Below are positions 1 through 64,000 of a stretch of DNA of 64,000 nt, piece after piece. The notes under the pieces are model-generated. The model had not been told where the DNA came from. It saw nothing but the letters and a program-made list of their open reading frames with translations, and did no database searches. Each line of letters starts with the position of its first letter. Position 1 is the stretch's first letter. The position numbers and the translations under genes are program-made. Origin of the DNA: Phoronis australis (Eukaryota > Animalia > Phoronida); NCBI GenBank assembly GCA_002633005.1, contig NMRA01000013.1:1612185-1676184 (forward strand). Reading direction: 5' to 3'.

Positions 1-1019
1 TAAATTTGCATTTTATTAATGGACTTGCTTTTTTGGTGCCACTAAAAATGTCAAAGTTACTGTGAAAAAGGACTACACTGTCGTTATAATGGACATAAAA
101 ACCTCCTGGATGAAGGTTTCCATTAATGTAATCTGGAAGGTTGTTCATGACAGGCATAAACCATTAGAGAGCTCTTGATACAACATGACATCTGCGATAG
201 ATTATCAACTGAAGGGTTACAACTTGCATATAGCAAATAATGTGCTATACTGAACTCAAAACTTGTTTAGTTATAAATAGATACTGTTATTTGACAAGAA
301 TTTTCTGAAAGGAACTGTTCTAAAAATGAAACCAATGTTACTTAGTACTTGTCTGGGTTAATGTCCATTTTTGACACAACATCTACCATGAAAATTTACA
401 AATTTTTGCTATCACACCCACCCCTATCTGATGAGGTTGAGATTTCCTTTAAAGTGACCGTGTCTTAATGGATGCCGTCCTGTGCCGTACCTTGTTATTA
501 ACAGTGAGCCCCTTACTACATTGTCCACATTCTGGCACCATATACCGTATGTGACTCAAAGTAAATGCAGGTCTCAGAGTGTTGGCCCAAATCAAATGTT
601 CNGGTGGAGAGGGTGCAGAGGTGGAATGCCCATCCCCATCATTTGCAACAATTTCATTTTTATACATTTGCTCCCTCTCGTCCTTAATTTTGAATTTCCT
701 AGTTTAAGCTCCTGTGGGTTAACATGGACAAATACAGTACTGTTCCCTTGAGCTCTTAATGTTTTCTACCAATAAATGTTACTGAGAACATTACAATCTG
801 AAAGTTCTGGGGTGTCAGTTGTTACGTGAATTGGCACCTCCATATAAGGCAATACTTAACATGTACATAGTAAAGGCACAGACGCCAAGTCCATGGTACG
901 GTTCAAGTACAGCTAAGCATAATATCCAAACTGAAACATCTAAAGGCTGTGATTCAAAATAATCTTAGATTTAAAATGCAGGCTGATGGTAATTTCACCT
1001 AGACATTATATCTTCCAGG

Positions 1020-1150
1020 AAATAAAGGCACCCAGCAGAAATGGTAATGGTCTGATATAACGTGCCTGAATTTTGAGAACCAGTTTTCTCCTCTGAATAA
1101 TGGGCATCGAACTGGTTCTCAAAATACGGGTATATTATGTCAAAGTATTG
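1020..1150. repeat. Interspersed repeat with internal hairpin, copy 1
   Basis: ttttgagaaccagtt...aactggttctcaaaa inverted arms (1070-1125); reverse-complement similarity to 4620-4750. Confidence 0.75.
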
Positions 1151-1886
1151 CCAAGCAAAAATCCCCTGCAGTATAACGGCTGCATGCAACAACTCAGTTC
1201 TTATGTTGGACACTCAGAACACGCTACCAGTCAAAATTACCAAAAGACAGGCCAAGTAAGAACCATGACACCAAATATATATATTAATGACCACTACTAA
1301 TATAACACATTAACGCTATTGTGAAGTTCAGTGACAAAGCCTACATGTTTTGGCTTCTCAAAAGGTACGATATCATGTTAGGTCAAGGAAGTGATCTTGT
1401 CTCAGTACTAGTGGAGGTTTTCATCATTTGACGTTGACTTGGGTAACAACTTTCCTGCAAACTTGTAAATGATATGATCAGGAGCTTATATGTGAGGCAA
1501 CACACTCTCTTACGATAAGGCTTAACAGACATTGAAAAAAGGACATACAGAATTACTTGAATATTCCGCACCATTAAAGAACAGATAACTAGCAGGTTGG
1601 CTTAACACCCCCTAAGATCCAGGGACAGATTGGGTGAGCATTGAGCAATATTTGGAGCAAGATGGGTATGGAATTTCAATTCTCCTTCTTGAACCAAAAG
1701 GGGCATGTTCAGGGGATGAATTATTTCTCATCAAATCGCCAAATAGCATGTACTGCCAAGAAGCAATGAAAAATGTAAACATCAAGTTATAGCTGAGATA
1801 ATACTTGCAAATTTAGAAAGCTAAAACGCAGGGCTACCAAATATAGCAAGAGTCAAAAAACAACATTGTTTACCAAATGTAATTAC

Positions 1887-2468
1887 CTTCTCTTCACTGT
1901 ATGCTTCGAATACAAAGCAACAAAACGGTGCATCTGTGCTGGTCCTAGTTAGGTAGGCAAAGCAACAGAGATCCTGATGAGCCCGAGCAAACCGGGTCAG
2001 TGTCTGTAGCTTGTGCTCGAATACAATTTCACTGGGATTAAGAGGATCAATGGATTCATTGTCAGCAATAGCTCTTAGAGAATGGGTCATGACCTGGAGA
2101 TGAATTGGCTTCACATAGCCCTTCCTACGAATTTCAGCCATTACCCAAGGCAACATTGGTTGAGTGTATCTACGGTCGAGCATCGAGTTACCCAAATACT
2201 GCACACGGAATGTCTTAACGTCCTGCAGAGGTGGTGGTTTGCTTTTTGATTTCCTAGGACTATCAACGCCGACTTGCTCCATTGCCCAGGCTACGTATGT
2301 CGAGAGGTGCAAACGATTAGCTGGGTTTGGAACTCCACTGACACTGTCACTGTTGTTAGCGTTTACTCTACCAGTTCCGAACCCAGGACTGTCATCCGAC
2401 TCACTTTCGACAGAACTGACGCCACTGTCATTTGAGTGACGAAGCTCTTGCGATTGAACACTTTCCAT
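1887..2468 (-). CDS. TBC1D1/4: First coding exon (194 codons, N-terminal PTB domain) of a TBC1D1/TBC1D4 (AS160/pollux)-family Rab GTPase-activating protein; gene continues off the left edge
   Basis: ORF 1821..2468 contains FRVQYLG..TQPMLPWVMAEIRR..IVFEHK..FAYL..CFVFEAYSEEK, matching PTB1 of TBC1D1/4 (recalled TMPMLPWVVAEVRR ... CYVFKADDQTK). A phase-0 donor AAG|GTAATT at 1887/1886 falls where the vertebrate exon ends. Confidence 0.9.
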
Positions 2469-2789
2469 TTATCCCATGCTATTTCTCGGGCAATGTATCG
2501 AGGGGAAAGTTCAGGCAGTACATTCAATGCTTTTCCCGGGAATTCCCTTCCTGAACCGCCATTGTGAATTTCTGCATGACGTCATTCTTACTCTCAATCA
2601 GATGTTTTCCATTAAATAATCGTAATAGTCAAATTATACGTCCTTTTTGATTTCCAATTTCAAAAAATTTTGCCCAGATTGGAGTAAAATACACTAATAA
2701 ATCTTGATTTTTTGTATTCTCTCCCAAACCTTAGCCTCAAAAAGGTGCGCCCCCTAACGGTGATTATTTCGTCTGCATTTTTAAGCAGA
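2469..2789. promoter_or_regulatory. Putative bidirectional promoter and 5' UTRs shared by TBC1D1/4 and the UCH gene
   Basis: Only 321 bp separate the two divergent ATGs. Contains a perfect CRE palindrome TGACGTCA (2577-2584), a YY1-like CCGCCATT (2556-2563) and ATTGG (CCAAT box, reverse) near 2678. Confidence 0.65.
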
Positions 2790-2834
2790 ATGACAAGCAA
2801 GATGAGGTGGTTGCCGCTGGAGTCGAACCCTGAT
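2790..2834 (+). CDS. UCHL3: Ubiquitin C-terminal hydrolase (peptidase C12, UCHL3/UCHL1 family) exon 1: MTSKMRWLPLESNPD
   Basis: Family N-terminal signature W-x-PLESNP, followed by donor GAT|GTAAGG. Confidence 0.93.
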
Positions 2835-2957
2835 GTAAGGATAGTTTGTTTAACATAGTCAAGGAATATTGGTATTTCGTTACCCTTTAGTGGACTTCAT
2901 AAGGAGCTTTTGAACCAGTCAATTAGTAACTAATTCAACTCCCTTTTACACTTCCAG

Positions 2958-2969
2958 GTTATGAACAAG
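2958..2969 (+). CDS. UCHL3: UCH exon 2, 12-nt microexon: VMNK
   Basis: Pyrimidine-rich acceptor cttttacacttccag and donor AAG|GTACCG. Completes the ESNPD-VMNK-Y motif in phase 0. Confidence 0.88.
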
Positions 2970-4619
2970 GTACCGCATTGTTGTGGGGCCAGCAGCCGGC
3001 TGCAGTCTACTACTAGTGTACACAGTCTGATGTGATGAGTCACCATGGCACAACGCTGGCCCTGATTTGGCAAAACTCACTTCAGCCGACTTAACTCACA
3101 CACTATGAGATGTGCACACTCAATGAAAAGGAACAAGACTTTTAAACCTGCTTGCACTTTTGAATTTCTGCTAAAGTTAGCTTTGATGCAAAACTATTCT
3201 AGCCGGCCTACAGCTTAAGTCAAGACCGACGAGGGTAAAAAATGACCTAATAAAAGATGACACAAAATTAATGCCATTCAGAATGACACTTTTCCTTGAG
3301 TGAACTTAAAGACTTGCTGGAGCTACATTACAATTCTGCTATTATGCTGCTGCTTCAAAATTTGTATAGATAGCTTACATACATTACAAGGGATGTCACC
3401 ATTAAATAGAGTATAACCTACTGGCCATTTTCTTTTTGTTGCCAATTCTTCAATCAACTGTTCTTCTACAAGGTTGCGTACATGTCACCATTGTCATGAC
3501 AAACATAAGCATTGGTTTCATTTTGCCATATGTTTTTAGTATTTTAATACTAGCAAACCAAATTTTTGAGCAAATTATGCAAATGGCAAAGCTGTTATCA
3601 TCTCCTAAAAGCTGTCACAACAAATTTACCTTATGGTACAGGCGGCAGACTTTTCTCTGTTACAAAAGTCATAGAATAACCCAAGAAAATGATGTTTATT
3701 GAATTGTTTTTCACTTAAAATCTGTTACTGTAAGGGGCGAGGTGAGTGTTGACTCCCAGATTTTGCGTGCTCCTCATTTGACCGTTAGCTTTACGTGTTG
3801 ATGTATATATATGTGTGTGTATAAGCTTCACGACAAGGTGACGAACACAACTACCCATGTAGTGTGAAATTTTGAGGTCTTTGTGAAGTTAGCACTCAGC
3901 AATTCCTAGCTGTATTTTGATGTTAGTCTTCATACTGCCATTAGTAGATATGCTAAATCAGGTGAAATGCAGCGTTAAGGCGTTAAGCCTGCATTGCAGT
4001 TATAACAAGTATTCAAAAATATCAATGGGTATTTAATGACTTGTGGAACTCCTCAAACTGTCAATGAGACACAGTCAACAGTTTAGCATAGTTGGCACAC
4101 TTTGCTGTATGAAGATTAATGTCAAAATAGAGCTAGAATTAACTGCAGTTTTGTGTTAACTTCACACAGCCCTCGATCACCATTGCACTGTTGTTTACTG
4201 TTGTTTAGATTACGTTGTGAGCAACTTGCAATAAGTTTCGAAGGGGCTTATTTGATCTTGTATCGTATTCTTGCTTTCGTGGCATGTTGATTAAAAACCA
4301 TTAGCAAATAATCAATAATCATTGATATCACAATTACTTACAAGGCTCAGGCAGCAGTGAGATCAGTTGAATTCAGAGTTAATAGATTGATAATTTCTCT
4401 TTTTGTCTGCAAAATTTTTCTTGTCTGAGAGTATTGATTTGTTGTGATACTACATTTTCTGCTAGCCACTTGGGAGATTCTCTTTTTTCTTGCTTGATTA
4501 CTTTTAACCACAATCAATAACAAACTGCTTTTGCATACATTTAGCAGGTATTCAATCAGTGGAGTAGGTTATGGCAGAATGGTTCCTTCAGACCTGAAAG
4601 CAATATAAACTTGCCAGCA

Positions 4620-4750
4620 ATAGTTGGATAGCGATGTCCTAAAATTTTGAGAACCAATTTGATGCCTGCTATTCAGTGGAGAAAACTGGTTCTCAAAATG
4701 GGGCCCGTTATATCTGATCATTACCAACTTGCCTTCTGGGACTAAAAGGC
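4620..4750. repeat. Same hairpin repeat family, copy 2, inverted relative to copy 1
   Basis: attttgagaaccaatttgatgcctgctattcagtggagaaaactggttctcaaaat is the near reverse complement of 1070-1125, and the flanks also align. Confidence 0.75.
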
Positions 4751-5601
4751 CTTTCACACAAATGTTCACACGTGTATTGTGTTGGAGAGTGTTGATTGGC
4801 TTGAAATGTTAACTTAAGTCTTGGATCAATGTTGAAATCATTAGATTACTTTACAGCAATCCGTGATTACTGAGAAGCCAAAATTTCTGGTCATTTTTTC
4901 CAATTTGTGGATGCAAAGCATGGAATGCATTTACTCACCTTCACAAACCATCAAAGCAACAGTCCTAGAGGAAATATTCTTGAACTCTGAGCTGTGCTAA
5001 GTGCTTGATAGCCACCCAATTTCCTTGCTGTCTTTTCTCTCTAGTCTGGCTGCACATTGTTACAGCCTTTCTCTAAATTGAGAATGGGTGATACCTGAAA
5101 ATCACTTAACGAAGGCGCTCGCTGTATCAAGTAAATGTTCACATAGCCACTGAAGTAACAGATGGGGATAAAGTTGATTTTTCCGGTGAAATACTCTTTT
5201 TTGATGGTCTGTAAAGGGGTTAAAGAAATTTATGTTTGGTTTAGCTGCTCTTCGTCGTAAAACCTTCTCAACTTATTCTTTACCCAGGTTAAAATTGTGT
5301 AATCTCAGGTATTGGCAGGAAGTAACTATTCATTAATGCTTGGGACTACTGCTCAGAGTATAAAATGACACACCGCAGTCAAGATGTATTAGTCTGGTTG
5401 CAAACAATAATGAATTGTCGTTTCTTTCTGAGCCAAGATGTTTCTTTCTGCTCTTTTGGACATTTAGGTTTGTTTTTCGCTATTAGCAGTTTACTGTTGT
5501 TTAACTCAAAACGAAAAAATTTGACCTATTCATGGGTTCAGTATGACATGCAAAAGCAAGCTGTTTTTAATGGTTTATCTTGGGTTTGTTTCTGGTTGTA
5601 G

Positions 5602-5730
5602 TATGCCAAGAAGTTGGGCCTGCCTAGCGCTTGGCAGTTTGTCGACGTCTTTGGCCTGGAGCCTGAACTGTTGGCCATGATACCTCGCCCTGTTGTAGCC
5701 GTTCTTTTGTTGTATCCCACTACAGCCAAA
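5602..5730 (+). CDS. UCHL3: UCH exon 3 (129 nt): YAKKLGLPSAWQFVDVFGLEPELLAMIPRPVVAVLLLYPTTAK
   Basis: Classic UCH motif F-x-DV-x-GL..LL-x-M-x-PRPV-x-AVLLL-x-P; tag acceptor and AAA|GTGAGT donor. Confidence 0.96.
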
Positions 5731-6199
5731 GTGAGTGTACTGTTTGTTGACGACCGTCTGAAGTGTTTCAAAGTAAAGAGATTAGACCAAAAATAGCGTA
5801 AAGTTGTTGTGATGCCAGGTGAAATGAGTCAAAATTATTTTCTACCCAGCCTAACCTGATTTTAGCTTTCAGGAACTGGTTTCATAATGAGTTGAGTGTA
5901 GATATGTATTAGAGTGTAGCTTTGTATTGTTGACTTACCTCCTGTGGTTGTCGAGCGCAGTCTTGTTCACCTATCGACTATAAGTGCACACTTGCATTAC
6001 AAAGTGGAGATGTATTTCAGGAGAAGTCAGCTTAACATGAACACGTTCATTTCTCATTGCTGACATGCAATGAAATGTCTGCCGATGAGCTCCCATCTTC
6101 CACTATGGCTCCACACACTGTGTGTAAAAAGGTCAATTGGCTACTATTGGTTTTGACTCACTGGCTTTTTTATTGACTGGAATAGCCTACTTGTTTCAG

Positions 6200-6338
6200 G
6201 CTCAGTCTCAACAAATTGGAGAAGTAAAGAGTGAGAGTGAGAATGTGTACTTTATCAAGCAGACGATTGGGAATGCCTGTGGCACCATGGCAATTATTCA
6301 CACCCTGGCTAACAATGCGGAGAAAACTAACTTGGACA
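6200..6338 (+). CDS. UCHL3: UCH exon 4 (139 nt) with oxyanion Gln and catalytic Cys: ...VYFIKQTIGNACGTMAIIH...
   Basis: QTIGNACGT Cys-box; tttcag acceptor; phase-1 donor A|GTAAGT. Confidence 0.96.
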
Positions 6339-7633
6339 GTAAGTCGATGTATGACTGTTGCAGTTGTTACGATTTTGCCCGGAAGACAAAAGTTGCTTTT
6401 CCTAGAAATCCTTCTAATGCTCCACAATGACATTGTTTGGTTTCCTGAAAAACCTTGTAAATTTACTGTCTGCTGGAGTTTGCTCTGGCTTATTAATCTA
6501 TGTGTGCTGGTCCATTGGTGTTTTGACAGGAACATTTTTGTACGTTACTTTGCACACTGAGTTTTCTGATCACAATTTTCTTTGAAACTTGCCCAATTCT
6601 CAAGTGTTCTTAGCATATAACTGTTTTTTCTTCTGAAAATCATGTTTTTTCATGGAGATCATGGTGTTTTCCACAATCATTAATTTTATGAACTTGCAAA
6701 TTCTGTTTCTTTGTTCTGTTTCCTCCAAGGATTTTCTTTTATGGATGTGGAGAATGTTTGGCTTGCACTGGTCACCAGTGAGATTCCTTTTGCCTTCAGA
6801 CAACTTTCATAACTTTCAGCACGTCCAATGTATTCTAGCTAATGAAGCAGAAAGGTAATCGCTAGCACTACTTTCTCAAAAGTGATGGTTGTTATTACAC
6901 CCAAATTTGTTTTCTCTGACATTTGCACACTTACAGCCAGCCTGAACTGTCCGAGGTATGGTTTCAATTTGGTACATTTTAAATTACAAATTAACTAAGA
7001 AACGTTAACTTGGGTTCATCATGACAAAGGGCCATTTCCCAAAACACCTGATGTTTCATAATTGTTTTCTTCATTTTATTTTTGATACTCCAGTCTACTT
7101 TGCCGTTTTGTTGCATATCTTTAGAAAATGCATGTTTTCCTTGAATAATTCAAGGCATGGCCTGGCAATTTAACTTGAGAGTTCCACTGTAAAAATAAAG
7201 ACTTTCGTTTTTCTAAGGAATGTTGACATCTTAATTTTTGACTGTGGAGTTCTCAGGCTAAAGGCTGTAAAAGATAATCCCAGCCAGGCTTTTGTAAAAA
7301 TAGAATAATGAAATGGAGTTTTATAGTTTCATGCGAAAAAAGATGGAAATCATGGCAGTCTCTGTGAAAAAGGCACTGTCACATAATTGTGAACATGGGG
7401 GCATTTTTTGTGCCTGTAAGAAAGTTATGTGTTCATCAAAGATTTTTAAAATTTGTGTTTTTACGAGTCTACTCAAAAAGTTAAATCATGTAAGAAATTT
7501 GACCCACAGTAACGAGTGTAGCCAATTGGCTTAACCGTCGGTAAAAATGTTTGGGCAAACCGTGGGAGAAGTCAGTTGTGTCAATTGTCCACTTTGTTAC
7601 TGAAAATCAGCTCCATCTCTTTGATCTTGTCAG

Positions 7634-7716
7634 AAAATGGAGTTTTGTCAGCATTCCTGGAGAAAACCAAGAGTATGTCTGCTGAGGAGAAGGCTAAGGC
7701 GTTAGAGTCAGAGGAG
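7634..7716 (+). CDS. UCHL3: UCH exon 5 (83 nt): (K)NGVLSAFLEKTKSMSAEEKAKALESEE
   Basis: Matches the UCH helix L-x-x-FLE-x-T-x-x-MS-x-EE-x-A-x-x-LE; cttgtcag acceptor and GAG|GTAAAG donor; phases fit both neighbours. Confidence 0.93.
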
Positions 7717-9175
7717 GTAAAGAGTTTGAGTTGTTAACCCTTTGTGTCATTTTTCTCACTGGCTGTCACAAAAGATGTGATTAGCATGATTTAGAGTAAT
7801 TCTTTGGTTATTTTGCCCAGAAATGTTCTTTTTTGTTTTGCAGAGCATGTTTTCCTTGTTGCAAGTGTTCAGATTTTAACCTGGTCCTAACTTGAGGACA
7901 GCTGCACAGTAGAAATTCATGCTAGGAATACCCTGGTATTGTGCACTTCAGAAGAATTATTGAACTGAACTCAGTTTTTATAAAAAGAGCCTTTTTACCC
8001 ATGCACTGTTATACCCAAGGTGTTCGTGAGATGGATCTAAAACATTCCGGTAAAGTATGACCAATTTCGGACAGAAAGGATTGCCAAAATGCCCCTTTAT
8101 CATTTTACAAAGAGCTTCAAACATTGTTTTGAATGTCCCCAATAACTTTGGTCGCTGTGATACAAAACTTGAACATTGAAAAAGTTCAATTTGTTGCTAC
8201 AAATGTTTCACGAATAAAATACAAAAAAATTCACTCGTTGCCCATAGTGTATCCTGAAGACGTGAGACCTTATTGTAACTATGTCAACAATTATCGGTTA
8301 AAGATATATTAAGGGTGACAAAAATCAAGCTGCTTATGAGAAAGTAATCAATAGGAGAAACTAATCACTGGACCATGAAATGGTTTAATCTTCTCAACTG
8401 CCTGATTGTGAAGATTTAAGATGTATCAGGATATAAATGCATGGAAAGTTCTTTGGCAGCAAGTGCACAGATGGCAGTGAGCGTTCGTAGTATCTTCTAG
8501 CTCGACCGGGTGACACCGTTCAATTTACTCCAATGGTGCAGTCATTTGCAAAGCTTAGGTATTTTAGTATGTACACCATCATAGCTTACAAAAACTGACG
8601 AAAGTCAGTAGCAAGCAACCTTCACTTTATGTGGTATATTAAGATTTAACCTTGTGACATCTCACTGTTTAATACTTCATGTTCTGCGTTACTTTTTGTG
8701 ATAAATGTGCTGCAGTGTGGTTACAGTTACATTGAATTACTGGCAAATCACTCGCTTTAAGCTTGTAAAGAACTTTGGCATGCATGATATTTGATTTGCA
8801 CTTGTATGACTTTGCTGCTTTGACTGTGGTGAGCGTGGCCTTGTGCATTTGCAGCAATTAATGTGATGTCTAATTGGAGAACTCTGTTGATATTCACTTG
8901 TTGTTGTTAGTCTTCTTTTTGTCACCTGAATAAACAACAGTTTGTGAAAGTGAAACAAAGTCATCGTTCAATTATCGTTTTAATACAGGATAAAACCTAA
9001 TACACTGAAGAAGAAAATTTAAAAAATTAAATGTAAAACGTAACGGATCTCTAGACCTCAATCCGAGCCAATCATTATTATCTGCCCACTTATTTATATG
9101 TGGGTGCATGTTGTCATCATCTATGTCCAGGCGTCTGTCGTCCGTCATCCGGTGTCCGCTGCTATATCTCCTAGA

Positions 9176-12100
9176 CCCCTTGCAGGGTCTTATTGAAATT
9201 TGGCAGGTGTTTTCCAGTACGAAGCTGACGACAGACGATGACGATTTTTAGACTGATCCTAGTACCGCTGTGCACCCTAGCGACAATTTTGTTTTTTATG
9301 TTTGTGTCTGTATCTTTGGAGCTCATTTATGGATTTTCATGAAATTTGGCCATTGGTTTTTATGCGCCCGCATATTTATATGTGGACGCATTATGCCGTC
9401 ATCTCCGTTTGGGCGGCGTCCGTCCGGCGTCCGCTGCTCTAACTCCAAAATCGTTTGACGTATGTTCTTGAAATTTTGCACGTGTTCCTTTTTTGGATGG
9501 GACGGCATGAGCGAACGTTCGGACGGATTCGACTACTGGTCTGCCCCCTAGTGGCAATTTTAGTTTTTTACGCTTATCTCTATATCTTCAAAGGTCTTCC
9601 GCGTATTTACATAAAATTTGGCATGTAGGCATCTATTAGTGAGATGACGCTATCCACCCGTTTTGGATAGATTAGACGTAATTTGCACCACCTAGTGGCC
9701 ATTTTGACTGTTTTCGAGTATGTTTTTAGTTGTCCACCCCTCTATCAACCAAACCGCTCTAAGGATGATTGTGGAAATTGGCATGTATGTTCTTACTATG
9801 AAGAGGACAGCTGATGATGATTTTCCGATAATTTCGACGACTGTGGTGCCTCCTAGTGGCAGTTTTGTTTTTTTTTTCGCCTATGGCTGTATCTCCTAAA
9901 CCGTCTACAGGATCTTTACTAAATGTAGTAAGTGCATTTATATGATGTTGACAAGGTACGATGACGACTTTCGGACGAATTTGATTCCTGGTGTGCCCCC
10001 TAGTGGCAATTTTACTTTTTTACGTTAACCTCTTTTTTCAAAGGTCCTCAACATATTTTCAAAAAAATTGGCGTACAGGCTTCTGTTAATGTGGTGACGC
10101 TATCTTTCCGTTTTCAGATGGATTCGACTTAGTTTGCGCCACCTAGTGGCGATTTTTACTGTTTTTGAGTGTTTTTTGACGTCCACCCCTCTATCAACCA
10201 AATTGCTTTCAGGATAATTGTGAAAATTGGCATGTATGTTTTTACTATGAAGTGGATGGCTAACGGTGATTTTCCAATGACTTCAGCTACTGTGGTGCCT
10301 CCTAGTGGCAGTTTCGTTTTTTTCGCGCCCATGGCTGTATCTCTTAAACCGTTTGCAGTATCTTTACTAATTTAATAAGTGTATTAATATGATGTTGACA
10401 AAGAACAACGGCGACTTTTGGATGGATGTGACTACTGGTGTGCCCCCTGGTTGCAATTTTTGATTTTACGTTTACCTCTGTATCTTCAAGGGTCCTCAAC
10501 GGATTTTCATAAAATTTTGAATACAGGCATCTGTTGGTGAAGTGACGCTATCCTCCCATTTTTGGATGGAATCGAGGTATTTTGCGCCACCTAGTGGTCA
10601 TTTTTGCTGTTTTCGAGTCTGTTTTTTGGCGTCCAGCCCTCTATCAACCAAATCATTCTAAGGATGTTTTTGAAAATTTGGCGTTTATGTTCTCTGTGTG
10701 AAGAGGATGGTTGACGATGACGGCTTTGACTACTGTTGCANCTTATCCCCTTGCAGGGTCTTATTGAAAATTGGCAGGTGTTTTCCAGTACGAAGCTGAC
10801 GACAGACGATGACGATTTTTAGACTGATCCTAGTACCGCTGTGCACCCTAGTGACTATTTTGTTTTTTATGTTTGTATCTGTATCTTTGGAGCTCATTTA
10901 TGGATTTTCATGAAATTTGGCCATTGGTTTTTATGCACCCACATATTTATATGTGGACGCATTATGCCGTCATCTCCGTTTGGGCGGCGTCCGTCCGGCG
11001 TCCGTCCAGCGTCCGCTGCTCTAATTCCAAAATCGTTTGACGTATGTTCTTGAAATTTTGCACGTGTTCCTTTTGTGGATGGGACGGCATGAGCGAACGT
11101 TCGGACGGATTCGACTACTGGTCTGCCCCCTAGTGGCAATTTTAGTTTTTTACGCTTACCTCTATATCTTCAAAGGTCTTCCGCGTATTTACATAAAATT
11201 TGGCATGTAGGCACATATTAGTGAGATGACGCTATCCACCCATTTTTGGATAGATTGAACGTAATTTGCACCACCTAATGGCCATTTTGACTGTTTTCGA
11301 GTATGTATTTAGTTGTCCAACCCTCTATCAACCAAACCACTCTAAGGATGATTGTGGAAATTGGCATGTATGCTCTTACTATGAAGAGGACAGCTGACGA
11401 TTTTCCGACGATTTCGATGACTGTGGTGCCTCCTAGTGGCAGTTTTTTTTTTTGCCTATGGCTGTATCTCCTAAACCGTCTCACTCTGCAGGATCTTTAC
11501 TAAATGTAGTAAGAGCATTTATATGATGTTGACAAAGGACGACGACGACTTTTGGACAAATGTGATTCCTGGTGTGCCTCCTAGTGGCAATTTTATTTTT
11601 TTACGTTAACCTCTGTATATTCAAAGGTCCTCAATGTATTTTCAAAAAAATTAGCGTACAGGCTTCTGTTAGTGTGGTGACGCTATCTTAACGTTTTCAG
11701 ATGGATTCGACTTAGTTTGCGCCACCTAGTGGCGATTTTTACCGTTTTCGAGTCTGTTTTTTGACGTCCACCCCTCTATCAACCAAATCTCTTTCAGGAT
11801 AATTGTGAAAATTGGCATGTATGTTTTTACTATGAAGTGGATGGCTGACGGTGATTTTCCGATGACTTCAGCTATTGTGGCGCCTCCTAGTGGCAGTTTC
11901 GTTTTTTTGCACCCATGTCTGTATCTCTTAAACCGTTTCCAGTATCTTTACTAATTTAATAAGTGTATTAATATGATGTTGACAAAGAACAACGGCGACT
12001 TTCGGATGGATGTGACTACTGGTGTGCCCCCTGGTTGCAATTTTTGATTTTACGTTTACCTCTGTATCTTCAAGGGTCCTCAACGGATTTTCATAAAATT

Positions 12101-12324
12101 TTGAATACAGGCATCTGTTGGTGAAGTGACGCTATCCTCCCATTTTTGGATGGAATCGAGGTATTTTGCGCCACCTAGTGGTCATTTTTGCTGTTTTCGA
12201 GTCTGTTTTTTGGCGTCCAGCCCTCTATCAACCAAATCATTCTAAGGATGTTTTTGAAAATTTGGCGTTTATGTTCTCTATGTGAAGAGGATGGTTGACG
12301 ATGACGGCTTTGACTACTGTTGCA
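9176..12324 (+). repeat. Near-identical 1.57-kb direct duplication (9176-10740 and 10747-12324) joined at an N
   Basis: Both copies start cccc(t)tgcagggtcttattgaaa and end gactactgttgca; n at 10741. Confidence 0.9.
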
Positions 12325-12710
12325 TCTCCAATGTTAGTTTTGTTTTGTTTTGTTTTGCGCCCATAGCTGTATCTCCTAAACCCACTGCTGGGTCTTTATT
12401 GAATTTAGTAACTGAAGCTAACAACAGACAATGACTACTTTCGTGTGGATCCAATGAACACTGTGCCCCCTAGTGGCAGTTTTCACTTTATTCTGTTTTC
12501 CTTTGTTTTTCTGAAGTTCCGTGACAAAATTTCTATGAAATTTGGTGAATAGCTTTCTGTTAAAGAAGCTATGACATGTTCCCTTTTTCGGGTGCGTTGT
12601 ATGTTTTTGTGCCGTCTAGTGGCCATTTTTATGGCCAATAAACAACCCTAAAAGCACACCGTTTGTGATGCATTCGTGGGCGCATTTCAACGCTCTGCGT
12701 TGCTCTTGTT
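9357..12710 (+). mobile_element. Younger HINE/DINE-like element with central tandem array (~450-bp trimer of ~150-bp subunits); length inflated by a 1.57-kb duplication
   Basis: Starts in a T-run. 5' subterminal IR atgcgcccgcatat / atatgtggacgcat, then cgtccgtcc repeats. 3' subterminal IR gtgggcgcat (12676-12685), hairpin caacgc-tct-gcgttg and terminal ctcttgtt. No TSD. Confidence 0.85.
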
Positions 12711-13864
12711 TGTTAAGGAGACAATGATGCCATCGGGTATTACTTATGGAAGGATTTGATGAATTTTACACCACCTTGTGGCCATTTATTTTTCTATGCG
12801 CCGAAATTGTCAAAGAACCATTTTGAAAATTTATAGATGTGTTCCTGTTGAGAAGGCCCCCACTGATATTGATTTTTGGGCAGGTTCATCTACTTTGTTG
12901 CTTCCTACTGCTGATTTTGTTTGTTTTTACATTTTTGGCCAAATCTCCTTGATCCTTTGAAGGAACTTCGTGAAGTTTGAAAGTTGCATTTCTATGTGGC
13001 CGATGACAAATGGTAACGAGTTTCGATTTGATCCGAATTCCACTGTGCCCCTCAGTAGCAAAATACTTTTTTATGATTGTTTACCTCTATATCTTCAGAG
13101 CTCATTAATGTATTTTCATGAAATTCAGCAAAATAGGTTTCTATTAAGGAGATGACCATTTTCGGACTGATTTGACATTTCCTGTGCCACCTGGTGGCCA
13201 TTTAAAAATTTGTGCGTACATTTTTGGCATCAGTCTATCTGCTAAAGCACTCAAAGGATCATGAAAATTGTCGGTTGTTTTCCTGATGTAGAGACTACAG
13301 CTGATGTTGACTGTCAGCTGGTTTCTACAACTCTAGCACCCCCTAGGGGCATTTTTGCTTTTTTGCATCTATGGTACTGTTGTATCTCCTTAACCCTTTG
13401 TAAAATCTTTGTGAAATTTGGCAGATGTGCTCCTATAGAGATGGCAACAGATGACTATGAGTTTCAGACCAATCAGACTTAAGCTGTGCCCCCTAGTGTC
13501 AGTTTCAGGATTTATGGTTGCTTTTGTACCTTTAAAGTTGCTTGGCCATGTTCTCGAAATCTGGCAAATAGTTGTCTTAGACAATCGTACTTTCCCATTT
13601 TGGACAGATCTGACATATTTTGTACCATCTAATCGCCATTTTTATGGCACCAAAACACCTGTAAAGCACACCAATCACATCCCTGTTATGGGCACATTTA
13701 ACACTCCCTTGTTGCTCTTGTATGATTTTCTTGTTCAGTCCGTTTGTTGAGTGGAAATGCCTTTTTAATAAAATTGGAATTCCTAGTTGCTCTAATGCTC
13801 GGAGCTGTTTAATTTCTGTTATCTTTACTTAGAGTGCCTTTTCACCCGTTTCTGTTTCTTACAG

Positions 13865-13988
13865 GGCATTGGTGCAGCTCACGAAGAGAGTGCGTTGGAA
13901 GGTCAGACGGAGGTGCCTCCTGTAGAGGAGAAAGTGAACTTGCATTTTGTGGCTTTTGTCGAATCCAATGGTAGCCTCTATGAATTAG
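13865..13988 (+). CDS. UCHL3: UCH exon 6 (124 nt), crossover loop and catalytic His: [41 protein letters not shown]
   Basis: EGQTE and LHF..LYEL motifs; tttcttacag acceptor; G|GTAACG donor. The loop resembles UCHL3 more than UCHL1. Confidence 0.96.
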
Positions 13989-14327
13989 GTAACGCATTTG
14001 ACCTTAATTCATATATGAAGTGACTTCATTATCCCTGGGTGGTAACTTGTAAAAGGAATCTTGATTTGACAGGTAGTAGGTCGCCAGACAGAAAAAATAA
14101 TTTTTTCATGGAAAATTGCAGAAGCAATCATTATTCCAGGTCTATTTTTGCTTTCCATACCAATAACAATAATTCATTACTTCTTGTCTACAAAAGTTAA
14201 GTATCAAAAATATCATGTTCCAATTTGTCATAGGGTGATTACATAACAGATTTAACTTTACCAAATGTTTTTATGACATCTACCCAGTCATTACGGATAA
14301 AGATTTTATAATAGATTAAAATTTTGT

Positions 14328-14551
14328 TAGGCTTGGAATTTTCCTCTTTTAAGAGGATTTCCTATTTTTTGGTTTTGGTTTTGATTTCTTTTTATTTGAT
14401 TTTTAGAATTCTCTTTTTTCGTCTCTTTTTTGTTATAATTTTGACTTTGTTCAGGCAAAAACGTTAATTTCTAGCACACAAGCTTATTTGTGGAACGACA
14501 CATCACCTAGAAAATTGTCCTCTTTTTTGTCATTGGTCATTCCAAGCCCTG
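14328..14551. mobile_element. Degenerate short copy of the CAGGGCTTGGAAT-TIR DNA element, in UCH intron 6
   Basis: Left end aggcttggaattttcc; right 29 nt ttttttgtcattggtcattccaagccctg identical to 34071-34099. Confidence 0.75.
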
Positions 14552-15651
14552 AATTACTTTATTTTTTATGAGAAATTTGACAAATTTTGTTTTCACTACA
14601 TCACTAATATTGTTTGCCAAATGGGTGAAGAACTTCCGTACCTGACATTGACATATGTGGTGTTCATTAGCTTACTCCATGGATGTCAAATTTGGTTTAG
14701 AAAATCGTGTGCTTAAGGTCCCACAGAATTAGAAAACGCAAGTGAATGTGGAGACCGACATCAGCAAATGATGAATAAATGGAATGTAGAGACAAAGACT
14801 TGTAGTTTTGGTTACAAGAACTAGTGCCAGTGTGTTACGAAATCTACCAAAACAAAATTGCCATCATAGTAAACACTCAGATTCTTACCTAATGCCTACG
14901 GTGGTGGATTCACTAGGCTTGCGAATTTGGCAAAATGCTTCATTTTTGATTGTGCCTGTGTGTTGCATTCCGAAGACATGAGCTCACTACAGCACAGGTC
15001 ACAAATTTTTTGAAAACTGATCTGCTAATTGTAACAGGACGGTTATAGGCCCACAGCAGTGCCACCTTTCATGCAGACTCTTGAATATTCCCTATGATCG
15101 ACACGTACTGTTGTGCCACATCCAGAGTTTTTCACTTTCATCAGTCTTAATGAAATGTTGCCTAGTTATTACATGTGGAAGGATTTAAAAAATACGTCTC
15201 GGCATATCGTGGTGAAAGCTACATGAATTGTGATCCAGTGCCAACTGCAGCGGTGACCATGCTAACAACATCTAGCAGACTGTTGCCAAACAGTGAGAAA
15301 AAACTTGGTGGCCTATTGCAGCAGCTGTGACATGCCATTGAATGGTGTTTGGGTACCTGCCCGTTGCAAGTCCTAGTTGGGTGGCCATCAGGCCTGAGAT
15401 TTGAACAGTTAGTTTACTTCTACCCAAATCACTTTCATGATGGGTTAGGTATGAGTTGAGGCCCTATAAAGTTTGAAGCATTTTCTCGAATTGTTTTGAT
15501 GCACTTGTTGCTAATGGCAGTAGCGTCCTGGCATGGTAAGGAATATTATGAGACGGATTTTTGAGAGCAAGTGGCCTGATTTTAGTTTTGTTTGTCTGCC
15601 AGCTGAACAGGATGAAGTGATGTTCTATTACTTAATTACACTTCGTTTTAG

Positions 15652-15710
15652 ATGGCCGCAAGTCTGGTCCCACCTGCCATGGAAAATCCAGCCCAGATAC
15701 CCTGCTGGAG
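15652..15710 (+). CDS. UCHL3: UCH exon 7 (59 nt) with catalytic Asp: DGRKSGPTCHGKSSPDTLLE
   Basis: Completes ELDGR; ttttag acceptor; GAG|GTAACT donor. Confidence 0.95.
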
Positions 15711-16760
15711 GTAACTGTTGTAATCTTTTGTAGTTTTTCCGAAGCTACAATAATATCTCATCAATTTTACACATTCAAAAACAATTGCTAAAACTGATCA
15801 TATTTAATTTTTCAACGGCTTCAAAATGTGTTTGAATGACTCCAATAACACTGTGTGATAGTATAAAACCTTAAAAATGAGTGAGCATTTATCATAAACA
15901 CTCGTATTTGTTGAACAAAATTAAAAAATAAAATTTCAGTTTTCAGCCTTTTCGTGTCTTATTGTGATGAGATTGTACTGTTAAACAGAACAAGTTACTG
16001 TGCTTGATCAATTCATGTTTTTGAGTTGCAGAGCCCCCTTTTGAGTAGAATTGGAACTAAATTGAAAGCTCACTGGTACTGAACAGGAACTGTGCCACAA
16101 ACTGAGATACACTTCTAAGAAGTACATTTTTGCAGGGTTACTTGTTATTACTGGTTATGTAGGACAAAAGCATGAAAGTTTTGAGACATCCAGTTGAGTT
16201 AACAAAATACAGAAAAATTGAGTCAAATACTGAAATTTGCTAACTTAAGAAACGGACGCAATGTCGCTAACTCAAGTGAGCAAATTGTAGTAGTTTTCTG
16301 TATTTTGATTATGTAAGACCTTATCAACATGTCAGACTCTGTGAATTCACACAAATATCTAGACCAAATTTTGTTGGTATGAAAGTTCAGAAACGCTGTA
16401 CAGTTTTCTAAATTATCATTTAATTTTGGTTGTATAGAACTTTTGATTTTTTCATAAAAATTAAAGCTGTATTTTTGATAGCCCCTTTTGCAAAAGTGGC
16501 TCAGTTTAAAACAGTTTTTCGCGGCGTTTTGGAAAACAGTACAAAAAGCATTTGACTCTGACCAGCCACTTCTGAGATATGGTGTTCCAAAGTCATCCAA
16601 ATTTGGACATTTTTCTAGGGTCCTGCATAACCTCAAAGCAGCTTTGAAATGATGGTAACGTACAGGTGTGCGAATTGCTGAACCCATCACCAAAGCAATC
16701 ATGCTGATAGTGTACACAAGTTGAGTGGAATTTCTGATGCAGGTGTTCCATTTCTTTCAG

Positions 16761-16844
16761 GACACCGTGGCGGTCGCGCGGCTATTTATGAAGCGTGACC
16801 CCACCGAGGTCAACTTCTCTCTCGTCGCTCTCGCTATGGCATGA
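16761..16844 (+). CDS. UCHL3: UCH exon 8, terminal: DTVAVARLFMKRDPTEVNFSLVALAMA*; total CDS 675 nt, 224 aa
   Basis: C-terminal FM-x-RDP-x-E-x-x-FS-x-x-AL motif; tttctttcag acceptor; TGA at 16842-16844. Confidence 0.95.
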   Translation, partial: DTVAVARLFMKRDPTEVNFSLVALAMA

Positions 16845-17646
16845 AGAACCAAAGGATTGGCAGGCATATGTTTTCCCTTATCACAATATCTTCTTATTGT
16901 TCTGTAAGCGTCCCGGACACGTGTTTCTGTCACGAAGTTGTGTTTTATTGCCTGCTATGATCGTTCTGTTATGACAAGTCATCAGGCTTATTGAACTTTC
17001 AGTCGCGATTTCTGGTAGGATTGTGTGTGTTTGAGGCCAGCAGTCTCATTTCTATACGTATAACTCAACCCACGAGTGCTTTCATCGGCTATAGGTGTCA
17101 CCAGCTGCAACAGAAGAGTTCGAGCACGCCTAGAAGGTTACTTTTACCAAGATACGTTTTACCAAAGATAAGTGCTACACGGCAGTTTTTAGGCCGCTAT
17201 AGACGCGTCTTATGTAAAAAAGCTGACTTTGATTTTATGCCACTTACGGTTATAAACTTGGGTCTCAACTTGATTGATAGTTTAATTAGGAGATGTTTCT
17301 GGTCTGGGAGAAGCGGTGATGATTCATTATTGATCGAGACCTGAGTCGGCAACTTGACTCTGGGAACAGGCTGATCATTTTATGTGCGAGTCATGACCTC
17401 GAACAGTAACGATCTGCCAGTTTTTTCCGAACCCTTAAATCTGAGCACAGAGCTAGCTAAGACCGGCTCTGTTACCCTAAGTGTGCTCAATCAAAAGTAA
17501 TTTTTTGACAAAAAGCAAATTTATAGCACCTGTAATGGCTAGTGTCATAATTAAGTAAGTAATATATAGTGTGCATATGTTTCAATATTTATACAAACTC
17601 CAGTAAAACATCTGGAAGATGGCCAAGCTATTGTAGGTGAACTCTT

Positions 17647-17652
17647 AATAAA
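17647..17652 (+). terminator. Candidate polyadenylation signal for the UCH gene
   Basis: First AATAAA I noticed after the stop codon (~800 nt downstream). Motif only; common by chance in AT-rich DNA. Confidence 0.25.
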
Positions 17653-17761
17653 CTGAAACCAGGAGGCAAAGTAATGACTAAATAATTGAAAAAAGAACAA
17701 ATGCTCTACAAGTCTCTTTGAAAGTGTCATTCCACTATATTTTGTATCGGAAACTTGGTCG

Positions 17762-18047
17762 TAGAAAATAAACCTGAAACTAAATAAGGCGATCCAGATC
17801 CTCCCAAGGATACTATTGTTTCACGAAATGTAGAATTTAAATAGGTAAATAAAACAACAAGAATGGATCAACTGAAATTTTCGGATGTGATAACGTCCTT
17901 TGTCAACAGAAACAGAAATAAAGTAAAATCAAACACTATATGACAATTGACATTGATTTTACTTTATTTCTGTTTCTGTTGACAAAGGACGTTATTACAT
18001 CCGATAATTTCAGTTCATCCATTCTTGTTTTTTATTTACCTATTTAT
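17762..18047. mobile_element. Insertion containing a ~95-bp-arm inverted repeat, flanked by an 11-bp direct repeat
   Basis: Arms 17838-17932 and 17953-18046 with few mismatches and a 20-nt loop; aaacttggtcg at 17751-17761 and 18048-18058. Confidence 0.8.
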
Positions 18048-18710
18048 AAACTTGGTCGCTAATGACAAAAAGCATCCTTTTCTTTTTACTTTAATAATAT
18101 GTTCCACTATGATGCTGGTGCCCTATGTTTTAGACATCTCATAATTGGTGACTGACAAGTGGCACCCTCTTTTGGCCGTGGTGAATACTGATGCCACTGG
18201 CAACAAGCTGTAGGGGAAAATAATGAGAGCTAATAATGTGTTGACAGGAAAAAAGTAATATTAACTGAACACTTTTAATCACCTGCATGACAATATCTGT
18301 GTTGACACAGAAATTCACGGTTTCCAACTCCAAAGGCTGACGGCGTTGATGAAGATTCTGAAATGATTTTTTATTCTTCATCCTTTTAAATATGTTTTGA
18401 AATGAATTATCTGACTGTGTATTAGTGCTGCCGTTTTGTGCAAAATTATTTGCAAAATCATGCTGAAGTTGATTATTATGAGTTTTTGATGTTTGATCAC
18501 TTGTTTGCATTACGTGTGTAATGTCTGTATCTTTGCTCATTAAATGTTTGTCATAAAGCAAGTTGTCTTGTTGTTCATAGTCTTGTAATAGCTCGCTTGC
18601 AACTGTCTACATGCTCGCGCATTTTGATATCAAAATGCTCAGTTGCGGGTAATCTTTATGCAGTGACAAAACTAATTTTGTTGGCCATTTTAGGTTTTGA
18701 CAGTCTTAGG

Positions 18711-18957
18711 GGACAGTGAGGCCTAGTGGGTTGAGTGTCTTCCTTCTGTTCATGAGGTCATAGGTTGTAATCCCACTGGACCCCACTACTTTGGTTAGGT
18801 CTCCAGTTCCTCAGCTAATTTGTGTATATGTCTATATGTGTTATATGTCTCTTTTTATTGAATGAAAAACCGCTTCAGGTGTTTGGTGCAATGGGCCCAG
18901 TTGAGTGGCCTGTGCACATCTGATGCAACAGGTGTCAGACCACCTGCACTATTTTTA
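18711..18957 (+). mobile_element. tRNA-derived SINE, copy 1
   Basis: A-box-like ggcctagtgg and B-box-like ggttgtaatccc; body and tail (gtgcaatggg..., agaccacctgca) align with the reverse complement of 41155-41387. Confidence 0.7.
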
Positions 18958-19545
18958 GGGTTTGACTAAATGAAGGTATTCCTTGTCCGTTCATAATTGT
19001 CAAAATGGATTGCCGGATTTTGATAAACCTTGGTGTAGAGGTTTAAGATATAGCTGGAATGTGCCGGCACTTGGTGATTTTCAGCTTGGATGGTCTGCTG
19101 ATGAAATAGCCATTTAACTTTTTTACTGCCAACTTCATGGGAAACGCACTTCCCAAAGCCAGTTGAATTTTGAGGCATTTTGGAAGGCTTTGGTACATAA
19201 CTAAAAAGGCTACGAAATTGCTGTTATTTGCTAACTGAAACTTGAAAATTCTACATCTTTCTGAATCCGGTACACCGTTGGACAGTTGAAACTCTGCTTG
19301 TGAGTTCGAATCGTGAACAGTTTACGATATGACATCGTTGACAGTATATGTAGCTGCCTCAGCTTTCATCGTAGCAGTCAGACAAATCAGCATCAACAAA
19401 GCGTTCTAAATTTTGAATAAAAAATGTTCTTTTTTAACATTTTTTCTGCCAAACAAAGGCCTAATATTAAAGTACAGCTAAAATAGACAAACCGAAGGCA
19501 GGTGCTTAAGTCGACAAAAGGCAATATTGGCACTGATAGTCTTAA

Positions 19546-19973
19546 AGTGGTCTATTCGTGCAGTACGAAAGTAATAAATACCTCAAGCAGTATACCGTTT
19601 GTGAGTGCTTTGTGTTGTGTGCATGCCATGGGTTAAAGATAAGATCTTGTAGGCAACTAGAAAAATGTCCAAATTTGGCTGATCGTATTGCTATGAAACT
19701 CTCCCTGTATAATTTATGCACTGTTCTCCAAAACGCCATCAGGATTTACGTACGGGTATTCATATACTATTAGGATTTGTTTATGAAATATTCCACTTGA
19801 TATTAGGGCTTATTAATGATAGGACTTCGATGTGAATGTCTGGCAGACAACAGTGAGATTTGGCAATTTGTGATAAAATCACAAATAACAAGAGTTTTTT
19901 GGTCAAAGCTAACATCTTCATCTCGTAATAATCCCTAAAATGCGTTTTTGACCGTAAAAACGTTAATGTCCCC
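19546..19973. mobile_element. Possible Kolobok-like non-autonomous DNA element
   Basis: TTAA on both flanks with weak terminal inverted similarity (agtggtctatt / aatgtcccc). Internal segment aaaaatgtccaaatttgg recurs inverted near 16598-16615. Confidence 0.4.
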
Positions 19974-20000
19974 TTAAGAAAATTCTACTTCAATATCAGC

Positions 20001-20108
20001 TTTGTGTTTAGTGTACCGTTGTCTCCCTTTGTGTTTAGTGTACAGTTGTCTCCCTTTGTGTTTATTGTACAGTTGTCTCCCTTTGTGTTTAGTGTACAGT
20101 TGTGTCCC
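20001..20108. repeat. Minisatellite, 4 x 27 bp (tttgtgtttagtgtacagttgtctccc)
   Basis: Directly visible tandem copies. Confidence 0.95.
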
Positions 20109-23100
20109 TCCAACTCTTCCTGAGACGCTTTTCTTTCTCTGGCACAATTTTGACCTGTGTAGCATTGTAATAAGTTAAAAATTCTCCAGTTTGGGATGTT
20201 CTCTAAACTGGAATCTGAGCTGAAAATGTATATTTCCTGATTCTGAAATTAGGGACATGGGCTATTTTTGCAGGTATCAAATCTCGAATTGTAGACCCAT
20301 GCATATTTTTTGAATAGCAGGCTTTGAAAATAAATTTGAAGTAAAGGAACGCTGATCTTTTACGTGTCAGTAAGAACTGCTGCCATGTCCTGGAATTTCG
20401 GGATGCCCAATATTGCATATCTGGTACAAGCTTTGACCTTGAGCGAAAACATTTTGCTTTTCCTCTTTCTCAAACTGGAGGATTTTTACTTTGAGCCTTT
20501 TGAAATCAATATGGTAATTTTTCTTTCTCCTTATTCAAAGTGTTTTTTTGATTGTGCTGTACCTGTTTAACTCTGCAGTAATTTCACAAGTGTTGGCTTC
20601 TTGTCGATTTTTGCTGCATGTAGGCTGAATAGAAACTTTTGTCAAATCAATTTAAAAACACCTTTTCTCAATTAAATTGCTCGTAGCTTTAATATCATCC
20701 AGCATCTTGAACTAGAAGCTGGCAACATTTATTTTGCCTGGTAGTTCTAACAGAAAACAGGTGTTCCTGATGTTATTAAACGCTGAATCATCTGCTTAAG
20801 GCAATTTGTTTTGGAGCAACAGGCGAAATTGAATTACTTGAAAAACGCACTTGCTGAAGTCCAAACCAATTGAACAAAAACAATGAACAAATTTTTAAAA
20901 GAAATTATGGAGTTTCTAGAATTATTGTGGTGGCTGTGACTGACTTAAATTTAAACCATATTTTCAATTAAGTGTTTTTGCCATGAGTTTATATTGGAAT
21001 GTTGACATCAACAAACACGCAAAGGTTGGAAAATGTGTTAAGGCTTACAACCAATTGAGTTAATTAAAAGCTATATAGTGAATTCTTGACTTGAGCACTT
21101 TTTAGCAACTTAATTAACACTTGTTGCAAGGTGGTGTGTTATTGAACTTCTTGACATGTGATGGCAATATTCTGAAAACTGTTACTTATTATTTTTTTCA
21201 AAACTAATAAGTAATAATAATGCAATTTACAAGGGACATTTTTATGTGGTAATATATAATGGAATGCTTTTAAATGATGTTTTCAAACAATATTTTCATA
21301 GCGTGTGCAACATTAGGGCCCACAGTCATTATCCTTGCATTATCATTTAAAAGATGAAAGCAACCATTTTTGAGGCTAGCTTTACTGAAATACTGAAAAT
21401 ACAGATCACTGTTTATCAATCAGTCTTCTCCACTACCTGTTTTGACTAACTGTAGTAACAAGTTTGAAATTCTCTTCAGCAAGCCTGACTTCCTTGCATA
21501 TTTCTGCCTGTCTACAGCCTGTTTGATCAAATTTTTTATCCAGACCTTCTGAGAATGAGTTTGGTATGTTAACACAGACTGTTGTGTGAGACCCTAGATT
21601 CAAATTCGGCTAATTTCAATATATTGCATCTCAGAATTGTCTGATCAGATTTACGTGAAACTTTCAGAAGTTATGCTTGATGCATTGTGTTCCATAATGT
21701 TAGAAATTGTTTTTAAAATGTCTTGCTTTTGCATGACGCAGCATCAAAAATAGGACATTGCGTTTTTGTAAAAAATCTCTAAAGTTGCATAAATTGAAAA
21801 TGAAATGATAATTTTGAGAAGTGTAACACCGTTTTTGAGATTTCATCTTAAACATTATTATATAGTCAAAAGAAATTTGATGAGTTTATTCAGATGCCAT
21901 TGTTTTGCTGCAACTGCTCCTTTATCGTTGATTAATCTAAAAAATATGATGCCATGATCCGACTGAGGTAATTGTATACCTTAGTGAAATGCTGGTTTTT
22001 CAAAAATGCAATGTTCACATGCTATCCGTAATATTTCTTTAAACACGTCATTTATGCGCCATTTATAGTGGCTTGAGACGAATTGTAATGATTTCAAACC
22101 TGATCAATCTTTACTGGCTGTTTGCAGACCTTTTGATCTTCGTTTTTAGCAGTTTTGAACATTAATTTCTTTCGTGCATTGGTCGGTTAATACATACGTG
22201 CATACTTATTTTATCTTTTGCTGAGGGAATCAAGTCACGAATTTTTGATTTTCTTTACGCACAACAGGGATTGGCCATCAAAAATGAAGATTGAAGACAT
22301 TGTTTTTAAAGAGACTTTGATGGCTTATATCTCCTTTGTTTGAGAATAAATAAAGTCTTAGACATGGTTCTCTGTGTATTGACAATATAAATATATCTAT
22401 TCAATTACAAATTCTTATCTGCATTTTTTAGAAATGATGATGTTGATATCAAAACGTGACAACAAACAACGGTCAGTTGATTATTACTGAGATGTTTGCA
22501 TGATGTCTTAGTGCATGAATTTTTATTCTTACATAAATTGTCGCAAGCTCAAAAGATTTCTCAGTAATCTACAAAAATATTTACTTTTTAGGTAGAAAAT
22601 GAACGGTTGAAATATTGTTTGATGAAGCGTGAAAGGACTTCATGAAGATTGACAGTTACCTTAATGGCAGGTTGGCTTATAATCAAAAATTCAAATTATG
22701 CAGGATTTCTTTTAGAAAATACACTTGCTGAATTAATTTCTGCGGTTTTGTTGATATTTATCCAAAGTAGACAAAGTTTCGATAATATTATATATAACCT
22801 TGAATGCATTTTTTGTCCTTTTTCAGTGTGTATAAAATCAAACTCTTATTCTCTTAAGACATAAGCCTGGGTATCCTTTTTATTGCCGACCATTTCCCAT
22901 CCTCAGTTAAGATATTTTCTAAGGTCGTTTAACCGAATCATCTATTGTAAGCCTTGTTCTTCTATTTAAATCATTAGTATTGTTATTCAGGCATGGCCTT
23001 AATATCTGCTTGGATGTCCAGCGATGCGGTTCATGGTCGTTGATTGAGGCTTATAGTAGGTCGTCTTCATATTTGCTGCCTTGCAGAAAATCGCATGTAA

Positions 23101-25874
23101 CAATTGACCAGTTTTTGTGAGACGTTGCAATTTCGTGTCCTGTCAGGTTTTGTTCTTGACATGGTGACGTATAATTTTCACAAACATATTTTTTTCAGCT
23201 CAGTGTTACAGAATGAGGTCATCAGTTTTGATTACTTTGTTGCAAGTGTAGATATCAAATGTGATAACTGAACATTATTTTGCTGAAGGACCTCAGTTTT
23301 CAATAAACACTTCTGATTTGAAGTCGTGATATTGTGCAAAGACTTTATATGGAAGACAGTGTCTGAACTGAGTACAACAAATATTCAAATTAGAACATAA
23401 TATGGGACAGTAAAATAATTTATTTTGTTGAATTTCTCAACAACTATACACGTAGGTCATTTGGTTAACTAAACGCAAGCAATTTTTAAGTGCCATTAGC
23501 GTTTGAGCCAGACAGATGTGCTGCCTGCAAAGGCGTCATTTTTGCCAGCAGTTAATGTAAAAATTCTCCAATTTGCTCGTGTTGGAACTAGAAATGGGCG
23601 ACTTCACCATCCCAAATTCAAGAAGGCAAAATTACACTCTCTGTGGATTGAAAAACGTCCGAAATTTGAGAAATACAGCCTGACCTCTCTATACCAAGTG
23701 TTTGAGTTCTCTGAAATGAAGGGTCTGGCTTCAAGATACTAGTGAAGAGACAAGCATGTTTTGGGGTAACTCAAACTGCCAGCTCTAAGCACTAGTGGTA
23801 GCCTCACTAAATACAACCCTTCACATTACTGACGTTTCTGCTGCTGGCAAAAGTTCTAGCATTTGTGATAGAGTATTCACTTGTTTAGCATGATATCATT
23901 TGTATGTTTTGGATCTTGTCAAATAAAATTAAGACACCAAAATAAAAGTCAATAATAATAATTGGGCCAGATTTACAACCTCTGTAAATTACTAAGCACT
24001 TTGGAAATTATTACCTCCTGGCTAATGCTAATGCTTGAGAGCATACAATGGGTGCAACTGCTGTGTGAGTACACCAATTAATCCAAACAGGAAATATTCT
24101 AAAATTTCATGTGCTGTAGAATTGTCCCCATGGTTACCAGCGTCCACCATATTGTGCCCTAAACTGGGGAGATTTTACCATAATTTATGCACTTCAAGTG
24201 TAAAATGGATCCTTACGGTGGATGAAAAAAGTTTGACCTCGCATTCAGTGTGAGGTAGTGTTAGTTGAACAACCGAAAAAGGAAATTCACTTCATAATTA
24301 GAAACCTGGCCTTTTTCATGTAATCTTGTGTGCTATCAATAGATTTCTACAAGCATTCCTGTGTCATCATGAGGCCAAGTGACCAAGAAGTATGATTCAA
24401 GCTATTATGATGTTTAGCAGAGCAATTATCCATTAGCAATCTCTTCACAGGAATAAAACACTGGCTGAAGTAAACTGATATATGGTTATCTAAAACAGGC
24501 GATTTTGCAAACTGTTTGGCTTCTGAAATTGAATTCCTAGTAGAAAGGTAGTCATGATAATTTTTATGCTAAGACGTGATAAAAATTGGCTGATATTTAT
24601 TTATTTTGGTCTTCGTTCTCTCGTTCCTGAGTTTTTTAATGGTTTTGGTTACTCTTTGAATTGTTGTACATAATTGGCCTTCGAGTCATGATACCTGACA
24701 AAAGACCACATGGACAAGATTGACATCTGGATAAAGCATTGATTTAGAAACTGCTGTGTCTGGAGTTGAAACAAGTCTGGGGGGTTTTGTGATGACAAAA
24801 GACTGATCACACTTCAGTCTTGCGTATTTTCAACATGTGGTGCCGGAACTTGTCTGGCATCCCTTTTGACGTTCCTAAATGAGTATTGCTGGAATAATCA
24901 CTTTTCCAAGTTCTTAGAAACGCTCTTGACGGTTTCATTTCTGATTTCCGTTCATTCCCATTGTTTTCTTATGACAATGAAAGTAGTTCTCGAGTACGTT
25001 GTCTAGACAACACTGACTGTTGCACATGCATACATTTCCAATTCTTCTTGAGAATCAGTTTCGATTCAGTGTGTCAAAATTCGTTTTAAATTGTTACGTG
25101 TCAAAAATCGAGTCCGTGAGATTGTTAACAAACAAACAAAAGGCTATCCCAGTTTATAACCTCCTCCCAGTTTAAGGAAGTGCTTGAAACTTGTCATCCA
25201 ACCTGTTGTTGCAGCTATGTTTGCTTGCTGATTGATGAACATGTGAACAGTGCCTGAGATTTGGACTGACAATACCTGTGTAACTAATGCGTTAGTGTAT
25301 TTGATGGTTACCTAATCTTGTACTAGGTAACCAACAGACCGTCGCATGCCACACGTGTTATTGGAGTGGTGAACACAGTGAAAAATGAATCTTTAGTACC
25401 TGCATCTGAGTGTTCCTAGGTTGTCATTCTGACGTCTAGGCTCAGAGAAACTTCTGTTTTCGTCTTTGCGTGTCATACCAGCATACAACAACAATATATT
25501 TTCCCATGATGGCCTCGATTATGTTGTGTCATTGCATTATTTTTTGCAGGTGTTCTTTTTCAAATGATTTTTTAATTTTAATTACTGTCGCAAACATCAA
25601 TCATCTGGTTTATCATTAAATGAAAAGCGTATCTTGTGAACACATGACAATTAATGATATACCGTAAATCACTTCAAATCTTTGACATAAAAATTCTTTA
25701 ACTTGGAACACAATATGGTGAACATGTAGAATTTTATTTAGTTAAATTACAGAATGTTAACGTTTTACAAAATTTTTGTTACCTGTTACGGTAAAATCTC
25801 TCACACTGAGGACACGAGACAGGAAATTTTACGTTCTTATTTTTTATAAATGAATGCTTTAGCATATTCAAGGT

Positions 25875-26120
25875 CAGGAGCCTGTTCCAAGAAACTGACT
25901 TAAGTTAATTTTTGACTGTAAGTCTAAGATTTGTCTTAACTTCAAAACTTCCACCTCCAGTAAGTTAGTCAAAATTAAGACAAACCTTATGTCAAACACT
26001 TAAGTCAAGCTTAAGATCTCTTTCTTGAAATGTTTTAAGGCATATTTAACTTTTATTTTAAAATTGACTAAAATTTGAGTTTTGTCTTAGCTAAGTCAGT
26101 TTTGTCGGAGCGGGTCCCTG
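25875..26120. mobile_element. MITE with ~30-bp imperfect TIRs, possibly PIF/Harbinger-like
   Basis: caggagcctgttccaagaaactgactta versus the reverse complement of taagtcagttttgtcggagcgggtccctg; interior rich in acttaagt/ttaag subrepeats. Confidence 0.65.
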
Positions 26121-27973
26121 TATTGCGGTATTGCTACCAGCAAATACTTTTAAAAAATTGTAGGTATTCACAACAGTGTTAAAAGCCTTGAAAAATTAAG
26201 TGAAACCATTCTCAGGAGTGACACTTGGGAAAATCGAATAAAAACATAGCGAGGTCAATGAGTGAAACCAAGAACATCCAACAACCACGACCCTGACGCC
26301 TGTTGCGCCAACCTACTGTAAATGATAAACTATTAAATGTGCATTGAGGAGTCAGCCAATAAAAGAGTCATCAAGTTACAAAACCCTCTAGAACGGTGAA
26401 ACGACCAATTGCGCACAGCTTGTGAGGAGATTTATTTACATACTGAATTTGAAAAGGTTCGTTCAAAGGATCACTGCTAACAATCATCTTAGCAATAAAT
26501 CTCAAGTATCTCGAGAGTAGTAAGTCGTAGCGAGAAATGGATATCACTTAATGCTCAGATAGCACTTGAAACGATCTGACCACATATCAAAAGGGATGTC
26601 AAAGATGCAACACAAAAAATTGAATGCACGACCCCCTCGACCCACAACCCCCTTGACCCAGCCTACACAAGCTTAACTTGATCTGAACGTAGAACAAGTG
26701 TTGACTTCAGTGCAAGACCAATGAGTTGGGCCGTGAGCTAGGCTGGCTTTTCCCTGTTTTTTGCAATTAAGAGAGTTGATTCAGCAAGTTTGAAAGCTAA
26801 AAACGGGAAAAAAAAACATGACCAAATCAAATTATAAGACCTACCAACGACAAATGTTGTTCCTGGCAGAGTGTAATCGTCTTGTCTTATTTAGTTCGTC
26901 AATGAATGGCAGATTCAACTTTTTTGTGGAGAATGCAAGGAACCGACAAAACTAATTTCACCATTAGATACAGTTTGAAAAAACAAAATGTTAACTAAAA
27001 AGTATTTCAATGTTATATGGAGTATATTGTAAATGAGAATACAACATAAAACAGATAATAAAAATATGAAATTGTGTACATTCACGTTAACGTACTCTCT
27101 CCCTAAGTTTAGTAGAACTGGGCCATTAAATGGTAGCCGCTCGTGGAACTATTTCCGTGACAACGATAGCGCGCTCACAATGCGCTATTCGAGACCATGT
27201 TCTCACGCCACTTTCTGTTTTTAATCACCACTCGCTTCTAGGTATGTCATGGGAAAGTCACTCAGCAACCTAATAACATTATGAAATATGTGAAAAGTAC
27301 ACAAATACCTCTGTTGCCACAGATTGTGGGTCAAGGGGGTCGTGTGTCGAGGAAATCGTGGGTCAAGGGGGTTGGGTGTCGAGGGGTGAGGGAGCTTTAA
27401 AACAATCCCGTGAAATGCTATCCACGAAAAATCAGAAAAATTCCTTCTGAGACAGGGCCTTATGGCTCCACAAAGCAAAACAATGAAAATGGCCACCACA
27501 ACGCCATCTTGCTTCCAATTTTAACCAAAAACAAACTGCTTGTAGCCATTCATGAGACATGTGCAAATTCCATGTTGATTGCCAGCTGCCCACAAGGAAA
27601 CAAACGAAAACATTTTTTGTCAAAGCAACCAGCTAAAAGAAATTTCATTTCATTCAGTAAAATTGGAATTTTGTGAATTATTTTTGTCCGAAACTGGTGA
27701 CATTTTGCCCTAACATGGTCAGTACAGTATTCATGTAGCTGTCAGCAAGCAACTGGTTATGTAATTTAGCATTGTAAATTCACCTATTATTGTGTACAGA
27801 ATTTAGACTTTTCCACAATTCAAGAAGTTCTCATTTCCTTAGGGCGCATTATCAAAAATCCGTTTACAGTTGAGACGATCTTAAGTGTTTTCCCAGTAAG
27901 TGAGGGCTACTTTTTGCATTACAGCTTTGTGGTGGTTGACTTTGAGCACAGTTTGAAATGACAAAATTTTCCT

Positions 27974-28467
27974 TATCGGTATTTTCCTAGCATAGATAAC
28001 CCTACCCGATGAAATGCCTCTGGGTGTTTATTCGGAAAATCGGGCCCATGGGCGTTTATTTGGGGTTACAACTTCTGGTGTCAGGGTCTGGATAGTGGGG
28101 TGTTTATGAGGAAAATTTCCTCTTAAAAGCGCGCTCAGCATCAGGTTTTAGTCGCAAATTCAGTTTTGTGGAGCATTTATCATTATTTTATAAAAATGAA
28201 TAAAGTGTTCAGTGGTGAACTCTGCATTTATTAAGATAAAATTTAAAAAACAGTTTGAAGTAAAAACGTGGTGAAACCTCTTATTCTTAAAGGCCTTAAT
28301 GTATTCAGCCCGTGCTGGCGACTTTGCGTGGCCAAAAATATTATTTTCCGTTTACGCACTCCATTTCCGAATAAACGCCCGGGCCTTTATTTGGTGTTAC
28401 TAAAACTCCTGAAAATTTTCATTTTCCGAATACACACCCATGGGTTTATCTACAGAAAATCCCAGTA
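27974..28467. mobile_element. Tc1/mariner-type MITE, degenerate; related partial copy at ~52295-52413
   Basis: Ends tatcggtattttcc ... gaaaatcccagta; inverted subterminal motifs gggcgtttatt / aataaacgccc and ttcggaaaat / attttccgaa. Confidence 0.6.
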
Positions 28468-31309
28468 CTGACTGTACTGCTGGGCACAAGTAAGTTGCTC
28501 TGGAATACAATTTTACGAAACAATGATATGTTAAAAGGACAGTTTACATAGGACCATGGACATTGCCGTTAGGACCTGAAACTTTTAAATGAAGGTAATT
28601 TTACCCCATAAATGAAAATCTTTCTATACCAAGATTGAAAGTCATTTCCATTTTTAGGTGAAATATTGAATCTCAATTAATGTACCTGAAACAGTCACAA
28701 CTATACAGGTTACATAAGGTTACCATGTAATGATGGGCCTACAGGTGGTAGCAGAGACATGCTATTATTTGTGGTAATTTTGGAGAGTGTGCTGGAGGAC
28801 TGGGAGTTAAACCCCAGTGCTGAAGCTGTAACTTCATTTGTATTTGAGGGCCAATTTTGATGCTTCTATTATGATTTTTTTACAAAGACATACACTCGAA
28901 GGAATTGTGAAAACAAATGGAAACAATATTTCAGTACCTTGTCTGGCAAGGTTGATTTGTAACAGGAGCCAATGAAATCCAGAGAGGTATTCTACGCTCT
29001 GAGTGTGATTCTGTCTCCATTTTCACATCAGAATACAAGTTGAATTGCTCAGGAAATAAAAGAAACTAGCGCGGCATTGGTTGTTGTAAAGTAGGGCAAT
29101 TCGCCACTTATTTCGCACAAAATTAATTTCCAAAATTGTCGCTTTTAGTTTTTTCAAAGGCTTATTACTTTGTTGCAGATATTGGAAAGTGACCACAAAT
29201 TGTTTTCTGAGATTATTTTATTTTTATTTTATGCAAGACTTTTCATTCAAAGAAGTCCTATAATTTGATAGCCCATCATGCAGAAGTGGGTCAATCTAAA
29301 ACACGTTCCTAAAGCTTTTTAAAGAATAGTGTATAAAGCATAGAAGTTTCACATGAATCTGATCTGACTAATGATAATTCAGAAGTTATAACAACAAACT
29401 TAAGACATTTTTCTTGGATTCTACATTACCCTTAAACATGGAACACTAGTCGAGGGCATTATAGTGCTCAGAACAAGTGAACATTTGAGTTCTGCCAGGG
29501 ACATTTTGTTAATTTATCCGAATTCCACTTTTTTGTGTTAAGCACATGTAAATGTCTAATTGTGGTTAACTTTAAAAAGTCAAAAATGGCTGATCAGATT
29601 GATATGATACTACACACTGTGCTTTATGGGGTGTTATCCAAAAGCTGTTTTCCAAATGTTTCACTTTTGCATGAGAGTGGCGTCAAAAAACCCAAAAACT
29701 ACAAGAAATGGAAGTGAAATGATGCTTTGAGAAAACTGTAATTATAATATTTTTGAGATATCTTGAAATTCATTCTAGGTGAAATTTGGACAATTTAATG
29801 CCATTGTTTTGCCATGTATAGACCTTACTTTTTTCAATTTTACTAAGACACCATCGTGAGACCCAATTAATGAAAGGTTGGAATTAGTTGGCTACTTTTA
29901 GATAATATACAGTTTTTACATGTTGACTAAATGCACAGACCTGCCAATTAGGTCTGGCAGAACCTGAGGTGCTTTGTTTTTGTGCTCATCTCGTTAGTGG
30001 CATTTTGTTTTGTTTACGTAGTGCCATAGTAGCACTGGTTGATACAACAGCTTCTCATTGTCATATGTGTTATGGTGACCCCTCAAACAACATGTTTATT
30101 TTGCTGTGTGATGCCCATTGTCCCACTATGGCCATTCCTTTTTGTATAGACGAACATGAACACCTTTTGTTGCCGTTTTGCATGTTACAAAAATTGGACC
30201 AGGCTGTTGGTATCAGTACACCATCCTGATGAGGCGATGATGTGTTTTTCCATTTTCAAGCTTACAAATGGACACAATTGATGTATGACTGTACAAATAA
30301 TGGTACCACTTTCATGTTTTGACATCCTCCAACAATTACCAGTGTGGAAAGCAACTGCTGTACCTGGCTGGAATGTTACAGAAGTTATCGTAATATTAGC
30401 CAACCATTGTTTAAGTGATGGGGGTAATTACAAGAATTCTTTGTCTTTTTTTTCTACCACACTGAACGTTAAAAAACGTGACACCTTGTACTTTATCAAT
30501 AGATATCTATGAGCCCTGCCTGGACCAACCCAGCGCATTATCATGACTCGTGATCTAAGTTCCTTTTGTGTTAAGGAATTATCACAAATCAGTAATCAAT
30601 GACTGCAATAGCAGTACCTTGAATTGGGATGACATGTGTTTTACTGTCTGTGATGCTGGACAAAAGACTTCTGAGAATGCTTTAAAATATGCTGTTTGAA
30701 TACTGCTTTCCATCTGGAGTTGATACTAAATGTTTTTTCGTTGTAATAAGTGGAATTTTGTATGGCATTATTCTCAACAATAAAAAATTAAGCTTCAGGT
30801 AAAATCCAATTAATCAGTAGCGTGGTTTGTACACACAGCTATTATGTATACAGCTAGGAGGTGAGCATTTGAAGACATGAAAATGTCAATTTCAGCAGTA
30901 AATTTTGTGCGAAATAAGTGACTGAGTTGGCAATACATGAGGGACTGCTGTCGGGCGGAAATTTGCCATTGTCATTGTTTTACATGTTATGGTAAAGGCC
31001 AAATCCTTTGATCAGGATACAAGAAATTTCTTAATGCGAGTACATTACCCTTTTCAACACAGTAAGCCAATGACATGAGTTGTCTAAATGGTAAAGTATG
31101 AGCCCCTCCCCATCAGAAAAGTAACTTGGTGCTGAAAAGCATTATAGTCTCAAGTAAATAGGTTATGTGAAAAATTTAATATCATGAAAGTTTGAATTTA
31201 CTTTTCAAGCTTAAAAAGTTTTGTAAAAGACGATGTATTGTGTTTGGTTAGATAGTAAGCAAGTCATTCTACATAGAAGTCTTTAGCATTGTGTGACCTC
31301 ATATTAAAG

Positions 31310-32318
31310 CATAGGCGGATTTAGGGGGGGGGGGGGCNCGGGCCTCCACCTTGGCTGCCGCAAAAAAAAATAAAACAGTAAGAGTGTAGGGAAATGGTGA
31401 GTTTATTAATTAACCTTGGTAATTAAAATTATACGGATAAAAAAGATTTAAATGTGTGCAGTTTTAGTGTTGGGGGAGGGGGCTCAAATCCAATTTCAAG
31501 AGTCAAATTCGGAACACGGCGTATTCGTAACGGAACTATGGCTAAGTATAGACTCTCCCGCGATATCCCAGGCGACCGGCAGTGGCGCTGCGCACTACGA
31601 CTCCGTTTCCGTCGTCTGCTCCACTGTGCAATGAAGAAAATTTACTTCAATTTTTAAAGAAAATGGAATCTGAGTGACGATGAAAAAACAGAAGCTGCTG
31701 GTAAGATGTGAATTTTAATCGAATCCTTAGTGAATCACTCAGAAACTCGCAATACTCTCTTTGTCAAACCTTATCTTAAGACGATTTCCAAAGCAATCCC
31801 GTCATTATTGCCAACACGAAAAATGGATTTGGTCTTTTGGGCATTTGAAGACTATTTCAAATACGACAAATTTGTTAAGAATTGATGGCACAAAATATAA
31901 AACGTGTAATAAACATTACAAAAAGAAGAAGGTTTCGCGCGCAAACGCTGTGGACCATAAACAAGTATGTCTTTTAGTATGTGGTTACTAGTTAAGACGT
32001 GGTGGTGTAGTGGTAATGCATGCGCGCTCTATCCGCGAGGTCGTGAGTTCGAGTCTTTGTAACTTGCAGTTTTTCCTGTTAGACACGTTCTCCGATTTTT
32101 TTTGCCTGTTTTTCTTGGATAATACTTCAGGAATCAAGGAAAATGCTTGATTTTTGGAGGTAAAAACAGAAAAATTTCCTGGCGGGAGGGGGGTTTGCCT
32201 CCCTCCCGACCTTCCCCCATTCGGTGCTATGCGCATCTACAATCGTTCAGTTTGCACAAATGCTTACAGCCGGACAAAATGTTGGGCCCCCCCTTGTGAT
32301 ATCCTAGATCCGCCACTG
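31310..32318. mobile_element. Non-autonomous hAT-like DNA element (~1.0 kb) with a 5-bp TSD
   Basis: Imperfect TIRs cataggcggatttagg / cctagatccgccactg with inner G and C runs; taaag duplicated at 31305-31309 and 32319-32323. Confidence 0.8.
31996..32067 (+). pseudogene. tRNA-derived sequence (Pol III A and B boxes) inside the hAT-like element; not an intact tRNA
   Basis: TGGTGTAGTGGTAA A box and GAGTTCGAGTC B box; D stem gtgt/gcat pairs, but acceptor and T stems do not. Confidence 0.6.
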
Positions 32319-33591
32319 TAAAGAGTCTTTCAATTGACGAAATTCTGATCCTAGGCTGCATGACGAGTCAAGTTCAGAGGGATGAAACACAATTTCTTTC
32401 ATTCACGGACATTTTTGACGTCATGGATTCAAATAATTTTAATGCACCCACATATTTATGAGGACCCATTATGCCGTCATCTCCGTCCGTCCGTCCGGCG
32501 TCTGCTGCTCTATCTTAAAAACGCCTTGACATATGTTCATGAAATTTTGCACATGTGTTCCTTCTGTAGATGGAACGGCATGAGCAAACTTTTGAATGGA
32601 TCCTACAACTGGTGTGCCCCCTAGTGGCAATTTTAATTTTTTACGTTTACCTTTGTATCTTCAAAAATTCTGAATGGATTTTTGTAAAATTTGGTATATA
32701 GGCACCTATTAGTGAGTTGGCGCAGTCTTGCCGTTTTCGGATGGATTCAATGTACACTGCACTGTAGTTTGGGCCACCTAGTGGCCATTTTTACTGTTTT
32801 CGAGTCTGTTTTTTTGTATCCACCCCTCTATCAACCAAACCGCTCAAAGGATGATTGTGAAAATTGGCACGTATGTTTTTACTATGAAGTGGACGGCTGA
32901 CGATGAGTTTTTGATGATTTCGACTACTCAGTGGCACCTCCTTGTGGCATTTTGGGGGGGAGGGGCTATTGCTGTTTCTCCTAAACCGTTCGAAGGATCT
33001 TTACTAAATTTAGTAAGTGTATTTACATGATGTTGACAACAGACGATGACGACTTTCAGATGGATCTGACGACTGGTGTGCCACCTAGTGGCAATTTATT
33101 TTTTTTACGTTTACCCCTGTATGTTCAAAGGTCCTCAATTTATTTTCAGAAAATTTGGCATACAGGCATCTTTTAATGAGGTGACGCTATCTCTTCGTTT
33201 TCAGTTGGATTCAACCTAGTTTGCGCCACCTATTGGCCATTTTTTACTGTTTTCGAGTCTTTTTTTGGCTTCCACTCATCTATCAAGCCAACCGCTTTCA
33301 GGATAATTGTGAAAATTGGCATGTATGTTTTTACTTGGAAGTGGACAGTTGACGATGATTTTCCGACGAGTTCGACTACTGTGGCGCCTCCTAGTGGCAG
33401 TTTTTTTTGAGCTCATGGCTGTATCTCCTTGTAGGATCTTTACTTAATTTAGCAAGCGTATTTATATGATGTTGACAACGGACGGCGACGACTTTCGGAC
33501 GGATCTGACTTCTGGTGTGCCCCTTAGTGGCAATTTTAGTTTTTTTACGTTTACCAGTCTGTACCTTCAAAGGTCCTCAATAGATTTTCAT

Positions 33592-34099
33592 CAGGGCTTG
33601 GAATTTTCCGCGGAAACGCGGATTTCCGCTTTTTTCAAATGTGCTTTCCGCTTTTTTTATAATATTTCCGCGTAAAAAAATCAGATTTGATATAAAATTT
33701 CCGCGGCAAATTCCTTTCTTACCGCGGCGTTGCAGACGACGTTTACCTCGAAAAGCGGAAGTTGCTCTTTATGTTTTGGAGGAACGTAAATTGTCAACAT
33801 TGCTGGGGCATCTGGGACAGCATGGTGGGAGATTTTCAATGGCGTCTCGTGTTATTGTTAAGCGCGGCGACAAATACTACCGCTCTGCAGCCAAAAATGT
33901 GTGGGTTGGGAGTGGACGGGCGAGCTGAAAGGACGCAAGACGCATGCTACTGGTGGTGGTAACGTTTTTTTTTAGTCCTCCCGATTTTTGTCGGGGAAAG
34001 GTTCACACTGACCATTTCAAGGCTGGTTATCGGGCAAGATTTGGGCCGTGAAAGTTTCAAAGTTTCCGCGTTTTTTGTCATTGGTCATTCCAAGCCCTG
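33592..34099. mobile_element. Non-autonomous DNA transposon (508 bp) with perfect 13-bp TIR CAGGGCTTGGAAT and 6-bp TSD tttcat; hAT-like
   Basis: TIRs are exact. The host consensus gattttcataaaattttg is split with tttcat duplicated (33586-33591 and 34100-34105). Confidence 0.9.
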
Positions 34100-34529
34100 T
34101 TTCATAAAATTTTGAATATAAGCATCTATTGGTGAGATGACGCTATCATCCTGTTTTTTGATGGAATCTAGGTATTTTGCACCACCTTGTGGCCATTTTT
34201 GGTGTTTTGAAATCTTGTTTTTGGCGTCCACCCCTCAATCAATCAAATCATTCAAGGGATGGTTTTGAAAATTGGTGTATGTTTTCAGTGAAGAGGACCT
34301 TTGATGATGGTGACTGACTACTGTGGGGCCTCCTAATGGTAGTTTTGTTTTGTTTTTCGCCCATTGCTGTATATCCAAAACTCACTGCAGGATCTTTATC
34401 AAATTTAGTACGTGAATTTTAATGAAGATAACAGACGATGACTTTGAGGCGGATAGAACGGACACTATGCCCACAAGTGGCAATTTCATTTTGTTCCGTT
34501 TTCCTTTATTTCTCTGAAGTTCCTTGACA

Positions 34530-34807
34530 CATAACTCTTAATCGTCGTGAGAGACCGTCCGGAGTTGGTATATGCTGCAACTCAGGATGGTCTGGGATCT
34601 ACAGAAAACCACAGTTCATCTGTGAGTCTACACCAGTGTGATAAACGAGAGTAGTTCTACTTGCTGCGTCAGCTGCTGGTATGCTTATCTCTTTTATGAC
34701 ACACAGTGTGTGATTGGGCAAAGCGTTTTCAAAATATTGTGGATAAATCAGTGGACTGTGAGACCCCTGAGGTCCCTGTCAAATCCTCACGACAATTTTA
34801 CGTTATG
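34530..34807. mobile_element. 278-bp insertion with 22-bp imperfect TIRs inside HINE copy 3
   Basis: cataactcttaatcgtcgtgag versus the reverse complement of ctcacgacaattttacgttatg; absent at the homologous position (~12520) of the other copy. Confidence 0.75.
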
Positions 34808-35545
34808 AGATTTTTATGAAATATGGAATGTTCCCGTATTTGGATGGATTGCACATTTTTGCACCATCTAGTGGCCATTTCCATGATACAAATAAATAAC
34901 TCTAAAAGCACACCATTTGCGATGCACTTGTGGGTGCATTTCAATGCTCCACGTTGCTTTTGTTGAAAATGCTGGAAAATATCGCACTGAATATAATCCA
35001 TACAAGAATTCAGAACGGTGTCTACAAACTACTCCGTCTAGTGACAAGGCGAATAGCGTCATGTCGCCGTTACATGGAAAATGTTTTTTGGTACTGCGCG
35101 TAACGTCAGGTGACGTACTGTTTAGGGGTGATTGAAATTTTTACATATGTTGCCAGACTTTACAGGAGAGGCTGTGCTGATAGGTAAATTTGCCAATTTT
35201 AAAGAACACTAAAGAAAATGGCGATGTTTAAAATTTCATTTTTTCATCTTTTATGAAAGGAATATGCCTGGTAAACACCAAATTACGGCTTTCTGGACAG
35301 TGTTCAGGTTTTGTACAAGCTAACATCATACAATGTTTTGAAAACTGTCTGCCATTCACAACAATTACATTCCCTTGAATAATGAGAAAAGTGTAATGTT
35401 AGCGATTATTTTGATTGAAATTAGTGAGATTTTGCCTTAACAGTTTTGCAATTCTACTTGAACACTCTAAATAGCAGTACTTTACTACTGGTTTTATGGA
35501 AAAATTTCTCTTGCTCAGGTATCTGCAGTTCATACTCACTAGGTC

Positions 35546-35604
35546 TTTGTAATAAGTCACTTTGTAATAAGTCACTCTGTAATAAGTCAATTGTAATAAG
35601 TCAC
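35546..35604. repeat. Minisatellite, 4 x 15 bp (tttgtaataagtcac)
   Basis: Directly visible tandem copies. Confidence 0.95.
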
Positions 35605-37234
35605 TTTTCACTGTTTATTTTTAACACTTCCATGCACTTTTTAGTTATTGTTTGAGATTACTTTTTATTTTATAGTTTAAGATAAGTTAGTTTTATTTTA
35701 TTTTATCTGATATTTTAGCATTACTTTATATGATTAACTGTTCTATGATGTATTCTTGTATTTATTGCCAGTTTGTCTACTATTTCCTTATATATGATTC
35801 ACAATTTGTTCTCATAGACATAATAATAGGCATGTGTCGCTTGAAATGTTGTTCACGCCCTGCTTTGTAATAGGCACATGTTCCTTTTTGTATTGTAAGG
35901 CACTTGATTTTTATGACGTATAGTTTTATTGATTTGAGCGGCAATGGTGGTCACACTTTTGATTTATTGCCCCATGAATTGTAAACAATGGCAGTTTTGG
36001 TTTTCCCAGTGCAAGTTATATGCTGTCGAGATACAGAAATAATGGCGTTACTATGAACTCAATTCATTAGTCAAGTGATTAGTTGTAATGTCATTTAATT
36101 TAGGGTTTAATAATAACACAAAAGGGAAATGAACCAGGGAAATTATTTCAATGATTCAAAAGATTGCTACCAGATAAAGACAAAGATGTTAGAATGTGTA
36201 TCCCTTACAGTTGCTGTGAAGAATTAAGTTGGGCGTGCACCCAAAATTGTACATCTTTACATGTTTCAATTGGACCTTTGGTGCCATTTAATACAAATAC
36301 ATTCTTCAGGCAGTAAAATTCAGGATTCGGTGACATTTACAAAAATATTTGATAAACTCATTACTCCAATTACCTATCTGAAATTTGCAGATAAAGGTTT
36401 TCTGATAGATAAAAAATGGGCAAGTGTCTTGTGTAGCCTTGAAGTGTACTGTGGATAGCTGATTACAGTCTGGCTGGAGACTGTAGGACATAGAAATTTA
36501 GAAATAAACTCAATGCTTTAGAAAGTAAAAGTTAATGATACTGTTAAAGTAGTGTGTGTTACCATAAACAGGTGTTGAAACACATTTTTATGATTGTTGT
36601 GTTACTGAAAAAATGGATTCTGGAAAATAACAATGTTCACTGAGATTTAAGTATAGGTCATCTGATGTGACTAATATATGGCATATGTAAAGAATAATAA
36701 TTCTTACTTATAGATATCAATGCACTGGTTTGTAACAACACAATTATATTAGTGTTAAAAAGCCAAAACACTGATCCAGAAAAACGTTTACTTACACCAA
36801 TTAAAAAAATCAAGCAACTGGGAAATACAATTAAAGACATCAATGTGAACATGACACATTGAAGGGAAATTAAATCATTGTCAAAGGGATTTCAGTCATT
36901 AATTTAAATATTAATCTATGTAAGTTTCACATTTAGGTGACTGTATTGGAAAAACTAATTCTTTGGCCCCACTTTCGTTTGCACATTTATGTAGGAGCCT
37001 AGAAATATGTTGAAATTTGAGTGACTTTGTACCATCGTATCTCAGGAATGGCTGGTCGGATTCATATGCAATTTTTAGATGCTGTGCTTTATGCATTGTT
37101 CTTCAAAATGCGGTTATGTATTGATTTTAAAATGTACCACTTGTCCAATTGAGGGACTATTAAAATAAGATTTGTGATCCTCATGAAAAACTGAAGTTGC
37201 ATGAAATGAAAATGAATGGCTACGGGAACTGAGT

Positions 37235-37332
37235 TTTTGAGATCTCATCTTGAATATTTCTCATATTTTGAGATCTCATCTTGAATATTTCCCATATTTT
37301 GAGATCTTATCTTGAATATTTCTCATATTTTG
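37235..37332. repeat. 3 x 31-bp tandem (ttttgagatctcatcttgaatatttctcata) within an old interspersed repeat family
   Basis: Visible tandem. The unit and its upstream flank resemble single-copy segments at ~21785-21860 and ~58460-58535. Confidence 0.85.
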
Positions 37333-40300
37333 TACCAGGTATCAGATGGGGGCATCTAAGGTGCTAGCCAAATGACCTTGGCCTCATTTTCAAGGTCATC
37401 ACAAGAAAAGTTGAAAAGACATGAGAACATGCACTATGTTATATTATAGCTCACTTTTGAAAGAAAATTTTCTCATCTGAAGAATTTGGGAATTGTAATT
37501 AAGTTGTCATTTTCAAACATATTGGAAACAAAGTGTTGCAAAAGTAATCATTTGGCTAATCTTTATATAAAAATCAGTACCACATAAAATTATTCTGAAA
37601 TGAAAAAATGTCCTATTAAAGAAAGGCATGTTTTTCTCAAACAAAAAACTGGAAGTAGGCATTAAGCTATGGACTTTTCAGTGTGTCTGAAAAGTGATGA
37701 AACTCGATATCTTCAATTTTTCTGTTCGGTTCTGATTCTCTATTTATACAAATTTTGCAGACAAAGAAACTTCACACAGGTGTTTCTCGGCTATTACCAA
37801 GACAATGCATTAACTTTTAACACCATGCAAGTTTTGGCTCCAAAGGGGTTCTTGCTGAGAATTGTTGTTACCTGTTGGGGCTTGCCGTTACAGTTATACA
37901 GGTATGCAGGCAGACCATGAATATTTTTTGTTGGACAAGTGTCAATTATTATCTCATTAGCATACCTGTTGATAGATATTGCTTCTACTGATGCGGGCAT
38001 ACGAGGTGTGCTGCTTGCCTGCCACACTAGGCAGGTGACAAACCCATCGGTCTTTTATGGAATTTATTGGATAATTAATTTCAATGCCGTTATTATGACC
38101 TACTGATGCATTGATAAGAATAATAAGAAATCAGGAAGTACTCAGATTTAGATACTGAAATTGGGATTTTTAAAAAATGTTTTGTATTTTAGAAATTAGA
38201 AAAGTGTGTTGGTGGAGATTTGTCACTAAACTGACGGGTATCAAAGATTTTTGAAGACTTCAATGTTATTAGTGTTATTGTTTAAGTTACTGGGCTCGAG
38301 TTTGGAGAAAGAGGTGGTTAAATTTCAAATTAAACTATTTTTTGTATGATATACAATGAAACCAGTCCTGATCTCTGATCTAGATGCAAAAAATCCTCTA
38401 TGCCATATGTCCTTGTGTTTTCTTACAATAATCACTGATCAGGTTTTCCGGGGATCCAGTTAAAGTTTTCTGCAAATATTGTTAACGAATGCAAGGGCAC
38501 TCGGCTTTGGGGATTTTTTGAACTCTGATCAAAGATCATGATTTGTTTTGATGTATAAAATTTGAAAAAAATAGTGTTAGCTGCCTTATTCTCCAAACTC
38601 TGACCCTCAGAGCAAATTGACTGCCGTGGTTTACACACTAGCGTGCCGGCAGTTTTTCTACATGGATTACCAAGCATTTTACTTGGATGACTCACTTTTG
38701 ACATAGATTACACATTTTCGCCACGCTCAAAGCGTGTAATGCGTGTAAAATTTTCACCTGGGTAAGGAGTTCTATCAGTCAAGATGCTTTAGCTTTATAT
38801 GATAAAAGATTGGTATAAATTCATGTCTGCAATGCCGTAATTCATCTGATGATAACAGGTACTTTTTTGAAACCGCTAAAATACTGAACATTCACAGTTG
38901 CATCATTTTGCTAATGAAATAAATTCAAATACAGTTTAATTGTGAATAATCGCATAACTTGAAAATTGACAATGAGTTATACGGTGGCTTTTTTATTAAA
39001 GGCAAGATATACTTAATCTTTCACTTTGATTGTCACGAATGTCCTTATTTGATTTATTGTCCTCACAAGTCACTGGTTTATTATTACCATGATCTTAGAA
39101 AATTTTGGTAGCTGCTCAGAATTATGCCTTTGTCGGTCATATATTATTGGCACACATCAGTTGTCTTGTTATGTCCTGGTTTAGAGACTAAGCTAGTGCT
39201 GTATGTTGCCGGACTCGGTCTTCTGCTACGACCCCTCTGTGAATAGCTTCCGTGTTCATGTTGTACAATTTTTGATGCACCTCACCATTAAGTCACACCA
39301 TGTGCGTTGGTGTGCATTCGATTGCTGATGCCCCGCAGGATATCTAATGCTCAAATAAATGCTATGATTCGGGTATACTTTTTGCGTGTATTTCCGAAAA
39401 TTTAGTTCTATTCCCATTTTAGAAAGGTAATTCATAGATTGATTAGTCTTTGGATAACCGCTTCTATGATTTGCCTGGCATTCTTGAATTTTCTGCAGAT
39501 TTCAGGGCCTGTGAACAATCTCTTTCTGGATTGTTCTGTAATACTGTACTGCACTCTACGATTATCTTATTACTTTTCGTAATAATAATTATTGCAATGT
39601 TACGAATTAGTATCACATACTATAAAGGGTTATTGATGAATTACTTATGGGCTAATGGATTATTAACAGTGAAAACAAGATAAGGTATTAATTTGCAATA
39701 TGTCAAAACTGTTAAATGAATGGGATATTTACATCAACAATGTAGCTTTTCAATTAAATCCTTATATGATTAATATTAATTCTATGTCGGCTAGTGTGCG
39801 GCTTGTGTTTACCTGAGGTATCTCACGCAGTACAATGACTGCGGCACATGGCCACTCTCATCTATAGGTGAATTATCACGGTATGATACCCTTTGCATCT
39901 TTACTGGTAATTGTGCAAGCATCAAGAAATCCCTGTTATTGGACAATGTGCCCTGTTCTTGTTCAACATAAGAAATGAGGGTGGTGATGTGCCTTGCTGA
40001 AATCAAGGTTAGCTGCCAACAGCCTATCCTTTTCTGGTTAACATCCAATTAAAATAGTTAAATTCTGTCCTGTAATACCGAATGGATTTTATTTTTTCTT
40101 TTTCTTATGCCCACTTCTCTTTTACTGTTAAATTAAAATAATCACCTGTTGAATTGCTCATTAATGTTATGAGCTTCATATTTTTGCAGTGATGCGTGAT
40201 GCTTCAGTGGTATCGGATTAAACAATCAGCCTGGATTGAAATATTTGTTTGAGATTGTAAAAACAGATTTTGCCTAGGATGGGGGAATTTAAGGAAAGGC

Positions 40301-41154
40301 ATGCTTAGTTGAGCATCATTTAATGAAATATGCTGTAGACGAAATTTGTGAAATTGATACCAAATGCTAGAGGCATGTTTAATAAAGAAAACTAATTGAA
40401 GTAATCACATTTTTGTCTTGGTTAATGTTTCAGTTATCTGTATTTTGTCATCAAACAAAAGATATTAATTTTGCTGTTAGTGTACTATCTTAAAAATTTT
40501 ATCAGTCTTTATTTAATACAGTTCACAATGAATTTGAACTGGAAAAGAAAACTACTTCACGATTTTTACTGAAATTTATTGACATTTAAAATGACTACAA
40601 TCCAAGATGCACACTTTTTATTTAGAGCTGTTACTATGGTTCTGAAATTTAGTTCAATTTGCTCTTTACACAGGTAAGAAGTGAGACCTGTCCAGGGCTT
40701 GTAAAGCTGACATTTCCTTATGTCTTGAGACAGGCTGACCATTTGTGATTGTCATGTCATCGTTCAAATGTAATTGAGACTGTTCCATTGAGTATTATGG
40801 TTCATCTTGTTCACAGGAACTGAACTTCAGGTTGTACCTCTTTCTATAGCAAGTGTTATGTAATCGATGCCATGCACATGGATAGTGAAAACTGCTGCCT
40901 AGTTCGTGATTTTAGTCGCTAGTCGTCGGTGCTGATGCTTTCAGATTCATCCCAGGTGGCGCCTCAGTGTGCCATTGCTTCCAGAGACACTTGACGACAG
41001 CGACACCTACAAAGATAATTTTTGCAACTGACTTGTTCACAGGAGTTAAAATAGTAATAACCTCTCACTATACTGCCAGTCACAGAGAGTTATAACCACG
41101 CTTACTGTTAAAACTTTTGAAACTGGTTTTAAAATGTTCAAATGTTCATAATAA

Positions 41155-41387
41155 AAAAATAATATTGCAGGTGGTCTAGTACACGTACCACACGTCCATA
41201 GGCTGCGCATGTGGACCCATTGCACTGATCATCTGAAACCATTTTTTGTGCTTTATATAGTTAAAACTGAGCTGAGAAGCTAGAAACCTGACTCAAGGTT
41301 CTACCAGTCACAGTGACCCAGTGGGACTCGAACCCACAACCTCAAGTAAAGAAAGCGGACCCCTATCATACTAGGCCACACTGCCTC
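41155..41387 (-). mobile_element. tRNA-derived SINE, copy 2
   Basis: Reverse strand reads gaggcagtgtggcctagt...ggttcgagtcccactggg (A and B boxes) and shares its body with 18711-18957. Confidence 0.75.
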
Positions 41388-42028
41388 TTCTAAAGTATTG
41401 GTACCTACAGTTACAAAAGTTGTTACTACTTTGGCGAGAATAGCATGGAATTATGTGTGCCAGCCTTCACTGTGAATTTATGCTGGGACATTTCTAAACC
41501 AGACTGTCGAAGATTTGAAATGAGATTAGCTTATGTTATGAAAGATATTCTCGTAAATCTGGCTATTTTGCAAAAGAAGGGGTTAAAGACTTGTTATATT
41601 TAATAGTATGTATTACAAATGATAAAAATTATGCTGTTCTATTGAATAGTTCATTAATACATTTATTTGTCCATGGTTAATATTTTCACTTTGGTTGTTG
41701 CATTCTAGCAGGGAGGCTAAATTGGGATCATGTATTGCATTTGGAGCGTATTACAAGTATTGTCAGGAGTAATATTGCAGCTGTGTTGTGTGTCCTACTG
41801 TGTTAGACAGGAATTTATTTCCAATTCTCACCAATTTGAGACAAAAATAATTACATATCTTGGTGAAATGAAATTTTGCCAAGAATGCTGCTCTGTTACG
41901 TATTTTTGTACGCATGCTACAAGTTTTTCCAATCGATATGAAATTTACACACAGCATGATCTTGTGAAAAACTCGAAGTTTATTGTTTTTTGAGCGAAAT
42001 CAAATGCAAGATGTCGCTGTTACATCTA

Positions 42029-43466
42029 TTTTTATGTGCCCACATATTTATATGTGGACGCATTATGCCGTCATCTCCGTCCGTCCGTCTGGGCGGCGTG
42101 CTCTATCTCCAAAACTCTTTGACATACGTTCATGAAATTTGGCACATATGTTCCATTCAGGACGGCATGTGCGAACTTTCGGACGGATCCAACTACCGGT
42201 GTGCCCCCTAGTGGCAATTTTAATTTTTTTTCGCTTACCTTTGTATCTTCAAAAGTCCTGAACGGATTTTCATGAAATTTGGTATGTAGGCACCTATAAG
42301 TGAGATGACGCTATCCTTCCGTTTTCAGGTGGATTCGACATAGTTTGCGTCACCTAGTGGCCATTTTTAGTGTTTTCGAGTCTGTTTTTGTGCGTCCAAC
42401 CCTCTATCAACCAAACCGCTTAAAGGATGATTGTGAAAATTGGCATGTATATGCTTACTATGTAGAGGACGGTTGATGATGATTTTCCGACGATTTCGAC
42501 TACTGTGGCGCCTCCTAGTGGCAGTTTTTTTGTGCCTATGGCTGTATCTCCTAAACCTTTCACAGGAACTTTACGAAATTGTGTAAGTGTATTAACAATG
42601 GAAGATGACAACTTTTGGACGGATCCAACTACCGGTGTGCCCCCTAGTGGCAATTTTAGTTTTTTACGCTTACCTTTGTATCTTCAAAAGTCCTGAACGG
42701 ATTTTCATGAAATTTGTTATGTATGCACCTATTAGTGGGATGACGCTATCCTCCCGTTTTCAGATGGATTCGACATAGTTTGCGCCACCTAGTGGCCATT
42801 TTTACTGTTTTCGAGTCTGTATTTTTGGCGTCCACCCCTCTATTAACCAAACCGCTCAAAGGATGATTGTGAAAATTGGCATGTGTGTTCTTACTATGAA
42901 GAGGACGGTTGACGCTGAATTTCCTATGACTTTGATTACTGTGGCGCCTCCGATTGGCAGTTTTTTTTGCGCTCATGGCTTCATCTCCCAAACCATTGCA
43001 GGATCTTTACTAAATTTAGCAAGTGTATTTATGTGATGTTGACAACGGACGATGACGACTTTAGGATGATTCTGACTTCCGGTATGCCTCTAGTGGCAAT
43101 TTTAGTATTTTACATTGACCTCTGTATTTTCATAGGTCTTCAGGTGTATACTTTGTGTTACTTCGTGACTATGAAGGAAAAGTTCCAAGTTGAAATTTGT
43201 TTCTGGCATTCTAATGCTGTGCTAATCTCGTATCTGTGGTGCTTTAAGCAACTGATGTATAGGATGTGCTTGTATTATGAAGATCACTCACATTTTGCCC
43301 CTAGCCTATTGAGGAAACAATGACCATGCCTTTCCATTTTGCAAAGTACAACATACTACATATATGCCCTCTACTGGCCACTTTATGGTACCAATAAACA
43401 ACCCTAGAAGGATACCGTATACGGTGCAATTGTGAGCGCATTTCAACGCTCTGCGTTGCTCTTGTT
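42029..43466 (+). mobile_element. HINE/DINE-like element, copy 4
   Basis: tttttatgtgcccacatatttatatgtggacgcatt 5' stem-loop; subunit array; 3' gtgagcgcatttcaacgctctgcgttgctcttgtt. Confidence 0.88.
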
Positions 43467-45423
43467 CAAAATTTTGCTTCTCTCTACAGTCCTTTGAGGG
43501 ATTCTTCTGAAATGTGGTATAGAGTAGATTTTGTCAAGTGCTTTCTGTTATGTGTCATCTGTGTCTCGCTATGACTTACCTTTTTCAAATTATCCAAGAT
43601 TTTCTGGTGTCTGTTACTTTGTTTAACCATTTTTCACTTTATGGTTGATGACCCCTATTCTAGGCTTCATTTTTTTGTACAATCGACATAATGTTGGAAA
43701 CCTCGTGCTTTTGGTTGAAATCGAATGCAGAATGGCCACTTTTTATTTTTCTATTTAACTAGCCGTAGCTCAGGCGTCCATTGATCTTTCTTAAATTTGG
43801 TATCTGAATAGATCTGGTCAAGTGCTATCTTAATCCTAGTGTGTTATCTGTTTCTGTCTTGTACTTAATACTAATCTTTAGTTATTTGAGATTTTCTGCC
43901 GACTGTTCTGTTGCAGCTTTCATGTCAATTAAACTACGGTAAAGTAGGACACAATTCTTGTCGCATTGAAAGATAAAATTTACGCAAACTGTGTGTCTTT
44001 ACCTTAATGAGCCATAATTGCTTTTAATTGAAATTGGATGTAAGGTGGTACTAATTAAGATCCATTTTTAAAATTTTTCTTTTGAGATCTACTCATGGGT
44101 GCTCACCTTTATGGATTTTTCGCTGCACTTTTTTCATTCACCTGAGCTACCGCACTAAGGCTCCTGGGAATTTCTGAAAATATGCCCACCTAAAATAGAG
44201 GCCCGGGGATGTATGTTTTGGAAATTTTATCCAAAAGTATACTCATGGGTGTATTTTCGGTAAGTGTTAGCATGTTTTAAAAATTTGATAGATTGTTTTA
44301 AAACCCATAAGTTTTGATGTAAAATTTTGTTTATTTGAATAATACGTAATGTTTTGGGAATCTCAATTTCATTCAAGTGACTTTTCATTTAACACTAAGT
44401 TATTTGGACACTTTGTTGGTAACATGCCATATTAGTACTGCATGATGAACAGTGTGTCTGCTGAATGCAAATACATAAATATGGTGTGGACAAGAGATGT
44501 ACCAGATCACACAATAAAAAGGACGCGTTTGCTTAAAAAAGCATGGCTTCGACCACGTTATGCTCACGAGGTTTTGAAGTACCTTATTCATTGCTGTTCA
44601 TATATCAACTCCTACAAACATAAATCAGTCAACTTATTTCATTGAGTTAAAATGATTTTTATCAGTACAAACCAACCATCGTTTTAAGGACTATCTACTT
44701 TTGCAGAAAAGTAGTGCTCACTTTTAGGTACTTTGAGAAAGTCTCGAGTGAATAATGAACTACGGTATAATCATTTGCTTTGAAACTGCATATCAAATTG
44801 TTTGGCAGTTTCCGAAAATATGTTCGGACATGTTTTCGGTTTCATATTCATACGTTTCTCTACACAACTCCTGATTGGACGCCCATATTTCCTTTGTTCT
44901 GTTCAACGTGGTCTCTCATTCAGCCACCTACCTCGTCATCTACAAGACCTACGTTCGTTCTCTTCATTTTTTCCCCACCCCCCATCCCGGGTGTCGGTTC
45001 CACTTTCTCTTTGCTCGTATACATTTCCTGTTAGGTTTTTTTCAAGTTTTGTTTTCATGTTCTGTACTTTTCCTTTAAGCCCTTCAGGCAGTTTTTTTTT
45101 TGTTTTGTTCCCTCTTGCAGGGCTATTCATTGTACACGCCTGTGGGCGTTTTTTGCATGCCCATCTTGCAGAGTCTTAGTTAGTTTTATCTATTACGTCA
45201 TAATAAATGACAATATTCTCAATCCTCCTCTTGTTTTACTCTGCAACATAGCTCGTGGCGTACCCCGGGCAAAATAGATTACGATAAATAATATTTTTGA
45301 AAGACTGTTTTCCAAATATCCAGTCATGGGCTTATTTTTGGAAATTCCTGGCATGTTTCTTAATCTTTTTTGTCACATTTGATTCCACTGTGTGTCACTC
45401 TGTAGAGCAACTTCATCGTTCTC

Positions 45424-46428
45424 TTTTTATACGCCCACATATTTATATGTGGTCGCATATTGTCATCATCTTAATGTCTGGGCATGTGAGCATCTGCCAC
45501 CTGCTGTATCTCCAACCCCCTCACAAGATCTTGAGGAGATTTGGCAGATGTATTTTTATGAAGCTGACGACGGATAATAACGAATTTCGGACCTCTTCGA
45601 CTACCACTGTGCCCCCTTGTGGCACTTTTAGTTTTTTACGCTTACCTCTGTAGAGGTCCTCAACGTATTTTTATAAAATTTGGCAGTTTGGCATCTATTA
45701 TTGAGATGATGTCATCTCTCCGTTTTCGGACGTATTTGAGGTTCTTTGTACCACCTATTGGCCGTTTTTACTGTTTTACTGCTAAAAATTTAGCAAGTGT
45801 ATTTATATGAACTTGACAACAAACTACGACGACTTTCGGATGGACTGAACTACCACGTGTGTCCCCCTGTGTCAATTTTATTTTTTTTAACAGTCTGTAT
45901 CTTCAAAGGTCCTCAACAGATTTTCATAAAATTTGTCAGATAGGCATCTATTAGTGAGTTGATGCTATCCTTTGGTTTTCGGTTTGATTTGTGGTATTTT
46001 GCGCCACCTATTGGCCATTGTTACTGTTTTTGAGTCTTGTTCTTTGGTGTCTGCCTCTCTGTCAACCAAACCACTCTAAGGATGGTTGTGGAAATTGGCA
46101 TGTATGTTCCTAATGTGAAGAGGAAGTCTGATTATGATTTTCCGACGGCTTCATCTACCATGGCGCCTCCTTGTGGCAGTTTTGTTTTTTTGCGCCTATT
46201 TTTAGTGGCAATTTCATTTTTTCGTTTTTCTCGGATTCTCAAAAGTTTCTTGACAAATTTTTATGAAATTTGGTAAATAGCTTTGATGACACATACCAGT
46301 TTTGGAATGGATTCGACATATTTTGCGCACTCTAGTGGCCATATTTATGTTCCAAATGAACACCCTAGAAGCACTCGGTTTGTGGGGCATTCGTGGGCGC
46401 ATTTCAGTGCTCCTCGTTGCTCTTGTTT
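45424..46428 (+). mobile_element. HINE/DINE-like element, copy 5 (more diverged)
   Basis: tttttatacgcccacatatttatatgtggtcgcat 5' end; 3' gtgggcgcatttcagtgctcctcgttgctcttgttt. Confidence 0.85.
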
Positions 46429-46644
46429 CATATTTCAAGGCTATTGTGAAAGCCCACAATTTTTCAAAATGATTGTCTGTTAAAGTTTGAGTACAAAACT
46501 TGGAACATGGAAAAGCGTTTATTTGGTGCTGCACAAAATTCCTCTTGTCCACCAAATAATGTGTCCTAAATTGGTGCAATTTTAGTGCAATTGTCAATTT
46601 TTATTTTCCATTAAGCTTTTTCTAAGTCCCTATAATCTCCCCAA

Positions 46645-47076
46645 CTTTCCAAGAATTGTACGATGACACTTGGCTTACCTCAAAATCCAACTGCTGCCTG
46701 CTGTTTTGGTAATTCGCCCTATTATGTTGCATACTCAGCAGATGGCAAAATTCTACAAAAGTTTTAGGTTGTATAAGTCACATTTCTTTTCCGATTTTCA
46801 AAGTTCAAAAACCTAACCGCATTTAGTTTTTACAAATTATTCGAATATCTTATTAAAAAGTTTCAAAACCAAAATTTAAAAATGCTATTGTCACCCCCAG
46901 TGTGTTTCTATGATGTGCCTGTTCTAGTGTTGATAACATGTGCAGCCTGAGGCAGTGTAATTAACTAATATCTTTGATTGTTTCGGCAGATTACGGGGCA
47001 TGCACACTAGTCCAGTTGGCCAATCTCAGCTCAGGTGAGGCTGTTGACATAGGATTCTTTTCATGGAGTCCCTATG
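46645..47076 (+). repeat. Unclassified ~430-bp interspersed repeat, copy 1
   Basis: Shares gatgacacttggcttac..aaatccaact, gcagcctgaggcag and taggattcttttcatgg with 48680-49121. Confidence 0.8.
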
Positions 47077-48679
47077 GAAGGAACAGGAAAGGGAAAATTG
47101 TTTTCAGTGATTAAGTGCAGAAAAACATAGAGGAGTCCCATGTTTTACCACATTTTGTGCCATTTTCTTTGACGTTAATTTTTCACTTTGTCTTGTTTTT
47201 ATTCTTTTCCCTTAATTTCTGCTCTCTTCTGAATTTTCTGCCTCCAACTTGCTGTTAATCGGTGCCATACTTCCATTTCCTGCAATTGAGGTTCTCAAAG
47301 GCAATGTCAGTTATGAATGGACCATTTTAGTGAAAATATTGCTATTGGTCAATTTGCTCAGGCAATGATCGGTCATCACAATGCCGTGCCAGCTCGGAGG
47401 AAATTCATGATGCAAATCAGAAATCAGAAATAAACCTTGATGTGACTGAAAATTGGTATGAACAACGAAAAAGTTAAAATGGATTCCCCAAGTATTCAAG
47501 CCTATACTCTTCCAGAAAAGGAAAATTTTAAAAAAAATTTTTCCTTTTCTGGAAAAATGTAAGCATGCATTGTCACCGCCATGCTTCCAACAATTTAAGA
47601 ACCAAGATAGCAGTGCCTTCAAACATTATTTTGAATTGCTCCAACAAAAAGTGGAGTCTCAGCGAACAAAATACATTGCCAATGTTTTGATTCTACCTAA
47701 CTGTCCAATACACATCAGTTTCTCTTTCTGTGATTGTTATTTTGACTTCCTACGGACCAGAAATTTTGACCCAACTAATTTCTTCCTGGAAGTTTTGAAG
47801 CAAGGGAATGCTAGAGGATGGTACAATGTGCCCTGTTGTGGAACTTTGTTGTTGAACAATTATCCTACCATCATTATTTCTGTATGCATATCCAGGGGAA
47901 AGCCTTGCGTTTGGATGAAGCACAGTTTGGTGGCTAATTGATAATTACACAGTGGTTTGATGCTGCTTGTGCGGTGTCAGTTTGCAAGTTCATTGTCTAC
48001 ATTTGAACTCCCGCATACAATCTGGAAAGGGCAAAAATCAGTCTCCAGTTACTTTTGTATTTGCCAAACAAATTATATCTTCATAACATTGTTCCTGAGG
48101 GTCCCTTCCCCTTATTTATAATATTAGTGAAGTATCTTTTTGGTTTTTATTTTATAACCTGTTCCCGAGGCCAAATGTGACCTTTTAAAGCGAATCTTGT
48201 TCACAATTGGGAAAAGAAACCAGCTGTATAGATCACGAACAAGACTGAGATTGTCGAGGGAATTAGCTGATAAATAATGAAATCTAGTGTTATCAGTTGG
48301 GTAGTTTTTGAAAATTGTATTTTAAGTAATCCTCATCACCGACCGTTGTCAGCATTGCTGTTCTCGAATGCCTTCGACATATTTTCACTATCAACATTCA
48401 CTCCCCATTAATTCTTGCCAAGTGCAATGAGGGTTGAAATAGTTGGTGCAATGTGCTCTTGATAGGCTGTCCATTACAAAAACCTGCTGTTTGGTTTCAT
48501 CTCCAGAAACTAGTAACCAAATCGAGTCTGAATCAAAGTATCAATCTAGTCCATTGTGAAGCGGACTGATGCAGTGTTTTGTACGATATCACGACAGGCA
48601 GACCAATTATCTACCTCGGTTCAACGAATTACGGAAACCAACTGAATAACTTTCATCAGGGAATTGAAACTTATTGTAG

Positions 48680-49121
48680 GTGCGAAGAACTGTATGATGA
48701 CACTTGGCTTACTTCGAAATCCAACTTTGTTGGTGGTTTGGTAATTGGCCCAGTTGTGTTGCACACCCAACAAAATTAATGAAAAACACAATATGGCACG
48801 TTTTAGGTTGTAAAAGTCACATTTCTTGTCCGATTTTTAAAATTCAAGAACTCAATCATTTTATTTTTTACGATCTGTTCAAATGTTTTATTTAAAAACT
48901 TTTAAATTTTTGAAAATACCATTGCTGCCCCAGTGTATTCATTATGGGTATAATTATCTAAGGAACGATAAAACAGCAGCCTGAGGCAGGGTGACGTAAT
49001 TGCCTACAACTGCATGGTGTCTTTGATCTTTGCAGCAGATTCTGCGGTACGCAAACTGGCCAACCGCAGTTGCCCAATCTCGACCAGTGAGGGTGTCTGA
49101 ACGTAGGATTCTTTTCATGGT
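48680..49121 (+). repeat. Same unclassified family, copy 2
   Basis: Collinear similarity to 46645-47076. Confidence 0.8.
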
Positions 49122-52100
49122 CTACTTTAAATAACTTTTCTCTTAGTTCCTTGGCTACAAATGACAGTATGCAATGTAAGTTTTTACCAGGAATCCAATT
49201 TCAAAAGTCAAAAGCCATTTTGGTCCACAATATATCAATTGATTGTAGAAAATATTTTACTGGTGTAAAATCATCCTTATCACAGGAAGTGCTCTAGTCT
49301 ACAAAAAAGGACCTTAGACTGACGTTTCTTATAAACTGTGCCCGGGCAAGACTTCTTGGTTACAATGTTTCTTGTAAAAATCTATCGATGAGGTGCACGG
49401 CAAGCCGAGTTTCTCATGCTGCACGATGTCACTCGTGCTAGTCGTAACGGAGAGTGAGCAGTCCAACCATGCCAGTTCTTTGTTGCCATGGGTGGTAGGA
49501 TTACAAGCTAGTGCTCAATTAGTGTACTTCTGCAGTGGAAGCTTATTGTTCTGGGTTGATGGGCATATCTTGTTCCAGTGCTCCTTTGTGTGCTATAGCT
49601 AATTGTAGTCTGAACAACATAGCCAGAAGTTAATGTAACCAAATGCAAAGCTGGGGGGTTGTTCAGTCCTGCATTTTTTAAACTCATTTTTAATACAAAA
49701 GGTGCAGCTTTGCAGTTACTATAAACAGCAATTTGATGTTGTGCACTTCTCATGATAATAAGGAGTGGGAACCAATGCTCAGTGATAACTGGAACAGAAG
49801 CAAATTGAAAAATTTCTGCACAACTGCATCAATAATGAAGTGTAGCAACACACTTTTACCTTTAAGGTTATCCAATCTAATATTATTCTGGTATATCAGC
49901 TCCTTGAACTATCTTTGAATCATGATGGCTTGGTTTCCCAAGCAAAGATGGGATAACACCACATGGTCTTTTGATTGTAAATATCGGACAATCCAGTTGG
50001 ACTTTTCGTCGAGAACGGGTTAGTTCAGTTGCCATCAACTAGGAAATATGGAACAACTTGCCTTGTGGGTATATCCTGGGATAAATATTTTGTAGTCTCA
50101 CGGGGTAAGCTCTGGGTGAAAGTTGTTGCATCCAGTGTGATTAATGTTGGCATGGTAAAATTTCAGCAAGTAGGGACAGAATATGGCAGATGAGTGACCC
50201 GTTTCCATAAGTTTTTTGCAGTATAAAATATTGATGGATGCACCAGTAAACAACACAGTAGCAGTGGACACATGATGAGAAGACTGAAGGTCACCCCAGC
50301 CTCTCTTTGAAAGTCACTTGAGGAATAACTTAATGTAACTTTCAGAGCATTTTTACACAGTATACCTAATCTGTGCTTACCACTATCTAACACCTGTAGC
50401 CTTGACCAAAAACTTCTCCAGAACTTTTGATAATTTGAATAAATGTTTTATCATTTTTAACTTTTATATATCAATCAGATAATGTTTTGAGGAACAGAAC
50501 TAGCAACAATATTAGAAGATATTGATTAATGGAAAAACTGACAAATTTGGCAATCTTTTTGTTTGATATTTCAAAGGGTGACATTTCACTATATGTCAAC
50601 ACTCACAATTTAGACTTTCAAAGCAATTTCATGGAGCATAATGCAAAATGACTGTGATGCTAACATCAGGCACTTCTCTAGTGGATTATAAACTGAACAT
50701 GCTCATGTGGAAACGATGACTTGTTTTGTTAAGCTACTCTTTCTCAGTACCATGAGCTTAATTACGAGTCATGTCAGCCACCAATCAACGACTTGCTGTT
50801 TGCTTTGGACTTTCAACTGGCCTCACGGAGTAGCGTCATTTACTCTAGATGTTTAATACACTACATTGGGTTATGGTCTTATTGGCGCATTAATTCTTAT
50901 TTATTATGTTGGCATTTAATCAGTGATGGCTTTCATTAATTCCTGCCTTCTCCATTCCACATCAATCTGGATTGTGTCCCCTTGGAGACTCCCATATTCA
51001 TTTTCCAAGAATGAACCCCCAGGACCCCCTGACTGGTGTGGGCCAGTCCCTATTGATTAATGATAGTTTAACATTAGTCCTTGGTGCATCCTTGTGACAT
51101 GTAATCTTGAGCAAATTTACTTATGACCTCAGATAGCTATGCACACATTGGTACTTTTTATCACAACTGAAAATTAAAAACAAGTCTGCCCCATGGAGCG
51201 AAATAGTCCTTTTATCTCTGTTGCGTAACCCCAATGGTACTTTCGTATGGAGGTGGATGAAGTTCATTGAAGTTCAGTGTTAACCAATATCTGTTTATCA
51301 GCTGATAAAGTTGTAGCCTGTAGTAAAATGTGCTTAAATCACCATGTTGGCCTATATTTCGCAATCCTTTTATGAGTTACTCATCCTTGAATACCATTGA
51401 AAGCCCATTCATAAATCTCAGTGTGTCCTTCTGATTGGCTGGTTTTATTTGACAAGTAAATGGTTCACTTCCTGGCAGAGTTTCCAACCAGTTGGGTTAC
51501 TACTGGATTATGTGTGTCCTACATTTCATGTGAAGTTGTAAAGCATGATTGTCGATATTGGTAGTGATAAAAGAAAATCGTGATAATAAAATCTGAAGTA
51601 AAAGAATAGTAATTTTGATATTAATTCTAGTTGCTTATGAAAATTATGAGTGTCAATCATGTTAAACATTGGATTTCAGCCTGTAGGCCTATCATAGCGG
51701 TCTCAACAACAAAAATCAACTTGGGTGTTGTTACGTCTCATTTAATCATCTCCTAATATGGTAAAATATCACCAGCATTAACTTACTCATAAACTGTGAA
51801 CAAAATCCCACAGATGCTATTTGCATTTAGGCGGGACCTGATTGTCATAGCGGCCCCTCAAATCCCTGACATACACCATAAGTAGACTGTTTATTGAAGT
51901 TTTTACCTTAGGCAAACATTTCCTGTCCAGGGTTATGCTGAAAGTGGACTGTTACTTTGTGAATGTTTCAACTCATCAGAATGAGTAAAGTTGTTAAGTT
52001 CCAAGTTATTTAAGTTACTTTTGACACAATGTCAAACAGTGGCATTATTCAATTTGTGATTGGAAACTCCTTGTTCCACTGAGTCTGAAAGTGTTTCCAC

Positions 52101-55100
52101 TGAGGATTGTGAAGTTTTATTACACTTGCATGTAGTGAATTTATGGTCTGCACTGTATACTACTGGGAACCCCCCCCCCCCCATGAAATGCCCATTGAGT
52201 TAAAAAAACAAACACAGTGTGGGTGAACTAACCTAAAATTAAAAAGCACAGTTTATGCAAAAGACCGCTGTTATTTTCACATCAGCTGAGGCTATCATTT
52301 TCCGTTTACACGGTCCTCTTTTCTAAATAAACGCCGGGGCGTCTTATTTGAAAGGCCTGAATATTCTCATTTTCGGAAGATACGCCCATGGGCTTATTTA
52401 TGGAAAATCCCGTTCTCAGTCCAGGTTCAAACAAGAATGATTGCCAAAATTGCTGATTTTTCTTTATTGAAAGTCCCTGCATGCATAGGTCAGACTTGTT
52501 GTTAGATATTGGTCACTATCAGTTGTACTCCATAAATAACAATAAAGACCTAAATTCAGGAATTTTTACCTTAAAAATTTCTACCTGCTTTTTGATGTTA
52601 GAATTTTTGATATAAAGTCACCTCCTTGTACTGAACTTAGTTGAAATTAAAATCATCCCTGTTAAGGAGAGGGTTGTTTTTCAAAGAAACTTGTCTATCT
52701 GGTTTATTCCAACGGTCTTTTTTGTCCAGCATCATCCACTATCACCTTCCATGCTGGAAGCAGTTACAACTGGAGTCATTGCACAACTGAATCATTGTGT
52801 AATGTGGTTACTGTAAAGTTACTCTCTTCACAAAAGGAACTTAGATTAGCGTTGGTGATAGTACACTGGGATGCCTGCACTGGTTCTTGTGACCTGTCTA
52901 TGAAGGAATTACAAGGCACCTGAACCCGACCCCCCAATTTTTCTAATGGGTCTTACTATGTGCCAGTGTCAGTAGGTGGGCAAAACCTCATGTCCAGTTA
53001 TTTATTCACAAATTGAATGCTGAATCTAGTTTTGGGCAGATCTGAGTAGATTTAGAGCTTCCTGTTTTGTCCTGACGAGACTGATAGCATCTAGAATAGT
53101 TTCACTGCACCCCTAGTTTCGAATCCCTCACAAGTATTTCAAGAATGTGATAACACCTTCAGTGGTCTCTCAGGTTCATGTGACAGGATGTGACTCCTGC
53201 TGAGCCATTAACTAGGTCGTGCGCTTGGCTTGGTTGTTGCATTCAGAGCTGTTCTTTTGTTGTCAAAAATGAAAATATGTCTGTCTTAAAACTTCGATCC
53301 TGTAGTATGAAATATTTGATTTTGGTGGATCAGTATCAATCACAAGTTTTATGACACCTGTTCCAGTGAAAAATTTTGTTTCAAAGTGATACAAATGTAC
53401 AACAATATTATTTCTCTTTTACACCTGATTGCATGGCTATTTGTTTGAGATTTTCAATGCGCAGCATGTTTAATTCTAGAAACTTAATGCTGAACATTTT
53501 CCTTTAACAATGTTTTTCCGTTTCAGTTTCAATGCTTTCAGGTCCACAATAGGTGTCAGGATATTAGGTTAGGTAATTGACAATTAATTGACAGTATTAC
53601 TGGTTTAATTTTTTAATGTGTTTACTGTAAAGTTGCCGGAAGCTTACACTGTATGAGTGGGCGTCGGAGCGTTAATAAATTGGCAAGTCACGTGATCTGT
53701 GTGGCGTCTTATCACAACTGGTGTCTGGTATTGTCCGATACAAGTTTTTTGTTGACATAATTTAAGACGATTAATAAAAGAGTCTATGTTTGCCAAGATG
53801 GACCCGATGTAGAGCGAGCAGGGTATTTTTATGAGACCCGTGTTTGATATTTTGTTGTATGACTATTTGTTGTATTAATGAAGGCGGGTATTTTTATGAC
53901 GTTTTGCGCCAGGTGAACAAGCAAACTATAGAATAACTTTATAAATATTACAACATTATGTTCCAATGAATGTTCTAAGTCAATAGTATGGGCGATCCCA
54001 CAGTATTTGTCTCCTCCGTTGCAAGAAAAAAATATTGAGTAATTAAGTATCAATTGGTCTAGTTCAGTGTATAGTTTTTGTCGCTTTATGGTGAAGATAT
54101 GACAGTCTGACCTCTTGGTGGAGTTTAATAAAAATGATTGCTACTGTATTTTTCTGTGTTATGGATTGGGGAGGAGACAAATAGTCTGTGGAATCGCGTG
54201 TGTGCTCTTAACTGCTTTTGTGGCCTAAATTGACCCTGAACTTTGTGACACAAAGTTGAACTGAATATGTGTTCAGTTATATTTTAAATTTTGTATTGCC
54301 CGTGAGTGCTGCTCCCGCAACATTTATTCATGCTGTACAAAAATTTGAATGCCAAGACTGTTGTGTTTCTGACTACGGTGCTGTGCGCAGTGGAAACTTT
54401 ACCATAAGTCGTATTGTTTCGTAGTACAAACCAAGGTAATAACGGGTTGAAATTTTTAAAACTATTTTTTGAGAAAATAAACGAAATGAATGCCCACCTC
54501 ATATTTTGTGTACAGTAGGGTAAAATGACTGTATCCGGGTGAGTGCATACAGTGTACCATGATTTTCAGTATAGCTCTTGAACTCTTTTAGTATCATGAT
54601 GAAGAATTGAAATCTGTGTAATAATTGTGTTGATATTTGGTGAATTGCATTGTTTTCACTGTGCTCCTTCACACTCCCATTCAGGTAAGACCAAAAAAGA
54701 AAGTTGGCTTTACGGCGGGGTCTCTGCTTTGTTTTGGACAATTGAATAAGTGGTGCAGTATTTTTTAGTGGCTCACATCTATCTCAATGAGGTGAACGAA
54801 AATGATGCGGGATTTTTTTCTTAATCATCTCTTGGCAAATCAAACCTCGATTATGTGGCTTTGTGGAGCTTTTCAAATAAAACCAAGACTTTGGTTGAAG
54901 CTGATATGGGCAAGTAGTTTTTCTTCCATTCATTATTGAGTCAATGAGCCCCTATCTCAAAGTGAGTCTGGGTTAGAGAGCTGAACCAGCAATGGTTTTT
55001 TGGCCTATTATGAATTTTCCTGGAAATTGCTTATTGTATCCTGTTCTTGCATTTTATCTGTGATGTACACGGGGCATAAAAATATGTTCACATGAATGTA

Positions 55101-56074
55101 TGTAACTGTGTTGAAATATTAGATGTGCGAGGTTTATTTCCATGGCCTTGTAAAGATACTAGTGTACACAAACTGTTCTTTCCCCCTACACAGTGTTTGA
55201 GTACCTGTAAACTGAGTGATCAGCAATATGACTACCTAAAGGCAGCCTAGCCTGAAATCACCTACCTGTCAAAGAAAATGTACTATTAGGGTACTTTGAA
55301 TGGTGGCTAAAATAACAACTTTACATAATCCTCTGCAACCTTGATTATAGGTAGTGGTATGTCATTAGGGTTTAACTGTATTCATCACCTGGCAGAATAA
55401 GCACTACACACAGAACAGCTCTCAATGTTGAGATTGTTAATATAAGACATAGTGAGGGAGCCCCTGGGGACACCCAGTTAGGGTATCTTATTGCAAAGTT
55501 TCCTGTCTCCTATACAGTTGCAGCATGAAGTATCTAATGCCAAAATGAAGTCGTAAAGCCCTGAGGACCTTAGCACAGGGTGTTTTTAAAATGAACCTGA
55601 TTTGAAATTGATTTATTTTGGCAATGCGAATTATTGTATCAGTTCTGCCTGCAGGTGAGAAGTGCAAAATAGATCTTTATAAGACAAAAAAGCAAGGCCG
55701 ATCCTGGTCATTTTGAGACTTGAAATCACATGGACCGACATGACTAAAAAATGTCTACTCCTATCAATTTCAGTCAAGGTTTTGCATTTTTTATGGAAGA
55801 GCTACACAAAGGCATGTAAACGAGAGTAAGCAAGGTTTGAAATGTCATAATTTACCAAGTGGTGAATAAAAAATCCCACGTCGTTTTTGCTCGTCTTTTC
55901 ATGTTTGCAAAAGTGAGCCACTAAAATACACCGCATCGACTACATTTCAAAATAGAGAAGACCAGAGCCGCTTATATTTTTTGCCTTGCTACTCGTTGCA
56001 CCCGAGACGCACACACTGCTAATGACTGGTCAAATTGAGTGGCAAGACTCAAGGTTGAACAAATCGAGTTAGCG

Positions 56075-56562
56075 TGAACAGAATCCTACATTGACACCCC
56101 AACCTTTGACACCGTAACCTTTGACACCGTAACCTTTGACATCCTAACCTTTGACACCCTAACCTTTGACACCCTAACCGGTGGAGATTTAGGGCAACTC
56201 AACCGGTATGCATAGTCCTCGGAAATTTCCCAGTTTACATCAAAGACACCGGTGCTTTTGCGGTTAATTAAATCACCTCAGGCTGCTGATGTTATCATTT
56301 TCTGGGTAATTAGACTCTTCATAAACGCATTTGGGGCACAATAGTATTTTTAAATTTTGGTTTTGAAAGTTTGTAAATGGCTATTGGAATAGTTTGGCAG
56401 CATGTGATTAACATTGACTTTTACAACCTAAAATGTTTTAATTTTGCTATACTATGTTCCTCATTAATTCTGGGTGTGCAACATAATTGGGCTAATTGCC
56501 AAATCACCAGGCAGCAGTTGGATTTTGAGGTAAGACAAGTATCATGATTGTATAATTCTTGG
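56075..56562 (-). repeat. Same unclassified family, copy 3 (inverted), containing a 15-bp tandem expansion
   Basis: gcagcagttggattttgaggtaag, cctcaggctgc and gaatccta are reverse complements of motifs in copies 1 and 2. Confidence 0.75.
56091..56179. repeat. Minisatellite, ~6 x 15 bp (aacctttgacacc[cg]t)
   Basis: Directly visible tandem copies. Confidence 0.95.
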
Positions 56563-59500
56563 CATGCACCGGTGGATTCAGAAGGAATCAGTGGACTCTG
56601 TTTTGTCCAGGTACACTTAGCATGTCTACTCGCATCTAATTCTTTAATCAGAAAACAGTTAGTGTTCCAATGCAGAGCATGTAAAAATATGTTTTTAGAA
56701 ATAATTTAAATTTTTTAAATTTCTTGCAGTATCTGGTATAACAGCGAGGGCTGCATTTCGCCCTGTTCACCAACTTTACTGTGTTGAGTTGATGATGGTT
56801 TTGATGTCATTGTTGGGAATGGAAATAAAATCCTATCGTGGTGGTTATTATTATTATTAGACCGATTTTATGAGAGTGAATTGGGCCTAATTTGGTTTTC
56901 ATTTGTGCCAGTGTAATATCGAGAAATGCAGCTTTAGTTTTAACTAACTTCCCAATAAAATTTCCAATGATCAGTGGGTTAGTATGTACTGACTGAGAAC
57001 ATTTTCATTTTTGGTAATTTTTGCGGAGGCAGTAACTATTTTGCAGTTAAAAAGTTCTTACAATTTGAAAGTTAATCATGGTTCAAATCAATAACTCAGA
57101 GTAAACTTGATCCATTTGTGATTTGAAGCACCCTGTATTTTTTTATTTGGTATGTTTTTTCCTGATCATAACAGTTTGCATGTGAGTTGTTTGCTCTGAT
57201 CCAGCAGGTGCTTTCAACCAAAATAACATTAAAAGTTCTTCAGTTAGCTGTATGTCACAGATACCATTGCCTGTTTCTCCCTGCCGATGTTCAGCCTTTT
57301 GCCAAACATTGTTGGATGACATCTTCCACTCTGTGCATTCAAGCCAACTGACAGATTTTATTTTGTTGAGAAATTTTAAAAACAAATCTTTGCATTTTTG
57401 GCATGCTGTACCCTACTTCAGTTGAACTAGAATATTTACCATTATACATCAAAATCTCACCAATTTATTATACAATATGACAGACAAATGAAATTTGCTT
57501 TTTATAAAGGATAATTAGCAGCAAATAAGTACTTAACCATTTATGAGTTTGATAACATAGCCAACACATCTGACAGTGCTGAGAAATTCTGGGCATTCCT
57601 AATGATGTTTGAAGGTCTTTAAAATTAATATGAAAATATGATCAAATTTGGAAATTGTTTTTGTGTAAAATTAATAAGATTTTACCATTCTTTTGGAAGA
57701 CCCCAGTTCATCAGATTGAAATGAAGACTGATGTAAATGTTTGCGGAACCCAATAATTTTGGGTCAGTAAGATTAAATTAAATTAAATTAACGTTTGAAT
57801 TAAAATTGATGAACCGTCAAATATGTGCATTGGGTGGCAAGTATTTGCCATTGTGCAACGGAGTAATACCTTTCTGTGAAATACTACACGGACGATACTA
57901 ATAAAGCAGCTTTAAGACAGCCCTTCAGAAAAAGACTCTATAGCATTTGACACTGTAAATGAAACAAAACTACACTGCAATTATAACCACAAAATGTAGG
58001 TACAGTAACCGAGATGGATTAACAGATGATATGTACAATACGATAAACGAAATAATAGACTTAATAGACTACAGGAACAATTATTAAAGTATTTCGCAGT
58101 GTTTAAGGCTAATTCGAAAACTTGTTGAACAAAAAATATGTTTTGAGACTGAGACTTGAAAATACTGAGTGGTTCATGGGTATTGCCTTGGGATGTATTG
58201 GCAGAGAATTCTAAAGGTTGCACAACCAAGTTGGATATTGACTCATAAACTTATTTAAGGTTATGTAAGACCCAGGAAAAGTGTTTGGCATACTTAGGAA
58301 CATCATATTTCAGAGATGTCAGATCGGATTCATTTGAAAGTTTTAGACACCGTGCTTTATGCAATGTTCTTCAAAATGAACGGTGTAAGGAATAGTTTTG
58401 TATCTATTCCTCTAAAGCTTAATTGCATGACAATGGGTATTTTATGAATAAACTCAAAACTTGAGCAAAATGAAACTGGGATCATAATTTTGAAAATAGT
58501 AACAGCGTTTTTGAGATTTAATCTTGAACTATCAAATGGAATTTATTCACATTCTTGATACGTTGCTTTGCTATCAATGTATTTTTGTTTATTCTAAATT
58601 TGATTAAAAACACATGAACTCCTGATCCAATTGGTGACTGGCTTTCTACTTTCCAAAAACAAATACTTTTGTTGGGTTAAAATCTGTAGTTTTCTGCTGT
58701 TTTGGCTAAATGTAGGGACTGGACAATAAGGTCTCAATAAATACAGTTGGGACTCTTTTAATGAGACCTGCTTTAGCCCAAACTTCTCGGGCAATTTATT
58801 TTTATGCCCGAGTTTCACGTACTGTAGGGCCAAACAATATGCAGGCTGGGATGTTGATTTCCTGTACAAAAAAGCCGTCTTTAGGTGCAGCACTATTAAC
58901 AATGCAATTTTGCATGTCAAAATGCTAAAATTAATCCCCAACTTTCTTCATTACAAGTCAGGCGGATCTCCACCATTCAATCAAATTTTTTGCCAGTCAC
59001 GCACTCCCTCATTATACATTATCCCTGTTTTTCTTGATTACCTGGCCTCATGATGTGCGTGGGTGTTTTCCTGTGTCATTCATTATACCTGGTCGGGTAC
59101 CTGGCAGTAACTGGGTCAGCGATTAAGATTCGGTGTTTCAATTGGGTTATCAGATGTTGTGCAATCGCTTTTACCTGTCATCAAAACAGGATTTCTCAAA
59201 GTGCACCTGACCGTCTCTTGAGTGTGCAGCAATATGTTCTACCTTTGGCTGAAGTAGTCAGTTGTGACAGCATACTCTTAGATGATATCCCATTACTCGT
59301 CTATTTGTGGGCACGTCAAACCCTGGGGTTGTTTTCCCCTTTCCCAGTTTATGCCAGGCACCAGTTTTAACTGAAAAGTTGAAGAGAAATTTTTTTGGCA
59401 ATTAACGAGAAATTTAAGGAAGAAGCAATCTCGTTAAATTTTGGAATTAATGCCCGGTACAGTAAAATTTCACGAATTTAGGACACACTATGGCAGACAA

Positions 59501-62500
59501 GGGAAATTTAGATTCCTTAAAGGTATTCATCACCAACTAAATGCTTTCATCATCATTTATAGTACAGAAACTATTAGACAATCATGAGAAATTCATTGTG
59601 GGCTGAGGTAGTTTTGGAAATTGTCCAAAATTGGTGAGATTTTTCCTTAAGTTAGTGTTTGGTAATCATTTTGACGTAAAGGAACAAAAAATTCCACTTG
59701 TCTAGGACAGTATTTTGCTGATGCTATGGTTTGAGCTAAGTTTGATAAGTTAGAAAAGTAGTGTTTTAAGATGGTTACTGTAAGATAAAGTAATAATGTA
59801 CAAATTATATAAATTTTCTAACATATCAAAGGGGAGGAGGAAGGGGGGGGCAAACTCTGAAGCACAAATACTGAACCGGATTATATAATTCTAATACTTT
59901 CAGATGTGATGAAAGTAATGAGAAGTTACTATAATTATTCTTCACACATTACGGGAAACAGGAAATTTAGATGTATGCGTGCCGACTGGGGTAACGCAGG
60001 TTCTTTAACTAACTCAAAAAGGGGAATAACCGCAGCAACTGTTTCTCTTGTCCCTGTTGGCATGACAAACTTGTTAAACATCAAGATGGTCCATGTGGGT
60101 CTGCATCAATTGATCAAAGTTGTTATCTGTCATGTCAGGTCACATGAATCTACTTAAGGTTGTCTATTTATAGAATAATAGACTAGTGAGCTGATTTGTT
60201 GGAGGGGGTTTGTCCTTCATGTATGTGACTACAAATCATTATTTAAGGACAATTGACCTTGGCTCTGTACCTTTAAAGCTAAAAGGTTGAATGGCATTCC
60301 TAATATGCACTGTTCTATTTAGTTGAGTTGATGTTTTACTGGTTGATTTCCTGTGCTTATTCATTTTGATCTTTCGAACAAGTATTAATTCACCTGACCA
60401 CTGCTTGTTGACAAACACCTCCATAATCGTCACTCTCAAACTCATCAAATTATCAATTTCGTGATCATTAAAGATTCTTCAATTTGATAAAAAAAATTGT
60501 TAAAATTGCCATATTTCTATTTTTCAGAGGCTCACCACATTTTTGCAGATGCTTAAAATGTTACGAAATCTTGTTTGATCATAAGCTAGGCTATACAAAT
60601 GGCGCTAAAAGAAAGGCAAATTTTCCTGAAAGGTTATTTTTCTTATTTTGTTAAAACACAATTTCACCTGCCTGCCATATTGTGTCCATACAGAAATTTT
60701 TATTTTCGGGAGATTCATCTTCTGTTGATCAGTCCAATATTCTGTTGTTAAGAAACTGTGGAATTTTAAATCTGTCAGGGAATTAAAAGTTCCCTGATTG
60801 ACTTTTCTAAGTGTCCAAGACTAGATTATCAGAAAGGCTCCCCCCACATCACAAGCCCCCCCCACTTTGTCAGGATTATGGATTATGTATAAATACTCTG
60901 TGACAGATGTGCATATCAGACATGCAATGACTTCAGTGTTGGTAGTGTCTGAAGAATTATTATAACTAGTTGCTTGCATATACTATAGGTGAAAATCAAT
61001 TTATGAATAAGAGTTATAGTGTAGAACTTAACACCACTGTGGCGGCTACATAAAAATGACTCAACTTCAACAATAACCTGAATTTAACGGTCAGAAGCGA
61101 TGTTCTCTCTGACAAATCCAAATTGGCAGTCCCAGTCTCTGCAGTCAACAACTGACCAGAACGGCCAGAAACAACACCGATTCAGCTGATCTGAGTAACA
61201 CAGTGTTAACATTGTAAGCCAGCATCTGTCATGTTGAAATATTTTGTTTTTATAGAAATCACCTAAAACATTCAAAAATGTCTCTTTAGTATGTGAAATA
61301 TACCAAATGGATGAAAAAACACCTTCAAGAAAGCTAAAATTCACTTTTATAAATTACTTGAAACTTTGACTCAGAAGGTTAGAAGACATGCCAGTTTCAG
61401 ATATACAAACTTTTTTGTTTTTTCAATATGACAAAAATTGTCATATTTCAAGTTTTGAACATAACTGTTGTGACTCCTGACGTACAGAATAAACCCACAT
61501 GTTAACAATGAAAAATAAGTCTTTCCCTTCTATTTTTGTTAAAAAAACTACTTTTTGGTTGCATTACGTGCCAAACAGGTGAACAATTATTCTCAGTGAA
61601 ACTCACAGTTGGTTTTTGGTTTTCACAATTTAGGTTTCCAAACCGAATGCACAAGGAGACAAATGAAGCAAAACAGTCCAGTGCTGCTTGTCATGTTTCC
61701 TGAAATGGTCTTGGATGATTTGTTGCACATTTTGTCTTTAAGCTATACTGAAACTTTCCTAGACTGCTTACCTAACACTTACTAAGATAAATAGTGTAGA
61801 AGGAAAATAAACATATTGCAGTGTTTCCAATAACACATGATCCCTTTTAGTTTGCCTAGTAATTATTACTACAATATTTTTATGGTCACTGTAATCTTTT
61901 TATCCTGCTGTTCCTGTTGATCTACCATGTAAACTGTCAACCACCTCGCTGTGGTTGTTGTTGATAAAATAATTGTGGTATTACCTTCTAATTCATGAAC
62001 CACAGATCCTGGGATTTGCTTGTGTATGTAACCTCAAGAAATTCCCCATTGGTAGCTGCTGATGTCACTGAAGGGTCATTTGCCCCATCTTGGGGGTACT
62101 CCCATAGACTGAAGAGCTGTACATTAATTGTTGTCCTGAGGTGGGTGGCTTTTTCATTGACCGATTTCCTTGTGAAAGAGTGCCCTTTTGACCAAAATTC
62201 CTCCTCCAAATGCAAAAATCTAAAGAAGGTTTTTTAACATTATAATGTTGAACTTTGGTTGTAAAAGAGATACAGTGCTCATTTTTCAAAACTTGAGTTC
62301 TGTCGTTATAGTGTGCAAATAGTGCATTGTCCCTATTAAGCCCAGTTAGGACTTGCTCATGAAGTATCTTTCACAATTCTACTCCCTCAGGGTGCAAACC
62401 TGAATTGGTTTGTTGGTTAAACACCAGTGGTATAGCCACAGTGGGCTCAATGGGCCAAGGCCCCGGTTTCTGTTCAATGCAGAAATTCCCTTTCCCAGTG

Positions 62501-64000
62501 GAAATTCTTTTCAATTTTATGTTTGGCCCCTCCTGTTCATATTGCTTTGTTTTATATCGTGGGCTTGGCAAGTCCAGCCATTCATGGGCTTACAAAACAC
62601 CTTGGAGACAATAGCAAGAAAATGACAGCATAAAGTTTTCTTGTTCCAAAGCTTGACAACATTTCAAGTATTCTTAAATTATTGTCATACACCAGTGTGA
62701 CTGAGGGAAGTGAGTGAGAGGGAAATCTGGAGGAACTCTGACCTTAAATCACAGAGAATGTTTCACAATTGTAAACAAGTTGATTACTGTTCCCAACTTG
62801 ACTACTTGAGAATAGTTTACAAATGTTGCAGGCGTTTTTTCAGTAGAAACAAGAATATTCATTTTCGTGAGGTCCTGGAGCCAATGGTAATTCTTCAAAT
62901 AATTCAATTTGAAATATGAATCCTTTTAGGTTTTTCAAAGTCATATCAAAATTATATCAAGTGTCGCTTTATGGCAGCTGGGGTATACTGATATATGTAC
63001 AGAATTGAGAATTTTGGTAAACTAAAATTTTGCTTTTCTCATCTCATATTGTGTCCTCTGTTTACAGTGAACGTGACCTCTTAATTCTTCTCCTACTTAA
63101 GCGCACAATGTGGTAGACGAGTGAAATTTTTTATGTCCAATTTCTCAGCAGAAATAAAGATTAAGAAAATGTCAGTCTATTATTAACTTGGTTTGCACCG
63201 TGTACTGAGATGCTGCGGTGATTATGTTTTCTTTTATTAACAGCAAGTTAATCAAGCTCGCAATATCGACAATTGTTTTTGGTGTAAAATAAGTGAAGTC
63301 ACTGTAAAAGTGTCTGGGAAAATCTGACAGTCATTGGAATGCTTCTGTGTACTGAATGGGAGCAACGGGCAAGTTCTAGTCTTGGCAGGGATCTACAACT
63401 CCTGACTGCACTGATCATAAAAGAGCCTTATCGAGAATATCCTCGCATAACAACATCCTTTCTGAGACCATACAGTCAAGTTGATAAGGTAGACCAGTAG
63501 GAAGCACTACTTAAATGATAACATCCTCACCAAGGAAGTTTGAAATTGTTGTCACCGATTTGGGAATGGGAGTTTTCAGAGTAAACACTACTTCAGTGTA
63601 ACTCTCAGAATGGTCGTCAGAATTATTTGGCAGCGAATTCGCTTTCCGTGGAAGTAACTGACTTGATTCAGACCACTTACTGCTCTAAGATTGATCTCAA
63701 ATTGTTTCTAACTCGGATGAGAAGTGATTTTTTGGTCTTGTTATTATAATAACTTACAACAAGAAAATGACATGCAGTGAGGATAAACAAAGTGGTCTAA
63801 ATTAGGAGTTGTTTGTTGGGATGATAGGCCGGTTCCTAGCTGCTTTAAGTTGAAAATGTAGTGATAAAATGGGAGTTTTTGTGGAAGTTAGTCAGAGGTT
63901 AATGTGATGTTATCGTCACCTAGCGAACTTGCAAAGCAAACTGTTGGGATTTCAGCAAAGTGTGTGCTTTTGGTAAGAGATCAGTATCCACACATTTGGT

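Follow-up and report, generated by a model that had tools for sequence, protein, structure and literature searches.

HINEs, described as HINE/DINE-1 (PMC4067079) and as Cg_HINE of Crassostrea gigas (PMC7492417), are non-coding elements with a 5′ subTIR and inverted repeat (IR), a GTCY-type microsatellite, central units of 140–180 bp, a 3′ subTIR and palindrome, and T-rich insertion without target duplication. Mobile elements are also documented to spread sites for host factors. In particular, C. elegans Helitrons disperse HSF-1 motifs (PMC8896005, citing Garrigues 2019), the ISX Helitron of D. miranda carries a dosage-compensation motif (PMC6598467), and mammalian B2 SINE, MER20, and HERV elements carry and multiply CTCF motifs (PMC7786948).

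The elements analysed here lie in a 64,000-nt stretch of Phoronis australis contig NMRA01000013.1 (the window) and share the HINE features listed above. Their units are arranged as a higher-order A-B-C repeat, each unit bearing a single CTCF-consensus motif, whereas the oyster arrays are without the CTCF core. The HSF-1 and ISX cases come with binding data and host co-option, whereas here the factor is CTCF (putative sites) and the constraint is seemingly on the element lineage; the mammalian cases involve vertebrate loop-anchoring CTCF, whereas here nucleosome-spaced arrays sit in an invertebrate Helentron-type element. Our best reading is of a known kind of element, the HINE, with a replicating lineage that would retain candidate host CTCF sites to its own advantage.

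Mammalian transposon-borne CTCF sites are mostly single. Clustered sites are known from the gypsy Su(Hw) insulator, which lies in an LTR retrotransposon, binds another protein, and comes with functional data, and the DXZ4 macrosatellite reportedly carries tandem insulator-protein sites in a repeat, at one locus and not dispersed, also with functional data. In Xenopus tropicalis, Shi et al. 2023 (PMID 36827186) reportedly describe supersized sperm loops marked by Helitrons, linking Helitrons to 3D chromatin structure, which could lower the novelty of the present case should the Xenopus Helitrons carry CTCF motifs. Among the literature matches listed, which cover the field in part and lack most subscription papers, there is no description of CTCF arrays in HINEs.

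Anatomy of five HINE-type elements

By anatomy, the five elements are HINE-type, that is, non-autonomous Helentrons as defined in PMC4067079 and PMC7492417. The HINE-like, rolling-circle identity proposed in a first-pass annotation is borne out by subTIRs, IR hairpins, palindromes, microsatellite, and T-rich insertion. Specifically, T-runs are present at every 5′ end, and the GTCY-type microsatellite and central tandem units are present, as the HINE definition requires; subTIR pairs of 9–13 bp with one mismatch, slightly shorter than the published 11–15 bp, occur in four of the five elements, and the remaining element (E4) has no pair at ≤1 mismatch and a pair with two mismatches by eye. The 5′ IR/subTIR hairpins of the three elements folded have energies of −8.3 (E1), −6.8, and −4.2 kcal/mol. 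In E1 and E4, the 3′ palindrome forms a 6-bp stem free of mismatches; in E0, E3, and E5, it is decayed. None of the 22 open frames of ≥100 aa in the window matches a transposase or helicase family, and no autonomous partner was found there; Rfam returned 0 matches in the window.

Two of the elements form a nested pair. E0 (9074..13721, + strand) is the older HINE, comprising a 5′ subTIR/IR, unit P (motif at 9270), seven decayed units (12768–13622), and a 3′ subTIR (13689–13697), and is split by E1 (9357..12710, +), a younger HINE nested in a T-run of an E0 unit. A target-site duplication is absent at this one site, and the flanks of E1 continue the old B-like unit. The 5′ end of E1 (9357..9432, +) comprises a T-run, a subTIR (9362–9371) that pairs with an inverted repeat, and then a GTCC/CGTC microsatellite; the units follow in the order F-B-C-A-B-C-A-B-(C)...T1-T2; and the 3′ end (12676..12710, +) comprises a subTIR (12676–12685), a palindrome (12688–12702), and a T end. 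Eight 14-mer motifs lie on the minus strand at 9541..10597 (starts 9541, 9685, 9846, 9993, 10136, 10295, 10440, and 10584), and two further motifs lie at 12463 and 12609.

The other three elements lie downstream. E3 (32436..34963, +) has 11 scored units, with motifs at 32614, 32771, 32931, 33078, 33223, 33384, 33517, 34179, 34326, 34467, and 34861, and is interrupted within a B unit by an unrelated, non-coding DNA transposon (33592..34099, no strand assigned) with a 13-bp TIR and a 6-bp target duplication. E4 (42028..43466, +) has eight scored units (motifs at 42201, 42347, 42508, 42637, 42782, 42944, 43083, and 43364), and E5 (45424..46428, +), a deleted HINE, has six (motifs at 45609, 45748, 45859, 46001, 46163, and 46325).

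E0 and E1 lie in an intron of a UCHL3-like host gene (approximately 2787..16830, +; PF01088, E 1.5e-12), the exons of which lie near 2790, 6200–6337, 13860–13990, 15640, and 16780. Head-to-head with it, an open frame at 1821..2468 (−) contains a TBC1D1/4-like PTB exon, with nemertean proteins as top matches (45–53% identity).

The CTCF-consensus motif in the repeat units

A scan of the window with the CTCF core consensus CCASYAGRKGGCRS, as printed in PMC6746451, finds 14 exact matches and 22 with exactly one mismatch, hence 36 at ≤1 mismatch, every one on the minus strand; exact matches in 100 dinucleotide shuffles have a mean of 0.01 and a maximum of 1. Motif spacing is mostly 143–162 bp. The scan and the element anatomy agree with the first-pass annotation in placing one motif in each ~150-bp unit of five elements, on the minus strand throughout, and reproduce its scores for types A and B (14/14) and type C (13/14, with a non-consensus A at position 9); the motif ends that it quoted (9555, 9699, 9860, 10007, 10150, and 10309) are correct for 15-mers. 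It counted about 45 sites, all in one direction; at ≤2 mismatches there are 45 minus-strand matches, six of them not within any repeat unit, together with two plus-strand matches.

A further correction concerns an assembly gap. The interval 10747..12324 (+) is a second copy of 9176–10740, across a single N at 10741, with 55 differences in 1556 aligned bases, and likely represents uncollapsed haplotypes or a local duplication. Since the block is repeated with its host-element junctions included, about nine sites are counted twice, and the motifs at 10841–12168 are not independent. Among 43 non-redundant units, the best match has 0 mismatches in 11, 1 in 17, 2 in 4, 3 in 8, and 4 in 3, so that 28 of 43 are within one mismatch of the core consensus.

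Units duplicated in tandem, head to tail, necessarily share one orientation within an element, and the chance of all elements lying on one strand is 0.06–0.125.

Conservation between unit types and fate in inserted copies

Between unit types, the motif is far better conserved than its surroundings, with identities of 0.85–0.89 against 0.55–0.59 for the rest of the unit. In the F, A, B, and C consensuses, 2 of 14 motif columns are variable (positions 9 and 13), compared with 72 of 108 elsewhere (p=0.0002; the chance of any equally invariant 14-base window is 0.013), and 9 of 10 G/C columns are invariant in the motif, compared with 12 of 43 elsewhere. Variants common to several copies likewise number 4 in 42 motif columns versus 85 in 324 (p=0.02). 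The motif positions that vary are 8, 9, and 13. The comparison of per-position conservation with consensus degeneracy that had been proposed as a check was run on the window units, and changes fall at degenerate positions: three of four type-level substitutions are among the 6 of 42 changes allowed by the consensus (p=0.007, or 0.055 if position is considered without the letter). We read this as constraint between unit types that follows the degeneracy of a putative CTCF site.

The claim that the motif is the best-preserved part of the subunits needs qualification: the column counts support it, but the best-conserved 14-base window lies 6–7 bases off the motif, toward the adjacent A-tract, and each unit contains two more conserved blocks (0.72–0.77). 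Preservation even in the old copy is likewise partial: identity among the E0 units is 0.59 in the motif and 0.46 in the rest, but another block ties at 0.59.

These observations bear on whether the motif is instead bound by another protein, either the RepHel of the family itself or some other zinc-finger factor of the host, with the fit to CTCF coincidental. The shift of the best window beyond the CTCF core, the further conserved blocks, and the position-only p value would all suit such a protein, and a transposase site would also show selection at the lineage level. Set against this are the agreement at 14/14 positions with a lengthy consensus established independently, the allowed letters found where changes occur, the oyster HINE units that are without the motif, and the proposal, in PMC4067079, that the recognition signals of Helentrons are their termini. 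In the oyster arrays, 65 core heptamers occur in ~3.35 M characters (each cell truncated at 400), against ~206 expected by chance, and CTCF is unmentioned in the main text of PMC7492417; CTCF is thus not a general requirement of HINEs. In addition, 26 low-GC motif-array families from metagenomes lean toward CTCF at the free positions (G/T at position 9 in 20/26 and C/G at position 14 in 19/26, with A/G at position 13 in only 15/26), and the contrast between low-GC and high-GC families is not significant (p=0.057, 0.21). We consider binding by another protein unlikely.

Several single-cause candidates were rejected. The sequence AAAATGG is the core of the YY1 site, and YY1 as a common cause was set aside because this core is confined to types B and T2. 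The CENP-B box and the Pol III A and B boxes fit poorly when compared by eye. A hairpin fits type B alone, so the earlier point that secondary structure cannot explain types A and C stands.

Once a copy is inserted, its motifs appear to decay about as fast as the flanking sequence. Private variants number 19/349 in motifs and 173/2660 in flanks (p=0.56; ratio 0.84, CI 0.53–1.33; low power), and CpG loss is 6/18 in motifs and 39/125 in flanks, also at low power. The private-versus-shared contrast has p=0.16, and p=0.023 once fixed differences are added. At this power, inserted copies show no sign that the motif is protected beyond its flanks; the constraint is seen between unit types. In sequencing runs, 13,156–21,045 contigs per run match a 641-bp piece, genome-wide; summed contig depth was not taken as copy number. 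At 42350, where the motif is broken in the E4 copy, the consensus base accounts for 94–97% of depth, and none of the best 40 of 91 variant rows reports family polymorphism within the 56 motif bases, which is suggestive.

The fate of inserted copies bears most directly on the proposal that the host retains the arrays to serve it as boundaries or directional insulators. In squid and amphioxus, domain borders show an enrichment of CTCF motifs, transposon-derived CTCF anchors occur in mammals (PMC7786948), and the interval of 0.53–1.33 is compatible with moderate constraint, of nearly 50%, in inserted copies. Against these points, neither private mutations nor CpG loss is reduced in motifs; of eight units in the old element, only two are still within one mismatch; the copies of the duplicated block differ at 4/126 motif bases and 51/1430 others; E0 and E1 lie within an intron; CTCF motifs in the annelid Dimorphilus are mostly single and at promoters; and invertebrate CTCF is reportedly a poor loop anchor, with Drosophila and lancelet CTCF failing to restore loops in human cells in a 2026 preprint. 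The directional insulator cassettes of the first-pass annotation therefore lose their footing, as co-orientation comes from duplication, inserted motifs have no detectable extra protection, and loop anchoring by invertebrate CTCF is reported to be poor; host retention is, in our judgement, decidedly improbable.

An alternative without any binding role is that a single ancestral CTCF site was amplified passively and kept by gene conversion between units or by DNA shape. Tandem duplication is enough to account for how many sites there are and which way they point, conversion between non-allelic transposon copies is documented (PMC6598467), and mechanical insulation has been proposed for Helitron satellites (bioRxiv 10.64898/2026.08.08.743475). 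Conversion, however, homogenises a continuous tract, yet fixed differences remain at positions 9 and 13; the private mutation rate is not detectably lower in the motif, which argues against a mutational cold spot; and the elements are without a 10-bp AA/TT periodicity, having a peak at 21 bp, so that mechanical periodicity was also rejected as a candidate. Passive amplification is, on balance, quite unlikely.

A candidate element-serving role and motif arrays elsewhere

A motif kept in the evolution of the element and apparently decaying in its inserts likely serves the element and not a host insulator. The explanation that we favour, with somewhat better than even confidence, is that of a high-copy, non-coding HINE in which the motif was kept between unit types, probably because binding by host CTCF would aid copying of donor elements, while motifs in inserted copies apparently decay no more slowly than background. 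The steps by which CTCF could promote transposition are entirely conjectural: an autonomous Helentron RepHel would mobilise the elements in trans; CTCF would bind the arrays in germline donor copies and leave them accessible or unsilenced at nucleosome spacing; lineages retaining the motif would leave more copies; and clusters of candidate CTCF sites would reach the host as a by-product, of which a few may be co-opted. That the host has a CTCF gene we infer from its clade: orthologues are reported for molluscs, annelids, and rotifers, whereas flatworms are reported to lack one. A review (PMC10658182) describes the role of CTCF among spiralians as little understood.

Should CTCF occupy these sites, a single rolling-circle family would supply much of the genome's CTCF-site complement, maintained by the element and not by the host, and the idea of CTCF as a host factor in Helentron mobility could be examined on a defined sequence. 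Should the sites be unbound, one repeat family can drive claims of CTCF enrichment or orientation that are based on motif scans of invertebrate genomes.

A metagenome scan found 66 loci with candidate motif arrays, and none of the 66 is similar to the window element family; the same pattern occurs at nine loci in GTDB and one in viral contigs. At four metagenome loci (L013, L050, L057, and L063), HINE ends lie beside the arrays and do not enclose them, so these arrays are not callable as HINE-borne. We regard it as a tentative and rather unlikely idea that non-autonomous Helentrons, together with unrelated ~150-bp repeat families in other animals, have repeatedly evolved nucleosome-spaced, predicted CTCF arrays that act as a platform by which a host factor promotes their replication. 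Were it true, thousands of copies would contribute a large share of the CTCF motifs in such genomes, CTCF in invertebrates would be serving the elements, and a source of clustered sites would be older than vertebrate-type loop anchoring. Within families, there is no extra conservation of the motif (0.86 versus 0.84 in the L001 family and 0.93 versus 0.90 in L048). Between types of an unrelated 146-bp metagenome family, in a comparison biased by how the family was found, the CTCF-type 14-mer is the best-conserved window (1.00 versus 0.68).

CTCF-consensus arrays in HINE elements

Scanning the window with CCASYAGRKGGCRS, the human CTCF consensus as printed in PMC6746451 and here applied to a Phoronis australis host, yields 14 exact matches and 36 sites with at most one mismatch, all on the minus strand, versus 0.01 exact matches per shuffled sequence. 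The motif coordinates and unit types given in the first-pass annotation are both reproduced. A search with a profile derived solely from sequence flanking the motif in 41 tandem units identifies 58 plus-strand units, 35 of which have at most one mismatch at the projected motif position. Once 11 units that belong to a duplicated block are set aside, along with 5 that are truncated or spurious, and one old unit is added, the set numbers 43, in which 28 carry the motif with at most one mismatch. The duplicated block (9176-12324) comprises a 1.57-kb direct duplication (10747-12324 duplicating 9176-10740; 96.5% identical, element junctions included) spanning a single N at 10741, and probably reflects an assembly artefact from uncollapsed haplotypes, or a local duplication, rather than transposition.

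The arrays lie in five HINEs (non-autonomous Helentrons), E0, E1, and E3 to E5; HINEs with tandem units are already known. The five show a T-run, a 5′ subTIR to which an inverted repeat pairs, a microsatellite of GTCC type, and tandem units of 143-162 bp, together with a 3′ subTIR and a palindrome; these parts have decayed to varying extents in E0, E4, and E5. This anatomy is that of HINEs in PMC4067079 and of oyster Cg_HINEs in PMC7492417. The young element E1 sits inside a T-run of the older E0, without target duplication. None of 22 open frames in the window matches a transposase, and an Rfam search of the window returned no match. The family is an abundant one: in each of four DNA runs from one sample, 13,156-21,045 contigs align to a 641-bp piece at ≥80% identity, numbers that do not represent copy number. 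E3 contains a non-coding 508-bp DNA transposon (33592-34099; 13-bp TIRs, 6-bp target duplication) that is possibly hAT-like; 6-bp target duplications are a feature of some hAT groups.

TE-borne CTCF sites (PMC7786948) and Helitrons dispersing host-factor motifs are already known, and Helitron satellites have been proposed as insulators. The CTCF-consensus arrays are real, each ingredient is known, and their function is putative. No description of the combination of HINE and CTCF array was found in the literature searched, which covered Shi et al. 2023, reportedly on Helitron-marked loops in Xenopus, by title alone.

Motif conservation between unit types and after insertion

The tandem units can be sorted into types F, A, B, C, T1, T2, and P. 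Consensuses of different types are 0.85-0.89 identical across the motif, as against 0.55-0.59 in the remainder of the unit and 0.72-0.77 in the best windows not overlapping the motif. Among the F, A, B, and C consensuses, variable columns number 2/14 in the motif (positions 9 and 13) versus 72/108 elsewhere (p = 0.0002), and the probability of any window as invariant as the motif is 0.013. Two points qualify these comparisons: every unit was cut at a set distance from its motif, and the most conserved window is displaced into the adjacent A-tract. With position 8 of the terminal type added, 3 of 4 substitutions fall among the 6/42 changes allowed by the consensus (p = 0.007; p = 0.055 by position alone).

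We lean towards the reading that putative CTCF binding to the array aids donor copies of the element: the nucleosome-spaced array would perhaps be held open by CTCF for RepHel supplied in trans. That a different protein binds the motif and accounts for its conservation is unlikely. Passive persistence of the motif is slightly less likely still; simple gene conversion is argued against by the fixed differences that persist inside the motif tract.

Within types (25 units of types A, B, and C), the motif is depleted of variants that several copies share (4 in 42 motif columns versus 85 in 324 others, p = 0.02), but not of private variants (19/349 versus 173/2660, p = 0.56; ratio 0.84, interval 0.53-1.33); contrasted directly, the two classes give p = 0.16, or p = 0.023 once fixed differences are included. 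CpG transitions (50/287) occur at twice the rate of non-CpG transitions (81/999), indicating germline methylation, and CpGs are lost equally often inside the motif (6/18) and outside it (39/125). In the old element, for which the first-pass annotation claimed preservation of the motif, 2/8 units retain it with at most one mismatch. These data are consistent with selection in the replicating lineage, followed by drift after insertion.

The least probable reading is that inserted arrays serve as host insulators. Moderate host constraint on inserted motifs is compatible with the private-variant interval, but private variants and CpG loss are about as frequent in the motif as elsewhere. The directional argument advanced for insulator cassettes also carries little weight: co-orientation is imposed by tandem duplication, and the elements have a 0.06-0.125 chance of all lying on the same strand. 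In addition, a preprint reports that invertebrate CTCF orthologues do not restore loops in human cells (10.64898/2026.10.19.760054), and Dimorphilus CTCF motifs are reported to be mainly single and promoter-located.

Host genes and other window features

A TBC1D1/4-like PTB exon at the window start (best matches nemertean, 45-53%, and fish, 36-39%, among 12 matches) is arranged head-to-head with a UCHL3-like gene, the pair occupying 1821-16830. On these matches the host is probably a spiralian; within that clade, CTCF orthologues have been reported for molluscs, annelids, and rotifers (PMC10658182). Human TBC1D4-UCHL3 and TBC1D1-UCHL1 neighbourhoods presumably resemble this pair, and, if shared with them, the pairing would represent ancient microsynteny. 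A lone CTCF-like motif (2747-2760, minus strand, 2 mismatches) lies outside repeats, ~40 bp ahead of the probable start of UCHL3 and within the promoter region of the head-to-head TBC1D1/UCHL3 pair, and resembles promoter-type CTCF sites reported in an annelid. The window also contains three copies of an unclassified ~400-bp interspersed repeat (46649-47066, 48685-49120, and 56263-56562; ~69% identical, one inverted) and old repeat fragments of similar A-tract style without the CTCF motif (21628-21856 and 36987-37270).

Comparison with oyster and metagenome repeats

Oyster HINE arrays contain 11+54 CTCF core heptamers versus ~206 expected by chance (PMC7492417 supplement 2, first 400 characters per cell), so HINEs do not in general carry the CTCF motif; the oyster arrays lack core enrichment, whereas HINE units in the Phoronis window carry one motif each.

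A pattern scan for two motifs spaced 142-172 bp identified 66 metagenome loci, 9 GTDB loci, and 1 viral locus, with no likeness to the window HINE family among the 66 metagenome loci. Clustering of the metagenome loci gave 43 representatives: the 26 low-GC representatives have CTCF letters at free positions in 20/26 (position 9), 19/26 (position 14), and 15/26 (position 13), and the 17 high-GC representatives show no lean to CTCF letters, the contrast between the two groups not being significant. Eleven loci on metagenome contigs (L001, L003, L015, L041, L046, L047, L049, L054, L055, L063, and L065) form an unrelated 146-bp tandem family, a two-unit higher-order repeat with a perfect CTCF-type motif in each unit. 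The CTCF-type 14-mer is its best-conserved between-type window (1.00 versus 0.68; 10/11 loci, 25/35 units, four types), a difference biased by ascertainment since the family was found through the motif itself; a pooled test in this family shows no extra motif conservation. Other AT-rich tandem repeats with a CTCF-type motif per unit (units 38-158 bp) occur at L016, L043, L044/L051, L048:402-1389, L039:773-1244, L002/L014, and L029:1826-2503, the last with 18 CTCF-type sites spaced 38 bp.
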